Both the position numbers and the translations under genes were made by a program. A DNA stretch of 64,000 nucleotides from Paramoeba atlantica (Eukaryota > Protista > Discosea): the NCBI GenBank assembly GCA_977017575.1, contig CDRNVI010000033.1, forward strand, positions 62,001 through 126,000. Reading direction: 5' to 3'. Of the stretch, positions 1-64,000 are shown piece after piece. Position 1 is the first letter of the stretch. Each line of letters begins with the position of its first letter. The notes under the pieces are model-generated. The model was not told where the DNA came from, did not search any database, and saw only the letters and a list, made by a program, of their open reading frames with translations.

Positions 1-328
1 CGATTCGGAGGAATCACTGTAGACTTTCAGTAAAACCATGTGCGACTCAGTTAAAAAGATTTATTATAAAATTTATTGCTGTATATCTTGATTGTACGCA
101 GCGATTTAACGGGTGGGATCGACGAGGGGCTTTATAGCCTCATCTCTACGTTCTCGAATCCGCGCTGCTAGATTAATACCAAATACAGCAACGCATACTC
201 GGTGAAAAAAGCGATGGTTATTACAAAATTGCGAGAAGAAGTCAAGGGCGCCGGGGAAGAAACTTTTCAAGCCCTATATGTCACCAAGAAATGGATGAGG
301 CGTAGTATTTTATGAGATCTGTATCGAA

Positions 329-392
329 TACTACCCCCCCTTACTTAATAAGGCTCTGTTTTTAGGGCAAAAAGACCCATTAAAGGGGGATA
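329..392. repeat. degenerate copy of the family C terminal hairpin
   Basis: TACTACCCCCCCTTACTTAA...TTTTAGGGCA...TTAAAGGGGG aligns to the reverse complement of 3670-3736. Confidence 0.5.
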
Positions 393-770
393 CATGGAAT
401 ACATTGTACACACAATTACATTGTACATTCGCGTCACATTTTTTTCATTATTCTCAAACAAGGCCCTGCTGCATTATGATGCACTTTGTGCTGCTCTGGT
501 AGATTAAAACAAAATGCCGCTTCGTGGCGGATTCGACAATTAATTTGACTCCCAGAAAATTTTCTTTGGTCTTCTAGAAAAAATAATATCCTTAATATTC
601 CTATTATTAATAGGAATCCTTAATAATTAAGGGGAGTGGGCGCGTAGCCCTATTAAACATGGGGTATAGAGTCTATACCCCATAGTAGTATAACTCACCT
701 CTCAAGCGTACGTGATTGATTTGAAATTGGCTTGAAAAGCCTTTAGTATTGTCTTTTCGTTTTACTTCCA

Positions 771-1172
771 ATGCTATTACCTTCCTACCGGGCTTCCAGG
801 TTGATAGATCCCTCAAGATTTCGACAACAGGTGTTGATTATGCGCGGGTTTCTAGACGCTGTAACAAATCGCAGTTGGAACGTTGGATGGGCGATGTTTC
901 CTATGGATGTCCGCGTTATGATTAGCTTATGCTGTTGTATTCACTACATTTCTCGACACAATCGTTGGATGTGCGAGAGAGAGGATGTAGAACGTACAAT
1001 GCTCCGCCGGTGGGGTGGCTCGGTAGAATCGGTCCGTAAAAGTTTGAGTAAGGAAGATCAAATCCGTGTTCGCACGTACGTTGATTTTGAAGACTATTGT
1101 GCGATGTTTATTCCTAACTATTTGTTACACAAACCAGCGGGATTTCATGCTTTGGAGGGTGAAGAGGCATAA
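771..1172 (+). CDS. hypothetical protein (133 aa)
   Basis: ATG-initiated ORF co-oriented with the cluster; no family recognised; true start could be a downstream ATG. Confidence 0.5.
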   Translation: MLLPSYRASRLIDPSRFRQQVLIMRGFLDAVTNRSWNVGWAMFPMDVRVMISLCCCIHYISRHNRWMCEREDVERTMLRRWGGSVESVRKSLSKEDQIRVRTYVDFEDYCAMFIPNYLLHKPAGFHALEGEEA

Positions 1173-1542
1173 AACATGTTTTATTTGCAGCGAAGTACGA
1201 GATAAAAAATAGGGCAGAACCCTTCAAAAAGAATGCTTGACTCCAGAATAACTGTGGTACGAGTTTTTACATAAAATGTTGTTTATGTCAATTGCATTAG
1301 CGCCATAAATTTGAGTGGCAAAACCATAATTTTTTAGCTAAATATCACTAAAGATATTCAGGAAATGTAGCTTAAAGATGCATTCATTTAATAAAAACAA
1401 AATTGACAAAGTCATACAGTAAGATGTTGGTTAATTTCTCTATGATTCAATTCTACTTGAGCGAATTCTTTCAATTGCTCTTGCACACGGCTTTACCTCC
1501 AAAGCTTTCTGACATATAGGTCTTGATGGCCGAAATATTTCG

Positions 1543-3276
1543 ATGACCGAGAGATTGGTGACAGAGACTTGCGATTCATTACTTCAGCTTTCGTTTTTTG
1601 GGTTTCCACGTTTGACCTTGGAATCCGTTCTTTTAAACTCTGTAGCTGCAGGAGCTTGTATTGTTGCCTGGCAAAAAGATGAGTATCTTTTAAGCTACAC
1701 TCTTTGTTTTCTTATTGGGTACTCCATTTACTTGGAAAGAAATTGTTTTCTAGGTACAAAAGAAAGGCCGCCTGAGGCTGCAGTTATTGGATTGCCGGCA
1801 TGTCTGCTTTCTGCCCCGATTCTTTTGACTACTTCCCATTTGTTTGCTGTTGCCTCAAAAGGGAACGGATTTGGGGACGAACCTCTAGTAGAGGTTAGTC
1901 ATGCTTCTGTCGTAGTTTTTCTTGTGCTGTTTTACTTCGTGCTGTCCGTCCTATACGTTCTGAGAACAGAATGCCGAAGGATATTTGCATCTATTAGCTT
2001 GCTTGTCTCTATAATAGGATGGATGTTCAACCACTCTACCCTTCAATTAACTAAATCATGGTGTGATCTAACGTTTTCAATTGGAGTTGCTTTGCTTGGT
2101 CATAGTATAATGCTTCAAATATCATCATACGTTTACACATTTGCAGACGAATTCTGCGCGTACCGGATTAGCAGAGAAGTGGGGTTTCTATTTAATGTAT
2201 TTGCGGTCTTGTACACAAATCACTTTCTATTAGACTCTTACGCTACAGAGATTCGTGATGAACATAAAATTTTGTTCGCAACGTATTGCATCGCCCTCTA
2301 CGGTTTGAGTCCTACAAGCAAGAAGCGAACTCGAACCTTACGTCGCCACTATTTAGCTTTGGCAAGTGCTATTGCCTTTATTTATATGTTTTTTCTCGTA
2401 AAATTTGGGAAAAACTTATATAAAAATTGGATTTCTGCGGCATTTCTATTTCATTTCTTGGCAGGTTGTATCTTTCTAGCACTTGTTCTGTACATTACGT
2501 ACCCTGTGCAGGGGTTTTCTCTACATGCGAAACATCAACCGAAAAAGTCGAATGCGCAGTGCTTTCTACGTATAGGCTGTACTCAAAAAATTATAGCACG
2601 CAAGGTTTTTCATTACTTTTTTGTTTTTCTCACTTTTTGGGCTTTCTATTTCGAGTACAGCACTCAAATTTGCTTATACATACTTGAACTGATTACTATA
2701 GCGGCATTCTTTGTAGAACTGCTGCGTTCAAAACTATCCATAAAGTGGAAACTACGTCAACTTATTGATCGCTACTATCACGCGTACGCCGACGAACGCG
2801 ATCGCGGTATAATACGTAGTCATATCTACCTTTTGCTCGGTGTTACATTACCATTTCTCTCCTCCACTTACCCAGTGATTCAAAGCAAAGCTGACACAAT
2901 AAAAGATTCGAGGTGCCTCCTAGCTCCTCCGTATATAGGAATTTTGGCCTTAGGAGTCGTGGATAGCACTGCGGCAGTGGCAGGAAGTATTTGGGGTACT
3001 CACAAATGGAATGACTTATTCGGACTGCGTCATACACAACATACATATTTGTCTGCCAAAACTATTGAAGGTAGCATTGCGGCGCTTGTGATATCTACCT
3101 TAGTAGAAGTGTTTTTCAGATCAGGGCTAGGATATCCGACGTCTCTTTCTGATACTTTACACATCGCATTCAACATATCGCCCTTGTGCGTGGCGGAAGC
3201 AATGATAGACTCTTCCGATAATTTGCTTCTCCCTTTCTTCGCAATGATTTTGGAACAACTTAAAAGTATGTGTTGA
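1543..3276 (+). CDS. DOLK: dolichol kinase (CTP-dependent polytopic membrane kinase)
   Basis: Many TM segments; motifs ARKVFH, DERDRG...SHIYLLLG, GVVDSTAAVAG...KW...KTIEGS, DNLLLP typical of SEC59/DOLK. Confidence 0.88.
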   Translation: MTERLVTETCDSLLQLSFFGFPRLTLESVLLNSVAAGACIVAWQKDEYLLSYTLCFLIGYSIYLERNCFLGTKERPPEAAVIGLPACLLSAPILLTTSHLFAVASKGNGFGDEPLVEVSHASVVVFLVLFYFVLSVLYVLRTECRRIFASISLLVSIIGWMFNHSTLQLTKSWCDLTFSIGVALLGHSIMLQISSYVYTFADEFCAYRISREVGFLFNVFAVLYTNHFLLDSYATEIRDEHKILFATYCIALYGLSPTSKKRTRTLRRHYLALASAIAFIYMFFLVKFGKNLYKNWISAAFLFHFLAGCIFLALVLYITYPVQGFSLHAKHQPKKSNAQCFLRIGCTQKIIARKVFHYFFVFLTFWAFYFEYSTQICLYILELITIAAFFVELLRSKLSIKWKLRQLIDRYYHAYADERDRGIIRSHIYLLLGVTLPFLSSTYPVIQSKADTIKDSRCLLAPPYIGILALGVVDSTAAVAGSIWGTHKWNDLFGLRHTQHTYLSAKTIEGSIAALVISTLVEVFFRSGLGYPTSLSDTLHIAFNISPLCVAEAMIDSSDNLLLPFFAMILEQLKSMC

Positions 3277-3391
3277 ACTATCTTAGAATAAGTTAGTCAA
3301 AGTTAGTCAAAATCTTAGTATCAGGGATACGCTGGGAAAATACGTGAATTAAAGTGTTGAATTTTTTTAGCGTGAATTTTATGCAAGATGT

Positions 3392-3736
3392 TACTTTGCC
3401 CCCCTTACTTAAGAGTCCTTAACTACTTACAGTAAGAGTCCTTGAGGCTTCGACGAAGCCTCGGGCTGCCTGCGGCACGAAGCGCCGCCAGATTACTTTT
3501 TTTAAATTTACCACTCCTGATGTGCGTGCGTAATGGGGAAGTATGTTTGGGGCCTCCTCGTGGTCTTCACTGGCACTTCTATCTTATCGATAATACAGAC
3601 GCCGACCTTCATCAGAGAAAAAAACATAAGCAAGAAAAGTAACCGGCCATATTGAAATTTTGTGAAAAATACCGACCCCCCACTTAAGAGTCCAAATGCC
3701 CAAAATCGGCGGACTCTTAAGTAGGGGGGTGCAGTA
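3392..3736. mobile_element. TA-flanked MITE-like element, family C (341 bp between the TAs)
   Basis: Left TA-CTTTGCCCCCCTTACTTAAGAGTCC; right GGACTCTTAAGTAGGGGGGTGCAG-TA; internal hairpins at 3444-3462 and 3670-3736. Confidence 0.65.
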
Positions 3737-3760
3737 CCAAAATCGAACAAACACATAGAC

Positions 3761-4101
3761 TACTCCTCTTCTCAGTAATTTCTATAAATGTCACTCCTAA
3801 TTTTTCAGAAAAAAATTATCGATTTTCAAAATATTATGTTTTTGAAGAAAAGAACAGGAAAAGCTAGGATAGAAGGGAGAACACCGCAGAAAAATTTGAC
3901 CCTCACTTCCGACAAGGTCCTTGGATCTCACGTTCCGCGATAGCTTATCGAAGAAAAATAGCGTTTTTCCATCAGGCAGAATCATTTAATCAGGACTTTT
4001 TGCCTAACGATTCTCATTAATTTCTATAAATATACAGTGTAACTATAAATTTTCTTTTTTCTTATAATTTACATTTATGGAAATTAATGAGAGGAGGAGT
4101 A
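3761..4101. mobile_element. TA-flanked AT-rich MITE-like element, family E (Stowaway-like termini)
   Basis: 3761-3791 and 4071-4101 are inverted repeats with 3 mismatches in 31 bp; ends TA-CTCCTC...GAGGAG-TA. Confidence 0.65.
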
Positions 4102-4126
4102 ATAGTAAGTGTAGTAGTAGTAGTAA

Positions 4127-4207
4127 TACCGTATACCCCCCCCAGTAAGAGAGATTTGGCCATTTCGACCCAAAACCAATTCTTTTACTGGGGGGGGGTA
4201 TACGGTA
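4127..4207. mobile_element. 77 bp TA-flanked mini TIR element, family A/B
   Basis: TA-CCGTATAC8AGTAA...TTACTG9TATACGG-TA; its loop is an inverted copy of 4245-4280. Confidence 0.65.
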
Positions 4208-4223
4208 GTAGTAGTAGTAGTAG

Positions 4224-4504
4224 TACCGTAGACCCCCCCAGTAATAGAATCGATTTTGGGTCAAAATGGCCAAATCCTTGTTACTGGGGGGGGTACGCTT
4301 TTTGGGTGAGAAAGGACCTGTTTTGTTCATGAGTGCGTTGATTTTCAGCCTATCCAACCCCGCAACCACGCCATTCGCTCCCTCGCAACCGCCCTCACCC
4401 GCCCAAACACGCCCACCCGCCCAAATACCCCCCCCCCTCCAACGACACTCCCGATCCAAATCCTTGTTACTGGGGGGGTCTATTACTGGGGGGGGTCTAC
4501 GGTA
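4224..4504. mobile_element. 277 bp TA-flanked MITE-like element, family A/B
   Basis: TA-CCGTAGAC7AGTAA...TTACTG8TCTACGG-TA; homologous copy at 50139-50446. Confidence 0.72.
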
Positions 4505-4635
4505 GTAGTAGTAGTAGTAAGTGTAGTAGTAGTAAGTGTAGTAGTAGTAAGTGTAGTAGTAGTAAGTGTAGTAGTAGTAAGTGTAGTAGTAGTAAGTGTA
4601 GTAGTAGTAAGTGTAGTAGTAGTAAATGTAGTAGT
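4502..4635. repeat. tandem array of 15-mer GTAGTAGTAGTAAGT (8 units) in (GTA)n context
   Basis: Read directly; AAGT/AAAT marker recurs every 15 bp from 4519 to 4627. Confidence 0.95.
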
Positions 4636-4693
4636 TCACTTACTAATAGTAATACTATTTCTTTTTTAATCGTAGCACTATTTTTTATCAGAT

Positions 4694-5530
4694 ATGAGTT
4701 CTATGGATTCTCAGGAGCAAAAAATATTTCCTGCAAAAATTCGTGGTGCAAAATTTCCACAGGAAATTGAGCTTGCACGCTTCATTGGCAATGTTACGCA
4801 CGATGAACCGTCGTTTGCACCTGATACACCAGCATGCAACTGGCGCTGCACTAAATGTGACTCTTCAGGTCGTATAAGCTTGATAGGCTTGGAGGGTCCC
4901 AATTATGGTTCCCTAAAAGGGTCACTGGCATGGTCTTGGCTCCCGCTAAGCATTAAAAAAGTAAGAATTATACTCACTTCACTTTCAGGATTCATACTCA
5001 CGGACATTCTTCCTAACGGTATGAATGAGCTGCATCTAGAAGCAAACTTTTTTGGGGGAGACTTCGACGCTACTTCACTTCCACTTGATCTTACTACCCT
5101 CTCAATTCGCAATAATCGTTTTAGTGGCGCTCTTGAGTTGATAAAGCTGCCTGATAAATTGCGCATTGCCAATTTTTCGGTTAACAAGTTTTTGGGGCAT
5201 ATTGATCTTAGCAACTTGCCTCCGGCGTTGGACAAGCTCTACTTGAATCAAAATAGATTTTCAGGGCAGCTTGATTTGTCACGACTTCCAATTCCACTTA
5301 CGGAGCTCTTTGTATATCGCAATATGTTTGAAGGCGAGCTGGGACTGGGCTCCTTACCCCCCAATTTGAAATATATTGCTGCATGGGACAATAACTTTAG
5401 TGGAGTCCGTGATTACAGCAAGCTACCGGATCTCGTGGAAGAGATTAATCTTTCAATGAACCGTATTCGACTTGCGCGGGATTCACCCGTGCCTCACACG
5501 GTGAAAATCGGTAAACAACGGCGGAATTAA
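4694..5530 (+). CDS. leucine-rich repeat protein
   Basis: Repeated LPxxLxxLxLxxNxFxGxLDL units. Confidence 0.88.
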   Translation: MSSMDSQEQKIFPAKIRGAKFPQEIELARFIGNVTHDEPSFAPDTPACNWRCTKCDSSGRISLIGLEGPNYGSLKGSLAWSWLPLSIKKVRIILTSLSGFILTDILPNGMNELHLEANFFGGDFDATSLPLDLTTLSIRNNRFSGALELIKLPDKLRIANFSVNKFLGHIDLSNLPPALDKLYLNQNRFSGQLDLSRLPIPLTELFVYRNMFEGELGLGSLPPNLKYIAAWDNNFSGVRDYSKLPDLVEEINLSMNRIRLARDSPVPHTVKIGKQRRN

Positions 5531-5836
5531 CCCATCATTACACAAAAAAACATTTCATTTCCTCCATTTTTTTAATTCTCCAGGCATCTGCAGGAATTGT
5601 CAGCATACCCTCCAATATCTTAGACGGTGTTACAGGATAACATAACCCCGTTATCGTGTTACAGGTATGTTATTTCCGGTCCCAGTTTATAACTTTTCAG
5701 CTTCCACGATAATTAGTTTTAGTTAGTTTTAAGTGCTTTAACTATGATTAAATGCAGTTTCATACATTTAATTTACTAAGGTCGTTTTTTGGTATTGTGG
5801 TAGCACTCTTCGTAATTCGTTGCCATTACCTTACAA

Positions 5837-7117
5837 ATGTCCGATCGCAGTGCTTTGCAATCACTGTGTGAAAATTTATCTAACATAGAACTCTCAAGAG
5901 ACGAGGGCATCAACTTTTTTCAGAGTACTGATAATGTGGGTTCCTTGCAAAATAGTGCGAAAAGGGAAAATCAACCAGACAAAGATACGCCAAAAACGGA
6001 AGCTACTTTTTCAGAGTGCTTTGATTTACTTGAGTGCATCTTTGACAGAAATCTACACAGCGAGCGTGACAGCGAATCTGAAATCACTACTGAATCAGAC
6101 GTCTCGAACACTGAACAAGAATACCACATGGATTTACCTACAGAGCTACTTCCATTGGATGTGGAAAAACCGAACCGCTCTTGTCTCATTCCTTCGCCGC
6201 ACACTGTATGGAAAGCCCGCCACAAACAGACGTCAAGGCTATACGCTGTGAAATTTTTATCATCGCGAAACAGTAATCACGTTTCTGCAGAACGTGCCAT
6301 ACATACGGAGGTTAAGACACATCGCGTGTTGTCACATCCGTATATTATTCGACTATGTGGTTACTATGCAAACGTACGCTCCGAAGTCCACGTTACAAAA
6401 AGACCACATAAAGGACTACCTGCCCTCGTACTGGAGTACATCGAGAGTGGAAGTTTGGATCGACAAATTAAAAACCGCCGGATCCAGAAGAATTTTCCAG
6501 TGTTCGAGGAATGGGAGGCCTCTCACATCATCTCCCAGTTGTGTAGTGCTGTGAGATACCTTCATGAGGTGCATAAAATAGCTCACTGTGACATAAAACC
6601 TGGGAATGTTCTGTACGACCGCCAGCGTAGAAGAGTAAAACTGGCTGATTTTGGACTCGCCTGGGGACCCAGACAATTTGAAAGCGTAGCAAAAGAATCT
6701 TCTGCTCAAAGCGCGGAGCTCATTCTAAGTAGCAACGCGTGCAAAGGAACACTGGACTATATGGCCCCAGAACAGGTATCTGGCGAGATAAACAAGGAGA
6801 GCCTGCGAAAAGTTGATGTGTGGAGCATTGGCGTGTGCGCCTATGAACTTCTTTTCGGCAAGCCACCGTTTCACCGTGACTCCATATCATCTACGTTGCA
6901 CGCGATAGTACATGACAGCGTAGAATTCGAACATGCCCTCAGAAATAATACCACCGAAAACAACAAAAAGATAGAAACGTCTATCTCTGCTCAAGCCCGA
7001 AGCTTTATTGAAAATTGCTTATCTATCGACCTTAAATCTCGACCGAACATTGATAGCATAATCAAACATGAGTGGCTGAATTTGGTTCAACAGTACGAAA
7101 GACAACCAAACCCGTGA
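5837..7117 (+). CDS. Ser/Thr protein kinase, Aurora-like, non-RD (HCD)
   Basis: YAVK, HPYIIRL, HCDIKPGN, LADFG, GTLDYMAPE, DVWSIGV, GKPPF; subfamily call tentative. Confidence 0.85.
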   Translation: MSDRSALQSLCENLSNIELSRDEGINFFQSTDNVGSLQNSAKRENQPDKDTPKTEATFSECFDLLECIFDRNLHSERDSESEITTESDVSNTEQEYHMDLPTELLPLDVEKPNRSCLIPSPHTVWKARHKQTSRLYAVKFLSSRNSNHVSAERAIHTEVKTHRVLSHPYIIRLCGYYANVRSEVHVTKRPHKGLPALVLEYIESGSLDRQIKNRRIQKNFPVFEEWEASHIISQLCSAVRYLHEVHKIAHCDIKPGNVLYDRQRRRVKLADFGLAWGPRQFESVAKESSAQSAELILSSNACKGTLDYMAPEQVSGEINKESLRKVDVWSIGVCAYELLFGKPPFHRDSISSTLHAIVHDSVEFEHALRNNTTENNKKIETSISAQARSFIENCLSIDLKSRPNIDSIIKHEWLNLVQQYERQPNP

Positions 7118-7325
7118 TTAGAATAGATTCTATTCTTTTTCCGAGCATCCTAGAGTTCAATATGTATTGTTAGAAAAAACAATCGTAACCCTACGAACAC
7201 TCCCATTACCCTACTGAGCTCTGTTCCTTTTTTCCTCTCCTCCACATCTCTCAACACCTCAAAAATAATAATACACTAGCGACCTTTCTATTTCCTTCCC
7301 TTCCCCTCCCCCTTTCCCCCCTCCC

Positions 7326-8330
7326 ATGGACGTCAAAATCCTCGCCTCGCGGCCGGACTACCTCGAGTTCGCGCTCCACCACGTCGACAACTCCCTGGCC
7401 AACGCGCTGCGCCGGGTCATGATCTCCGAGGTCCCGATGCTCGCGATCGATGAGGTCACGATCCGGTCCAACACCAGCGTGATCCACGACGAGATGCTGG
7501 CCCACCGGCTCGGGATGGTCCCGATCTGGTCCGCGGCCGCCCCCCAGATGAACCTCGCGTGGGGGTGCCCCTGTGAGGGGGGCGTCGGGTGTACCCGGTG
7601 CACCGTGGAGATGGAGCTCGCGGTACGGTGCCGTGTCGGGGAGCTCTCCCGCGCGGTGACGGCCTCGGATCTCCGCGTGACCCCGGGGCCGCTGGCGGAG
7701 CAAGTTTACCCGGTGAAAGGGACCCATAACGAGGGGAAAGGGGTGTGGTTGTGTACCCTGGGTCCGGGACAGGAGGTTAACCTGCGGTGTGTGGTGCGTA
7801 AAGGGATTGCAAAGGAACATGCGAAGTGGATGCCGGTGGCGACGGTGGGGATGCAGTATGAGTCGGAGATTACGTTGCATGAGGAGGCGCTGGGGAGGCT
7901 CTCGCTGGCGGAGAGGAAGGCGTTTCCAAAGGTTTGCCCTGTGGGGGTGTTTGCGTATGATGAATTTCATGATGAGATTGTGGTAGAAAACGCGGACAAG
8001 TGTATCTTTTGTCAGGATTGCGTCCAGCCGGAGGGATCAAAGGAGGAACTGGTGACGGTTCGGTACAAATCCCCGTCGTTGAACAAATACAATTACGTTT
8101 TCCGTGTGGAGGGTATAGGTGTGTTGCCCATGGAATATATCTTGCGGACCGCAGTGGAAGTGCTAGTCAATAAACTTACTACTTTTAAAGATTCATTATC
8201 TGGAGAAAAGGAAGCGAAAAAGGTGAGCAAAGGTGAGGATATTCAAAATGCACCAGAAAAGAATGATGGGGGGCCCTTTGCAAGTGAGACGCCACCAGAT
8301 ACAGGTTTGATGAGTGTAGCCTGGGTATAA
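7326..8330 (+). CDS. RPB3: RNA polymerase II subunit RPB3 (alpha-like)
   Basis: SLANALRRVMISEVP, NTSVIHDEMLAHRLG, CPCxxxxxCxxC zinc loop, KGIAKEHAKW. Confidence 0.88.
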   Translation: MDVKILASRPDYLEFALHHVDNSLANALRRVMISEVPMLAIDEVTIRSNTSVIHDEMLAHRLGMVPIWSAAAPQMNLAWGCPCEGGVGCTRCTVEMELAVRCRVGELSRAVTASDLRVTPGPLAEQVYPVKGTHNEGKGVWLCTLGPGQEVNLRCVVRKGIAKEHAKWMPVATVGMQYESEITLHEEALGRLSLAERKAFPKVCPVGVFAYDEFHDEIVVENADKCIFCQDCVQPEGSKEELVTVRYKSPSLNKYNYVFRVEGIGVLPMEYILRTAVEVLVNKLTTFKDSLSGEKEAKKVSKGEDIQNAPEKNDGGPFASETPPDTGLMSVAWV

Positions 8331-8495
8331 TTTCCCTGTTCTATTGTGTTGCCCACCTTTCTGAGGGTTGTAATTCATAAAACACAAGAAACGAAGAATA
8401 TTTTTTTGCTTAAGAATCTATTTTATAAAGGATACTGTTTACACAAGTCCTTGTGTCTGCTTTGATTTCAATTCATATTTCTTAGTTAAACCGAT

Positions 8496-10700
8496 ATGAC
8501 GAGCATACAGGTCGCGATTAGATTACGGCCGCTTCTGTCAGGAGAGTCCGGTGCGAATAACATGGAATATCACAGTGAAACAAAGAGAATATTATTCGGG
8601 CCGAAAACGTTTGATTGTGATCATCTGCTCAGCCCTGACTATAGCCAAGATAAAGTATTTCAGCAGTGTTGCCGTCCTACTCTAGATTCCATTCGCGATG
8701 GCTCGCAGGGTACGATTATGGTTTATGGGCAAACAGGAACAGGTAAAACACATACGATTTTCGGATCTGATCCGAAGAAAATGGATGGAATATTTTTTCT
8801 CTGCGTTTCACATCTCTTAGAGCGAATTCAAGACAGTCCATCGACGTTGTCTGTGTCTGTGGTTGAGGTGTACATGGAAAAAGTAACTGATTTGCAGACT
8901 GGGAAAGAGATTCCTGTATATCACGGAGCTGCACGAAATTTGACATGGTCCATAATATGTTCATTGCAACAATCCGCAGATATTATTTTTGGTGCGCTGC
9001 GAAGCCGTCATGTTGCCAGCACGTCAATGAATGAGAGAAGCAGCCGAAGTCACGTAATCGTAAACATGAAAATTTTGCGTCGGAAGAGCGTTGAGGTGTC
9101 CGACGAAGACTTGGCCGACGAAGCTGAGATTACGCTAAATGAATCGCATCTTGCCTTAGTTGATCTAGCAGGCTCAGAGTGTGTGGGTAAAAGCAAAGCG
9201 CAAGGGAAGACCATGCAAGAGGCGTCTTCGATAAATCGCAGCTTACTGGCATTGAAGAAAATCATACTGGACCTCTCATCTCCGAATCCTCCTTCGCACA
9301 TATCTTATCGGGATTCGAAACTGACCGAGCTCTTGCAGGACTCAATAGGCGGTTTTAGTCGGACCCTACTAATAGCTTGTGTATCCTCTAGCTCTAGGGA
9401 TATTGAAGAAACGAAATCTACCCTGGAATATGCCACAAAGGCACGCTTAATTAAGAATTTGGTTAATTCCGAGAAAGAGAAATTGCAACTAAAGATCAAA
9501 GGCCTGCAATATGAATTGCAGAAAGCAAAAAACAAGCTTGAAATTCAAGCGAATGAACGAGGACACGTCGTTATCACAAAGTCGGAGTACGACGACCTTT
9601 TACGAAGAGGCAGTCGTATCGAGGAGCTGGAAGAAGCACTAAAAGATGCACTTCAAAGTGCGGAGAAACGATTGAATGTTGTAGAATTTAACCAAGGTCT
9701 TATGAAAAAACTTCGTGAATCATTGAGACTAAAGGACGAAGAAATCAGCAATTTACACGCTCGCGTTAGCGGTGTAGAACATCGTCTTTTACCGCTATTC
9801 GAGAATTGCACTAATAGATTGGAGAACCTTCTTTGTGAGGAAGCGGATGCCGTGAATGAAAAAGTTGCTCAAATGCACTCTTCATACATTTCACACGCTC
9901 CTGAACTTTCCCCACAATGGGATTTGCTTGAAACCAAATTTTCTTCCGTGCTTGCAGAATTTCGCGACAACATAAACGAGCAGTTTACTGATATTCGGAA
10001 CACTGTGCAAGGCGTAATCAAGGCAGCTCCCTCAGCTGTTGACGTACAGGAATACAGAGACATTATCCCGGAACTACGGCGTAGTGCTGAGCGAACTTTA
10101 GAATTACTTAGTACTGTTGATAAGCGGGGAGATATGCTTCATGCTGTAACAAATGAAATGCAACAATATGCGGAAACATCGCATTCACATATTTTAGCCT
10201 CTCAGGCGGCTATTCGAGAAGATCGCTCGGAGAGAATATTGGTTCCTTGCGTACGAAAAATGCTGAAGGACTGCCAAGACGAATATTTCGCTCACGTGAA
10301 CCAAGATTCGTTGAAACTTCAAGAAAGGGAATTTTCATTTACTGGCCTGCGAGAGACTATGCATGAATTTCATGCACAAGCTGTGGAAATAACTAATGAA
10401 GAATGTAATCCAGAGAAACGTGCCCGGTTACCTCATGGCTCAGCAAGAGACACGACAAGTAGCTCCCGTTCCACCCTGCGTCGGGACATTTACGCGCGAG
10501 AAACAGACAGCCAAAAAGGATGCTCAGTAAAGGAGTCGCGAGCAGCTAGCGTGCAGCCGAGCAGCTCTGTAACAAATACCGAACACACCACTCCAAGGGC
10601 CGCGAGTGCATCCTATGAGCTGCCTAGCCTAAAAGACAAATCGTGGAATAGAAAGCGACCACTTACCAACGCTACGAATAAGACTGTACTCAAAAAATGA
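8496..10700 (+). CDS. N-terminal-motor kinesin with coiled-coil stalk (possibly kinesin-5-like)
   Basis: GQTGTGKT P-loop, NERSSRSH, DLAGSE, ISYRDSKLT, EETKSTLEYA. Confidence 0.93.
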   Translation: MTSIQVAIRLRPLLSGESGANNMEYHSETKRILFGPKTFDCDHLLSPDYSQDKVFQQCCRPTLDSIRDGSQGTIMVYGQTGTGKTHTIFGSDPKKMDGIFFLCVSHLLERIQDSPSTLSVSVVEVYMEKVTDLQTGKEIPVYHGAARNLTWSIICSLQQSADIIFGALRSRHVASTSMNERSSRSHVIVNMKILRRKSVEVSDEDLADEAEITLNESHLALVDLAGSECVGKSKAQGKTMQEASSINRSLLALKKIILDLSSPNPPSHISYRDSKLTELLQDSIGGFSRTLLIACVSSSSRDIEETKSTLEYATKARLIKNLVNSEKEKLQLKIKGLQYELQKAKNKLEIQANERGHVVITKSEYDDLLRRGSRIEELEEALKDALQSAEKRLNVVEFNQGLMKKLRESLRLKDEEISNLHARVSGVEHRLLPLFENCTNRLENLLCEEADAVNEKVAQMHSSYISHAPELSPQWDLLETKFSSVLAEFRDNINEQFTDIRNTVQGVIKAAPSAVDVQEYRDIIPELRRSAERTLELLSTVDKRGDMLHAVTNEMQQYAETSHSHILASQAAIREDRSERILVPCVRKMLKDCQDEYFAHVNQDSLKLQEREFSFTGLRETMHEFHAQAVEITNEECNPEKRARLPHGSARDTTSSSRSTLRRDIYARETDSQKGCSVKESRAASVQPSSSVTNTEHTTPRAASASYELPSLKDKSWNRKRPLTNATNKTVLKK

Positions 10701-11983
10701 GTAAGACGTCGCAAATATTTTCCTATGGGAACTGACTTCTCTACTCTGTATTTCATTCTCCTCGTTCTCCTTGTCTAGCATCATCATCGTATGACTTGCC
10801 TTAAGGTCTACTATAAAAATGAAAAAGTGTTCCTTTCGGATTAAATGTTTTACACTCTGTATGCGCCAGATGGTATTCTTTTAGACATACAAGCGCACCA
10901 CTTTACCTGTATCAAGGACCCTTCATCACCTACCCTACATCCCTCCGAAACTAAAACCATCTCCTTTTTCTTTTTACCCACCTCATCTTCAAACCTCATA
11001 AAATTAGCCTCAGGGGTCCGAATAACTATAAAACTTTATTATAGGTACTTTAAAGTAACTATATAATTTTTCCCTACCTTTATCTACCTATATTTTTTTG
11101 TCAATGATTTGCACTGGAATCGTACTATTTTATTGAAATTTTTCAATGCCTGGGCTCTCGGGTAATACAGAAAGTCGAGCTAAATTTGTCCAGCGTTATT
11201 AGCAATAAGGCCTTGTACTACTTACAAGGAGGTGGAGGCCGGAAAACAATTTCTGAATGTCGGCTCTGTAGTTCAAAAGCGGAACTTTGTTTGCGAAAAA
11301 GGCACTCGGACCTCGTACTCTTCAGCCCTGAGTCATAGTGAAGGAGAAGCGAGTCAGAAAGCGGAAGACGGAAAATGCTGTTGAAAGTGCAAATTTATGT
11401 CAAGTCCTATAAACCTTTCAAAGGTGTTCGAAACCATGATATAATGGAAGTGTGATCATGGAGTATGAAACGCGGCCATTCAGGATCCATTGTAGCAGAC
11501 ACTGGCTATTCCCATAGTAGAACAACATGTTCAATATGCGTCTTGTGTTCTGGAAATGCTACAATCTGGAGTCAAGTGGTAGTGGAAATTTTAGAAGCAG
11601 AAACATTGATAACATTGTTCAACAATGTAATCGTTGATATCGCATGGCTTATCAACGCCGATCAGAGAAGGCCTGGTGGAAGTGTTTTCCACGTCTGATG
11701 CTGATGAAGCTTGTTCGGCACTATAACTGCCTGAAAACTATACCTGTGCAAGATTGTTTCCTAAGTAGGTAATCAGAAAAATCATTCCCTCCAACAAGGC
11801 CTACTCTCCGCGACCCGAGCACCCAGACTGCACAGATTCCCCACCCAAATGGCACAAAGAGTCGACCGCTAAAATTATAGGTACATAAAACTTTAAAGGT
11901 AGTATAGGTACTTTATAGTATCTTTATTTCTTTTTTTCCTAAAAACAGCCTAAAACAACTCTACCCCATCTTCTCTATCCTCG

Positions 11984-12754
11984 ATGAAACCCCAGCAACA
12001 CCAACAAAACCCCCCTCCCCCACCCCCCTCCCCCACCTTTCCCTCCCCCTCCCCCACCGTCTACGACCTCACGCACGACCTCCACGCCTCCCACCCCGTC
12101 TGGCCGGGCCGTCTCCCGCTCCGCCGCACCCGCGACACCTCCGTCCCCACCGAGGGCTACGCCACCGAGCACTACACCCTCGGCGGGGACTGCGGCACCC
12201 ACGTCGACGCCCCCGCCCACTTCTTCCCCCACCTCCCCCCCCTCGACCGCATCCCCCCCCACCGCCTTGTCGCCCCCTTGGTCGTGGTGGACGTCGCGGA
12301 GAGGTGTCGCGGGGACCCGACCTACGGGCTGGGGGTACGCGACATAGCGGAGTGGGAGGGGAGGTACGGGGGGATCCCGCACGGGGCGCTGGTGTGTATG
12401 CGCTCCGGGTTTGATGAGAGGTTTGAGAAGGGGGGGGGGAGGGGGGAGGGGGGGGGAGATGAGTATTGTAACGCCATGAGGTTTCCGGGGTGGAGTGCGG
12501 AAGCGGCGAGGTATTTGGTGGAACGTGGGGAGGGGGATTCGATTGTGGGTATTGGGGTGGATACGTTGTCCACGGATGTGGGTACGGATGAGAGTTTTCC
12601 GGTGCATAACATTGTACTGGGCGCGGGATTGTATCAGGTGGAGAATTTAAACTTGCGTAATGTTCCGGTCGTGGGGTGCACGGTGGTTGTGGCTCCATTG
12701 CGGATTCGTGGCGCCCCAGAATCCCCGGCGAGGGTGATCGCGTTTTACAGGTGA
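11984..12754 (+). CDS. cyclase family metal-dependent hydrolase (kynurenine formamidase-like)
   Basis: GTHVDAPAH, GIGVDTLSTD, HNIVLGAG...QVENL, PLRIRGAPESPARVIA. Confidence 0.88.
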   Translation: MKPQQHQQNPPPPPPSPTFPSPSPTVYDLTHDLHASHPVWPGRLPLRRTRDTSVPTEGYATEHYTLGGDCGTHVDAPAHFFPHLPPLDRIPPHRLVAPLVVVDVAERCRGDPTYGLGVRDIAEWEGRYGGIPHGALVCMRSGFDERFEKGGGRGEGGGDEYCNAMRFPGWSAEAARYLVERGEGDSIVGIGVDTLSTDVGTDESFPVHNIVLGAGLYQVENLNLRNVPVVGCTVVVAPLRIRGAPESPARVIAFYR

Positions 12755-12968
12755 GTCCTGTTGAGCTTATGAGGCCTACAGTAGTAGTGCTCGCTAAGGT
12801 CCAAAACAAGGCAAATGTCCTCTTAACCTTCCATCCCCACCTTTTAATAGTCCTATACAGTATTTTGCTTTTGACTGATATTCGGTTAGGTAATGCACGA
12901 TTGTAGTAATTTGTTTTTGTTTTTCGAATAGGAAACTTTCGTGAAAAGACTTGTTCTATCTATGAAAA

Positions 12969-13748
12969 ATGCATAGAGCAACTGGACAACGGCTTTGCTC
13001 ACTTCAATCAGCGCAGATGTTTAGTGTCCCACGTTGGGCGCCACGGAAAACGTACTCCGTCAACCTGAGTAATTATTTAAATGGATTGTACTGCTATCCG
13101 ATAGATAGTTTTTTGCAACGACACGCGAAAGCCACGTCCGAGGAGAATATTTTGTGGCGCACCAAGTTTTTGGTTGTGAAGGACTCCAAAGTGCATGGAG
13201 TATATCAACCGCCGTGTGCTCACCCCCTTCCGGTTTCGTTTGCTCCTGAAGGTATTGCCCTAGAGGATTACAAAAATTTTGTTGCCGCACACGACGGAAA
13301 CGTTTTCGTACTTATTGCCAGTCGTCTCACCATTATGTGTGGTTTTTTGCGTCACGATGGCACCTGGGCAAAAAGGCCCTGGATCCACCCTATTGATTCC
13401 GTCTCCCGCGCGAACAGAATGCGAACCACTCGAAACTCTTCCGCGTTTCGTGAGATGTGCAACTTCTTTAACGCGCACACAGCAGAGATCGAGGCCGCGG
13501 CAACGCTGTACTTCCGTGTCTCCCCCGAGCACATAGTGTTAAATCCCACTTCGGAGCACTGCAAACGACAAGCCATGGTTGAGCACCACTCCGCGGTGAT
13601 TTGGGGGGACCAGTTGGAGAATAACCAAACGATCCCCTTTGGGGCCGATCCCAGGTGGGCGCCCCTCCCCTCTTGCGGGTGGGAGCAGCTGTTTCACACG
13701 GACGGGGTGCTACGTTTCATGAACAATGGCATTGTAGAGGTCGCGTAG
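12969..13748 (+). CDS. hypothetical protein, possibly mitochondrial
   Basis: 259 aa ORF co-oriented with the cluster; Arg/Ser-rich, acid-free N-terminus. Confidence 0.7.
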   Translation: MHRATGQRLCSLQSAQMFSVPRWAPRKTYSVNLSNYLNGLYCYPIDSFLQRHAKATSEENILWRTKFLVVKDSKVHGVYQPPCAHPLPVSFAPEGIALEDYKNFVAAHDGNVFVLIASRLTIMCGFLRHDGTWAKRPWIHPIDSVSRANRMRTTRNSSAFREMCNFFNAHTAEIEAAATLYFRVSPEHIVLNPTSEHCKRQAMVEHHSAVIWGDQLENNQTIPFGADPRWAPLPSCGWEQLFHTDGVLRFMNNGIVEVA

Positions 13749-14087
13749 GTCGTGAGAGGGTTTAACGGGGTGATCATTCTACCAGTCTACTACTGTTTCT
13801 CTGCGTTCGAAAATGCACTGGTTTTTTCTCGTATTGTTCACTTTTTGTGCTCTCGACTTGGAGCGATTACATTTCTGGGGAATAGTGGACAGTAACAAAA
13901 TAACAAAAATTAACGAAAAGAGTTTTGAAGAAGACTGTAGGTCCACGTTCAACGCATCTGGAATCTTAAAGCATAACTGTAACCTTATCATACATGTATT
14001 CAATATTCTAGTTCACTGTCGTGTACCTCTTTTAATATGTGCATGCATATGACGTAAATCATATTTCCCATATTCTAAAGCGCTTTA

Positions 14088-14366
14088 ATGGGGTTCAATC
14101 TTACCGATATTTTGAGAGCTTCTCTGTTGATAGTAAATAGCATGGCAATTCTTTCTGAGCGGAGATTTCTTGCGAAATGGGGGATGGCCTCGCACGATGT
14201 AATGCGATCGCTCCAAACCATTAATACTAACGACATTGATGGGCAATTTGAACCTGGTTTGAGAACTCAAGTCGCCAACATCTTGAGCAGTGTCCGCCTT
14301 ATACTCCGAATTCCACTGATTATCATAAACGTTCTCGCAATAATACTGGGAATAATCCTTGGATAA
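14088..14366 (+). CDS. YOS1: Yos1/IER3IP1 ER-Golgi transport protein
   Basis: LLIVNSMAILSERRFLAKWG and SVRLILRIPLIIIN plus a C-terminal hydrophobic segment. Confidence 0.88.
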   Translation: MGFNLTDILRASLLIVNSMAILSERRFLAKWGMASHDVMRSLQTINTNDIDGQFEPGLRTQVANILSSVRLILRIPLIIINVLAIILGIILG

Positions 14367-14606
14367 GACACATATGCTAAAATTTTACATGCGATATGTA
14401 ATTTATTTTGTCGGTCTGATATCTACGACACGGTAGATAAAGTGGTTACATGTGTAACATGTCAGTGTAACGCAACATTTTTTTAAGTATTAAGTGATCA
14501 TAAATTACCTTTTCTAAGCTCCAATGGTGCTTCAATATCGATATTCCTTGCTTATAGGACGGATTTTTGCACCACAAAATGCATTCCTTGTGATAAAATG
14601 TAAAGC

Positions 14607-15542
14607 ATGAACTTTCGTTCCGAACCTGTCGACCGCACCAAGGATTTGTTTCAGTATATAAAGATTCGACAAGACACACAGATCGACAAGCCATTTCACA
14701 GAAAAAGGTCTGCACACCATCCGCATGGGTCAGAAAAAACTGCGTCGACAGCAGCAAGTAGATCCTTTTCCCCTCCAGATTTGACACCCATGACATTTGT
14801 CGCGCACTCTATGACACTCGCTGAGCAGATTTCTGCAACACAGGATATGGTCCACAATTTAACCGAAGCAGTAGCGGGTTCTAATCGCTTTGGGAACGTT
14901 TTTGACGACGCTACACGTGATGTCCAGGAGCTGATATCGCTTATTCGACGTTCGCTAAAGGAAATTCAACACGAAACAGAATCTTTGGCTCGCAAGAGAT
15001 CTCAGACAATCAGGTATAGTAGCGAGCAAGAAGCTCAGAACGAAGATGTCATCGTTCATTCGTTACGGTTAAGACACATGAAACTTGCCAAGTCATTTCA
15101 AAATCAGTTAGCACTTCGCACCAAGGCGCTTGCCGAGGTGAATAAGCGACGTAGTAGATATGTTTATCACGGATCTGATCGCAATACTCTATTTAGCTCT
15201 GACGAAAGAGGTTCTGTCGAATCTACTACGTTAAAGCTAGAAGAAACCGCATCTCAAACTCGGGATTTTTCACAGAGGGCAAAAGCTGCACATGGCCTTG
15301 AGAAATCTGTTCATCAGCTTTCGGATGTTTTTCAAGATTTTACCCGCTTAGTAACCGAACAGGAATCACTGTTGTTGCGAATAGATGACGAGACGGAATG
15401 GTCACTAGGAGCCGTGCAAACGGGTCAGGGAGAACTACTCCGATATTTTCATAGCTTGCGGTCCAATCGGGGATTTATTCTTCAAGTCCTCTCTATTCTT
15501 TTAGGATTCGTATTGATTATTGGAATGGTTGTCCTCAAATAA
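14607..15542 (+). CDS. STX5: syntaxin-5-like Qa-SNARE
   Basis: Habc-like helices, SNARE motif (LSDVFQDFTRLVTEQESLLLRID), RYFHSLRSNR, C-terminal TM anchor. Confidence 0.8.
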   Translation: MNFRSEPVDRTKDLFQYIKIRQDTQIDKPFHRKRSAHHPHGSEKTASTAASRSFSPPDLTPMTFVAHSMTLAEQISATQDMVHNLTEAVAGSNRFGNVFDDATRDVQELISLIRRSLKEIQHETESLARKRSQTIRYSSEQEAQNEDVIVHSLRLRHMKLAKSFQNQLALRTKALAEVNKRRSRYVYHGSDRNTLFSSDERGSVESTTLKLEETASQTRDFSQRAKAAHGLEKSVHQLSDVFQDFTRLVTEQESLLLRIDDETEWSLGAVQTGQGELLRYFHSLRSNRGFILQVLSILLGFVLIIGMVVLK

Positions 15543-15669
15543 CAACAAGTAACAGAACTTTTAAACTTTGTTTGATTTCACGCCATTAGCCCCCTTCACC
15601 CTCAAACAACGTTCTGTTTGTCACTTAGCAAAAATCAGATTAATTTTAACTTTTCTCCTGTGTATCGAT

Positions 15670-17523
15670 ATGTCGATCAGCTCCTTCGGCCGCGTGCTTT
15701 CAAAATTAAAAAAGGAACATGGAGGACAACCCCCACCCCCTCGTGACAAACAACACCCCCCTATTCCTCCCCATTTACTTTCCCACCCCGGAACCGGTCA
15801 TGACCCGTACGACTCCCATCCTCCCCCGCACCCCCCGTCCTACCGCATGGACGCCCACTCTCGTGAGTCCCACCCCCCACCCTACCCCTACCCCACCCAC
15901 GAGTCCTACAATCCCGGTCACTGGCCAAACCACGAACGACCTCGAGAGTCTCCCATCGACCCCCGGAGTTACCCGCCCTCACTACAATCCTACGGGCCGC
16001 CTCGGCCGTCTATTGGAGAAGACATCCTGCCGGAGGTCCCGTTAGGAACTTCGTTCTCCCATCTCGGGGCTCCGATGACCAGCTCTCCGACGACAAGCTC
16101 CTCTCTCGGCAGCCATCTTGACGGTTTCGGGTCCTCAAGAGCCCGTTCTCCTCGACTACAGGGAGCTCTCCCCTCCTCGATCCCAGCCATCCCTTCCCCG
16201 TCTTCGTCTTCTGTTCCTTCGCCTGTGGACACAACCAATGCAGGGATTGAGGTCACACTACAAAAAGCAACCCCCCAGGACCCCCTGGGGCTAAACTTAA
16301 ATGAGAATTTAGTGGTCGTGGGGATCCACGAGAACTCGGTAGCCTATCGAGCGCACGTCCCGCTGCGTCATCGTGTGGTGCTGGTCAATGGGCAGCTGGT
16401 GAGTAATTTGGACCAGTTCCGACATGCCCTGGCCACCGACGGTAGTGGGTTGGACATTAAACTAAGGCTATCGCCCACGGTGCTGCGTAGTCAGTTGAAC
16501 CAGGAGCTACTGGATAAAGTCGTGGCGAGGATAATTTCTGGGGAGGAGATTGATTTAGAGGCACTGAAGGCTAACGTGCGGTATGAGTTTCTCCATGAGG
16601 CAAGTCCGTTTCACAGTGCCTTTACACGTCGGTTAGAGGCAGCGCGCAGGGTGATGAAATATTTGGATGATTTCGAGGTTTCGTTGGAAGAAACGGACGA
16701 GTTTGAGGCAGCGAAAGAATGCACCGATGAGGAGCTAGACGCCGCGCTGAAGTGGCTTGATACATTTGATCCTCCGAAAACTACGTCCGGTGAAGACGCT
16801 GCCCCCTCTACAGGGTCGGCGAGTATTCCTAGTGAGTGGATCTCTGAAACAGGACTTGGTATTGCTGAGAAAGGTCCGTATGGAAATGAGGTGGGTGGGA
16901 ATTTGCCCACGCCCTCGGCCTCCGAAGGACTTCCTTCTCATCCGGTGGCTGTTGTAGTGAACGCACCGATGGCAGAGCTCCCGCCCAGCGCCCCCGTAGC
17001 GAACGCCCTGGCATCTGTGAATGATGCAGCCATGCCTGCGATCGATAAAACGACGGAACTGACATCACAGACTGGCGGCATCGAGGCACTTAGAACCTTA
17101 CCAGGGAATAAAATAACATCTCTTGCGGAACTTAGTGAGGAGGAAAACTCGGAGGATAATGTGATCATAAATAAGGCACCCCAACCCCCAACCGCGACTC
17201 CCGTGTCCCGCGGCTCACACCGCGAGGGAGAAAAAGGAAAGGATATCACCGAAGATCGTGAAAAGATAAGAAGAGACAAACGAAAAGAGCGTGCCGGTTA
17301 TCAAGAAAATAAGGCTGTTGAAGATCGCTATGCTGCGCGCCGAGCCCGTCACGAGTCCCCTTACCGCAGTCGGTCCCGTTCTCGATCAAGAAAATACAAA
17401 AGGAAGTCTGCTGAAAGGGATAGACGATCGGATCGTGTGCACAGGAAAAGTCCACGACGCACAGAAAGATCGCCGGACAGAAGAGACCGTGAAACAAGAT
17501 CTCGGCGCACAGGTAGGAGATGA
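15670..17523 (+). CDS. Pro-rich / PDZ-like / SURP-like / RS-tail protein
   Basis: PLGLNL...VVLVNG (PDZ-like); LDKVVARI...YEFLHEASPFH (SURP-like); RSRSRSR tail; start moved to ATG 15670. Confidence 0.75.
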   Translation: MSISSFGRVLSKLKKEHGGQPPPPRDKQHPPIPPHLLSHPGTGHDPYDSHPPPHPPSYRMDAHSRESHPPPYPYPTHESYNPGHWPNHERPRESPIDPRSYPPSLQSYGPPRPSIGEDILPEVPLGTSFSHLGAPMTSSPTTSSSLGSHLDGFGSSRARSPRLQGALPSSIPAIPSPSSSSVPSPVDTTNAGIEVTLQKATPQDPLGLNLNENLVVVGIHENSVAYRAHVPLRHRVVLVNGQLVSNLDQFRHALATDGSGLDIKLRLSPTVLRSQLNQELLDKVVARIISGEEIDLEALKANVRYEFLHEASPFHSAFTRRLEAARRVMKYLDDFEVSLEETDEFEAAKECTDEELDAALKWLDTFDPPKTTSGEDAAPSTGSASIPSEWISETGLGIAEKGPYGNEVGGNLPTPSASEGLPSHPVAVVVNAPMAELPPSAPVANALASVNDAAMPAIDKTTELTSQTGGIEALRTLPGNKITSLAELSEEENSEDNVIINKAPQPPTATPVSRGSHREGEKGKDITEDREKIRRDKRKERAGYQENKAVEDRYAARRARHESPYRSRSRSRSRKYKRKSAERDRRSDRVHRKSPRRTERSPDRRDRETRSRRTGRR

Positions 17524-18118
17524 GAAATCGTGTTTAGCCTTTTAGCACTAAAAAATGTTGCATCTTTTTGGTTTTTGTACTCAAATTAGTTCCCAGATCG
17601 TACAGGCGGCTGTACAGGACTGGTACCGCTGCGGGGTACGATAGCTGGGTTAGGGTGGAGTAGCAAAACCTCCAATTAATTAATGTTCGAAAAAAAAAGA
17701 ATCCCCCCCCCCAAAAAAAAAAGTTCGAATTAGTTTGAACTGATTTGAATCACAGTACGTAGTTATCACGCATAAATTGCTCTTATATTCCATGCAAATT
17801 GGGTTTTGAGCATTACCCTTTGTTGGATATTTTTTTTGCGTCGCGACTATGCGCACCACAGTGTACAATATTCTCTCCACTGACGAATTTATTTTGAGTG
17901 ATCTCAGGTGTTGTCATGTTTACCTTTTTGTATGTGTCGGTAAGCTATCTGTCATTCAATTTTTAGCATGGTTCGCGGAAGCTTTAAAACTTTAAATAAA
18001 CTTATTTAAAGTTTTTAGCTGATTTCTTTTTGCGTTTGCACGCAATGATACAATGATTTGTTATCTACTAATCGTGTAGTTGGTACCTCTCCCATACGCA
18101 AAGTACGACAGTACAGAC

Positions 18119-18679
18119 ATGTCGGCGGATTTGGTTAGAAAGAGTCTGACATTCTTAGGACTATGTGGGAAGCCCACCCTAGCTGAAATACGAGTGCAGT
18201 ACCTTCGACTGGCTAAAAAATTTCACCCAGATGTTAATGGGGGCAGCAGCGAGAAAATGAAGCAAATCAATGCGGCCTACGAAGCGATTCAAGCTAATGC
18301 TAGCCTACTGGTCACGCAGGAAGGTCAATCCAAACCTGCAGGCAAAGATATCCCAGAGCGGCCAAAAAAACCACGTTCCCCTTCTGGACTTTATGTAGAT
18401 CTTACGGTAGCTGAAGAGGACAAGGAGCAAGCCTTTAGTCACCCATATTCATACTGTCCGCAGTTTACGTTGCATGATGATATCAATCTCTATCGATCCA
18501 TCCAAATGGGAAATACAGCAAGGCAGGTCGCGAGGTCGTTCGGGATATCTGAAGACGAGGTACGAAATCGAGTGGAATCGCCTCAATTTAAGCGACGCGT
18601 TCTCCTCGCAAAAGCGAAAACGAAGCCCAGACCGCTCGGTAGAAAACGAAACGAATTCTTTGGGTTTCCTCTTGAATGA
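18119..18679 (+). CDS. small J-domain (DnaJ-type) protein
   Basis: YLRLAKKFHPDVNGGSSEKMKQINAAYE; start moved to ATG 18119. Confidence 0.85.
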   Translation: MSADLVRKSLTFLGLCGKPTLAEIRVQYLRLAKKFHPDVNGGSSEKMKQINAAYEAIQANASLLVTQEGQSKPAGKDIPERPKKPRSPSGLYVDLTVAEEDKEQAFSHPYSYCPQFTLHDDINLYRSIQMGNTARQVARSFGISEDEVRNRVESPQFKRRVLLAKAKTKPRPLGRKRNEFFGFPLE

Positions 18680-18827
18680 ATAGCAAAATTTCCTCAATTA
18701 TTGTTTGGCAACAATTGTATCGACACCCATGTTGAGAATTATGCTCTCCAGGAACTTCTACGGTAATAATCCTTGTGAGTAAATGTTGTTTGTATGTGTA
18801 TCTCATGTTTGTGCACATTGTTTGTGA

Positions 18828-20822
18828 ATGTATTATCCGGAACGTCACTCACATCTAGCGATCTTTTCCAAGTTTACAATGAAAAGTATATGCAATATAG
18901 TCGGCGTAGCAAGTCCGCATATCGCACGCGCTTCTACAAAGGCAAACGCAGAGTTGACATCTAAAGAGATTACTTACAATCCTGAAAATTTGTACCTTGA
19001 AAATCCTCTTTTGCTTCCCCGATTACCCATACCGAACGTGACCCACACACTCCAGAGGTACGCCGACACACTTTCCCCACTGAAGTCTGACGTAGAGGTT
19101 CGAGCGCACATGGAAAAGCTGCGTTGCTTCCAGGACGGCTCCGCACAGAAATTGAACCGCATGTTACGACAACAGGATAACAAATTCGCCCAGTCGGGAA
19201 AGTACCCGTTCAACTACGTAGAGCGCATGTGGGACGACGGCTACTTGGCGTTTCGTGGCCCCAGCCCGATCAACATTTCCCCGGCCGTCACGTTGCGTTC
19301 GATTCCTCGAATCGAGAGCAGTCAGTGTGGGGTGGCGGCCGAGTACGTCCACGCCTGTCTCCGGTGGTACGCCAAGTTTGTCGCAGGCGAGTTGGATATT
19401 GTCCCCTCAAAAGAAGGAGGAGTGGTGCTGGATTTATCTCAAATGTCTTCTCAGTTTGGGTGTTGTCGTGTCCCAGAAGCGGGTATGGACCAAAGGAAAG
19501 CGACGCTGCGACCGCGTCATATTGTTGTGCTCCATCGCGGACATGTGTTCGAGGTATCAATTGGCGAGGAGAATGGGAGTTTCTACAGTCCCCGGGCTCT
19601 AGAACGTAGTTTCACTCAAATTCTGGCGAAAACTACGGAAGAAAATTCTTGCCCCGTTGGGGTTTTATCGACCGGGGGCAGGACAGACTATGCTGGTTAT
19701 ATTAAGGAAGTGTGCAATGCCTCTCCAAAGAATGGCGAGCTTCTTGAACGTGTCCAAACGGCTTTTATGACTGTTTGCTTGGATGTATGCACGGCCGCGG
19801 ATCACGAGGCCAAACTTCAAGCTGTACTACACGGTATTGGGAGTGACCGCAACAATCGGTGGTTCGACAAACATCAGCTAATAGTTAGCAAAGATGGATG
19901 TGTGGGTTTTAATTTGGAATATGCTTTTAGCGATGGTATTACATGGGCACGTTGGATGGGTGAGGTGTGGCACCATCTAAATGGCACCACCCATCTTACC
20001 CCCTACACGCCTCTTCCAGCACTCGATATTAGCAAGGTCGATCATGCACCCTACCACTCTCTGAATTTTCAAGTTCCAACCGCGATGCAAGGCGTATTTA
20101 ACTCGGCAAAGCAATCTTGGAAAAGTGCTGCAAAGAATCTTTATCAAGGTATAGTGGTTGCAGATTTCGGACGCTCTCGCTTGAAAAAGTACAAATTATC
20201 CCCTGATGCGTTCATTCAAATGGCTTTTCATCTCGCGTTTTATCGTCTTAGTGGACGCATGGCCCCTACTCAGGAGTATGTGAGCACGGCGTCTTTTTTT
20301 CATGGTAGAACTGAGACGCTAAGGAGTGCCACGAACGAAATGGCCCAATTTGTACGCTGCAAAGGGTTAGAAGAGCCGACTGAGACATCATCTCAGCTTT
20401 TAGAGGTTGCCAACAAGTGTGCATACGAAGCTGCGGGAAGACACTCTTCTCTTGTGAAACTGGCGTCACAAGGACAGGGTGTGGATCGACATCTTCAGGT
20501 ACTCAAAGCCCTGGCTGCATCTGAGGGACAAGTATTTGCAGATGCCAATGATTTCTTTAACGATCCACTATACGGATATTCGGGGAGCTGGCAGATGTCT
20601 ACCGCGAACGCTGGGCTCTCCCCCTTTGCAGAGTCTTACTGTTTTGGCCCCGTCCTGGAAAACGGATACGGACTAGGATACGTAATACATGAGGACCGGG
20701 TTGCATGCTCTGTTTCGTCATTTTTAAGTGGACGAAAGTCATCAGGAACGCGTATGCGTGATGCGCTTCAGCAAGCTATGAGAGATATATCTGTAGTCCT
20801 GGGTAGTCAAAAATTGGTCTAA
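18828..20822 (+). CDS. choline/carnitine O-acyltransferase family protein (catalytic His appears replaced by Tyr)
   Basis: LPRLPIP, NRWFDK, SPDAFIQMAFHLA, GRTETLRS, GQGVDRHL, FGPVLENGYGLGY; EH motif reads EY. Confidence 0.9.
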   Translation: MYYPERHSHLAIFSKFTMKSICNIVGVASPHIARASTKANAELTSKEITYNPENLYLENPLLLPRLPIPNVTHTLQRYADTLSPLKSDVEVRAHMEKLRCFQDGSAQKLNRMLRQQDNKFAQSGKYPFNYVERMWDDGYLAFRGPSPINISPAVTLRSIPRIESSQCGVAAEYVHACLRWYAKFVAGELDIVPSKEGGVVLDLSQMSSQFGCCRVPEAGMDQRKATLRPRHIVVLHRGHVFEVSIGEENGSFYSPRALERSFTQILAKTTEENSCPVGVLSTGGRTDYAGYIKEVCNASPKNGELLERVQTAFMTVCLDVCTAADHEAKLQAVLHGIGSDRNNRWFDKHQLIVSKDGCVGFNLEYAFSDGITWARWMGEVWHHLNGTTHLTPYTPLPALDISKVDHAPYHSLNFQVPTAMQGVFNSAKQSWKSAAKNLYQGIVVADFGRSRLKKYKLSPDAFIQMAFHLAFYRLSGRMAPTQEYVSTASFFHGRTETLRSATNEMAQFVRCKGLEEPTETSSQLLEVANKCAYEAAGRHSSLVKLASQGQGVDRHLQVLKALAASEGQVFADANDFFNDPLYGYSGSWQMSTANAGLSPFAESYCFGPVLENGYGLGYVIHEDRVACSVSSFLSGRKSSGTRMRDALQQAMRDISVVLGSQKLV

Positions 20823-21151
20823 TCTAAATCTAGAAACAACAGGAATGCGAAAATCTTGTAAGAACATTTCTTATATTCAAAGCATGGAATCCTTGTTTGT
20901 AGGAATCCTTGTTTGTTGTGTTTCCAGCAATAAAAGTGACGCTTAGCTCTTTTTTGGCCTTTTTATACCCATTCCGAAATAATGGAGTAGCGTTCCAAAA
21001 TTAAAATGTGGGATTAGTCATTTCTGATTTAATGACAGGCATCTTTTTCAAGGGAAAACCTTGTTTTGGCAAGTGTATTCATCAGACTTGCTTAAAAAGA
21101 ACGTTTGGCGTATTTCATCCATTGTTTTCCGTAGCGCGCTTTACGGTTGCA

Positions 21152-23158
21152 ATGTCTTCACAGGCTTTGGAAACATTGAAGCAGTCGTCCCCAACAAGTG
21201 CTCCACTAAAACATTTCGAAGACCTTGAAAAACTTAGGAGAAACATATTAGAAACTGTATCAGCCGGACAAGTAAGCCAAAATAATCGTTCGTATAGAGT
21301 TGGTGGTCGCGTATTAAGTAGAAGGCATATGGGAAAATTGTTATTTCTTACAATTGGACATGATAGTGGGAAAGTTCAGCTTGTTCTTGGAAAGCCTTCG
21401 AATGCCGAAGAAAATAGGTTGCTACAGGGGTCAATGCGAGAAATGGTAGATGCTTTTGTGTTTGCAAAAGATAATGTGCGTTTGCGAGACATAATTGAAG
21501 CCGAGGGCCACATAGGACGCACGGAAAAAGGAGAGCCAACTCTTTTTACAGTTTCAATCCGAATATTAGCTCCTTACCAGTGCGTTGATCTGATGCCACG
21601 TACGCAAGCATCTTTGACTCAGGAGCTCCGCTATCGATATCGATTTCTCGATTTGGTGGCAAATGAGAAAAGTATGGACAAGTTTCGAACGAGATACTCA
21701 TTATTGCGTTTTCTACGCTCGCATCTTGAGGCTCACGGCTTCGTAGAGGTAGAGACGCCCGTGTCTCACCCTACATCAGTCACAGATTCAGCTCTAAGTG
21801 TTTATAGTTCTGCACCACGGAGAGATAAGACTTTCGATACATATTTAAAACAGTTAATAGTCGCGGGTATGCCCAAAGTATTCGAAATTGTTCGCGTTTT
21901 TAAAAACAGTAACGCTGATTCTGAGAATACGCTCTCCTGTAAGTCGACTACCTGTGAATTATGTTTGGCGTATGGAAATTGCTACGGCGATCTTATTGGC
22001 TTCACCGAGTCCATGATTCTATATTTAGCGAGTTCTTCCACGGGAGAAAATACACTTACTTTAGACGCAACAGCAGATATGGTTCATAAATCAAGACCAA
22101 TATCCCCATACTCAGGCAAGGATTCTGAGGTTGAAGAGCCTAACGAATCGACATATGAACCTCCAAACCATAATAAAGGATGTAAAAGCCTACTGTATTC
22201 TACTGTGGAGCGTATCGATTCAAACACATCGAACCAAAACTCCAATCAGAAAATAATTGACTTTGCAGCTCCCTATGCTCGTTGTACTGTGCGATCCGCC
22301 TTGGAAAAGCATTTCGGAATTCAGTTTCCCAGCTACAATGCACTAGAAACTCCTGAGGGCATACTTTTCATGCAAGAAATACTGAGAAATGAGATACCTA
22401 ACACCACGGAGGAATTGACGACACCTAGACTTCTAGTAGAAAAAATGTTGCACACATTTATTGTACCGAATCTAATACATCCGACATTTCTGACAGAATA
22501 CCCTATTTGGATGTTTCCATTTGCTCAGAAGACTTCGAAGAGTTCCTGGAGCGAAGCAACCCAGTCCCACGAAACTCTTGAATACTTTACATTGTTTATC
22601 AATGGGGTAGAAATCTGTAGTGCGAATGCCGAAATTTCTGATTTAAAAGATCTAGAAGACAGAAATTCTTTATATGCAGCGCAAAATGAGGGAAAGGATT
22701 CGTTGATATTCGCGCTTGACCCAAAATATAAGACTCTCCTGCGCTGTGGAATGCCTCCGACAGTGAGCTGGAGACTTGACATTGATCGTCTAGTTATGTT
22801 ATTAACTAAGAGCAGTGATATCCGAGATGTCATACTTTTCCCCCCGTCTCGTCAAGACTACGTCAATCGCAGAGTGTCGAAAACCCGGAACGACTACTGT
22901 GCAACTAAAGAAAATATTCGAAAATCGTTGACAACGAAGTACGTGAGGTGGAAGAAAGCATTGGATACTATTTTGACACGCGGAGCAGCAATTTTTCTTA
23001 AGAAAATATTACTTTGTCGAAAGAAAAGAGAGAAAAAGATAAAAACCAGAAAATTATCGCAGGCCCTTACCACAGGACATTCCAAAAACGTCAGTAATCA
23101 ATCGGCGAACACCCATTTATCTAAAACCCACTGCGGCAGCAAGAGACACACGAAATAG
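21152..23158 (+). CDS. class II lysyl-tRNA synthetase-like protein, divergent
   Basis: OB-fold (GRVLSRRHMGKLLF), RYRYRFLDL, FVEVETP, GMPPT...IDRLVMLLT...IRDVILFP; motifs 2 and 3 altered; upstream in-frame starts possible. Confidence 0.85.
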   Translation: MSSQALETLKQSSPTSAPLKHFEDLEKLRRNILETVSAGQVSQNNRSYRVGGRVLSRRHMGKLLFLTIGHDSGKVQLVLGKPSNAEENRLLQGSMREMVDAFVFAKDNVRLRDIIEAEGHIGRTEKGEPTLFTVSIRILAPYQCVDLMPRTQASLTQELRYRYRFLDLVANEKSMDKFRTRYSLLRFLRSHLEAHGFVEVETPVSHPTSVTDSALSVYSSAPRRDKTFDTYLKQLIVAGMPKVFEIVRVFKNSNADSENTLSCKSTTCELCLAYGNCYGDLIGFTESMILYLASSSTGENTLTLDATADMVHKSRPISPYSGKDSEVEEPNESTYEPPNHNKGCKSLLYSTVERIDSNTSNQNSNQKIIDFAAPYARCTVRSALEKHFGIQFPSYNALETPEGILFMQEILRNEIPNTTEELTTPRLLVEKMLHTFIVPNLIHPTFLTEYPIWMFPFAQKTSKSSWSEATQSHETLEYFTLFINGVEICSANAEISDLKDLEDRNSLYAAQNEGKDSLIFALDPKYKTLLRCGMPPTVSWRLDIDRLVMLLTKSSDIRDVILFPPSRQDYVNRRVSKTRNDYCATKENIRKSLTTKYVRWKKALDTILTRGAAIFLKKILLCRKKREKKIKTRKLSQALTTGHSKNVSNQSANTHLSKTHCGSKRHTK

Positions 23159-23499
23159 GTGGGATTTAGAAAAACTCTAAAGGATTTAGAAAATCCCCTC
23201 ACTTGTCCTAACACGTGACATATCCACTTTTGAGAAATTGAGGGCGGATATGTCACGTGGTAGTCCCCTGCCCTTGGCCATTCTTGAAGATTCGCGAGAT
23301 AACACATGCGAAGAAAATACGATAGTCAGAGGAAAAGGATAAACCTTACTTTGGTATACTTCAAGGAGTGTAGCCAAGAAAACTGACTGTTTCCTTATAG
23401 TTCGTTTGTGTCACCTTCAGGTTTTGCGCCCCTATCGGGGCCGACGTTAAACCGTTTTCAGACCACCGGGGCCCCCTTTTATATTTTTTTCTTTTATTA

Positions 23500-24840
23500 T
23501 ACTGTCACCCCCCCTTTATACTGCGGGGGGGGGTGAACCCCCCCTTTATACTTCCGTTTTCATTCAGAAGAAAAAATGAGTGTCTAGATGAGTTTCCGCT
23601 AGTATTCATTTGAAGGTACACACTTCGTTTTTATGCATCAGTAAATTGTGTTTTTCGCCTAAAAAATCTTACCTCGAAATTGCAAAAAAACTGTTCACAT
23701 GTTTTTCTTTACTTGCATACGATCACACTTTTGTTACAAAGCCGACTGAGTCGGAAGCTCTATGGCAACATATACCTATATCTTTCTGCTAAAAGAAAGA
23801 ATTGCTAGTTTTATCTATCTCTATATGAACAGGGATCTCTCAAGAAAAGATATTTTATCGAGGGTTTCAATCTCATATACACCCATGGACAGAAGTGTGC
23901 CCCAGGCCTGGCAAATGTCAATTTTTTTTATCCATTTTTGCTCATTTCTGCAGCTTTCGAGAGATCTAGTTCCCCTAGCGAAGAGCTTTGCCGCCTATTT
24001 TTCATAGCGACCCACTGGTGCTCTGGTGGTGACCCCAAAGTAGACCAAAAACAAAAAATGGTACATTAGACATCTAGAAAAAACATCACCCTTTCAATGA
24101 TAAAATGAGAAAAAAGGAAATAGTATCAATATCCGCAATGCTCCCCATTGGTCTGAATAACTATTTGCAGACGTTTGGGAACAGACTTGATGGAATTCAA
24201 CACTTTCTGTTTATGTGGGGCGCGTTTTAGAGCATTAAACGCCTTTTCTGTGGCCTTTGTCAGGGTTACATAGTTATGTGGCTTAAACTACAAAGTTGTG
24301 TAGATTTATGCTGTTTGACTATCTCTGTTCGCTCCGAAACAAACAAAGCGATGTTTCATTTGTGACTTATACGAGGCGGGGTCCTCATGAAGAAACAACA
24401 GGGAGAAAAAAGGATGATATACTAGAAAATTTGACGGTGTTCCAAAACAAATGGGCAAAAAAACATGTCTTTTGGGCACAGGGGGCACAGGGGATTCCCT
24501 ATCAAGCAAAGGCGGCAAAGTTCTTCGCTAGGGGAACTAGATCTCTCGAATGCTGCAAAAATGAGCAAAAACGGATACAAAAATTGACATTTGCCAGGCC
24601 GGGGACACACTTCTGTCCATGGGTGTATATAGATAGTTTCAATCTCATACATGTATATATACACGCTATTCCTCAGCATATAGGGGTACAAACCGGCCTT
24701 AGAACACCAAAAAACAAACCGCTGTTTCGCGGTGTTTCACAAATCTAACACGCAGCCCCTTAATTGTTTCGCGGATTTTTCAAAAAATCAGACCCCCCCT
24801 TTATACTTCCGAAAGTCAGGTTCCCCCCTTTATACCTTAT
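23500..24840. repeat. direct C7-TTTATAC motifs bracketing the family D pair
   Basis: CCCCCCCTTTATACTTCCG identical at 23538-23556 and 24793-24811; shorter copies near 23508 and 24823. Confidence 0.75.
23875..24630. repeat. long inverted repeat pair (family D): arms 23875-23996 and 24510-24630
   Basis: Arms are reverse complements with 7 substitutions and 1 indel; partial copies at 52141-52183 and 63909-63941. Confidence 0.9.
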
Positions 24841-25053
24841 ACTAAACAACTATTCAGGATTTCTGTTGAACACTTTCCATTTTGTATCATTATACGAAGC
24901 AATTATTTTATACGATATTTTATACGAAGCAACATGGAATGAACGTTAAAGAATTTGTTGAATAACTATGAAATTCCGTGTGCATCAAGCGTATGATTAA
25001 GACCCAAGCTTTTGATTAGCATCCATAGCGCAGTAAGACGAAGGGTCCTGGAC

Positions 25054-26787
25054 ATGGTGGCATCCAAGGTAGCAAAGCCAAAACCTAAGCATTGTCAGGC
25101 TGGTCAAAAGACCCTATCCAAGGAATCCTTAAAAACGATCTCTCCTCTATCCGGGATTCCGCCTTCACTTTCTTTCGCAGAGTATGCAGCCTCCGTTCTG
25201 GAACCTTCCACTTCCAATTCTTACCGTTTTCTGGTTTCTTTGTGCGCCAGCTTATATTTATTTCGCTCTTCGCCCGTTCGACTCCGTCGTGTGCTCTCAA
25301 AGTATGCTCTCAGATTTCTACAAGAAACAGAATGTACACATCACAGACTATGTAAGTTGGTATCAATTAAGCATGCTAGCTCGAATAGTTCAAGGAAAAC
25401 CTCCTTGTTTGTGCGAGATCACATTCTATCTGTGCTTCAAGCCTGTATCGATCAATATTTTTCACAAAACTGGAAACATGTACAAGACCTTGAAGAAGCC
25501 AACTGCAGAATGAAGCGACTTCTACAAAAGAGACACACGTCCTCATTCTGTAATACTGACAACTCGAACAGAAATATCAACGACTGTTCTTTGTTCTCAC
25601 TACTTGCATACTCGAAATCGGATGCGGTGCAAAAGCATTCTCAGTGTAAATATCCCATGTTTTTGTATTTTTATTCATTGCTTTCTCCTTGGAGTGTACA
25701 CCTTCTTGAATCTGATATTCGGCAACTCGCAGAAGTACATGGCAAGAACGTCGTTGCAATTGATGGCGCCCGATCACCTTTACTCCTGCTCAGGTTTGGC
25801 ATCACAACCGTCCCAACGCTACTTTTTATTGAAAATTTCGAAGTAGTCCACGTTTTTCCTTCCAAGCATTGGAACGTAATGGAAATAACAAAATGGGCGA
25901 CAAGCCCCAAAAATGTTCGTCATTTTTCTGACTGCGTTGCACAGAATAAATTTTGGAAATTTCCGACCGTGCCCGTTCATCTAAAGTACGCCTCGATTCG
26001 AGAGATTTGTTCCCCTCTTGACAATCTACAAAAGCACATACTATCTGCGGCAAGCAGAGATGATCCTCCGCTTGCAATATTTTTAGGGGGTGGTATCGCT
26101 AGCGGTAAGAGCACGGCGGTATCTGCCTTGCTGCGCTCTCCAGCGTGGCTTAACTCCTGCAGACAAGCTGTGGTCATAGAGGCAGACGCTCTCAAATCGT
26201 CCTGTGGATCCTACGATGAGGTATCACGACACGAAGCAAGCGTTACACGGGCCGCACATCTTTTTGCTAACGCTGTTGCGAAACGTCAAAGTTTTATTTT
26301 TGATGGCACTATGCAATGGAAACCGTTTGTAGAAGATTGTGTGCGCATCGTTCGTGACGATCATTCTTCCTACGTGATGCAAGCCGATCTGGAAAGCGAT
26401 CACTACTTTGTTAAGACGGGCGATACAAAAGTTAAGTCAGAGCCGTATAAATTAATTTTGTTCGCTGTTACGGTAGATCCAATTCAAGCTGTCCAGAGAT
26501 CTATTTTACGAAACCTTACCAAAGGGCGGGGAGTGCCTATACCAGCTCTATTGCTTTCTCATAAGAGATTTTCTCAAAATTTCTTATCTTACGTTCCCTT
26601 GTTTGATGAAGTCACCTTATTTGATAATAACATGAAACGGTGTTACGACGAAAATAATGAATACAACGCCATATATAGCAAGTGTGTACAAGACTATCAA
26701 CCGACAATTATAAACGAGGTGTCATTTCAGAATTTTTTAAAGCACAGTTCCCTAAATGAGGAAGCCGAAGATGCAGCAAGTCTTTAA
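25054..26787 (+). CDS. thioredoxin-like fold fused to zeta-toxin-family P-loop kinase (plant NADKc-like)
   Basis: GGGIASGKST, VVIEADALK, FIFDGTM, SHKRFS; upstream FYSxxSPWS...FGITTVPTLLF resembles a thioredoxin fold. Confidence 0.78.
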   Translation: MVASKVAKPKPKHCQAGQKTLSKESLKTISPLSGIPPSLSFAEYAASVLEPSTSNSYRFLVSLCASLYLFRSSPVRLRRVLSKYALRFLQETECTHHRLCKLVSIKHASSNSSRKTSLFVRDHILSVLQACIDQYFSQNWKHVQDLEEANCRMKRLLQKRHTSSFCNTDNSNRNINDCSLFSLLAYSKSDAVQKHSQCKYPMFLYFYSLLSPWSVHLLESDIRQLAEVHGKNVVAIDGARSPLLLLRFGITTVPTLLFIENFEVVHVFPSKHWNVMEITKWATSPKNVRHFSDCVAQNKFWKFPTVPVHLKYASIREICSPLDNLQKHILSAASRDDPPLAIFLGGGIASGKSTAVSALLRSPAWLNSCRQAVVIEADALKSSCGSYDEVSRHEASVTRAAHLFANAVAKRQSFIFDGTMQWKPFVEDCVRIVRDDHSSYVMQADLESDHYFVKTGDTKVKSEPYKLILFAVTVDPIQAVQRSILRNLTKGRGVPIPALLLSHKRFSQNFLSYVPLFDEVTLFDNNMKRCYDENNEYNAIYSKCVQDYQPTIINEVSFQNFLKHSSLNEEAEDAASL

Positions 26788-27092
26788 AGTAAAAAAAATT
26801 CGTTAGAAAAACAATGGAGAACTGTAACACTATTTCCTCTAAAATTCCGTCATTCTCCGTGTTCGCCAAATGTTTCGGAAATAACACTTCAGGATGTTTT
26901 TTGATCCACGAAATTGTTGTAATTCTACTAGAGCAACTCGTCCCTTCATTTACCTTTGGTATATTTGGTAACTTTAAGCAATCTACTAATTTTTTAATAC
27001 ATACAACACGTAGTAACAAGAATATCTGATTGGCCAATACTAATCTAATAAGAAGAATATCTGATTGGTCAATACTTTATAAGTGTAATCAA

Positions 27093-27833
27093 ATGAGTCC
27101 TCAACATGTACTGGCAAAGTACTTAGCTGCAGGAGCTCGAAGTACGTCTGCATACTCCATGCGACGTGTGTCTCATCCGTCACGCGTTGTACTCACGAAT
27201 TACCCTTTTCGCACGTATTGCAGTGCTCCTGTACAGAACGAAAATGCTAAGGCTGAACCTAAGCCGAAAGCTCAAGAGCCGAGAAAAGTGGAGCCCCCTC
27301 ATCATGAATCAGTTAAACTGAATGCAGAAACTGAAAAACTTATTGCAGAAAAAGATAAGAGACTCAAAGACCTAAAAGACGAACTTCTCTATGCATTGGC
27401 TGACGCTCAAAATGCTCGAAAAATTGCAGCTGAAGATGTATCGAAAGCAAAAGAATTTGGTATTAAAGAATTTGCAAAGGATATGGTTGAAGTTGTTGAC
27501 TGTCTTGAGAATGCAGTAGGGACGATAGGTAAGCTGAACGTTGAAGACACGGAGCGCTTAAAACATGTTTCTCTTGGCATCTCAATGACCCTTTCCGTAA
27601 TGCTTAAGAACCTTGAACGTCACGGGGTCAATAAAATTAATCTTAAGACCGGAGACGTCTTCGATTACAACTACCATGAAGCCTTGTACAATCATCCAAT
27701 TAAAGCAGAAGAAAAGTTTAAGGATGGCCAAGTTGCTGCTATTGTGAAAACGGGATATATGATTGGAAGCCGTATACTAAGAGCGTCAAAAGTCGGAGTA
27801 GCACAGAAAGCAGAATCTCCGGAAGGGAATTGA
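27093..27833 (+). CDS. MGE1: mitochondrial GrpE nucleotide exchange factor
   Basis: LADAQNARK, FAKDMVEVVDCLE, FDYNYHEAL, VKTGYMIGSRILRASKVGV; basic presequence (alternative start MRR at 27159). Confidence 0.92.
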   Translation: MSPQHVLAKYLAAGARSTSAYSMRRVSHPSRVVLTNYPFRTYCSAPVQNENAKAEPKPKAQEPRKVEPPHHESVKLNAETEKLIAEKDKRLKDLKDELLYALADAQNARKIAAEDVSKAKEFGIKEFAKDMVEVVDCLENAVGTIGKLNVEDTERLKHVSLGISMTLSVMLKNLERHGVNKINLKTGDVFDYNYHEALYNHPIKAEEKFKDGQVAAIVKTGYMIGSRILRASKVGVAQKAESPEGN

Positions 27834-28261
27834 CTTTTTTCACTTCTTAATATTTTTTTTGCTTCTTTGGGATGGGCGACATTCCACTATTTATATGCAC
27901 GATGTATACGATCTAGCAAAATGTTGCTTTCGTTCACGAAGCAAACTTATATGGACAAATTTTGCCTACTCCTTCAAACTTGGCTTATTAATGCATTGCT
28001 TTTTTGCAATTTTTTAAGGAGCGCACATCGGAAATACATGTACACTGTATGCGCACTGCAATTAGTACAAGGTGAGATAGCCTCCTTCTACTCTTTTTTT
28101 GTCGCTCATTGTGTTGTCATATTGTGATATTCACTTCGTTGCACATGTTACGAGCCTTCTCAAGTCAATCGAGTTTTATTCTCATTCTTCTGGTCATTTT
28201 TTTGAGTGTATATCATACGACATACATTGTACATTTTATTACTTGCTGTTTTCAGCTGTGA

Positions 28262-29005
28262 ATGTGTCGATCTATTGAATATCGAGTACTGCGGAAAGAT
28301 GCGGTGAACCACGAGGGAACCTCACAGCTATGTTTTGCAATGATTGAATGTGTAATTAATACTAAAAGGTTTTGGGAGGAAATAACATTGCACAGCGCAA
28401 CCCTGTGGCATCAATTGCTGTATAAATTTCTCTCCGAGGCAAATGCTTTTATTGTGGACATCGTTAATGTAATAGAAGTCCCTGACGAGAATTTCATTCT
28501 CACTAAGGTCGCAGGCGGCAAAATTACAAAACAAGCTCACTTTGATGTTGTTTTACACTGCCTCTCAAACGATAGTCTCAATCGCGCTAGCTCGTGTGTT
28601 TCAGGAAGTTTGGAGGAATTTATTTCTGAATATAACGGCACAGCGCGTATACGCTGTTCAAGTGGTCACTCCGCCGTGATAAATCTTTCCGGGGAATGCT
28701 ACCGACTTGGAGACACAATCACGGCTCAATGGGTTGGTGGTCAACTCATTGCAGTAACGACGCAGATTGAACAGAATCATACTACTGAAGTCATTCCAGT
28801 CTTGTGTTGCGATTGCAAAGAGCAAATTAGCCATAATAGCGAGTCCGGTCATGGACATACAAAGTGTCCCAGTACAGGAAGGGCACATCCCGTTTTGGGA
28901 GAGTTGCGCTTCGTCGCGCAGAATAGGCGATTGCAGTGGAAAAGAACGACGCAAAACGGTATTGTTTGCGTGGATTTATTCTTTACGAATTCTAAAAAGA
29001 GATGA
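28262..29005 (+). CDS. hypothetical protein (weak RPB7/RPA43-like N-terminus; Cys/His-rich C-terminus)
   Basis: 247 aa co-oriented ORF; family resemblance weak. Confidence 0.65.
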   Translation: MCRSIEYRVLRKDAVNHEGTSQLCFAMIECVINTKRFWEEITLHSATLWHQLLYKFLSEANAFIVDIVNVIEVPDENFILTKVAGGKITKQAHFDVVLHCLSNDSLNRASSCVSGSLEEFISEYNGTARIRCSSGHSAVINLSGECYRLGDTITAQWVGGQLIAVTTQIEQNHTTEVIPVLCCDCKEQISHNSESGHGHTKCPSTGRAHPVLGELRFVAQNRRLQWKRTTQNGIVCVDLFFTNSKKR

Positions 29006-29476
29006 AGAACGCAACAATTCGGAAAGTAATTTTCTTCAGACCTTAATTCTTTTAGATTGAACGCAACAACGCTCCATAGGAGCACGTTGACACTGCTATA
29101 GGCGACTCGCGGTATGTTTTGATTAAGTAATGGACTTCGGATTGATCCGTAGACCAGGGCTCAGGACTTCCTCGATTCAATCATTCCCTGGGGACCTCGA
29201 TTCACTTAACACCTATGCATTAAGCTACATAGTCCCTAAGCACAGTGTCGCTAGACTTTCCTGGATTCTGCGCCTGTTATTTCTGCAATGAAACACTCCG
29301 ACCTTCCCGATGTTTTAGATGCATGATTCTTCCCGATGTAGAACTTTGTAGAAGTTCTCACGACATTATTTTTGAAGACTAAAAACGTACAGCATAGTAC
29401 ATAATAATAAATGACATACTCATATAGGCATAAAAGATTGTTTAATACCCCTCTGATTCATTTATACCGACTCGTA

Positions 29477-30454
29477 ATGTTGACCCTTGAACAAGTTTTA
29501 GCGCGCTCAATGCAATCTCAACGTCGTACAGGAAGGGCAGTAATACAACCCTCACAAGTACTGCAAAATGCTGAATTAAATGCACCAATGGCAAACCTTC
29601 AGAATGCTCTGAATCAAAAGTCGAAGTCTACGATCGAACCTTCCGCGAAGTTACATTCTTCACTAGCTCCTCGTCCGGCAGGCATTAATCTGCATTTGCA
29701 ACATGCTGGTATACTGCAAAACAGTTATGACTTAACTTCGGCTTTGAAGTCCGCTCGTGCTCTGGGGGATTGGGTTACGGCACTTTCTCTGTTTCAATCT
29801 ACTCTTTCTTCATCTGCTCTATATCGAGCTACCGTAGATCATTTTCAAGAAGTGATCAGATGTTTATCTCAGGAAGAAAAATTAGACTACGCTTTGCAAC
29901 TTCTAGTTGAGTATCCTGACCTTCGGTTCAAGACCAAGGAAGCTCCAGGTGTACCCAACTCGAAGAACCAAACTAGAAATCGTTTGTTTGCCGAACATGA
30001 TCGACCTTCTTTCAATACTCTTTTTTCCTCGAAGCAGCGCGTCACTGAAGCTCTTGACGAGGATCAAGGCAGAGATCTTTATCATCGTATAATGAAGGGA
30101 TATCTTGAACAAGGCTTGTGGGAACGTGCGCTTAGTGTAGCTAAAGCAATGGAGGTCCGGGATTTATCCCCCAAAGAGCTTACATACAATTTAATGATTA
30201 CGGCTTTAGATAAAGGGGGTCACTGGCAACAGTGTCTGGATGTCTTTGAAAAAATAAAAAGCGATTTGACTCCAAATGCAGTCACGTATGCTGCTGTAAT
30301 TAGTGCATTGGAAAATGTGCATCAATACGAAAGGGCGAAGGAACTTCTTTCGCAGGCTCCTAAAAAAGACCGGGACGCGATTCTGAGTTCCTATGCTGCC
30401 CTTATCCACGTGTGGTCTGCTCACCACAAGGGTCATAAATCGATTCGGGAGTAG
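29477..30454 (+). CDS. pentatricopeptide repeat (PPR) protein
   Basis: 35-aa helical repeats: TYNLMITALDKGGHWQQCLDVF, PNAVTYAAVISALENVHQYERA. Confidence 0.85.
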   Translation: MLTLEQVLARSMQSQRRTGRAVIQPSQVLQNAELNAPMANLQNALNQKSKSTIEPSAKLHSSLAPRPAGINLHLQHAGILQNSYDLTSALKSARALGDWVTALSLFQSTLSSSALYRATVDHFQEVIRCLSQEEKLDYALQLLVEYPDLRFKTKEAPGVPNSKNQTRNRLFAEHDRPSFNTLFSSKQRVTEALDEDQGRDLYHRIMKGYLEQGLWERALSVAKAMEVRDLSPKELTYNLMITALDKGGHWQQCLDVFEKIKSDLTPNAVTYAAVISALENVHQYERAKELLSQAPKKDRDAILSSYAALIHVWSAHHKGHKSIRE

Positions 30455-30831
30455 TCATGCCATCAAGTTTTTTTCCTGTATCATGGATTCTGAAACATGA
30501 CTAACATTTGTGTTGCAAGAAATATTTCTTGCACTTTATCTGTATATACGCAGAATGTCAGGACATTATTGTCAATGAAAGTCCTCGGTATTGAGTACCG
30601 AATGTTGTTCGGGAAAGAACCTTGCTATTCAACGAAGCAGCTAAAAATATTTACAACATTAGACCTCCAATTATTTGTCACATGAATATTCCCGGTATCA
30701 TTGAATGTCCCACTGGAACCCCACGATCGTGCAAATCTAGTGATCATTCGAAGCGACGCCGCGAGACAGATGCCTCTGCAACAGTAGCTGACGCAACGGA
30801 GCCAATATCTGTAACGAAATCGCACCGTATA

Positions 30832-31533
30832 ATGGCACCTAGTGTAGTAAATTGTGGTGACTTGAATTCCATGGATATGAAGAACATTGGTAAGGAAGTA
30901 GTAAAAAAGTTTACTGGAGAACTGGACACCGCTTTGGCTGAATTTTTAGCCACTTTTCCGACGTATTTCGAGTACTGTACCAAGATGATCTCTACCGTAC
31001 GTGAGTTGAATCCACGGCATGCATCAAAATCAGAAAAATCTCCAGCACGTGCTTCTGAGAATCTTGCTCAAGGATCCATGGAGAACCCGATATTTCCCGA
31101 CAATAGCCTTCTTCTGGTTCATCTCCGGCATCTACGTGGCGCCGCGCATGAACTGATCGTTGTGTTTGATTCTATTCAAGATTGGATATTGGTACATGTG
31201 CCCACTATTAAGGACGAAGACAATTCCGGAGTGGAGGTTCAAGAAACAGTTGTTGCACAGGTTGCAGGCTACTACAAGTTGATCAAGAATGTTTATACCG
31301 AGGAAACGGAGTATCTAAATCGCCGAGGGGAGCTCGAGACATCGATGATGAAGCAACCTAAAACGGTCTCTTGGCGAAAGTCTATTGAGGTTCAAGACGC
31401 CCAAGAGTGGGATGACATTGAGCATTGTTGGAGAGCCTTGGTTCGCGTCGTCATGTTGTGTCAAAATTTGTTAGTTCGAAATATGGAAAAATTAAAGGAG
31501 CCTCGCTCGATGCATCGCACCATGCATATCTAA
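30832..31533 (+). CDS. PA26: 11S proteasome activator, PA26/PA28 family
   Basis: Activation loop VPTIKDEDNSGVEVQ and C-terminal EKLKEPR; 233 aa from ATG 30832; upstream ATG at 30682 possible. Confidence 0.8.
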   Translation: MAPSVVNCGDLNSMDMKNIGKEVVKKFTGELDTALAEFLATFPTYFEYCTKMISTVRELNPRHASKSEKSPARASENLAQGSMENPIFPDNSLLLVHLRHLRGAAHELIVVFDSIQDWILVHVPTIKDEDNSGVEVQETVVAQVAGYYKLIKNVYTEETEYLNRRGELETSMMKQPKTVSWRKSIEVQDAQEWDDIEHCWRALVRVVMLCQNLLVRNMEKLKEPRSMHRTMHI

Positions 31534-32037
31534 CGATGCTGAAATAGGCGAGAAATATATCGAGTCGTGCATCATTCGCCAGATCAGTGAAATTAATTCG
31601 ATTTTTGCTTGAATAGGCATAGTGTGCGGATACAGTTTACCGTATGTTGCGTATGATTACGTGCTTATACGTACGTGTACGTCATAAAAATTAACATACA
31701 GATTAGGAGAGATATGTTAAGGGCGTTAATAAAAGAGCAGCTTTTGATTCCTTGTGCGATGTAAGCACAATACTAGTAAGCAACAGGATTATTCTACTAC
31801 GTAAAACTAATTTTTGGTGTAATTTTTCCATTCGACTCATTCCTCTCCAACATGATGCAAGTTATCGTTGCTTAATCATTCAAACTGAAAACATATGAAG
31901 CTAACCCACAAATAGCTGACAAGAAATAGTTTGAAACATGTATTGAATCAATGGAAGAGGTTGCATTCTGTTTTTATCTAAAATGGGTAGAGCATATTAT
32001 CTTTAATGAAATATCCCTTATTGTAAGCCACCCTTTC

Positions 32038-32619
32038 ATGAAACTTAAATCTGTGGAAAACAGTGAAATTCGCAAAAAGATAGTTGCGGGACGAAAGCGA
32101 ATCAAAGAAGAATCGAAACACAAACGAATTGAAAAACCAAAAGAGCCCTTGGGAGCAGTAGATCGATTTTTGATTTGGGGCATACCGATTTTTGCCACGT
32201 TAGTGCTGTTATCGGAAAAAAAATGTGATTATATTGTTATGGGAGCAATATGGCTTATGGATATATTCGTAATTACTTTTTTGTACACATCAGGGACAAT
32301 TGAGCGCCTCAGTTACGTATTTACGAATGTTGCTCTCATGATGTCTGGAGAGAATTTGCGCAATCTGCACTTGTTACCTCAACTTCTAACACCAGAACAG
32401 TGGGGCGTTGTTTTACCGGCCAATATGGGAGCCCTTTTCTGCATTTGGTTCCTGTGGATTCGTCGAACTTCTGATCCAGTGGATCAATCTCGCAAATGGG
32501 ATGTCACGTTATTAACAATGCTTAGTGCCAACGGAGCGGCCTATGCGTACAAGAACGGCATTACGCTCTACGAGATTGTTCATCGAGCTTCGATTTTGTT
32601 AAGATTAGTTGGAATTTGA
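32038..32619 (+). CDS. hypothetical multi-pass membrane protein
   Basis: Basic N-terminus followed by several hydrophobic segments. Confidence 0.65.
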   Translation: MKLKSVENSEIRKKIVAGRKRIKEESKHKRIEKPKEPLGAVDRFLIWGIPIFATLVLLSEKKCDYIVMGAIWLMDIFVITFLYTSGTIERLSYVFTNVALMMSGENLRNLHLLPQLLTPEQWGVVLPANMGALFCIWFLWIRRTSDPVDQSRKWDVTLLTMLSANGAAYAYKNGITLYEIVHRASILLRLVGI

Positions 32620-32688
32620 CCCACTGGAAGTAAGGGAAGAAAGATTTATATAGCTAATACATCGGTTAAAAACATGTGACACATGCTG

Positions 32689-32932
32689 TACCCCCCACTT
32701 ATTTGTTACACCCACATTTGTAGCTCCACCCCCCTACTTATTTGTACTTTTTGACGAAGCCTGAGAGATTTTTGACGGAGCCGAATTTTTCTTTTGATGG
32801 AGGGGGGCAGGCTAGTTTTTCTTAGTGGGCTTGCATCTGGGCAAAACCCAAAGTGGGGAAGTGAGGTCCGGACCTCCTCGTGGTCTTCCCTGGCACTACC
32901 ATGTTACTGATGGTATTAACGCTGACCTAAGA
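32689..32932. repeat. truncated family C copy
   Basis: CCCCCCACTTA and CACCCCCCTACTTA subterminal motifs, GACGAAGCCT, and a core matching 3534-3612. Confidence 0.6.
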
Positions 32933-33107
32933 ACATTCGCAACCAGATATTTTGAAGTATACAATGTACATGACATTGTTTACAACCTCTGCCTCTTTCT
33001 TCTTTATGGTGTGCGGGTGAGGTGAATCGAGGCGGGTGACAAATTCTCAAAAAAAGGTGTCTATGGTCGATGAAAGGCTTGCCGGCGATTTTCATTTTCG
33101 CCATGGG

Positions 33108-33177
33108 GTGTGATTAACCTAGTCGTTAAGCCCAGTGATCTAAGGTGGTTGGGTTCGATTCCCACTAACGGTATTTT
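33108..33177 (+). pseudogene. tRNA-like remnant / Pol III box element
   Basis: GGTTCGATTCC B-box/T-loop, A-box-like TAACCTAGTCGTTAAG, followed by TTTT; no complete cloverleaf or anticodon arm. Confidence 0.35.
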
Positions 33178-33684
33178 CGTACGGCTACATAGGGAGGAGC
33201 CGAGAATCGTGGGAGGTTCAAATATCATATCTGGACGATATCTGGACAGACAATTTTGTCAGTCCTTCTGTGAGGTATGACATAAGAGTATTTTCGGTGC
33301 GCTTTCCAAGCCGCCACGCAGTTGGAACCTGTATGAAACCCACATGTACATGTATGGTGAATTTATGAAACAGATATTATGTAACGCCTCTTCTTATTTT
33401 CATGATGATTCCACTTAGACTATCTTGTTTGATTTTGAATTGAAACAATCTTTGCAGCATACCTGAATTTCTACTAATGGGCTAAACTTGCCTTTTGTTG
33501 AAGGAATGACCTTCTGCCACAGCAATTGAAATATAAGCTTCACATGAGGCATGATATTTTTTTGATGCACACTATACAGTAAAGATATGAGGGTTCATAC
33601 TCATCCATAGGTTGTTTAATTTGCAATTTCTTACTTAAACTGTCGCCAGAAGCAATTCTCCGCTTTAGGAATTAGAACGTTTAC

Positions 33685-35901
33685 ATGCCTCCAAAGAAAA
33701 AGTCCAAAAAATCTGTTAGCAAGCCGAAAGATATCAGAACATGGTGCGGAGACTCCGACACGACAACGGAGCTCACGAAGGATGCGAAACGCAGCATATT
33801 GAAATCTAGGTCTCCTGCTCGATCTCCTTCCAAAGAACCTTTACAGGAGCGTGAAAACCATATTGAGCCATCTCACAGCACAGACGAAAGCACATCAGTC
33901 AAAAAGAATTACCGTACCTGTATGGCGTCTCGTAGTCTGCAGGCACGAATTCCAGGAAGTGGCCCTCCGATAAATGGTCATCCTGAGGCATTAACCGGTC
34001 TGACCTTCCTGATCACCGGCCAACTCGATACTCTGAGCCGTGATGCAGCGTCCGATTACATAAAGTCACACTCTGGACAAATGCGTACTGGTGTGACTGG
34101 TCGACTGTCGTACCTCGTTGTAGGGACTGAGCCGGGGGAAGCAAAGATTGCCACTGCGAAGCGACTTAAAACAAAGTGCATTTCAGAGTTTGAACTCTTC
34201 AAACTCGTCCAGAAGCTATCAGAGAATAAACCACAAAACGGAGTTGAATCTAGTACAGAAACTCCAAAGAATCGTTCTGTTCAATCACAAAGCAGCTCTC
34301 GTGGATCTCAGCCATTGAAAATAACAGAAGTACATGATTCAGAAGTCATCGAATGCAAGGATGATCCAATGTGGAGTGAAAAATATCGTCCTGGGAAATT
34401 GTCTGATTTGTGCTATCCAGTTGTAGCCAACAAACTAAAACATTGGGTAGAGAGTAGTGTCATAGGGTCTGAGGGATATTCTAAGAAAGCCGCATTACTA
34501 TCTGGTCCACCAGGGACAGGAAAAACTACGACTGTGCATGTTATCGCAAAGGAGTGCGATTTCGATTTAATAGAGCTAAATGCAAGCGACACTAGGAGCA
34601 GTTCCACGCTACATGAACAGCTTTCTGACGTTGTAGTAAATCAAGGTATAGGCAAGAAGAAAAAATTAATGATTCTTATTGATGAGGTGGACGGATGTGA
34701 TCGAGGCGGAGTTTCTGAGCTGATAAAGCTAATAAAAAAGTCTAAAGTGCCCATTGTTTGCACTTGCAATGATAGGTGGCACCAAAAATTGCGAAGTTTT
34801 CTAAATCATGTCGAGGACTTTAGAGTCACACGAGCTCCTTCTAATGTAATGGCGAATTATATTTCTAAAATCCTTAGGAAGGAAAATGTTGAAATTCCGT
34901 ATGTCGCGCTTCAGGACATTATTTCGATGTCTGGAAACGATTACCGTTCCGTATTGAACAATGTCCAAATGTGGATACGTACACAACATGTGTTCGATTA
35001 TCAAAGCGCGAAAAAAATTGCTCGGTCAAGTCAGAAAGATGACGAATTGAGCCTTTTCACCACTGTGGAGTCATTCTTTGGATCGAACATGAGCAAAAAA
35101 CTTCAGGAATATAGATCGCTTTTCTATACCCAAGATTTGACACCACTTTTTGTACAGGAAAATTATTTACATTACGACCCAAGTGGGATTACTGCAGCAG
35201 CCAGCTACATTGCTCAGGGCGACGTCTTTCAGCGAAAAATATTATCCGAGCAGCGTTGGAGTCTTTCAAATGCTCATTTTTTGTACAGTACTATGCTTCC
35301 GACCTTCGTTACACGCGGGCCGTACAACTCCTTTGCTCCCCCAGGGGTGGCACAGCATTACGATCGGGGACGTCCAGTTAAGTTCCCTTCCTGGCTGGGA
35401 CAGAACAGTGCTCAGACAAAAGCCTCGAACATGATACTTGGAATCATGTCTGAAGGTATCCTTCCACGAAGTTCCTCTGTTGTCGCTACGGAGTACCTTC
35501 CAGTCCTTCGCAGCGCGATAACGGCCCCGCTGGTGCATACCGACGACGATAACCGGAACGCTGCAATAGACAAAGTGTTGAAAACGATGCAATATTATGG
35601 TCTGAGCAGGGAAGATTGGGATTCAATAGTAGAACTTTCTGCTATAGGGAGCAGATGTCCGGCGCCAGATATTCCCAGTGTATTCAAGAGTGCTTTTACG
35701 AGGTCTTTTAACCAGGCCCATCCATTTCAATCTGCATCGAAGGCGTTATCCTACAGTCCTGTTGATGTTGATGAGGAGGATGAAACTCGAGGAAATGCAA
35801 ACGAGAAAGCAAGCAGTAAAAAGGTAAGCGCCAAAAGGTCATCATCTAAACCAGGTGCTGAAAAGCATTCGAAATCCCGTCGTAAAAAAGCTACAGAATG
35901 A
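33685..35901 (+). CDS. RFC1: replication factor C large subunit
   Basis: BRCT domain (GLTFLITG...YLVVG), WSEKYRP, LLSGPPGTGKTT, ELNASD, DEVDG, RFC1 C-terminal region. Confidence 0.95.
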   Translation: MPPKKKSKKSVSKPKDIRTWCGDSDTTTELTKDAKRSILKSRSPARSPSKEPLQERENHIEPSHSTDESTSVKKNYRTCMASRSLQARIPGSGPPINGHPEALTGLTFLITGQLDTLSRDAASDYIKSHSGQMRTGVTGRLSYLVVGTEPGEAKIATAKRLKTKCISEFELFKLVQKLSENKPQNGVESSTETPKNRSVQSQSSSRGSQPLKITEVHDSEVIECKDDPMWSEKYRPGKLSDLCYPVVANKLKHWVESSVIGSEGYSKKAALLSGPPGTGKTTTVHVIAKECDFDLIELNASDTRSSSTLHEQLSDVVVNQGIGKKKKLMILIDEVDGCDRGGVSELIKLIKKSKVPIVCTCNDRWHQKLRSFLNHVEDFRVTRAPSNVMANYISKILRKENVEIPYVALQDIISMSGNDYRSVLNNVQMWIRTQHVFDYQSAKKIARSSQKDDELSLFTTVESFFGSNMSKKLQEYRSLFYTQDLTPLFVQENYLHYDPSGITAAASYIAQGDVFQRKILSEQRWSLSNAHFLYSTMLPTFVTRGPYNSFAPPGVAQHYDRGRPVKFPSWLGQNSAQTKASNMILGIMSEGILPRSSSVVATEYLPVLRSAITAPLVHTDDDNRNAAIDKVLKTMQYYGLSREDWDSIVELSAIGSRCPAPDIPSVFKSAFTRSFNQAHPFQSASKALSYSPVDVDEEDETRGNANEKASSKKVSAKRSSSKPGAEKHSKSRRKKATE

Positions 35902-36436
35902 GATTTTGAATCCCATTTGTTATTAAACCAATTAGGCACATGTCTGCGTGATCAAATTTCTTTGTTCCGTGTTTTGAGATATACAGTACTTCAGCATGTA
36001 CTACAGCACATGAGCGTTAGTTCTGGTCTTGGCCTTCCCTAAATTACCACTACATCCTTTCGAATCTAGATACCCAACGCCAGCGGCGGAAATATAATTT
36101 CAGCGAATAGAATCGAAACCAGTATCAAAAAGCAAGGAAGTAATATCCAGTTCTTTAAGGTCCGTGGTTAGTCGAGATGCTGTTTTGAAATTACGTATGT
36201 CCAAGCGGGCGACTTTGAGTCCTTTCTCCAAGTGGCTCATATCGTAACTTTGTAGCATTTTTTGAATGGTACTTTTTTTGAACGGTACTTCGATGCATTT
36301 CTGGATGCATAAATCACTTTGCTGTGAGCATGTAAGCATCTTAAACTATTCATCTTAAACGAATCTTTCTGCTTTTATTTAGTTTTCTCTCTTTAGCTTT
36401 CTCTTCCTACTCGCCTGCTTTCGACTAATCTTATCA

Positions 36437-37069
36437 ATGAACCAGGGAAGGCGTCCACAATACGGGGGAGCACAAGGGCTAACTCACCCTAATGAATATG
36501 ACATACTCAGTAACCTGATGGTGAACTACATCCCATCACAAGTAGACGAAGCATATTTACGCCAAATGTTCGAGGCCTACGGTGTTGTTGACAGTGTGAA
36601 GATTATTCAAGACAAGGAAACCAACTCGAGTAGAGGTTTTGGCTTCGTGAAATATCGTCAGCCCCAGAGTGCTTCTCTTGCAATCAATAATCTCAATGGT
36701 TATGCGATTTTGAATAAACGTCTGAAAGTGGCATACGCGAAACCGGATGAGGCGCAGCGTCTTCTGCAGCATATGCAACAGATGGATTCCGCCGCGCCCT
36801 CGTCCTCTACTATCGCACCTTCGCAACAGCAGCCCTTAGATGCCAACCAATTGTACTACCTGCAGCAAATACAAGCGCAACAGTTGTGGCTCCAACAGAT
36901 GCAACAGGCCGTAGTGAACAACCAGCAGTCTTCTCCCGGTGTTGGACAACCTGCAATTAGCAGCTCCATGTTAAGTCCACAGCAACAACAGTTGCAACAG
37001 CAACATATGATGATGCTTCTGCAACAGCAACAGCAGTCGCAACCCCAGCAAAACCCAGCTCTGTCGTAA
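36437..37069 (+). CDS. UBP1: single-RRM RNA-binding protein, kinetoplastid UBP1/UBP2-like, Gln-rich tail
   Basis: NLMVNYIP...LRQMFE...SRGFGFVK...LNGYAILNKRLKVA resembles trypanosomatid UBP1. Confidence 0.8.
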   Translation: MNQGRRPQYGGAQGLTHPNEYDILSNLMVNYIPSQVDEAYLRQMFEAYGVVDSVKIIQDKETNSSRGFGFVKYRQPQSASLAINNLNGYAILNKRLKVAYAKPDEAQRLLQHMQQMDSAAPSSSTIAPSQQQPLDANQLYYLQQIQAQQLWLQQMQQAVVNNQQSSPGVGQPAISSSMLSPQQQQLQQQHMMMLLQQQQQSQPQQNPALS

Positions 37070-37520
37070 CTCATAGGACTCGTTGGTAAAGAGCTCCTAT
37101 TAAAATATATTTATTTCCCAGGGTATAAATTACTTCATACAATCGTACAACAATCGAAACTCTTCATCTATTATCTCAACTACAAATGTATTTTCCACAT
37201 AGGCACGTTTTCTTATTGATTAATTCTTATTATCAACACAGGCGTTACACGCGTTCTGGATCTATTTTTACTTTTAGTTTTTTAATATCTATCGCTTTCG
37301 AGAGGATTATTTTCACCGTAGTTTTGGTTTTCGATTTTAGTTTCACATTTTAATTGCATATTTCTTTTTTAATATTAGTAATATTATAATCACGTATCTT
37401 CGATTGAATAACCCAGCAGTATAACCTAACAGCACGGTTGGTTTAAAATTATAGTTCATACTGAACGTATTATCATACAATTTTTAAACGTATTGAGCAT
37501 AAACTCTTCTCGCAAGTATC

Positions 37521-38867
37521 ATGAATGAAGCGGCGGTAGTAACAAAAAAGAAGCAGGTGCGACGGGATAGAGGTCAGCAACTACAAGTGCGTAGCTGGGA
37601 TGAGTTGGGTACCGCAGAACTTGAGGAAAAGCTGGGTGAAATGGAACGGCAACGACAAAGGGCGGCGGAGGCGGAAGCGGAGGCGGATGCGATCGCAGAA
37701 GAAAACTCCGCGCGTGTTGTGCGCTTCGGAACCAAGCTGAGTGACAAGCTCCCCGCTCTTAATGAAACAGAGGTGTTCGTAGGAAACCTTCCATATAGTG
37801 CCACCACTCGAACTGTCCGGGCCCTCTTCCCGGGCGCCAGGTACGTAAATTTACTCTACGACGACCAGGGAAAGATGAAGGGATTTGGCTACATTGATTT
37901 TCACACCGTCAAGGACGCGGAAAACGCCTTAAAACAGCACTTGAAGCTTCAGATGGGTCAGCGTACTCTTAAAGTCGAGCGTCGTGTAGCCAGCGACGAT
38001 GACCACGACGCACGAAAATCCTCCTCCGGAAAATCTCGCAAAGCCCCTCCGCTGGGACTCTACAGTCTGAAGCAAGGCGCCGTTTCGTTTGACTCCGGGG
38101 AGTTAACCCCTCAAGGGATGCTTTCCCGGGCCGGGGGAGACGACCGCATGCCTTCCACTGCGGGCCCCTTCTCTCGTACGCTCTTTGGCAGTCGTGAGCA
38201 AGTCGATCTCGCACCCCCTCGTGCGGAGATTCGTTTCGGTGCCTCCGTGCAGAGTGCCGTACCCCCGGCTCGTACCCCAGGCGCGATGTTATCCCGTGAC
38301 ACGTTTGCCACAGCCGAGGGTCCCCCGACCGGACGCCTTCCTGCTGCCTTCTCCCGGGACGATTTTGGGAGCAAAGATGTGTCCCCGGAGGTGTCCCGCT
38401 CCGGGCGGGATTCCCCGCAGCCGATGCGGCTCGGGGGTACGGTGATTCGCCCACAGCCTCCACGACGACAAGGGAGTCAGGAGACCAAAGGGACACCCGG
38501 GGCCTCTGCAGGGTTCTCCCGTGAGGCGTTTGGTTCAATGCAGAGCTCCGGGGATCCGAGTGCGGCGCAGAATAAACGTGAAACCGCTGCAGACAGGTTG
38601 AATGAAAGGAATTTTGAGAATAACAATACATCAAAGGAGAGTGAAAAACAGCATCGAGGAACCGTGGGAAAAATTATAACTAAGGTTCGTGATGTTTTTC
38701 GCAGTAATACATCCGAGAGAAAAAACTATTCAGAAGAATTAAATGAACCCAACCAGAAAAGCATGACAAACGTCGACGCGACATTCCACAAGGCGATGAC
38801 CAAACAGTTTGATACTGTTAGCTTGCACCCCCGTTCAAAGGAGAATCCGGATACGGAAGGCGTTTAG
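37521..38867 (+). CDS. RRM protein with repetitive low-complexity tail (eIF4B-like architecture)
   Basis: VFVGNLPY (RNP2), KGFGYIDF (RNP1); repeated FSRxxFG motifs. Confidence 0.8.
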   Translation: MNEAAVVTKKKQVRRDRGQQLQVRSWDELGTAELEEKLGEMERQRQRAAEAEAEADAIAEENSARVVRFGTKLSDKLPALNETEVFVGNLPYSATTRTVRALFPGARYVNLLYDDQGKMKGFGYIDFHTVKDAENALKQHLKLQMGQRTLKVERRVASDDDHDARKSSSGKSRKAPPLGLYSLKQGAVSFDSGELTPQGMLSRAGGDDRMPSTAGPFSRTLFGSREQVDLAPPRAEIRFGASVQSAVPPARTPGAMLSRDTFATAEGPPTGRLPAAFSRDDFGSKDVSPEVSRSGRDSPQPMRLGGTVIRPQPPRRQGSQETKGTPGASAGFSREAFGSMQSSGDPSAAQNKRETAADRLNERNFENNNTSKESEKQHRGTVGKIITKVRDVFRSNTSERKNYSEELNEPNQKSMTNVDATFHKAMTKQFDTVSLHPRSKENPDTEGV

Positions 38868-39105
38868 TACTTGAAATATCGACAGAAACCCGAGCAAAAA
38901 TTCTAGTTGTACGTCTCTTTTTAAACATGAAAATGAACTTATTCATAAGCGTATGAGTCAATATTAACCCCTGCGCAAGTATAAGAATGTATTTCAACTG
39001 TGTATGAAAAGGTTATAGGTTTCCGTTTTTAAGCATATCGTACATAGTATGCATTTCTATTTATTAGTGGACGACCAAATACACCAACTCTAGCACAGAA
39101 TCACA

Positions 39106-40686
39106 ATGTTCATAGAGTCTGAAAAGGCCGCAGCTCCTACGGATGGAGACATCGAGATTACTCAAGGAGATCTTTGTTTAACACGCGGTTATCAGTGCAC
39201 GTACACAAGGAAGGAATTTTTTGATTTATTCCAGCCATACCAATTTGATTCAACGATTACAAATACTCCTAGGGAAGAAATGTCAGTGTTTGATTTAGGA
39301 TGCTTCCGATGGCCACTAACTATTGGATCACAAAGTGACACACCAGACATGGTGGTTCCTATTACCAACCAAACCGTATCGACGGACGCCCCCTGCGTTA
39401 CTACAATCTCGAAATTTGCAGACCAACGATCAAGAACACAGGATCCAGAGTACGCACCAGATGATACAGATAGCTTTTCAAGTGTATTTTCTGAAAAGGT
39501 ACCTTGTGGCCCTGAATCAACGGAAACCGTATTCTACTATAGAGTGGAAAAGGAGAGTCCAGCCCTAGGGCCAGTATCCCTATGTGACTTAAAAGATTAT
39601 CTCAGCATGGGATTTATTCCTTCCTCGACGCAAGTTTGGAGGAAGGACACTGCCAGGAAGACGTACGACTTGGAAAGCACCCTTGCCTTGTTTTCGCAGG
39701 GCAAAGGTTTAGATTTTGAACCATCAAGAGCGGTATCATCGAGCATAACTCTTCCTCATCATGTGGAATCGGCCAAATCTTTTGCTCAGGCACTGGCCAT
39801 TAAACCCAACTCCGTAAACGAAGATTCACAGGGACTGAAAGTACAGGACAATCGAAAGGATAATTTTGTAAACATTCTTGGGGATTCAAACCGTGATGTC
39901 GCCAAAGAGGATTTGCATGCGGATGCACAAGTTGACGAAGTCGAAGAAGTCGTATACATATGCGGCACGGAGGTTGAAAATATGAATAACAAGTGTGAGG
40001 ATCCTAACACATCCATGAACACCATGGAAAGTTGTTCAGAGAGTACAACAAATTTACCTTCCGTTGTTGATTCCCATCCATCAAAAAATTTAGAGAACCT
40101 AAAAGGTCAAAGACAAAGCAAATTACCTAGTGCGAGGCCCCATCGAGAAGCGAAGAAGGCGATATCTTTTCCCTCCCCGAAAGCTGCACGTGCCCAGGGA
40201 CAAAAACATAGTGATAATAAACCAATCTCTACAAACAAAGATACATCTTATTCTACTGCAGTCGAAGACCTTGACAAGCTTGCGAAGCTTCCATTGGATG
40301 CAGCAATCCCACCAGCACCCACTGAAACACCATGGAATCGAACAGTCAAACCAATCATTGGGTCACAGGTACCTTCACATATCAATTCTAATTCCCCGGT
40401 ACACCATTCTGGAAATTCAACACGAGTAGGAAATGTGTGGCTTCAGCGCATGAAGAAGCATCAGGGCAAAGAATCTACAGGAGATCACATAGAGAATACG
40501 AACTTTGGAGACTCACACGACGATTCAAGAAAAGAAGTGAAAACTCTAAATAGACCTGAAAATGAGTCGACAAACTCATCCAAATCGTCTAGTAACATAA
40601 ATTCTCGCAAGGGTCATCGTGTCAAAGGACGCACTGTGAAGAATTTGCTCAACGTGAAATTGCGAGACTCTCATAACCTTGACTGA
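39106..40686 (+). CDS. largely disordered protein with a GYF_2-like domain
   Basis: FYYR...LGPVSLCDLKDYLSMGFIPSSTQVWRKD. Confidence 0.7.
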   Translation: MFIESEKAAAPTDGDIEITQGDLCLTRGYQCTYTRKEFFDLFQPYQFDSTITNTPREEMSVFDLGCFRWPLTIGSQSDTPDMVVPITNQTVSTDAPCVTTISKFADQRSRTQDPEYAPDDTDSFSSVFSEKVPCGPESTETVFYYRVEKESPALGPVSLCDLKDYLSMGFIPSSTQVWRKDTARKTYDLESTLALFSQGKGLDFEPSRAVSSSITLPHHVESAKSFAQALAIKPNSVNEDSQGLKVQDNRKDNFVNILGDSNRDVAKEDLHADAQVDEVEEVVYICGTEVENMNNKCEDPNTSMNTMESCSESTTNLPSVVDSHPSKNLENLKGQRQSKLPSARPHREAKKAISFPSPKAARAQGQKHSDNKPISTNKDTSYSTAVEDLDKLAKLPLDAAIPPAPTETPWNRTVKPIIGSQVPSHINSNSPVHHSGNSTRVGNVWLQRMKKHQGKESTGDHIENTNFGDSHDDSRKEVKTLNRPENESTNSSKSSSNINSRKGHRVKGRTVKNLLNVKLRDSHNLD

Positions 40687-41016
40687 AACTTTGCCGCGCT
40701 TTCTTTGAATTTTCGTTATGTGATAAATTTGCGCCCACCTAGACTTCCTAGAGTGTAATTATACAGGGTTAAAGTACTGAAACCTACTTGTGACTTTTAT
40801 ATTCCTTGAGCGTCGGTAGATTTGGTGACACTCGCTTTGACAAAAATTAATCTCTGTTATCATTACATAAATTAATCTCTCTTAATTAAATTGACTATTT
40901 CACGCATAAAAAATAACAGAATATTTTCATTACATGAATTACAGTACTCTTGTATGGTAGAAAACTAAAAATAGATTTTTTTGTTCCAACTTAATAGTTC
41001 GTATTCTTCTTATATC

Positions 41017-42546
41017 ATGGGATTGCTTAAATACAACGTGGACGACTTCTTCGAAGAGAGCGGCGATGAGGACTCCGCATCCGCGCATCATGCCAATGCA
41101 CAGCCTTTGAAGAGCTCCACAAAGAGATGCGGCGGTAACCGAACCGCAGAGGCTGACAACGCTCGGCATTACATTTGCGATGAATTTCTTTGTAAAGATT
41201 ACCGCACGTCCCGTCCAGATAAGGCGGAGCGTGGAACTGTGGAGAATGTAATGGACCCCAGAACTCGGTTGATCTTGTATAAGATGGTACGCAGCGGTTT
41301 TCTGCAGGCCGTCCACGGATGTCTGTCAACAGGAAAGGAAGCTAACGTGTACTACTCCACCCAAGCCCAGGGAGATCCCGTCGCGATCAAGGTCTACCGC
41401 ACTGCTATTCTTCTTTTTAAAGACAGGGAGCGCTACGTCAGGGGGGATTTCCGATTTCAGCGCTATTGCAAGACAAACCCACGTAAGATGGTGCGCGCTT
41501 GGGCAGAGAAGGAGGCCAGGAATTTACGCCGCCTTGAGGCAGCAAAAATATTAGCCCCTCGGGTGCTGCAACTTCGGTTACACATTTTGGTCATGACTTT
41601 TCTGGGGTCCAAGGAAAGGGCATGGGAGCGTCTTCACGATGTCCGTTCGCTCCGTGAGCGTTTTGGTCTCAATTTGTACCGGCAAGCAATTCAAATATTG
41701 AAGGACATGTACCAACTTTGCAGGCTTGTGCACGGTGATTTTAGTGAATTTAACCTTCTAGTGGAGCCAACAGGGGAAAAGCAAGGTGACCCAGCCTCGA
41801 ATACAGAAACATTGCTACGAACGAATACTCGCTCCCCTCGCGATTCATACGACGATGAAGTTCCACCCCGTCTTTATGTAATTGACGTCTCCCAATCCGT
41901 GGAACCGGATCATCCGAATGCTTCCACCTTTCTGCGACGTGATATCGCTAATGTTAATCGTCTGTTTGTACAGTACATTCCACCAGAAGAGCGCGCTACT
42001 GTGGAAAATATTTATCGTTATGTCACCGGAAAAGCAGAAATCTTGGCTGTTGGGATCGCTCAGGGGTCAGATCCGCTGCGTGATAAAGTTTTCGAACAAA
42101 TTCCATTGCCAAATTCTTTCGGGAATTACACCACTGCGCACTGCAGTGAAGATGTAGAACGTCAATACGATGAATTGAAACAAACTCCTATATTGGAAAG
42201 TCAATTCAAAGAAATGTGCATTAAAGAAATCGAGAATGCGAATTTGCATGAAAAAATGAAAATTTCAATACCTTCTGCACTTTGTGACGAAGTTAAGGAA
42301 GATGATGCACATAGCAGTAGCTCCATTCCTCTTACGCATCAAGCTCTATCGGAAACTGAGATGCCGTACGTTCGAGCTGGTAAGTCAAAAGACGAAAGGA
42401 AGTCGCACCGCAAGGAAATTAAGGTTGAAAATAGAGAACGGCGGAAGCAAAAAGTGCCAAAACACCTCAAGAAAAAGGGTAAGGCTCGAAAACAAGTGGA
42501 GCCCGTTTTAGTATCGGACTCACAGGTATTTTCAGTGGCCATGTAA
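41017..42546 (+). CDS. RIO1: RIO1 atypical kinase
   Basis: VMDPRTRLIL, STGKEANVY, NPRKMVRAWAEKEARNL, LVHGDFSEFN, IDVSQSVEPDHP, Lys-rich tail. Confidence 0.95.
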   Translation: MGLLKYNVDDFFEESGDEDSASAHHANAQPLKSSTKRCGGNRTAEADNARHYICDEFLCKDYRTSRPDKAERGTVENVMDPRTRLILYKMVRSGFLQAVHGCLSTGKEANVYYSTQAQGDPVAIKVYRTAILLFKDRERYVRGDFRFQRYCKTNPRKMVRAWAEKEARNLRRLEAAKILAPRVLQLRLHILVMTFLGSKERAWERLHDVRSLRERFGLNLYRQAIQILKDMYQLCRLVHGDFSEFNLLVEPTGEKQGDPASNTETLLRTNTRSPRDSYDDEVPPRLYVIDVSQSVEPDHPNASTFLRRDIANVNRLFVQYIPPEERATVENIYRYVTGKAEILAVGIAQGSDPLRDKVFEQIPLPNSFGNYTTAHCSEDVERQYDELKQTPILESQFKEMCIKEIENANLHEKMKISIPSALCDEVKEDDAHSSSSIPLTHQALSETEMPYVRAGKSKDERKSHRKEIKVENRERRKQKVPKHLKKKGKARKQVEPVLVSDSQVFSVAM

Positions 42547-42670
42547 AAAAGTTATCATTTTTTAAATCAGGATTCATATCATTTTAATCATGTGCTCCGG
42601 CACGCGGGTGAAATACTTTTAAGATATTTTTGAAACAATGTCATTGGCTGAACGTTTTTTATGTGTGTGA

Positions 42671-43183
<513 letters not shown>

Positions 43184-43542
43184 CTATGGGCGAAATTGAC
43201 ATGGCGTAATTATTTCGAATTACTAAGAAAGTATTGAACTCGATTCACTAATATGGAATTAATAATTTTTGGAAGTGTAAACCTGCATCTGAAGTGAAAT
43301 ATGCTCTGAAAAGAGTGCATTTTTGATATGTTTCACAATGGTGAAGGGACGGATGTATTGAGCGTCAGACTCCCCTCAAAGTCGAAAATTTTGTATTGCT
43401 ATATGGAAAATCTAGTCTCGTAATGTAGGGGCATTATTGGTATCATTTGTTGGACAACAAACTCCTGCCCACTACACATTTTTTATACACAGTCAAATTT
43501 CATTGAGTTTCTTTCTATTACCGTCAATAAGTTGGTACCCCA

Positions 43543-44769
43543 ATGACCGAAGAAGTTAAAAATGGAGATTGGAAACAAGGACTACGAGCCCCCGAAAAGG
43601 ACACTCGTATTAAAACCGATGATGTTCGTTCCAGGCAGCAACTTACCTTTGAAGACTACCAACTCAAGCGCGAGCTTTTAATGGGAATATTTGAAAAGGG
43701 ATTCGAACGTCCTTCTCCCATCCAAGAGGAAGCGATTCCTGCCGCCATCTCCGGCAAAGATATTATGGCTCGCGCGAAGAACGGAACCGGAAAGACAGCC
43801 TCTTTCATTATCCCCGCCTTAGAAAAGGTAAACGTGAAGAACCACAAGATTCAAGTTCTTATACTCGTCCCCACACGGGAACTGGCACTGCAGACGGCTC
43901 AGGTGACCAAGGAGCTCGGTAAGCACATGGAGGTGAACGTCATGACCAGCACCGGAGGTACTTCCCTACGTGGTGACATCCAACGTTTGTTTAACCCCCC
44001 TCACATCCTAGTAGCCACCCCAGGCCGAATCTTCGACTTGGCTTCGAAAAACGTAGCTAACTTGTCTAGTTGTCACATGGTGATTTTAGACGAGGCAGAC
44101 AAACTGTTGTCCTCCGAGATGATGGAATTGGTGGACAAGGTGATTCGGTACGCGATCCCGAAACGACAGTTGCTAATGTTTTCTGCAACCTTTCCTGTCG
44201 CAGTCAAGTCTTTCTGTCACAGTCACTTGCGCAAAGCGCATGTGATCAATCTAATGGATGAACTAACCCTCATCGGGGTATCGCAATTCTACGCTTATGT
44301 AGAGGAAAAGCAAAAGATTCACTGCTTGAACACGCTGTTCACACGATTACAAATCAACCAATCCATCATCTTTTGCAACAGTGTAAATCGTGTAGAGTTG
44401 CTTGCGAAAAAAATTACGGCGCTAGGGTATTCTTGCTACTATATTCACGCTCGGATGCCCCAGGAACACCGTAATCGTGTTTTTCATGACTTCCGCCAAG
44501 GTTTGTGCCGGAACCTTGTGTGCTCGGATCTCATTACCCGTGGTATTGATATTCAGGCAGTGAATGTGGTGGTTAATTTCGATTTTCCTAGGGCCGCTGA
44601 GACTTATCTTCATCGTATCGGTAGAAGTGGCCGTTTTGGTCATCTGGGGTTGGCCATTAATTTTATAACAAAAGAAGATCGTGAGTCGGTAGTATGCATT
44701 GAGAAGGAGCTCGACACAGTAATAAAATCCATGCCAAAGGAGATTAGCCTTGACTTGTATGCAAAATAA
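43543..44769 (+). CDS. DHH1: DEAD-box helicase DHH1/DDX6
   Basis: [58 protein letters not shown]. Confidence 0.97.
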
Positions 44770-45508
44770 TAGATCAGAATAAACGACAATACGGTCGTAT
44801 CCATGAACGAAGTGAACTACAGTGTGGAAATATCTTGACATGAGTTTTCGTAAGTTTGTCGTGTGAGCAAGAAATAATCTTCAAACTTTTTCTGGCAAAA
44901 CTAGACGTTCTGTGTTTTTAATATGGATGCTTTGTATAGGAAGTACAACTAAAAGTTCCATGATGAATACAAATTAGCTTTTATATAACATTAGCATTAT
45001 TTATCAAGACTTATATTTTTTGGTTTGTGTATAGTTGCCAGCATTTCAAACTTTTAGCATCGAATCCTTTTTATATCCTATGAAAGTAGAAGACAGACAA
45101 ATAAAGTAAAAAAACGGCAATTTCTGTTTGTATTATTCCATTTTTATAGCAGTTTCACAATAGGGTTTTATGCAAGACATACACACGACAACTTGCGTTT
45201 TTTATTTGCTTTTTTTAATAGTATTCTACCTATTCGCAATATTTTAAGGTTTGGTGTTTTGATTTTATACCGACGTTATTTGGGCCCGTTGTTAGTACAC
45301 ATACATATTTGAAAGTTAAAGTTATACATGTTGAAGTTAATGCTATGCCATTTTATTTGTAGCAATATTTTGAAACTACCAGAAAGCTAGAACATAAGAA
45401 TTCCGGCCGTGTGCAAATTATACTGGCCTACTGGAACGGTTTTTCTCTAATGGCGGATAGTGTAGCTCTTAGAGATATTTTGAACTAGCCTTTTATAGTC
45501 GCATTTTT

Positions 45509-46549
45509 ATGACGAAAAATCTTCTTTGTGTGTGCAACCCTTTACTTGACATTTCCAATACAGTAACACCGCAATTTTTGGAAAAGTACAAAATTGCCCC
45601 CTCCAGTGCCGCTCTTGCTGACCCGGAACTACATGGACCATCTTTTTTTCAAGAACTTTCTGAACAGAAAGGGACGGAGCACATAGCAGGCGGCAGCGGA
45701 ATGAACACCGCTCGAGTTTGTAGTTGGATGCTAGAGGAGAATAATAAAGTACACTACATGGGTGCCGTGGGAAAGGACCACTACGCCACGACACTCAAAG
45801 ACAACGCGACACAGAGTGGAGTTGACGTAAGCCCAATGATGGAAATTACAGATGAAACTCCGACAGGTCTATGCGCTGTGTGTATTACGGGTAAAGAGCG
45901 CTCACTGGTAGCTTCCTTACAGGCCGCAAACAAATTCGCTTATGAGCACATAAAATCTGACGCCGTGCAAAAATGTGTGAAGGATGCCTCGATCGTCTAT
46001 GCCTCGGGATTTTTTCTTACCGTCTGCCCAGAGGCCCTGTGCGATCTAGCAGAAAAGTGCAAGGCAAGAAATCTTACTTTCGGCATGAATATGTCGGCGC
46101 CATTTATTATGCAATATTTTAAGGATCCTCTCATGAAGTTACTACCGTACTGCGATATTATTTTCTGCAATGAGGACGAGGCCAGAAGCCTGGCTCAAAT
46201 GCTTGGAATTGGAGAAGGAAATCTTGAGCCCAACGAGATTGCTTCTCAGATTGCATCAAATCAAATTTTGAAAGCGAACGGTTTACAGACCGTAGTATTT
46301 ACCCAAGGGAAGGATCCAGTAGTGCTATCTTGTAGCAATAGCCCTACAGAGCTTGTTGAAGTACCTACCGTACCCTTCGAAGAGATAGTGGATACGAATG
46401 GAGCCGGTGATGCCTTTGTGGGAGGTTTTCTAAGTGGCTTATGTCGAGGCATTCCGCTGAAAAAATGCGTAGAGCTCGGAAGCTATGCTGCTGGAATAGT
46501 GATCCGACAGAGTGGTTGTCAGACACCTGGAAAACCTTCTCCACCTTAA
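45509..46549 (+). CDS. ADK: adenosine kinase (PfkB family)
   Basis: CNPLLDIS, GGSGMNTAR, IVDTNGAGDAFVGGFL. Confidence 0.93.
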   Translation: MTKNLLCVCNPLLDISNTVTPQFLEKYKIAPSSAALADPELHGPSFFQELSEQKGTEHIAGGSGMNTARVCSWMLEENNKVHYMGAVGKDHYATTLKDNATQSGVDVSPMMEITDETPTGLCAVCITGKERSLVASLQAANKFAYEHIKSDAVQKCVKDASIVYASGFFLTVCPEALCDLAEKCKARNLTFGMNMSAPFIMQYFKDPLMKLLPYCDIIFCNEDEARSLAQMLGIGEGNLEPNEIASQIASNQILKANGLQTVVFTQGKDPVVLSCSNSPTELVEVPTVPFEEIVDTNGAGDAFVGGFLSGLCRGIPLKKCVELGSYAAGIVIRQSGCQTPGKPSPP

Positions 46550-47240
46550 CAAGGGACATGCAGAACAGTTAATAAGAAACATACTTAACATTTCACAAGA
46601 GTTAGATGAGCTAACTTAAAAAAACATAGAGCTACACTTTTTCCATAAAGTATATCCATTTTTTCCTATAGTTAATACTCTATTTTCTATCGTATGTCTC
46701 AAATTATTTTGCTTATTTCAACAAATCTCGCTATCTTGAGTGGACACCAAAGAAATTGAATTGTCATAAGAATTACGAGTCTGACTTAGATTGCATAATA
46801 GATTTATAGTGGTTTCTTAATGAGTTACTCAAACTTTTCATGTGCGCTAATGAGATATTTAATACTTTTAAAGAACTATAATAGTAAGTGAAGTATTCTG
46901 GTAATGCTAGCCACATCGCTTTTTTTCATCTCTGGTTTCATCAATTTTAAGCACTGACTTTTCGTAATATTGAAAAACAGGCAGTTAAAATTTTGGTCTT
47001 ATTCAGTCTTCTCATTGTATGACTCCATGAGCGTTTCCCAATTCCTTTGATTATTGTAGTGTAAAGTTTCGTTCATCTATTTACAACATTTCATTTATGA
47101 GACGACGTTGATTAAATAACTGATACGCATTTTAAACGTTTTTAAAGCGATATAGTCAGAGGTAAGGAATCTTAATCTAGTATTTGATAATACTAAATAG
47201 GTTTATCTCGATTTTTGAATTTCGTTCATGCTATACGAGC

Positions 47241-48476
47241 ATGATAACCGCTTCCGTAAAATCACGTACAAAGCCTGAGTCACCAGAAACTCAGGCTGGG
47301 TGTCTTGGCACGCACAAAGATACTTACCAAACGTTTGTTCCCGAAAGAGTGCTTGGACAAGGTTGCTTTGGGACGGTCTACCTTGCCCGGATTTGTCACG
47401 GACCATATTGGGAGCACAAAGGTTCTATTTCTGGTACATGCGGCACATTGCCACCTGCAGTAACACTTGCACGTAACACAAATACAAATTCGAAAACTTT
47501 TGTTGAGAATTCTACATGCTCTCACGTCGCGATAAAAAAAGTGCTGCAGGACAGAAGATACAAAAACAGAGAGCTGCAGCTCATGCTACGAGTTAGTCAC
47601 CCGAATTTTGTTTCCTTACATCAGTACTATTACACGAGGGAAGAGAAATCCGAGGAGGTATATCTCAATTTGGTTTTAGAGTTTGTACCCGAGACGATAC
47701 AGCATTTCTACAAAAGCTACTTGCGCTCAAGGCAACTTGTACCAGATCTGTATCTGAGATTATTCTCCTACCAACTCTTACGCGCCATGCTTTACTTGCA
47801 TTCTCCAGAGGTAAATATTTGTCATCGCGATGTGAAGCCACATAATGTTTTGGTTAATCCAACCACTGGTGAGCTTAAATTATGTGACTTGGGAAGTGCA
47901 AAACAACTTGATGCTCAAGAGCCTAATGTGGCGTATATCTGCTCTCGATATTACAGAGCTCCGGAGCTTATTCTGGGTGCAACGCAGTACACCACGGCGG
48001 TAGACTTATGGTCTGTGGGATGTGTGATCGCAGAGCTCGTACTAAGAAGACCATTGTTTATGGGTGATAATAGCGAATCACAATTTGTTGAAATAGTTAA
48101 AATTCTTGGTCTTCCTACCGCACACGAGCTTAAAGCAATGGGTGCAAGCAATGGTATATCTTCAATGCATATTTTGATGAACGGAATGCGTAAAAAGGGA
48201 GTGTGTGGTGCAAAGTCTTCGTGGCGTGAACTGTTCCCCCCTCACATCTCAAGCGACCTGGTAGATTTAATAGCTCGTCTGCTACTCTACTCACCAAGTC
48301 ATCGTATTCTACCTGCCGATGCCCTTTGCCTTCAGGTATTCGATGGACTTCGGAATTCCTCATCAAATTTGCCCTCTGGCATTCCCATCCCTTCACTTTC
48401 TAATTTTCAAATAGAAGAAATACGGTGTATGAGCGAAGCTCATCTGAGAAAGTTGGTGGTACGACCCCCACAATAA
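47241..48476 (+). CDS. GSK3: glycogen synthase kinase 3
   Basis: VAIKKVLQDRRYKNRELQ, HRDVKPHN, AYICSRYYRAPEL; start moved to ATG 47241. Confidence 0.94.
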   Translation: MITASVKSRTKPESPETQAGCLGTHKDTYQTFVPERVLGQGCFGTVYLARICHGPYWEHKGSISGTCGTLPPAVTLARNTNTNSKTFVENSTCSHVAIKKVLQDRRYKNRELQLMLRVSHPNFVSLHQYYYTREEKSEEVYLNLVLEFVPETIQHFYKSYLRSRQLVPDLYLRLFSYQLLRAMLYLHSPEVNICHRDVKPHNVLVNPTTGELKLCDLGSAKQLDAQEPNVAYICSRYYRAPELILGATQYTTAVDLWSVGCVIAELVLRRPLFMGDNSESQFVEIVKILGLPTAHELKAMGASNGISSMHILMNGMRKKGVCGAKSSWRELFPPHISSDLVDLIARLLLYSPSHRILPADALCLQVFDGLRNSSSNLPSGIPIPSLSNFQIEEIRCMSEAHLRKLVVRPPQ

Positions 48477-48645
48477 AATTAGAAAGTCTTGTATTACTAG
48501 TATGTACATAGCCAAATGATTTTCTATACGCGTCTCGACGCAGCGTATTAATAAATTGGAAGGATCTAAAAATCCATGTCAAAACATTCAAGTAATCGCT
48601 TGAGTATTTTAGAGAAATCATTTTTGAAGGCCACATTTCTTTTAG

Positions 48646-50076
48646 ATGGAAGAGTCACACACTGCGATAGCAGAGATGCAGGAGAAATTACAAACACTCC
48701 AAGCAAGTTTTCTTCCATCTCCTCAGCAATTATTCGCTCTGAAGCGGTATATGATGGCTGAGATGGATACTGGTTTACGTGGTTCAAGTTCTCTTGCAAT
48801 GCTACCTACTTTTATAGAAAAACCGAATCAACGAAGAAGCGTTTCTCCTGGAATCTATTACGCTGTAGATCTTGGTGGTACTCATTGTCGTGTCTTGTGT
48901 TTAGCCCAGTGGAGTCACCGAAAGAAATGCCTTTTGCAGCAATCCCGTATAGTGCCCGATGCTGTAAAGAAAGGATCCTTGAACGCCTTGTTTGACTTCG
49001 TAGTCGAATGCGTGGCTACAGCTGAGTCTCTATCCACCAACGATTCTATATCACGAAGCAATTCTTGCCGCATCCCACTTGCCTTTACTTTTTCATTTCC
49101 TGTAAAACAAACCGGATTGTGCAGTGGTACTCTTCTGCGGTGGACGAAGGGTTACGCCATTTCGGATGGGAATCAGCGAGATATTGTTGAGTGCTTGCGA
49201 GAGGCACTGATAAGGAAAGGGTTACACCACTTTCATGTGGTTGCACTATGTAATGACACAGTCGGCACCCTCCTTTCACAAGAATTTTACGGACATGAAG
49301 CTGATATTGGTTGTATATTGGGTACAGGAACGAATTCGTGCTATTGGAGGAAATCTTATAACACTTCAAGTGACTCGGACAAGGAAGATGAGACAGATCT
49401 TCGCTTAACGGCCACGAACATTGAGTGGGGTAATCTTGGCAGTGGACAAAAAAATACACCGCTTCCAGATACTTCTTACGATCGCACTTTAGATCAAAAC
49501 AGCACGAATCCTGGCGAGCAGAGATTCGAGAAATTGATTTCTGGGAGGTACCTGGGTGAAACTTCACGACTCATACTTCTGGACATACTTCCTCTTCATA
49601 GTCACTCTCGTAAGTTGCTCTCGAAAGTCAATGCCATAACATCTTCCACGATGAGCAGATTTATGAACAATTCTATCAAGATAAATGGAACCTCTGGTTT
49701 CGATATGACTGATTCAAGTGAAACTCGAATTTTTAAAACTGTTTTCAAAATTGTGAGAAATCGCTCAGCACTGCTTGTTGCCGGGGCATTGTCTGCACTA
49801 GTAGACGTGATCATCAAGGAAAGAAACATTTCCAGAGAAATACGAATTGCAGTAGATGGTGGCTTATTTGAGTGCATGCCTCAATACCGAAAGATTCTTA
49901 CCCTAGGTCTACAGCAGTTATGTGGTTTGTACAGTGCAAAAATTATACATGTCAAACAAGGCAGTGGGTTGGGCGCTCTCTGGCTAGCCACTCATGGAGA
50001 AATCAAGAAGAGACCATCTGCTTGTCACACCGAAAAGGAAGCTCAGATAGTTGGTACTAGTGTATCCAAATTATAA
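48646..50076 (+). CDS. HK: hexokinase with C-terminal PTS1 (-SKL)
   Basis: DLGGT, FTFSFP, RWTKG, NDTVGT, GTGTN, NIEWG, FEKLISGRYLGE; ends VSKL*. Confidence 0.93.
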   Translation: MEESHTAIAEMQEKLQTLQASFLPSPQQLFALKRYMMAEMDTGLRGSSSLAMLPTFIEKPNQRRSVSPGIYYAVDLGGTHCRVLCLAQWSHRKKCLLQQSRIVPDAVKKGSLNALFDFVVECVATAESLSTNDSISRSNSCRIPLAFTFSFPVKQTGLCSGTLLRWTKGYAISDGNQRDIVECLREALIRKGLHHFHVVALCNDTVGTLLSQEFYGHEADIGCILGTGTNSCYWRKSYNTSSDSDKEDETDLRLTATNIEWGNLGSGQKNTPLPDTSYDRTLDQNSTNPGEQRFEKLISGRYLGETSRLILLDILPLHSHSRKLLSKVNAITSSTMSRFMNNSIKINGTSGFDMTDSSETRIFKTVFKIVRNRSALLVAGALSALVDVIIKERNISREIRIAVDGGLFECMPQYRKILTLGLQQLCGLYSAKIIHVKQGSGLGALWLATHGEIKKRPSACHTEKEAQIVGTSVSKL

Positions 50077-50138
50077 GCACATTTCTGAAAACTGAGAAAG
50101 TGCTTTTGTATTGCTATTTGCGTTTACGACCTACCGTT

Positions 50139-50446
50139 TACCGTGCACCCCCAGTAAGAGAATGGGTTTTGGGTCAAAATGGTCAAATCTCTCTTACTGG
50201 GGGGGATGCTTTTTTGGACAGTTTTCTCCCAACTTTTCTCCCAACTTTTTTTTGTGAAAACGTGTTAAAGCATTTAGCGGCCACATTTAAAATGTGGGTT
50301 ACCCCCGAGGCCCCCAACATGCGGACACTCACCCCCTACTCCCTATACGCCTCCTATAGGGCTCCCGTGCCAAATCTCTCTCACCGGGGGTCTCTTACTC
50401 AGCTCGAAAAGGGCTGAGTCTCTCTTACTGGGAGGGGTCTACGGTA
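50139..50446. mobile_element. 304 bp TA-flanked MITE-like element, family A/B, just downstream of hexokinase
   Basis: TA-CCGTGCACCCCCAGTAAG...TTTTGGGTCAAAATGGTCAAATC...; right end TTACTGGGAGGGGTCTACGG-TA. Confidence 0.72.
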
Positions 50447-50685
50447 GTGATCCGAAAGATGTTGCAGCATACGGGAGAACGACAGGGTTAGTTATGCTAC
50501 ACCCAAGCCAAAAATTATTATCGTTAAAATTCATGGTACAAAAATTATTGTTTTTTAATTGAAAGTTGATTAGTTTCGACAATAATTAAAAACTCAATAG
50601 TATTAGTCGGCAGTGTATTTACATAGTAGTTATATTTAGAAAGCTACTTCTGGGCAAAGTCTTATTTTCTTATATTTTATTTTAG

Positions 50686-51330
50686 ATGCCTGTACCAACC
50701 AGTCTACAAACCTCTGAGTACGACTACCTGTTCAAAATCCTTTTGATAGGAGATAGTGGAGTCGGAAAAAGTTGCTTGTTATTGCGTTTCGCCGATGACA
50801 CCTACGCCGAGAGCTTTATCTCTACGATTGGGGTCGACTTCAAGATACGTACTGTTCGGATGGATGGAAAAACAATCAAACTGCAATTGTGGGACACTGC
50901 TGGACAGGAAAGGTTTCGCACCATCACGTCAAGTTATTATAGAGGAGCTCATGGTATTATTGTAGTATATGATGTCACTAACCGCGAAAGTTTCGAACAT
51001 GTAAAAGGGTGGCTTCATGAAATCTCTAAGCATGCCAGTGACAATGTGAATAAAATTCTCATCGGGAACAAATGCGATCTCGTGGGTCAAAGAAAAGTGG
51101 AAAAGGAAACTGCGCAACAGTTTGCAGATTCACTGAGTATACCTTTTATGGAGGCCTCTGCGAAAAAGGCTACGAATGTAGAGGAGGCATTTAACAAGAT
51201 GACAATGGAAATTAAGCGTCGTGTGACAGCACAAAGGGCGTCTACGGGACAAAGGTCCAGTGGAATACGTCTCAACCCTCCAGGAGCAAGAAACACAGTC
51301 AAGTCGAAAGGATGTTGCTCTATCATGTAG
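50686..51330 (+). CDS. RAB1: Rab1 GTPase
   Basis: [59 protein letters not shown]. Confidence 0.96.
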
Positions 51331-51629
51331 CATGTGCACAACATGTAGCTGTTGTGTAGCTTTTCATAGTTGTAGGCTCAAAAAATGGTTATCTGGAAGA
51401 ATTTTATGCAAACGTACTCTTTCAATCCTAATATCTCGTTCAACAAGTTGCTATTTTATACCTGTTTTGCTAATCGGATATGCATTTTTATAAGTATTAC
51501 GTATATTCACTCTTCACATTTGTCTTCAGACATCCTTCTACTCGGTCGTTTAGGGTGATTTATTTTTAAATTAATTCAAAATAGCCGTAAAGTACATCTC
51601 TGGGTAATGCACTGTCTTACGCCGCATCC

Positions 51630-52001
51630 ATGGACGAAAATGGGGACAGATTTTCGCCAACATTAGCGGACAGTTTTAGAAGTGGTCTGCCTTCCGCAAT
51701 TTTGCATGCATTTGCACCACTTTATGACTCTATCCCACATATTCAACGTCTTGTTGAGGCAGCACAGGATTGTGCTTTCTGGTTTTCAGATCCAACATAT
51801 TGTCGGGAGAAAGATGCCGCAGTTGTAAACGTATTTATGCAAGCAACGGAAGAATCTTTCCGGGTATGTCCTCAAGAAAGTAAAGAGCTTGCTCGGTGTT
51901 ATGAAAGCAAAGGAAATAAATCCTTAGAGTTATGTACACATGCTCGGCACAGTTGGATGAAATGCTTATACGACAAAGCGAATATCAATGTCTGGCGGTA
52001 G
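51630..52001 (+). CDS. CX9C (CHCH-type) protein resembling complex I subunit NDUFA8
   Basis: Three CX9C pairs; LPSAILHAFA, SDPTYC and CLYDKA align by eye to NDUFA8. Confidence 0.7.
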   Translation: MDENGDRFSPTLADSFRSGLPSAILHAFAPLYDSIPHIQRLVEAAQDCAFWFSDPTYCREKDAAVVNVFMQATEESFRVCPQESKELARCYESKGNKSLELCTHARHSWMKCLYDKANINVWR

Positions 52002-52330
52002 GAGAATTAAGCTTTCTTCTTTTTAAGTGGTCTTTTTCTTCAATTTCCAAAACGCTACCCTGATGGCAGTGTATGATTAGCTTTACTTCAGACTGCTTCG
52101 CAATGCCTTCCCTTCCGTAGCTTTAAGCTTTTTTAAGCTTTTTTGCTCATTTCTTCCTATTCGAGAGATCTCGTTCCATAAGCCTTTCAATCACACGAAA
52201 AAAAAATTACTTTTGTTTTATCTCAAAGTCAAATAAATTCAAATACTAGTAAATAATCAATCACTCATTCCAATTCTAAAATACTTCTATAGTGTTTTAC
52301 TAGCTCTCCTCGTACACCATCACTTGCAAA

Positions 52331-53629
52331 ATGAGCGTGTCGGAGGCTGTACAAATGGAAATTGAGGAGACCATTACCTGTCTAATGGTCCCTCAAGCCT
52401 TCTCACGACCCTCCGGACCCTTTGAACCCACCTCCACCCCCGACCTTGGGTCAAACCACCACCCCTACGTCGCCGCCGGCACCGCCGAAGGCCACGTCTA
52501 CATTGTCCGCAACCCCTCTCTCCACGACCCCTCCGCCCCATACGACGACACCACCCCCCGTACCCACGCCGAGCTCTCCCCCGAGCTCTCCTCCCCCACT
52601 CCCATCCCCGAACTCCTTGAATGTCACACCCTCCCCGGTTCCCCCGCCATCACCGCTGGATCCCTCATCCACACCCGTCCCGGCGCCACCCTCGTCGGTG
52701 ACAGCACCGGACACGTCCACCTCCTCCACCCCCTCCACACCCATGGCACCCCTTTACAAACCGTACGTATCATCCCCGACCACCACAATAACCACAACAA
52801 CAACAACAACAACCGTAACCCCATCGGTTCCTCTTTCTCTTCCTCTTCGTCTTCTCGTGCCTTCATCTCCCACATCACCACCTCCCTTCGCCACGGCCAC
52901 CTCACCGCGGTCACCGACAGCACCGGCACCACCCGGCTCTACGACACCCACACCATGACGCACCGCTCCACGCTCCCCGGGACCCACCCCGCGGGGGTTC
53001 TCGGCCTCGGGGACTACACCGTGCTCGCCCCCACCCCCTCCCCCTGCCTGCGGCTCTGGGACCTGCGGTTTGACAAAACCCACGTGCTGAGTTTCTGCAC
53101 GGAGGACGTGGTGAGTGTGGTGGGGGAGCCGGTGGGGGGGGCAGCGGGGGCCGGTGGGGGAGGGGGGGACCCCGGGAGCGGGGCGCTCCCCTTTGTGGCG
53201 TGTGGCACCGTGGGGGGACGGTGCTTCTCGTTAAGGGTGGGGGAGGGGGGGAGAGGGGGACGGGGAGAGGGGAGGGAGGGGGTACAAGCCTGGAATCGGT
53301 GTTTTGTGCCGTGTGATCGGGCACAGAGGGCAGATTTAACGAGTGTGGGGGTAACGGAGTGGGGTGCGGTGGTGACGGGGGATAGTGCGGGACAGTTGAG
53401 TGTGGTGGATGCGGCGACCGGGCGGTTTCTGTTGTTGGATCATCTAACGACGGGAAATGGCGCGTTCGAGGAGATTGATCCTAAGGCGTGTGCGGTTGTC
53501 GGGGGTCAAGGGATTGGGAATACCCACACCTATGTGTATGCCTATGTTCTGCGCAATGGTATGTCGTGGGTACGTTGGGCGAGGGGGAAAACGGAGTCGC
53601 GGCCGCCTTCCACAGCGTGGCATCCGTGA
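52331..53629 (+). CDS. WD40/beta-propeller protein
   Basis: Repeated xxG(D/T)xxGxVxxxD units, LRLWDLR. Confidence 0.75.
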   Translation: MSVSEAVQMEIEETITCLMVPQAFSRPSGPFEPTSTPDLGSNHHPYVAAGTAEGHVYIVRNPSLHDPSAPYDDTTPRTHAELSPELSSPTPIPELLECHTLPGSPAITAGSLIHTRPGATLVGDSTGHVHLLHPLHTHGTPLQTVRIIPDHHNNHNNNNNNRNPIGSSFSSSSSSRAFISHITTSLRHGHLTAVTDSTGTTRLYDTHTMTHRSTLPGTHPAGVLGLGDYTVLAPTPSPCLRLWDLRFDKTHVLSFCTEDVVSVVGEPVGGAAGAGGGGGDPGSGALPFVACGTVGGRCFSLRVGEGGRGGRGEGREGVQAWNRCFVPCDRAQRADLTSVGVTEWGAVVTGDSAGQLSVVDAATGRFLLLDHLTTGNGAFEEIDPKACAVVGGQGIGNTHTYVYAYVLRNGMSWVRWARGKTESRPPSTAWHP

Positions 53630-53874
53630 ATTTGTTTCTTGTGTAGGTTGTGTAATGGGTTTGTCGTTCGTGTACGTACGGTCACTTGCATTTAGGATAC
53701 TAACTACTAGTATCGTTTATGTATATTACATAGGATGGATCTTTTTTGGCCGTCGGAGGATAAATCGAAAGGTCTTCTTTTTTAACTCTTTGATTTCATT
53801 GTAAAAATTTGAAGAACGTCATATTTTTTTATTAGAATTCCAATATATTTTGTATATTCGTAAGCTCTTTAAAG

Positions 53875-54135
53875 ATGGTTTTTCTTGACACCGATCTCGC
53901 GTACCCTTCGGAGCGGTCAGAAGCGCAAAAGCACAAGCGCAAAAGACTCGTACAGGGACCCAATAGCTTTTTCTGGGATGTAAAGTGTAAGGGATGCTAC
54001 CAAGTGCAGACGGTATACAGCCATGCGAAAACAGCAGTGATTTGCGCTGGTTGCAATACCACCCTCGCTCAACCAACCGGTGGCAAAGCACGGCTTACGG
54101 AAGGGACAAAGTATCGCAGAAAGCCGGATCGCTAA
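53875..54135 (+). CDS. RPS27: 40S ribosomal protein S27 (eS27)
   Basis: [13 protein letters not shown], CxxC...CxxC, PTGGKARL. Confidence 0.96.
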
Positions 54136-54391
54136 TTCTGTAAGACGAGGCAACAGGTAAAGATGTCCCTTGTTGGTTAAGATAAGTATAAGAAGGTAAG
54201 TTCGAATACGCTGTTTGGAAAGTTAGATTCGTATTGAAGTAGCAATTTCTTTAGCATTGTTATTACATCCGAAGATACAACAACAGATTCACTTCATTCC
54301 AACAATTGCGATAGTTTTCAACAATAATTTACTACCAAATTTGTGTTCTTTACAACGTAACCAATATTTATTTCTGGATCCGATTCACTTT

Positions 54392-55645
54392 ATGACAATT
54401 CATCTGGTGCAGCTCAAAGCTCATGTACAACACTACTTGTGGGGTCAACATACCAAAGACAGCATTATCAAGGACTTTCTCAAGGTTAATGGAGACGTAG
54501 ACATTAGAGAAGACGATACCTTAGCCGAAATCTGGGCAGGTGATCATCCAACTCTTCCCTCTCAAATATTATCAACAGATTTAGAGAATACCGAATTCTT
54601 GTCTACGTGGTTGAAGAGAAATGGTTATAACCATTCTTTACCGTTCCTATTTAAGATATTAACTATTCGTAGGGCATTATCTATCCAGGCACATCCAGAT
54701 AAAATTCTCGCCGCAACACTGCACCAACGAGACTCGATACACTACCCTGACCGTTATCACAAGCCTGAAATTGCAGTAGCGATTTCCCCAATGGAAGCGT
54801 TATGCGGCTTTCGGCCCATTTCCGAAATTGCTCACTTCTGCAATACAATTCAAGAATTTTCTTTGGTTTGGACGGATTTCCATTCTTCGGAATCAGAGAT
54901 AGATAGCATTCGACATGGTGTACAAAGAATGTATGATTTGTCGTCCGCGTTTATTGAGGAACAAACTTATAGCCTTACTCAAAGATATGACAAGAAATCT
55001 AACAGTCTTATTCCCGAAGTTAACCTTTTTTTGAGGCTGCAAGAACAGTTTCCCAATGATGTTGGTTGTTGGTTTGTTTTCATATTGAGATATGTGCGAC
55101 TACAACCTTTTGAGGGTCTCTTTCTAAGGCCGAATGAACCTCATGCCTATATATCCGGAGATTGCCTTGAAGTTATGCGTAGTTCAGACAATGTTGTTCG
55201 CGGCGGTCTTACGCCAAAGTTTAAAGATATTGAAACGTTTCTGAGTATGATGACATATGATTCTCAAAACGGACTAAACATGAGGCTTACGCCCCAATTC
55301 TCAAATTCCGTTTACGAATACTTTCCAACACCAGCAAAAGACTTTCCGGAATTTCGTATGGTCGTATTTCATCTCGATGCGAAAAGAAGGAGTGCTTCAT
55401 ACAGCATAGATCCTTCGGGAGACCAGGATTCTAAGACGCACAATGGCTGTCCTATTTTAATTTATGTCATTAGAGGGACAGTTGAAATGAAATACAGCAC
55501 AGATACGACTGGAATAGCACGCTATTTGAGTTCTTCCACTGTTTGGTGCCTGTACACTACAGTACTTCCTCTGCGCATTTCACTCCATCTTACTCAAGAG
55601 AGCGACGGGACTCTTGCGATGGCTTTGCCAAATGCCATTATTTAA
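54392..55645 (+). CDS. PMI: type I phosphomannose isomerase
   Basis: QHYLWG, AEIWAGDHP, LSIQAHPDK, HKPE, HAYISG, SDNVVRGGLTPK; start moved to ATG 54392. Confidence 0.93.
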   Translation: MTIHLVQLKAHVQHYLWGQHTKDSIIKDFLKVNGDVDIREDDTLAEIWAGDHPTLPSQILSTDLENTEFLSTWLKRNGYNHSLPFLFKILTIRRALSIQAHPDKILAATLHQRDSIHYPDRYHKPEIAVAISPMEALCGFRPISEIAHFCNTIQEFSLVWTDFHSSESEIDSIRHGVQRMYDLSSAFIEEQTYSLTQRYDKKSNSLIPEVNLFLRLQEQFPNDVGCWFVFILRYVRLQPFEGLFLRPNEPHAYISGDCLEVMRSSDNVVRGGLTPKFKDIETFLSMMTYDSQNGLNMRLTPQFSNSVYEYFPTPAKDFPEFRMVVFHLDAKRRSASYSIDPSGDQDSKTHNGCPILIYVIRGTVEMKYSTDTTGIARYLSSSTVWCLYTTVLPLRISLHLTQESDGTLAMALPNAII

Positions 55646-55800
55646 TGTCTTTAAAAAAACGTATTATCTAACGTTTAACTGAAACAAACATTTTTTGCTT
55701 ATGGAAGCATTGTGAAATATGTATCTTTCCAAGCTAATATCAGGTTGATGTGTATTGCAATCTTTTTACTACTTGTTACTCGCATCATCCTCTCTCTTAA

Positions 55801-57327
55801 ATGGGTGGAGTTCTTCCAAAGCCTGTCACCACCAAAGTTTTAGAACGTCGCGGAAATGAGCTCTTCTCCGTCGGCCTTTGCAGCATGAACGGCTACCGAG
55901 AACACATGGAAGACGCCCACACGTGTCACTTTCAGCCCGCGGTACCGGAGTCCAACAAACCTCCATGGGGAATGTTTGCCATCTTTGACGGGCATGTTAC
56001 GGACAAATGCAGCGCGTACGTCGCCCAAGCCCTTCCCAACGCCATACGCTCCTGGTATGACGCCTCAAACGCAACTGTCACAAGCGCCACGGGATTACCT
56101 CCGGACGCAGAAGTGCAACGCCTTGCCCTAGACGTGGACCGAATGTGGATTGAGCAGGGTCAGGAGGGAGGCTCCACAGGGGTATGGATCCTATCCAGCT
56201 TTGTGAATGATCGCTACCATTTGCAGATTGGCAACCTTGGGGATAGCCGTGTGATTGTTGGGCGTCAGAACCAAACTTTTGAGTGGCTCACACGAGACCA
56301 CAAACCAGAGCTCCCGGAGGAACGTGCACGGATCCTGGAATGTGGCGGCCATGTGGAGAACAACCGGGTGGACGGTGGGCTGGCAATCTCGCGCGCCTTT
56401 GGAGATGCCTCATACAAGCAGCACGCCCCCACAACCGACCAGCAACATCAGAAAGTGATTGCAGTATGTGACGTCACCCACGCAACGATTGAAAAGGATT
56501 CAGAAGATTTTGTCCTCATCTTTTGTGACGGAGTTTATGAGGGAGATTTTACCAATGAACAGATTGCGCAGTTTACTGCGAAGCAGTTGGAACACACAAG
56601 TGATCTAGCGGCAGTGTGTGCGTCTGTATGTGACGAGGCCCTTCATCGCGGGTCTAGGGATAACATATCCTGTATGCTAATAAAGTGTCATAGCGGGATC
56701 CCGTTGGTTACGGGGCATCAACTAGACGAGCTCTTACCCGGAACGTTTAGCAACCCGGACTCTAAGGCGTTTGTGAGTGCGTACTGTGACATGTTGGAGT
56801 ACGGCAAGTCTACCCTGTCACTTCCTCAGGCCTTGCACTACCGCTATCATCACACGCAGAAACAACTTCCCGAGCTGCAAAGGAAGTTTGAATCTCACCC
56901 AGAGACGGATCTCACGTGGCATGAGATCTGTGCTATCCTTCAACCTGCGGCCTCCCAACGGCAAGCCCTGCTGGAAGCCCCACGAGAGGATCTTCACCAG
57001 CAGATCCGGGAAAAACGTCAGGCTGAATTGATTACCCATATTGAGGTTCTGCAAGAGATGAAGGAAGAGTTGGAACGCTTTGGGTCCGGACCTGGGGAGG
57101 CACTTGATCTAATGCAGCAAATGGAGTGGTTTGAAGATTGGGCTGCAAAACATGTCACGTGTGGTCCCGCGGATCCTCACGGAGGCCTCACGGACAGCAC
57201 GCTGCAACAGATGCTCGCGGCGCAGCAACAATTAGGGGTACCGCTGCACTCCTTACTTGATATGATCACGTCACAGGAGAATAACCCCCCCGAGCCTACA
57301 GAAGACTGCGAGGACGGTACTGAGTAG
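55801..57327 (+). CDS. protein phosphatase 2C, kinetoplastid type
   Basis: MGxxLPKP N-terminus, GYREHMEDAH, FDGH, NLGDSR, DHKP, SRAFGD, CDG, GSRDNIS. Confidence 0.93.
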   Translation: MGGVLPKPVTTKVLERRGNELFSVGLCSMNGYREHMEDAHTCHFQPAVPESNKPPWGMFAIFDGHVTDKCSAYVAQALPNAIRSWYDASNATVTSATGLPPDAEVQRLALDVDRMWIEQGQEGGSTGVWILSSFVNDRYHLQIGNLGDSRVIVGRQNQTFEWLTRDHKPELPEERARILECGGHVENNRVDGGLAISRAFGDASYKQHAPTTDQQHQKVIAVCDVTHATIEKDSEDFVLIFCDGVYEGDFTNEQIAQFTAKQLEHTSDLAAVCASVCDEALHRGSRDNISCMLIKCHSGIPLVTGHQLDELLPGTFSNPDSKAFVSAYCDMLEYGKSTLSLPQALHYRYHHTQKQLPELQRKFESHPETDLTWHEICAILQPAASQRQALLEAPREDLHQQIREKRQAELITHIEVLQEMKEELERFGSGPGEALDLMQQMEWFEDWAAKHVTCGPADPHGGLTDSTLQQMLAAQQQLGVPLHSLLDMITSQENNPPEPTEDCEDGTE

Positions 57328-57627
57328 TTAGGGTTGTATAAAAATGTGGTATAAAGTTTGAAATTTGCTTTTCTTCTTGGTCTCCCGTAAACTTTGTATT
57401 TCCAGTTCCAGACATATCATTAATATAGCTTTGGGCTTACTTTAAATTTGAGATTTAGCAAACAGTTTTTAGTCTTTAGCCCTAAACAAAGAATACAATT
57501 ATTTTCTTCACTGTAATCGATACACCAGAGTTTTGTTTCAATAATTTTAGTTTTAATACAGAGATTACGTCGCTTTCAAATTCGTAATATCGAATTGATC
57601 TTTTTATAAAAAGAAGGTCGATATATG

Positions 57628-57680
57628 CTTTACTTTTTCTTCTATTGCGCTTTTCTGAAATCTTTTCATAGCTCTCACAG
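57628..57680 (+). promoter_or_regulatory. candidate trans-splice acceptor (pyrimidine tract + AG) for SNU13
   Basis: T/C-rich tract ending CTCTCACAG, 7 nt before ATG 57688. Confidence 0.5.
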
Positions 57681-57687
57681 CTCACAC

Positions 57688-58071
57688 ATGTCAGACGGTG
57701 TCAGCGATAAAGCATTTCCTTTGGCTCAGGACACTTTGGCGAGAGCCATATATGATTTGGTACAACAGTCTTCCAACTATAAGCTTTTAAAAAAGGGAGC
57801 GAATGAGGCCACAAAAGCTCTGAATCGCGGAACTGCAGAGTTGATAGTCATGGCAGGTGATACGAATCCTGTGGAGATTGTGTTACACCTCCCACTTTTG
57901 TGCGAAGACAAAAATGTGCCATACGTGTTTGTTCCTTCGAAGACGGCGCTTGGTCGTGCGGCGCAGGTGTCGCGGAATGTTGTTGCCTTGGCAATTACAA
58001 GTGCAGATGGATCACCGCTCCGTTCTCAAATCGACTCCATAAAGCTTGAAGTCGAAAAACTTTTGGTGTAA
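57688..58071 (+). CDS. SNU13: 15.5K/Snu13/NHP2L1 L7Ae-family protein
   Basis: [37 protein letters not shown]; start moved to ATG 57688. Confidence 0.94.
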
Positions 58072-58446
58072 AATAGAACCGTTCAAGTAATTTCAAGCTA
58101 TTTTTGTGTTGGATATTAGTGAATTTTTGTTGGCTATGCAAACATGTTCGTAGCGTAATCATCGCAGACGTAGGATTTTCATTTGTTTTTATTCGAAGAC
58201 TTGTACTAAGTAAAAATTGAAAATTACTCGAAATAGGCCGCTAGCAAAAGAACGCATTTATCTTAGGAAAAATGAATATAGTTTCCTTTGTTTAGATCTC
58301 AAGCATCTACAGTACAGATAAACTATTATGCCATCTATTTTTGTACGCTTACACAACTACTAAAAAAGGAGATAGAAAGCAAAATATTCTTATTAGTAAA
58401 AATAATTTACTTTTCCATTTTTTAGAGTCTGTCAATATTAATAAAG

Positions 58447-59055
58447 ATGATAAATGTCGAACATTCAATTTCCTCTGGACGTCGGCACGCTAGACTGGTG
58501 TCTCAAGCTTTAGCAGAGCTGGACGAAATCAAAGAAATCATTTTTGATCGGCGTAGCGAACAGTGTCCCACTCAAACTCTTGGGAATTTTCATGTTACCG
58601 AATCGCAACTTTTTACTAATGTTCCTGCAAAATATATTATTGACCGCATCGAGAATTCTGTCCCCACAACAAGAGAATCACTTGATATTCGTTCATCTAA
58701 AGTAAAAACAACGCTCAAGAAAAAAACGTCATTTGGGACAAACAGCTTCTCGGAAGAAACGGAGCAAACGTATCGTACGGAAAGCACTCAATTGAAAGAC
58801 TTCGAAATACAGACTCACTCAGTGCATCCGGATGCAGAGGCCTTAAAATTATCTGATGTGAACAACAAGTTTGTTGAAGAAGACCAAGTAAAATACAAAA
58901 AGGAATTAGAAAATGTCGCGTCTAAACCTGTATCTGAGGACGATACTCAAAATGATCACTTTTTACTTCATAAGACCAGTGATCGATCTGAAAGCCATAG
59001 AAGTCGGAATAGCGATGAATATGATAGTTTTCTGATTTTGGAGAGTGACAGCTGA
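58447..59055 (+). CDS. hypothetical hydrophilic protein
   Basis: 202 aa co-oriented ORF; no family recognised. Confidence 0.55.
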   Translation: MINVEHSISSGRRHARLVSQALAELDEIKEIIFDRRSEQCPTQTLGNFHVTESQLFTNVPAKYIIDRIENSVPTTRESLDIRSSKVKTTLKKKTSFGTNSFSEETEQTYRTESTQLKDFEIQTHSVHPDAEALKLSDVNNKFVEEDQVKYKKELENVASKPVSEDDTQNDHFLLHKTSDRSESHRSRNSDEYDSFLILESDS

Positions 59056-59483
59056 TTCAATACATGCGAATGATTATCATGTGTGCCCATTTGAATGATT
59101 TGTAAGATAAGATTCCAAGTAAGTGATAATGGATACAATAATTTTTACTGCATAAATTATTCAATTCGTATTGCAATTAAGCCGAGTAAGTTTCGTTTGT
59201 ACACTGCGTCATCTTTATGTATCTGTATCCTCTATTTGTACGAAGGCCGTCATCTGAAAAGCTGCTTGTTCTGAAATAGAACACGTTTTTACTTATTTCA
59301 TTTTGCTTTTCAGCAGTAAACAGTAAAAGTGGGACTCAACATCAGGGTTGTACAAGTGCTCTTTTCTCTTGTTGTAAGTGCTCTTTTCTCTGCTTCGCTA
59401 TTAAAAAGACTGTTTCGAAAGTTATAAATTATGTAATTCTTTAGTAGTTAAAAATTGTTATATTGAATTTATTTGAGTTTTAA

Positions 59484-61208
59484 ATGGAGATTTTGCTACA
59501 AGAACACCACATATGCCCAGATTATAAATACTTCTGGAACTCGAGTCGGCTTCCCAATTTAGGGGCCCTACCCAATTTGCTTGACGATTTCACTGGAATT
59601 CATCGATTTCTCAGACCGCATAGCTCAGATATTTCTGCATGTGCTGCATACTGTCCTGCAGCACGAGAAACAAAAGTTTTAGCAGCACTAAAAACGTCCT
59701 CAAATGCGTGCCACGTATGCAATCTTTTCGATAAAGTTTCATTTTGCACGCATTATCTGGACGATTCCCAACAACTAATAATAAAAATATCATATAATGG
59801 TTCACAGCAGAGAAATTTCAATGTTCACCATTCCGAATCTACGCTTCTCAGTTTTCTTGCAGACCTTCAATTACTTCTCCCCCACCTTTGTGTTCCACAT
59901 TATGAAGAAAATCTTTTTTCCAAGCCTGCAAGCTATATTGACTGGCTGCTTCAACACATTGTTACACTCCTAGGACATGATGGACGAACGCTCCTTCTTT
60001 TATTCCTAAATTCTACAGACTATGACAAAGAAGTAGTCCCATTACGAGAGCATGTCCGGTGTTCTGCCGTTCGGCGAAAAAACAGATCTATGTACAACGT
60101 CATGAAAAACACTACCCAGATGGCTGCTTCAACTTTGCTATCAGGCTGGCGTTTAGAACAGGGCACTAGAAAAGGAGAAAATTCAACTATCACGTATGTG
60201 AATTTGTACGCTTCGAATTTGGAGGCCTTACACAATGCACTTTTTCGTTTTAGAAGGCTGTTAAATTCTTGTAACAAAGCTTGTTTGTCTTTATTTGGGT
60301 CTAATAATTCTGATACTTCGAACGGTATAAAGACTCAGGTCACGTATGCAGAGGATCAGTTGCATCTAGCAATGGAATCCCTAATCGAAATCCTACGTAT
60401 TCACGGTTTTACGAAAATAGGCCTCCTGGAGCCAAACATTAAAGATCTACATGAAGAAAAGAATTTGGAATTGCATAGTTGTCTATCACATAGTGCTGGA
60501 CCCCCCAAAAACATGGCGACATCACAGAATCAAGAAACGTTCAAGTCCACTGATTCCCTAACCAAAGACGAAAATGTGGAAAACGGCTTACTGGAAAAGG
60601 TTTTTCCAGAACTGTCGTGCTTCTTGGATCGTTTCAATAATAGAGGCGTGGAACTGTTTCTTAGCTGTTCTAATGAAGTGTGGGATATGGTCTGTTCTAT
60701 CGTAGACTCTTTAATAGATTTTCTTCGAAGAGCTGCTGAGTGCGCTTACAATTTCGAGCTAGAAAAAACTTCTAGAGCTCAATCACTGAATAATGAAGAA
60801 ATCGACGAACAAAAGCAATCGAAATATTTTGTTGTGCGTGATCTCTTTGACGAATTCAATACAGGTCTTTCGAGTCACTTTTTGAGACCATGCTTGTTTA
60901 CTTTATATGTGTTTTTTCGGCATTTTGTGAAACGTTTCGCGCAGTGGAAAATAAGCCAAACTAACCAGAATAAAAATGTTTCTTTAGACCTCTTCAATGT
61001 TGAGTCTGAACTGGCGCATGAAGACTCGTTGGCTAATCTAAGTCAAGATTTTTTTGTATGTTCGCAATCACCAGAAGAATCTTTACCAGACGCTGATAGC
61101 CAAGAAGTAAAGCATGTGGGCATGACTGGAGAAGGTAAAGTCAGTAGTCCTATTGGGAAAACACTGGAAGAAATGTTTGCGTCCGACTGGACTCGTGAGT
61201 GTACGTAG
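59484..61208 (+). CDS. hypothetical protein (574 aa)
   Basis: Long AT-rich co-oriented ORF; no family recognised. Confidence 0.75.
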   Translation: MEILLQEHHICPDYKYFWNSSRLPNLGALPNLLDDFTGIHRFLRPHSSDISACAAYCPAARETKVLAALKTSSNACHVCNLFDKVSFCTHYLDDSQQLIIKISYNGSQQRNFNVHHSESTLLSFLADLQLLLPHLCVPHYEENLFSKPASYIDWLLQHIVTLLGHDGRTLLLLFLNSTDYDKEVVPLREHVRCSAVRRKNRSMYNVMKNTTQMAASTLLSGWRLEQGTRKGENSTITYVNLYASNLEALHNALFRFRRLLNSCNKACLSLFGSNNSDTSNGIKTQVTYAEDQLHLAMESLIEILRIHGFTKIGLLEPNIKDLHEEKNLELHSCLSHSAGPPKNMATSQNQETFKSTDSLTKDENVENGLLEKVFPELSCFLDRFNNRGVELFLSCSNEVWDMVCSIVDSLIDFLRRAAECAYNFELEKTSRAQSLNNEEIDEQKQSKYFVVRDLFDEFNTGLSSHFLRPCLFTLYVFFRHFVKRFAQWKISQTNQNKNVSLDLFNVESELAHEDSLANLSQDFFVCSQSPEESLPDADSQEVKHVGMTGEGKVSSPIGKTLEEMFASDWTRECT

Positions 61209-61626
61209 AGTGTTTCCGATGCTCTTTTTTAAACGCGTGTAGGATTTACTATGAACAGAGCATTCAGAAATCGCCACGGCGAACATGCATTGTTTTTCTG
61301 TCATGTCGTGTTGTAGCAAAATCAATAATTATCGCCCTTAACACTCCTAACACTAACGTTTCATTAGATTTCATTATCTAACATTTCATTAGATCAAAGC
61401 TGTAACTCGTTAAAACAAGAGAATCTTCTTCAGAATGCTAACGCCAGGAGAACCCCAAACAATGTGAATTCAACTTTACAAAACGATTATTTGACTCTGG
61501 ACACATGGTTATCGAAAATTACACGAACCTTTTATATGTGCAGTCTAAACACTTAAATGATATTTTATGTTGGACGTGTTTTTCTAATAATTGGATGAGA
61601 AATGTGTTTGATTTGTTTCAAGGTTA

Positions 61627-62091
61627 ATGTCAGTTGCGATAACTAGGTGGCTTGAAAGCATACTTCGATGTAACATTACCGGTTCATCTCGAAGTGCCAA
61701 CTCATCAGAACTGAGTGAGCCTGTCGAGACCCCGCATCTGAGTCTGTCCGAGCGTTGGGAAAATACATTATTTGGTTCAACAAACTTGAGAGGAGGACGA
61801 ACTTCATATCCACAACAAGATATATCCGAATACTCTAAGATGGAAAACACAAACCTATATTGGTTCAATAATAAAAATATGCGCTGGGAGCCTCGCCCGG
61901 AAGCGCCGATTCATATTGTTGAGCAGTTTAAAAAGGCATTGCTGGAAACAGAATCGGACTCCTCCCAGAACGCATCAGCTCCACCGCCTATGCCAACTGC
62001 TTTTGGACCTGGTCCCGCTACTCCGAATCCCATACTGTTTGATTCCGATGGTTGCTCCCAGAGATATGCGCCTAACTCATTTTTTTCGTGA
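61627..62091 (+). CDS. small protein with Sec16 C-terminal-like motifs
   Basis: NTNLYWFNNKNMRW, PPPMPTAF, terminal RYAPNSFF; family call tentative. Confidence 0.6.
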   Translation: MSVAITRWLESILRCNITGSSRSANSSELSEPVETPHLSLSERWENTLFGSTNLRGGRTSYPQQDISEYSKMENTNLYWFNNKNMRWEPRPEAPIHIVEQFKKALLETESDSSQNASAPPPMPTAFGPGPATPNPILFDSDGCSQRYAPNSFFS

Positions 62092-62313
62092 AACAGATTG
62101 CCTTTAAGCGAGCGTTAGCATTTTTTTTTTTCGAATTTACGTGGCAATTCTGCAAACGAATTGAAGTCTCTGAATAAATACAACCAAAATCTTTTTTTGG
62201 ATTTGCTGAAAATATTCTACCTCGCGTCATGCGACCATTATTTACACTTTGCTTTTTTTGAATATTCGTCTAATTCTTTACAATTCAACAATAATATATT
62301 TCACTAGCTCTTT

Positions 62314-63411
62314 ATGAAGGCTGTCATTCAGCTACGCAAACTGTTCAAGAAAGATGAAGACTACAAAAAACGTAAACAAGCCTTCACGCAGGATCAGGAT
62401 TCAAAGGTATCTAATGGTGAACAAGACTTAACTCGTCAAAAGGAAACATTGATCGCCCTCGAAGCTCATTTTCGTGAATTAGAGAAAGGGTTTCTAAGCA
62501 AAGCCTATCATGAGGCTGTCACAGCAACAAAGTGCTTGACAGTTAAAGGTCTTCACACACCTACGTGCATTTTGCGTTATGGCTGTCCTCGAGATTCTCG
62601 ACGCGAAATTTGGCTTGCAATCACCGGGGCCCGTGACTTGAAACATCAGCATGGAGGACCACGGTATTACACGCAGTGCATTCAAAATGCGACCGAATCC
62701 AACACGAAGCAGATTGCAAAAGATCTTCACCGCACCTTACCTCTTTTAGCTGTGTTTCACGATTCGATGAACACAGAATCTCTCCGTCGAGTTTTGTTCG
62801 CTGTGGCGACACATTTAAAGCATTCCTATTGTCAAGGAATGAATGTGGTTGCGGCTTTGCTGCTTCTTGTTTACACACCGCGTCATGAACTAGATGTATT
62901 CTATACTCTCATCTCGCTGGTTGAGCGGAACAAGTATAGTGCCGGGTATTATGATGCAACTCTCTCTGGTGTACAACGAGACATCAGAGTTTTAGATTAT
63001 TTGATTTTTCAGGACGATCCGTTATTTAGCACCCATTTACAAAATATTCTTGGGATACGCCCTGCAGGTCTTTTTGTGGATTGGCTATTGTGCTTATTCG
63101 TTGGTGTTGTCCCAACGGAGTGGGTTCTGAGGATTTGGGATTTGTACATACTACGTGGCATTCCCGCAATACTTACTATTTTTCGCTCCCTTGTACGACA
63201 TTCTTCGACAACCCTTGCAAATAGTGACGTGAACACGGCAATTGATAAGGTGCAACAAGTCCGAAGGCAACTTCGAAATTTAGTAGCGTTGGATAAAGTT
63301 TTGATCCCCACATTTTCCGAAAATATGCACAATATTTCTTTTGATGAATTGAGACAACTACGAACCAAAGCTATTAATGGCGAGCTACTTTTAGACGAAT
63401 CAAGTGATTAA
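62314..63411 (+). CDS. TBC-domain Rab GTPase-activating protein
   Basis: RREIW, QIAKDLHRT (Arg finger), YCQGMN (Gln finger), WLLCLF...VLRIWD. Confidence 0.93.
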   Translation: MKAVIQLRKLFKKDEDYKKRKQAFTQDQDSKVSNGEQDLTRQKETLIALEAHFRELEKGFLSKAYHEAVTATKCLTVKGLHTPTCILRYGCPRDSRREIWLAITGARDLKHQHGGPRYYTQCIQNATESNTKQIAKDLHRTLPLLAVFHDSMNTESLRRVLFAVATHLKHSYCQGMNVVAALLLLVYTPRHELDVFYTLISLVERNKYSAGYYDATLSGVQRDIRVLDYLIFQDDPLFSTHLQNILGIRPAGLFVDWLLCLFVGVVPTEWVLRIWDLYILRGIPAILTIFRSLVRHSSTTLANSDVNTAIDKVQQVRRQLRNLVALDKVLIPTFSENMHNISFDELRQLRTKAINGELLLDESSD

Positions 63412-64000
63412 CTTGATAATACAGATATCCAGATAACTTACTAAAACCGATGCAAATTAAATGTCTTTCTCGCTACATTAAACGAGGTGCTTGTTTTCAG
63501 CGAAGAGGGCGTCATCGCTGAGCACTTCATATTCACAGTTCCTTGGACGGAATAACTACCGGTTAAAAGATTCCAGCAGTGTGCCTTTTCCCCTTTTCTG
63601 AAATTTACACTACTTTGATCGATGAAGGACGTAGTAAGGTTGTACTGTACCTTAGGTGCAGTACTACTACCACGCCCTCTATATAAGAACTAATTATAAA
63701 TTACCCCGTTCTCAGGATTCATGAACATTTTAGGCTCTTTGTAGGTGGTTGTTTTCAACACAGAAGTCACGCATTCTGCGCGCTTCGCGTTGAAAACTAC
63801 CTCCTTAGTGACGAGGTATCGGGGGAAAAATCCCTTTTGACCAAAAAATGCAACTGGACGTATTTTATTTTTCCGGAGAAATTCAAATTGTTTTATTTTT
63901 TTTGCACACGAGATATCTTGTTCCCTTAGCGAAGAGCTTTGACGTACATGTAATTTTCTTATTGACACCCTCCTCCCCTCTGGCCGCAGAATATGTGGTT

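Follow-up and report, generated by a model that had tools for sequence, protein, structure and literature searches.

The intergenic region at positions 3392-4640 of the window (the whole stretch of 64,000 nucleotides that we analysed) is very probably, at a probability of roughly 0.85, a cluster of four non-autonomous MITEs that belong to three families and that inserted by cut and paste into TA dinucleotides, duplicating the TA as Tc1/mariner (IS630-Tc1-mariner) transposons do. The family membership of the elements, their boundaries, the TA duplication made by family D, their non-coding nature and the residence of Tc1-type transposases in the same genome are established by the observations reported here. 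We infer that the elements are, or once were, moved in trans by at least one of the resident Tc1-type DDE_3 transposases, whichever of them it may be. The cluster itself is ordinary for its host genome.

Layout of the cluster

Region 3392-4640 lies between two open reading frames on the same strand (1543-3276 and 4694-5530), and it holds four short elements. The original prediction had described four elements here, each bounded by inverted termini and flanked by TA on both sides, and our reading of the sequence bore out all of this, coordinates included. Element A occupies 3394-3734 (341 bp; TA at 3392-3393 and 3735-3736), element B 3763-4099 (337 bp; TA at 3761-3762 and 4100-4101) and element C 4129-4205 (77 bp; TA at 4127-4128 and 4206-4207), while element D, on the plus strand, occupies 4226-4502 (277 bp; TA at 4224-4225 and 4503-4504). 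Together they take up about three quarters of the intergenic spacer and leave untouched the pyrimidine tract and AG upstream of the next gene.

Their close packing is explained by a GTA-rich minisatellite, in which a TA occurs every three bases and into which three of the elements inserted. Read on the plus strand, 4100-4128 is the left remnant of this minisatellite, which was the host of the insertions of B (at its edge), C and D; a (GTA)n spacer at 4206-4225, longer in the other haplotype, separates C from D; and the stretch at 4503-4640, built of a 15-nt unit of three GTA plus an AGT-type variant, offers many TA target sites. This last stretch is about 76 bp (about 5 units) shorter in the other haplotype (C21). 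Several copies of the TATAC family (see below) elsewhere in the genome have TAGTA directly after the element. The end of the TATAC element may seed GTA repeats, or the element may prefer such targets.

Chance does not account for the elements: the poly-C core motif occurs 9 times within the window, against 0.69 expected. A fifth element lies on the plus strand at 50141-50444 (304 bp; TA at 50139-50140 and 50445-50446); it is a diverged relative of the TATAC and TAGAC families, and its left-end hairpin is identical in kind to theirs.

The genome that we searched comprises 45.7 Mb, with two haplotypes assembled. The other haplotype (C21:330.5-394.5 kb, from C21:326001-406000) aligns collinearly with the window, with an identity of about 99.3%, and the sole large difference between the two across the window is at a Tc1 relic near 24290. 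Both assembled haplotypes carry all four elements, so there is no empty site at this locus, and the empty-site polymorphism that the original prediction looked to is absent here.

Ends and hairpins

All three families share an asymmetric plan, with one plain end and one end that carries an inner inverted copy of the end; in each family this inner copy gives rise to a hairpin of 60-90 nt. The repeated end motif would be the binding site of the transposase, and because of the extra inverted copy each element holds at least three copies of this presumed site.

The termini of element A lie at 3394-3418 and 3710-3734, with 3400-3418 inverted against 3711-3729 (19 nt, 95%). Its right end is a hairpin with arms at 3676-3693 and 3711-3728 and a 17-nt loop, in which the inner arm directly copies the left end (fold of -20.7 kcal/mol, z -6.7). 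Element B has termini at 3763-3800 and 4062-4099 (3761-3800 inverted against 4062-4101; 40 nt, 83%), and the inner arm of its right-end hairpin, at 4012-4049, is likewise a direct copy of the left end, here with a 5-nt loop. Element C is a near-perfect palindrome consisting of two ends and a loop and nothing else, with arms at 4136-4152 and 4181-4197 (17 nt, 94%) and a fold of -26 kcal/mol (z -7.1). In element D, where 4229-4244 is inverted against 4467-4482 (16 nt, 100%), the hairpin is at the left end (4226-4300) and at the right end the end motif stands twice in tandem (4456-4502); relative to the TAGAC consensus of about 313 bp, a module of about 36 bp near the right end is missing. Folded as single-stranded DNA, the hairpins reach -14.6 to -26 kcal/mol (z -4.2 to -7.1), and no shuffled sequence was equally stable.

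Alignment of the hairpins of A, C, D and the element at 50141 brought out a C-run, a G-run and a CCCAAAA / TTTTGGG loop core common to all of them. The alignment supports a common origin for the hairpin modules of elements A, C and D, as had been suggested earlier from shared poly-C/poly-G arms and a TTTTGGG loop. Element B has no poly-C arms.

We considered whether the hairpins might encode a known structured RNA, such as a ribozyme or a miRNA precursor. An Rfam search at gathering score gave no match in the whole window; between 3300 and 4700 there were only sub-threshold matches to generic miRNA hairpins.

Families and copy number

Two sub-families were named by their terminal bases, TAGAC, which includes element D, and TATAC. 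The 15-nt C/D-type end has 289 exact copies in the genome, 71 of them of the TAGAC type, while the reversed control pattern has none. The B-type end occurs 117 times (control 0), and among those listed 94 of 100 B-type ends start with TA.

Element D belongs to the TAGAC family of about 310 bp, the copies of which are 90-97% identical between loci (mean about 94%) and 98-100% identical within allelic pairs. Copies of D and TATAC were found in unrelated flanks at 16 independent loci, where the flanking dinucleotide was TA in 31 of 32 cases and the next bases varied. For element B, at least 30 copies are full-length, with identities of 83-91%; when B was searched together with its flanks, homology spanned TA, B and TA (query positions 462-802) and ended there in at least 10 loci. 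Element A is a shortened member of a mixed, lower-copy family that reaches about 1 kb. Most copies of this family align to positions 111-336 of A only, and several have an additional 185-655 bp at window position 3503/3504; the right end of A with its TA recurs at 3 independent loci, and about 4 share the left end (positions 4-6).

Dozens of sites in the genome match the hairpin of C (77 nt) and the leftmost 75 nt of D at 93-99%, and C shares 95-97% identity with the end hairpin in copies of the TATAC family, which measure about 315 bp. Except for C and its allele, the hairpin copies that we fetched run on into family-specific internal sequence. The hairpin is therefore an end module of the families of about 310 bp and not a separate family, as it had been taken to be. 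Among 100 ends listed, the spacing of a solo hairpin was seen only at C and its allele on the other haplotype, plus one 128-bp pair. Element C would thus be a TATAC copy that has lost everything from the inner hairpin arm to the far end, probably by recombination or interrupted gap repair between the repeated motifs. A deletion fits the two perfect ends of C, given that the inner arm in TATAC-family hairpins terminates differently.

The original prediction had proposed a genome-wide BLASTN search for each element. Elements A, B and D proved to belong to dispersed families, and the solo form C was found at one locus only; the flanking TA, on whose conservation across copies the prediction depended, is kept in the copies of B, D and TATAC. 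With lengths of 77-341 bp, below the limit of about 800 bp for such elements, inverted ends of 16-40 nt (83-100% complementarity) and dispersed copies, the elements have the properties of MITEs. They have no coding capacity: in A, B, D and the element at 50141 every one of the six frames is interrupted by stops, and in 40 copies of B its longest frame, of 51 aa, is never part of a long open reading frame, the frames that contain it extending to at most 110 aa.

Identity as a retroposon or SINE-type element (SIDER, RIME-like) is contradicted by the inverted ends, the lack of a tail and the fixed 2-bp TA duplication. RIP-like mutation bias was likewise rejected as a notable signal for the D copies, in which C>T/G>A changes are just mildly in excess (26, versus 16 reverse transitions). 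Exact-pattern scans of metagenomes found no relatives of the elements.

TA target-site duplication

Duplication of the TA is proven for family D only, by comparison of filled and empty sites. One D copy (L046:1438-1744; locus C83:146270-149513) sits inside another repeat. When its flanks were joined through a single TA, the resulting sequence was found at six other places in the genome, each at 0-2 mismatches, as against 0 for the control, and a longer query established that these six empty sites are uninterrupted copies of the host repeat. A second D copy (L037:1501-1798) interrupts a 19-bp tandem array, in which the junctions between neighboring units have a single TA as against TA-D-TA at the filled site. 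At a third locus, L041, a nearby paralogue without the element identifies the left TA as host sequence; on the right side the TA that one would expect is absent, as are two further bases. In the window itself, taking out D together with one TA brings the (GTA)n run back into phase.

For A, B, C and TATAC, conserved TA flanks point to the same duplication. The earlier assignment of a Tc1/mariner-like TA duplication to the whole cluster is in this way confirmed by empty sites for family D, and for A, B and C it has the conserved flanks behind it. Empty-site patterns for the TATAC copies at L006 and L005 had no match in the genome, and joined flanks searched against all fetched DNA yielded a junction-spanning paralogue at L041 only. 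The hemizygous copy at L043 gave no clean empty site, the partner haplotype being structurally different upstream. A repeat beside the L043 copy (L043:1050-1260) forms a tandem array of at least 8 units, with a period of 1995 bp, across C21:764700-782400, near the contig end.

The insertion was shared in 12 of 12 allelic pairs, and no copy of these families was seen to be haplotype-specific. We also came upon a 431-bp element at about 2474-2904 of L054 (C4:552674-555923) whose inverted ends (GGTGAGT...ACTCACC) are perfect over 7 nt and which is flanked by a duplication of 3 bp (AAT). It is present on one haplotype only, with the empty site at L052:753-756 (C9), and is a different, recently mobile TIR family.

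Resident Tc1-type transposases

At least 150 DDE_3 (Tc1/IS630-type) matches in the genome exceeded the Pfam cut-off when the best 150 of 676 candidates were scored. Many of the DDE_3 open frames are 330-400 aa long, with a maximum of 407 aa, and the mariner-type PF01359 had no match in the genome. The premise of the original prediction, a genome without class II transposons, is wrong in this case. As DDE_3 transposases are abundant, the MITEs are expected passengers and no isolated oddity. Copies of one Tc1 family are up to 100% identical, from which it follows that there has been recent transposase activity in the genome.

It had also been stated that the window holds no transposase. This is nearly true, the exception being a Tc1 relic at 23860-24650, where a "foldback" of about 760 bp is an internal-deletion derivative of Tc1. 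The other haplotype (L062:8600-9004) retains about 300 bp more of the relic, including a WPPNSPDLNPIENVW stretch, and there it matches the C-terminal region of DDE_3 at 35 bits; the two alleles differ by an internal transposon deletion.

A DDE transposase with the same TIRs as the elements, which had been suggested as a check, was not found among the ends listed and the best 150 of 676 DDE_3 candidates, and within that same set the coordinates of MITE-type end pairs and of DDE_3 matches had zero overlap. Some D-type and B-type end pairs, known by their coordinates alone, are 1.3-3.1 kb apart, and none of the DDE_3 matches listed falls inside them. Longer stretches bounded by MITE-type ends are at C44:685509-686836, C70:329125-330477, C10:194078-200015 and C23:369104-372194 for the D type, and at C12:98391-100037, C88:47138-48779 and C51:180817-183947 for the B type. 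Where Tc1 ends could be read (window 23869; L046:1747), they agree with the MITE ends only over a short terminal stretch, which is followed by a C-run, and the MITEs have no internal sequence in common with the readable Tc1 copies.

Tc1 fragments adjoin MITE copies in several of the fetched loci, end to end at L046 and L037. In the pile-up at L046:1100-3244, an A-like end (...GGGGGGGTACAG TA) is followed by a MITE of 257 bp with CTGT ends, then by the D copy and the end of a Tc1-family element. This Tc1 family gave 1894 first-look candidates, and some of its copies are 100% identical over 754 bp. The MITE-TA-Tc1 junction of L046 recurs at six other loci, so the MITE and the Tc1 may be mobilized or copied together. 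At L037:2539-3252 (C40:903374-904087), about 700 bp from the D copy, two fragments of Tc1 transposase lie on opposite strands and face each other. A copy of B truncated at position 309, 118 bp before a DDE_3 fragment (C100, C67), was examined as a possible sign of parentage and set aside as a juxtaposition.

Alternative explanations

Three other accounts of the cluster deserve consideration. Were the TA part of the elements (TACCGT...ACGGTA), there would be no target duplication at all, and palindromic or foldback repeats would have spread by recombination or replication slippage. Flanks by themselves, which are all that A, B and C have, cannot tell a duplication from a terminal dinucleotide, and the one-sided absence of TA at L041 is consistent with a duplication that is not always made. 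For family D, however, this account is contradicted: an element-borne TA would be absent from empty sites, yet the six uninterrupted paralogues of L046 have a single TA where the filled site has TA, element and TA, and the tandem-array junctions at L037 are of the same kind. We consider it extremely improbable overall. It is also quite improbable that the 60-80-bp end hairpin is the true mobile unit, with C as the ancestral form and the forms of about 310 bp as composites with a distant solo end. Element C is indeed a complete TA-flanked palindrome, in the hairpins of D and TATAC a TA comes directly after the inner arm, and in family A conservation is higher in the hairpin module (91-100%) than in the remainder (72-87%), the module also being the more widespread of the two. 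Against this, the fetched hairpins other than C and its allele extend into a shared family-specific interior, and solo spacing is confined, among the 100 ends listed, to C, its allele and the one 128-bp pair. Moreover, the inner arm terminates in GCATAC as opposed to the true end, CCGTATAC, and the two perfect ends of C match the outcome of a deletion.

The remaining account accepts TA-duplicating MITEs and differs from ours in taking them for fossils, inert filler whose autonomous partners are extinct and to which the resident Tc1 transposases are blind. This is possible, although we think it on the unlikely side. Both haplotypes carry the four window elements, the insertion is common to both members of each of the 12 allelic pairs, copies differ by 3-10%, and no autonomous partner emerged among the ends listed and the best 150 of 676 DDE_3 candidates. 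On the other side, that partner search was limited to the best 150 of the 676, the divergence is modest (D copies average about 94% identity), the 431-bp TIR element is polymorphic between haplotypes, and the Tc1 family with copies up to 100% identical speaks for recent transposase activity.

Host group and relation to known systems

KMP-11 (PF03037), whose Pfam name refers to kinetoplastid membrane protein 11, was matched at 151 bits once per haplotype and had no match in 14 control genomes, all of them bacteria or archaea; its presence makes this a kinetoplastid genome. The earlier description of the genome as kinetoplastid-like was correct to that extent, and no result pointed to a trypanosomatid. 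A motif like the conserved 3' portion of the kinetoplastid spliced-leader exon, differing at one position and followed by a GT donor, occurs once per haplotype (C14:91759-91780 and C23:255060-255081), and no spliced-leader tandem array was found at one mismatch.

The elements resemble the Stowaway-like or Tc1-mariner MITEs of plants, nematodes, insects and fungi, which are likewise short, non-coding and multi-copy, with TIRs, TA duplication and strong secondary structure, and the host genome here, like theirs, holds many Tc1-type DDE transposases. The likeness is one of features; Stowaway ends are of the CTCCCTCC type, whereas the ends here begin with CCGTA, CTCCTC or CTTTG. In addition, the asymmetric extra inner copy of the end is a feature of the present elements and no defining trait of Stowaway. 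The resident Tc1 / IS630 DDE_3 transposons use the same TA target and have the same kind of ends, and in one young resident family a short terminal stretch is followed by a C-run, as in the MITEs; in the readable copies, the end sequences are nevertheless not those of the MITEs, and there is no interior in common.

Merlin is a separate superfamily, IS1595-like, with a duplication of 8-9 bp. In the literature that we could search, the only DNA transposons reported for kinetoplastids are Merlin relics in Bodo saltans and Perkinsela, and these have no recognizable ends or duplications (PMC8101967). They are thus a case of class II elements in non-trypanosomatid kinetoplastids, but the elements described here instead have sharp ends, a TA duplication and copy numbers that reach the hundreds. 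Trypanosomatids have been described as devoid of class II elements (PMC12278014), and a survey of Tc1/IS630 transposons includes Bodo saltans virus only, its host not being listed (PMC11544213). In this literature, no paper joined MITEs with kinetoplastids, and there was no report of Tc1/mariner-type MITEs in this group.

Significance

The elements themselves are ordinary; their interest rests on the host group and on the one-sided hairpin build that they share. It is conceivable, though we regard it as rather unlikely, that the one-sided end hairpin, common to three MITE families with otherwise unrelated sequences, is no accident but a lineage-specific design of kinetoplastid Tc1-type elements, which would give the transposase alternative pairs of ends, leading to mini-elements like the 77-bp palindrome, and would place long perfect hairpins in polycistronic transcripts, where they could feed RNA interference; on this proposal these would be the first Tc1/mariner-mobilized MITEs for Kinetoplastea. 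The occurrence in a kinetoplastid of TA-duplicating MITE families with sharp boundaries and copies in the hundreds, together with many Tc1-type transposase genes, bears on when and how DNA transposons were lost in the parasitic lineages, and the natural ends and transposases of this genome are possible genetic tools to try in kinetoplastids.

Follow-up and report, generated by a model that had tools for sequence, protein, structure and literature searches.

Single-gene islands of C-then-G strand skew in a Perkinsela-like kinetoplastid genome

Kinetoplastid genes are co-transcribed and are separated from one another only as RNA, and they are therefore thought to lack any individual identity at the level of DNA. 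The stretch of 64,000 nucleotides analysed here (the window), in which the DNA carrying the islands described below is that of a Perkinsela-like kinetoplastid, raises the question of what could drive the composition of single genes in such a genome. An earlier note on this DNA had drawn attention to four clear loci (near 7.6, 12.3, 16.3 and 53.1 kb) and one weak locus (near 19.3 kb) at which a C-rich plus strand flips to G-rich inside coding sequence.

These skew-flip islands are real. Synonymous codons were shuffled within each gene, preserving both the protein and the codon usage of that gene, and the switch from C to G at third codon positions was compared with this null. All four clear loci stood out, with z = 5.1 for RPB3, 9.7 for a cyclase gene, 4.6 for orf 15670 and 14.4 for orf 52331, where C/G counts at four-fold sites run 50/3, 45/5, 22/44 and 8/39 in successive quarters of the gene. 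As the switch survives this shuffle, the islands are not refuted by the condition that the earlier note had set, a loss of skew once amino-acid composition is controlled. The weak locus near 19.3 kb did not reach significance (shuffle p = 0.22).

In the window, the four clear islands occupy 7.2–8.0, 12.0–12.8, 15.75–17.0 and 52.4–53.7 kb, and two more strong C-then-G islands lie in 18.9 kb of upstream sequence. GC content at the four loci rises from ~0.42 to 0.6–0.76, while GC skew passes from ~−0.6 to ~+0.6 across a switch placed by a matched filter at 7556, 12278, 16211 and 53043. The C arms measure 300–650 nt and the G arms, which fade, 400–700 nt, so that an island is ~1 kb long; approximately one gene in eight is strongly affected, at a density of one island per 8–14 kb. 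The polarity was as consistent as first described, the matched-filter scan returning no G-then-C arrangement other than side lobes of the same islands.

Each of these features lies on the plus strand. Island 1 (7182–7953) falls in the RPB3 gene (7326–8330; Pfam RNA_pol_L and RNA_pol_A_bac), with a C arm (7182–7556) that takes in 144 nt 5′ of the ATG, a G arm (7557–7953) and a weak G tail reaching the stop codon. Island 2 (11999–12774; flip 12278) spans the entire gene (11984–12754) for a kynurenine-formamidase-like protein (Pfam Cyclase), in which the C-run yields a Pro-rich N-terminal extension and the G-run an eight-residue Gly-rich insertion. Island 3 (15751–16977; flip ~16211) covers the 5′ two-thirds of orf 15670–17523, with a weak G arm fading mid-gene, and island 4 (52390–53696; flip 53043) covers nearly all of orf 52331–53629, its G/T-rich tail extending 67 nt beyond the stop codon. 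Among the names first given to these hosts, RPB3 and cyclase are supported by Pfam, the PDZ assignment is sub-threshold (E = 0.019) and Pfam gives no support for a WD40 protein. Island centres are rich in GC and in CpG, and GC in island 1 peaks near its centre.

A weaker island (37689–38609; flip ~38352; GC 0.61–0.67; z = 4.1) lies in an RRM-protein gene (37521–38867), and a weak C-to-G gradient (55779–57360; flip ~56527; z = 2.5, p = 0.004) runs through the whole of a PP2C gene (55801–57327). Both share the polarity of the strong islands. Further faint cases occur elsewhere, among them a C-then-G trend (43455–44653) in a DEAD-box helicase gene (43543–44769) that is not significant alone (p = 0.13).

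Assembly chimerism and foreign DNA, which the earlier note had listed for checking, were both ruled out: window positions 1–12035 differ from an independent ENA assembly by 2 gaps and 0 mismatches, islands 1 and 2 are bridged by contigs of two runs that show 0–4 differences, and kinetoplastid orthologues stand in conserved order. Palindromes, foldbacks and a shared mobile element were likewise rejected, as local alignment scores between arms and between islands fell within block-shuffled nulls, with one pair of islands marginally exceeding the null maximum (19.5 vs 19.0).

Within each arm, it is a single base that gains. At four-fold sites, where the background is 0.19–0.20, C accounts for 0.61 in 5′ arms and G for 0.61 in 3′ arms; the three other bases are depleted in each arm. 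At two-fold sites in 5′ arms, C takes 0.88 of C/T positions (background 0.40), and G takes 0.42 of A/G positions, equal to its background of 0.42; in 3′ arms, G takes 0.75 of A/G positions and C takes 0.36 of C/T positions, at or below background. This two-fold-site rule was replicated on the two upstream islands (18.9 kb, L007), which had not been picked by the earlier note, and is seen more weakly in the faint islands. Codon positions 1 and 2 shift in the same sense, to 0.40 C in 5′ arms and 0.35 G in 3′ arms (background 0.22–0.23), and poly-Pro and poly-Gly runs are inserted into the proteins. The arms had been called C(A)-rich and G(T)-rich; the C and G part of that description holds, whereas the A and T part comes only from codon positions 1 and 2, both bases being depleted at four-fold sites (T in G arms, 0.09 vs background 0.32).

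As the effect reaches four-fold and two-fold sites, positions that specify amino acids and short stretches of UTR alike, the observations support a pressure that acts on DNA rather than translational codon bias. Three claims of the earlier note are borne out here: that synonymous sites are hit, that protein runs are driven by the skew and that the process is not codon bias of the gene. GC-richness itself is a by-product of the single favoured base on each strand.

A rise of only one base per arm amounts to a one-base sink and rules out GC-biased gene conversion of the ordinary kind. Tracts left by that process resemble the islands in being local ~1-kb GC enrichments able to override codon preferences, but they raise G and C alike on either strand. 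This weighs on the suggestion that each island marks a recurrent hotspot of double-strand breakage or recombination, shaped by GC-biased gene conversion or by error-prone resynthesis after resection. The ~1-kb GC-rich tracts and the GC peak near the centre of island 1 would suit such a hotspot, the published Perkinsela genome retains SPO11, DMC1 and HOP1 (PMC5601477), and a resynthesised strand heading away from a break would be G-rich if the polymerase over-inserted G. However, the symmetric weak-to-strong form of the idea fails at two-fold sites, where the other strong base shows no rise; C insertion on a damaged, retained 3′ overhang would give the opposite polarity; and a hotspot leaves the gene-bounded sawtooth geometry described next unexplained. 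We regard break hotspots as highly improbable.

Each of the six strong islands examined is contained in one gene and none crosses an intergenic region; for the four in the window, random placement reproduces such confinement with p ~4e-3. In five of these islands the onset is no more than 150 nt from a start codon (p ~8e-4 for the four in the window), the left edges of islands 1–4 standing at −144, +15, +81 and +59 nt from the ATG, and where an island fills its gene the right edge lies +20 or +67 nt from the stop codon. The exception, upstream island L007:3955-4966, begins 646 nt into its ORF and has its anchor at the gene 3′ end. Spill into flanking non-coding DNA, as claimed earlier, does exist but is short, at most ~150 nt. 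Flips lie 230–712 nt inside coding sequences, and the profile around them is a directional sawtooth—a step-like onset of C, a plateau, an abrupt flip and a decaying tail of G—for which gene direction and chromosome direction coincide, all genes examined being on one strand. Islands in longer genes fade gradually mid-gene. Twenty-five plain genes of the window are flat in third-position skew, whether aligned on the ATG or on the stop codon; there is thus no general 5′-to-3′ gradient and the effect is limited to a subset of genes. These results give no support to the proposal that the process is strand-symmetric about a central point irrespective of genes, given that confinement is complete, that most islands start near an ATG and that the sawtooth is no mirror image.

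The same geometry tells against replication initiation sites whose arms would carry leading- and lagging-strand mutational asymmetry. The skew does jump upwards with the outward strand G-rich, as at a bacterial or human origin, and C-insertion bypass on an exposed lagging-strand template would give the correct sign. Against this, skew returns to ~0 within 0.4–0.7 kb of the flip, cumulative skew is flat over 64 kb with no long-range V, the islands are bounded by genes, and mapped origins in Trypanosoma brucei are intergenic with the opposite G4 polarity (PMC13179062). Origin footprints, the first idea put forward for this locus, are consequently a poor fit, the skew dying within 1 kb and T. brucei origins looking different, and we hold them to be very unlikely.

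Of the window's 11 canonical G4 motifs, ten fall within islands and are carried by the strand that leads away from the flip. The polarity is right for the putative G4/R-loop elements that had also been suggested. Selection for G4 motifs, or for G runs arising by slippage, was rejected, as 91 runs were found where local composition predicts 88.9 ± 6.5.

An internal bidirectional Pol II initiation element, with the flip as start zone and the G-rich strand of each arm as non-template, would draw on this G4 placement and on the GC- and CpG-rich centres. Its polarity also matches T. brucei, where G/T-rich 10-mers on the coding strand of start regions drive directional transcription, and the islands share with the GT-rich elements of those regions long G runs and a G-rich strand oriented along transcription (Wedel et al., 2017, PMC5579346). 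Human CpG-island promoters, too, are ~1 kb long, bidirectionally transcribed and GC-skewed, and mammalian promoters of this class resemble the islands in GC- and CpG-richness, in strong strand skew and in a G-rich non-template strand prone to R-loops and G4s (PMC4617957). Both likenesses have limits. T. brucei start regions are intergenic, several kilobases long and T-rich too, whereas the islands are intragenic, ~1 kb and depleted of T at free sites; in mammalian promoters transcription starts at or near the change of skew, whereas here the flip lies hundreds of nucleotides inside coding sequence and any starts are putative. Initiation elements would also sit awkwardly with the avoidance of intergenic regions, with a sawtooth that lacks mirror symmetry, with one island per 8–14 kb (far denser than known kinetoplastid transcription units) and with the lack of any excess of G runs or G4 motifs over local composition. 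We judge this explanation unlikely.

Comparison with a relative indicates which state is older. At its syntenic kinase–RPB3–kinesin locus, the relative carries an RPB3 gene without an island, so the island is the derived state. Where the two RPB3 proteins share a conserved residue in the 3′ arm, the third base is G in 52 codons and A in 7 here, against G in 22 and A in 36 in the relative. The two genes are collinear, with no insertion at the island, and faster evolution of the protein inside it is not seen (24 derived residues here, 41 in the sister lineage). More distant kinesin relatives (L003, L004) were dropped as outgroups, as they are not syntenic and so could not polarise changes.

Selection on the mRNA, for which C-richness in the 5′ half and G-richness in the 3′ half would aid the structure, stability, localisation or translation of particular transcripts, could account for edges that fall at the probable ends of the mature mRNA, with short 5′ and 3′ UTR spill and never beyond. 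It accords less well with the unrelated functions of the island genes, with altered amino acids and inserted poly-Pro and poly-Gly runs, with arms no more complementary than composition predicts, with mid-gene fading in longer genes, or with a relative whose RPB3 orthologue manages without an island. Such selection seems to us very unlikely.

The closest known pattern comes from fungi, the only group in which gene-confined bias of this kind has so far been described, and then in much milder form. Fungal genes have C-biased 5′ ends and G-biased 3′ ends on the coding strand, an effect attributed to transcription that reaches four-fold sites, amino-acid usage and, slightly, UTRs, as here (McLean & Tirosh, 2011, PMC3315797; see also PMC555766, 2005). 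Fungal skew is a weak average over most genes that leaves GC unraised. The islands, in contrast, are discrete (~1/8 genes), near-saturated (favoured base ~0.6–0.7 at four-fold sites) and abrupt in both edges and flip, with GC rising from 0.42 to 0.7 and plain genes lacking a gradient; moreover, unlike fungal genes, kinetoplastid host genes do not form transcription units of their own. Neither the Perkinsela genome paper (PMC5601477) nor its supplements mention skew or GC islands, and our literature search found no paper linking Perkinsela with GC skew.

Our preferred reading, which we put forward tentatively and at somewhat less than an even chance, is that a strand-specific mutation pressure, originating in this lineage and restricted to individual genes, has left the islands as its footprints, and that it is coupled to transcription or pre-mRNA processing, a coupling suggested by geometry alone. 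It would be an extreme, all-or-none form of the 5′-C/3′-G skew of unicellular fungi. What the data show is that unconstrained coding-strand sites are all driven to C, starting at a sharp edge that mostly sits at the gene 5′ end, and then, past an abrupt switch, all to G, before the drive fades out. One DNA strand may be left exposed or unrepaired while that gene is transcribed or its pre-mRNA processed, and Rev1-type insertion of C would carry synthesis past its lesions, turning any base on the damaged strand to G; the exposed strand would change from template to non-template part-way along the gene. G-rich strands are more prone to G4s and R-loops, so the process may reinforce itself, which could explain why islands are discrete. 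Two observations count against this mutation pressure, namely the island anchored at a gene 3′ end (L007:3955-4966) and plain genes without the metagene gradient seen in fungi, and we know of nothing that accounts for a strand switch inside a polycistronically transcribed gene.

Elements of this mutation pressure have precedents: opposite abasic sites Rev1/Pol zeta places C, and R-loops cause an increase in T>G that is specific to the non-transcribed strand (PMC6063437), while R-loops in T. brucei follow pre-mRNA processing sites between genes (PMC6294496). A more specific version, possible though on the unlikely side, is a mutational runaway that reinforces itself and has the transcript as its bounds: once G-rich enough, one strand of a gene segment would form G4s or R-loops, and C-insertion bypass would turn its remaining bases to G. 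Were this so, polycistronic kinetoplastid genes would undergo DNA-level events of their own—gene-specific initiation, antisense transcription or RNA-bounded hybrids—and the scars of those events could be read straight from sequence.

A pressure that is bounded by single genes, saturates silent sites and adds poly-Pro and poly-Gly to proteins implies a gene-level DNA process hitherto undescribed in kinetoplastids. To our knowledge, no cause of the fungal skew has won acceptance since 2011, and the islands offer an extreme, discrete model of it that should make a mutational mechanism far easier to pin down. In practical terms, such islands break short-read assemblies, distort gene calling and mask homology; orf 52331, for which no homologues and no Pfam WD40 domain were found, is an island gene lacking detectable relatives.

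Two minor observations concern the sequence data consulted: one ENA contig terminates in a C-run, and the only possible RNA run yielded two short contigs, both lying outside the GC-rich part of the island.

All of the roughly 40 genes in the window lie on the + strand, separated by short, pyrimidine-rich spacers, and the GC content is 0.436. Protein matches show kinetoplastid affinity; for the kinesin, the top hits that carry a name are trypanosomatid. Four public runs from one study hold the same DNA, as does contig ctg3793l of ENA assembly ERZ24900291. The 11040–11820 spacer, which separates the kinesin gene from the cyclase gene, is a dispersed multi-copy repeat, with a contig word depth of ~5–17 times that of its flanks in three runs and numerous variant short contigs terminating in unrelated sequence.

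The skew flip reported in the earlier note proved real at ~7.6, 12.3, 16.2 and 53.0 kb, where GC reaches 0.6–0.76 and GC skew runs from about −0.6 to +0.6. A matched filter placed the + strand flips between the C-rich 5′ arm and the G-rich 3′ arm at 7556 in island 1 (RPB3 gene, 7326–8330), 12278 in island 2 (cyclase gene, 11984–12754), 16211 in island 3 (orf 15670–17523) and 53043 in island 4 (orf 52331–53629); the only G-then-C signals in the window were side lobes of these islands. Synonymous codons were shuffled within each gene, preserving its protein and codon usage. The third-position C-then-G switch outlasted this control for amino-acid composition, which the earlier note had proposed as a way to refute the pattern (z = 5.1, 9.7, 4.6 and 14.4 for islands 1–4), and the opposite polarity was never significant in 36 genes. 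Four-fold sites carry C at 0.61 in 5′ arms and G at 0.61 in 3′ arms (0.19–0.20 in 25 plain genes), and codon positions 1 and 2 move in the same direction. The RRM gene (37521–38867) has a weaker island of the same polarity and strand, with its flip at 38352 (z = 4.1), as has the PP2C gene (55801–57327), with its flip at 56527 (z = 2.5); the weak locus suggested at 19.3 kb fell short of significance under the shuffle (p = 0.22). A metagene gradient is absent from the plain genes; the phenomenon is therefore discrete, trailing off into weak cases. The islands are a real, striking and lineage-specific feature of composition.

An assembly artefact was ruled out by matching contigs: the independently built ENA contig shows 0 mismatches and two single-run indels against window positions 1–12035, and contigs from two runs span islands 1 and 2 with 0–4 differences. 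That ENA contig (ERZ24900291:ctg3793l) terminates where island 2 begins, inside its C-run (~12010–12034), with a one-base homopolymer indel there, indicating that such tracts break short-read assemblies; the islands are points at which assemblies break and probably give rise to false frameshifts. Alignment rejected the arms as reverse complements of each other, and sequence sharing among islands does not exceed the expectation from composition.

The islands are bounded by genes. Relative to the start codons of islands 1–4, C sets in at −144, +15, +81 and +59 nt; in the gene-filling islands, G falls +20 and +67 nt relative to the stop codon. Under random placement, p is ~8e-4 for the proximity of left edges to start codons and ~4e-3 for containment in a single gene. 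The earlier note had described a strand-symmetric process centred on a point, but the profile has the form of a 5′-to-3′ sawtooth and lacks mirror symmetry: C rises as a step within 100 nt and then forms a plateau, the flip is abrupt, and G is maximal just past it, fading over several hundred nucleotides. Following the ENA contig for 18.9 kb beyond the upstream edge of the window yielded two further strong islands, both C-then-G. A 717-nt gene is filled by the first, from 60 nt ahead of the ATG to about the stop codon; the second covers the final 1 kb of a ~1.6-kb ORF and ends 52 nt past its stop codon, and is therefore gene-bounded yet 3′-anchored. The gene of one out-of-sample island (3309–4914 of this upstream sequence, L007) reads as two overlapping frames, 3309–4334 and 4096–4914, which shift within long C-runs, owing either to a homopolymer error in the assembly or to a genuine frameshift. 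The same upstream gene array, also unidirectional, includes an ORF (L007:12473–13111) that weakly matches the DDE_3 transposase.

Two-fold sites reveal pressure towards one base per arm and not GC enrichment. C/(C+T) is 0.88 in 5′ arms (n = 130; background 0.40), where G/(A+G) equals background (0.42, n = 36; background 0.42); G/(A+G) is 0.75 in 3′ arms (n = 138), where C/(C+T) is 0.36 (n = 149). Both ratios are elevated together only within ~150 nt of the flip, and both upstream islands obey the two-fold-site rule. The favoured base gains at four-fold sites from each of the others: A, T and whichever strong base (G or C) is disfavoured. Such a one-base sink excludes ordinary GC-biased gene conversion and needs a process converting any base to G on one strand, namely the template strand for the 5′ arm and the coding strand for the 3′ arm.

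The kinase–RPB3–kinesin order is kept in a relative's contig (L001; ENA ERZ25072283), which has no islands across its 12.6 kb. Its RPB3 shares 55% protein identity with that of the window and has a GC of 0.42–0.50 without skew; by this comparison, the RPB3 island is derived in the lineage of the window. Since RPB3 is collinear with its orthologue in alignment, the island is an in-place rewrite. Where the two proteins have a conserved residue, third-base counts for the 5′ arm are C 26, G 16, A 0 and T 1 here and A 9, C 12, G 9 and T 13 for the relative; the 3′-arm counts are G 52, C 26, T 24 and A 7 here and A 36, C 25, G 22 and T 26 for the relative. With ten further homologues used to polarise amino-acid changes, the RPB3 protein shows no acceleration within the island (derived residues: 24 here versus 41 in the sister lineage), so purifying selection holds in this essential gene. 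The cyclase has a Pro-rich N-terminal extension encoded by the C-run and an 8-residue Gly-rich insertion encoded by a G-run, the latter missing in Papus and bacterial homologues. The top homologue of this kynurenine-formamidase-like protein is a transcript of the free-living prokinetoplastid PhM_4 (52% identity), followed by best homologues that are all bacterial (40–46%); its ancestry may lie in an old gene transfer into prokinetoplastids. For orf 52331–53629, the largest island gene, the protein yielded neither a homologue at E ≤ 0.001 nor a Pfam domain; rewriting may have erased its detectable similarity.

The fungal 5′-C/3′-G gene bias also reaches four-fold sites, amino acids and UTRs, and has no accepted cause (McLean & Tirosh, 2011; PMC3315797); the start sites of plants and of fungi show C>G skew (PMC555766). 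Unlike fungal gene skew, the islands are discrete and nearly saturated, with a large coupled GC rise and a kinetoplastid host, and the Perkinsela genome paper and its supplements make no mention of skew or GC islands. They represent an extreme, gene-bounded variant of a known, still unexplained strand bias.

Divergent transcription, a replication origin or post-break resynthesis would each fit the polarity alone. Start regions in T. brucei have G/T-rich coding strands but are intergenic (PMC5579346), and its mapped origins are intergenic with a G4 arrangement opposite to that of the islands (PMC13179062). Gene confinement, sawtooth shape and the one-base sink together favour a process tied to that gene's transcript. 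Rev1/Pol zeta bypass abasic sites on an exposed strand by C insertion, which in yeast rises with transcription and, when R-loops accumulate, does so specifically on the non-transcribed strand (PMC6063437); this known chemistry could turn any base to G on one strand. The exposed strand might switch mid-gene through antisense transcription from the G arm, or through two polymerase states, as proposed for fungi. The commonest R-loops in T. brucei track pre-mRNA processing sites between genes (PMC6294496), so single-gene RNA/DNA events do happen in polycistronic genomes. G runs and G4 motifs show no excess over the expectation from composition, yet 10 of the 11 G4 motifs in the window fall inside islands, their strand polarity being the expected one. 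At 4301–4700, a short patch that is GC-rich and C-skewed gives way to one that is AT-rich and G-skewed, with one minus-strand G4 motif at 4402; this does not belong to the class of islands described here.
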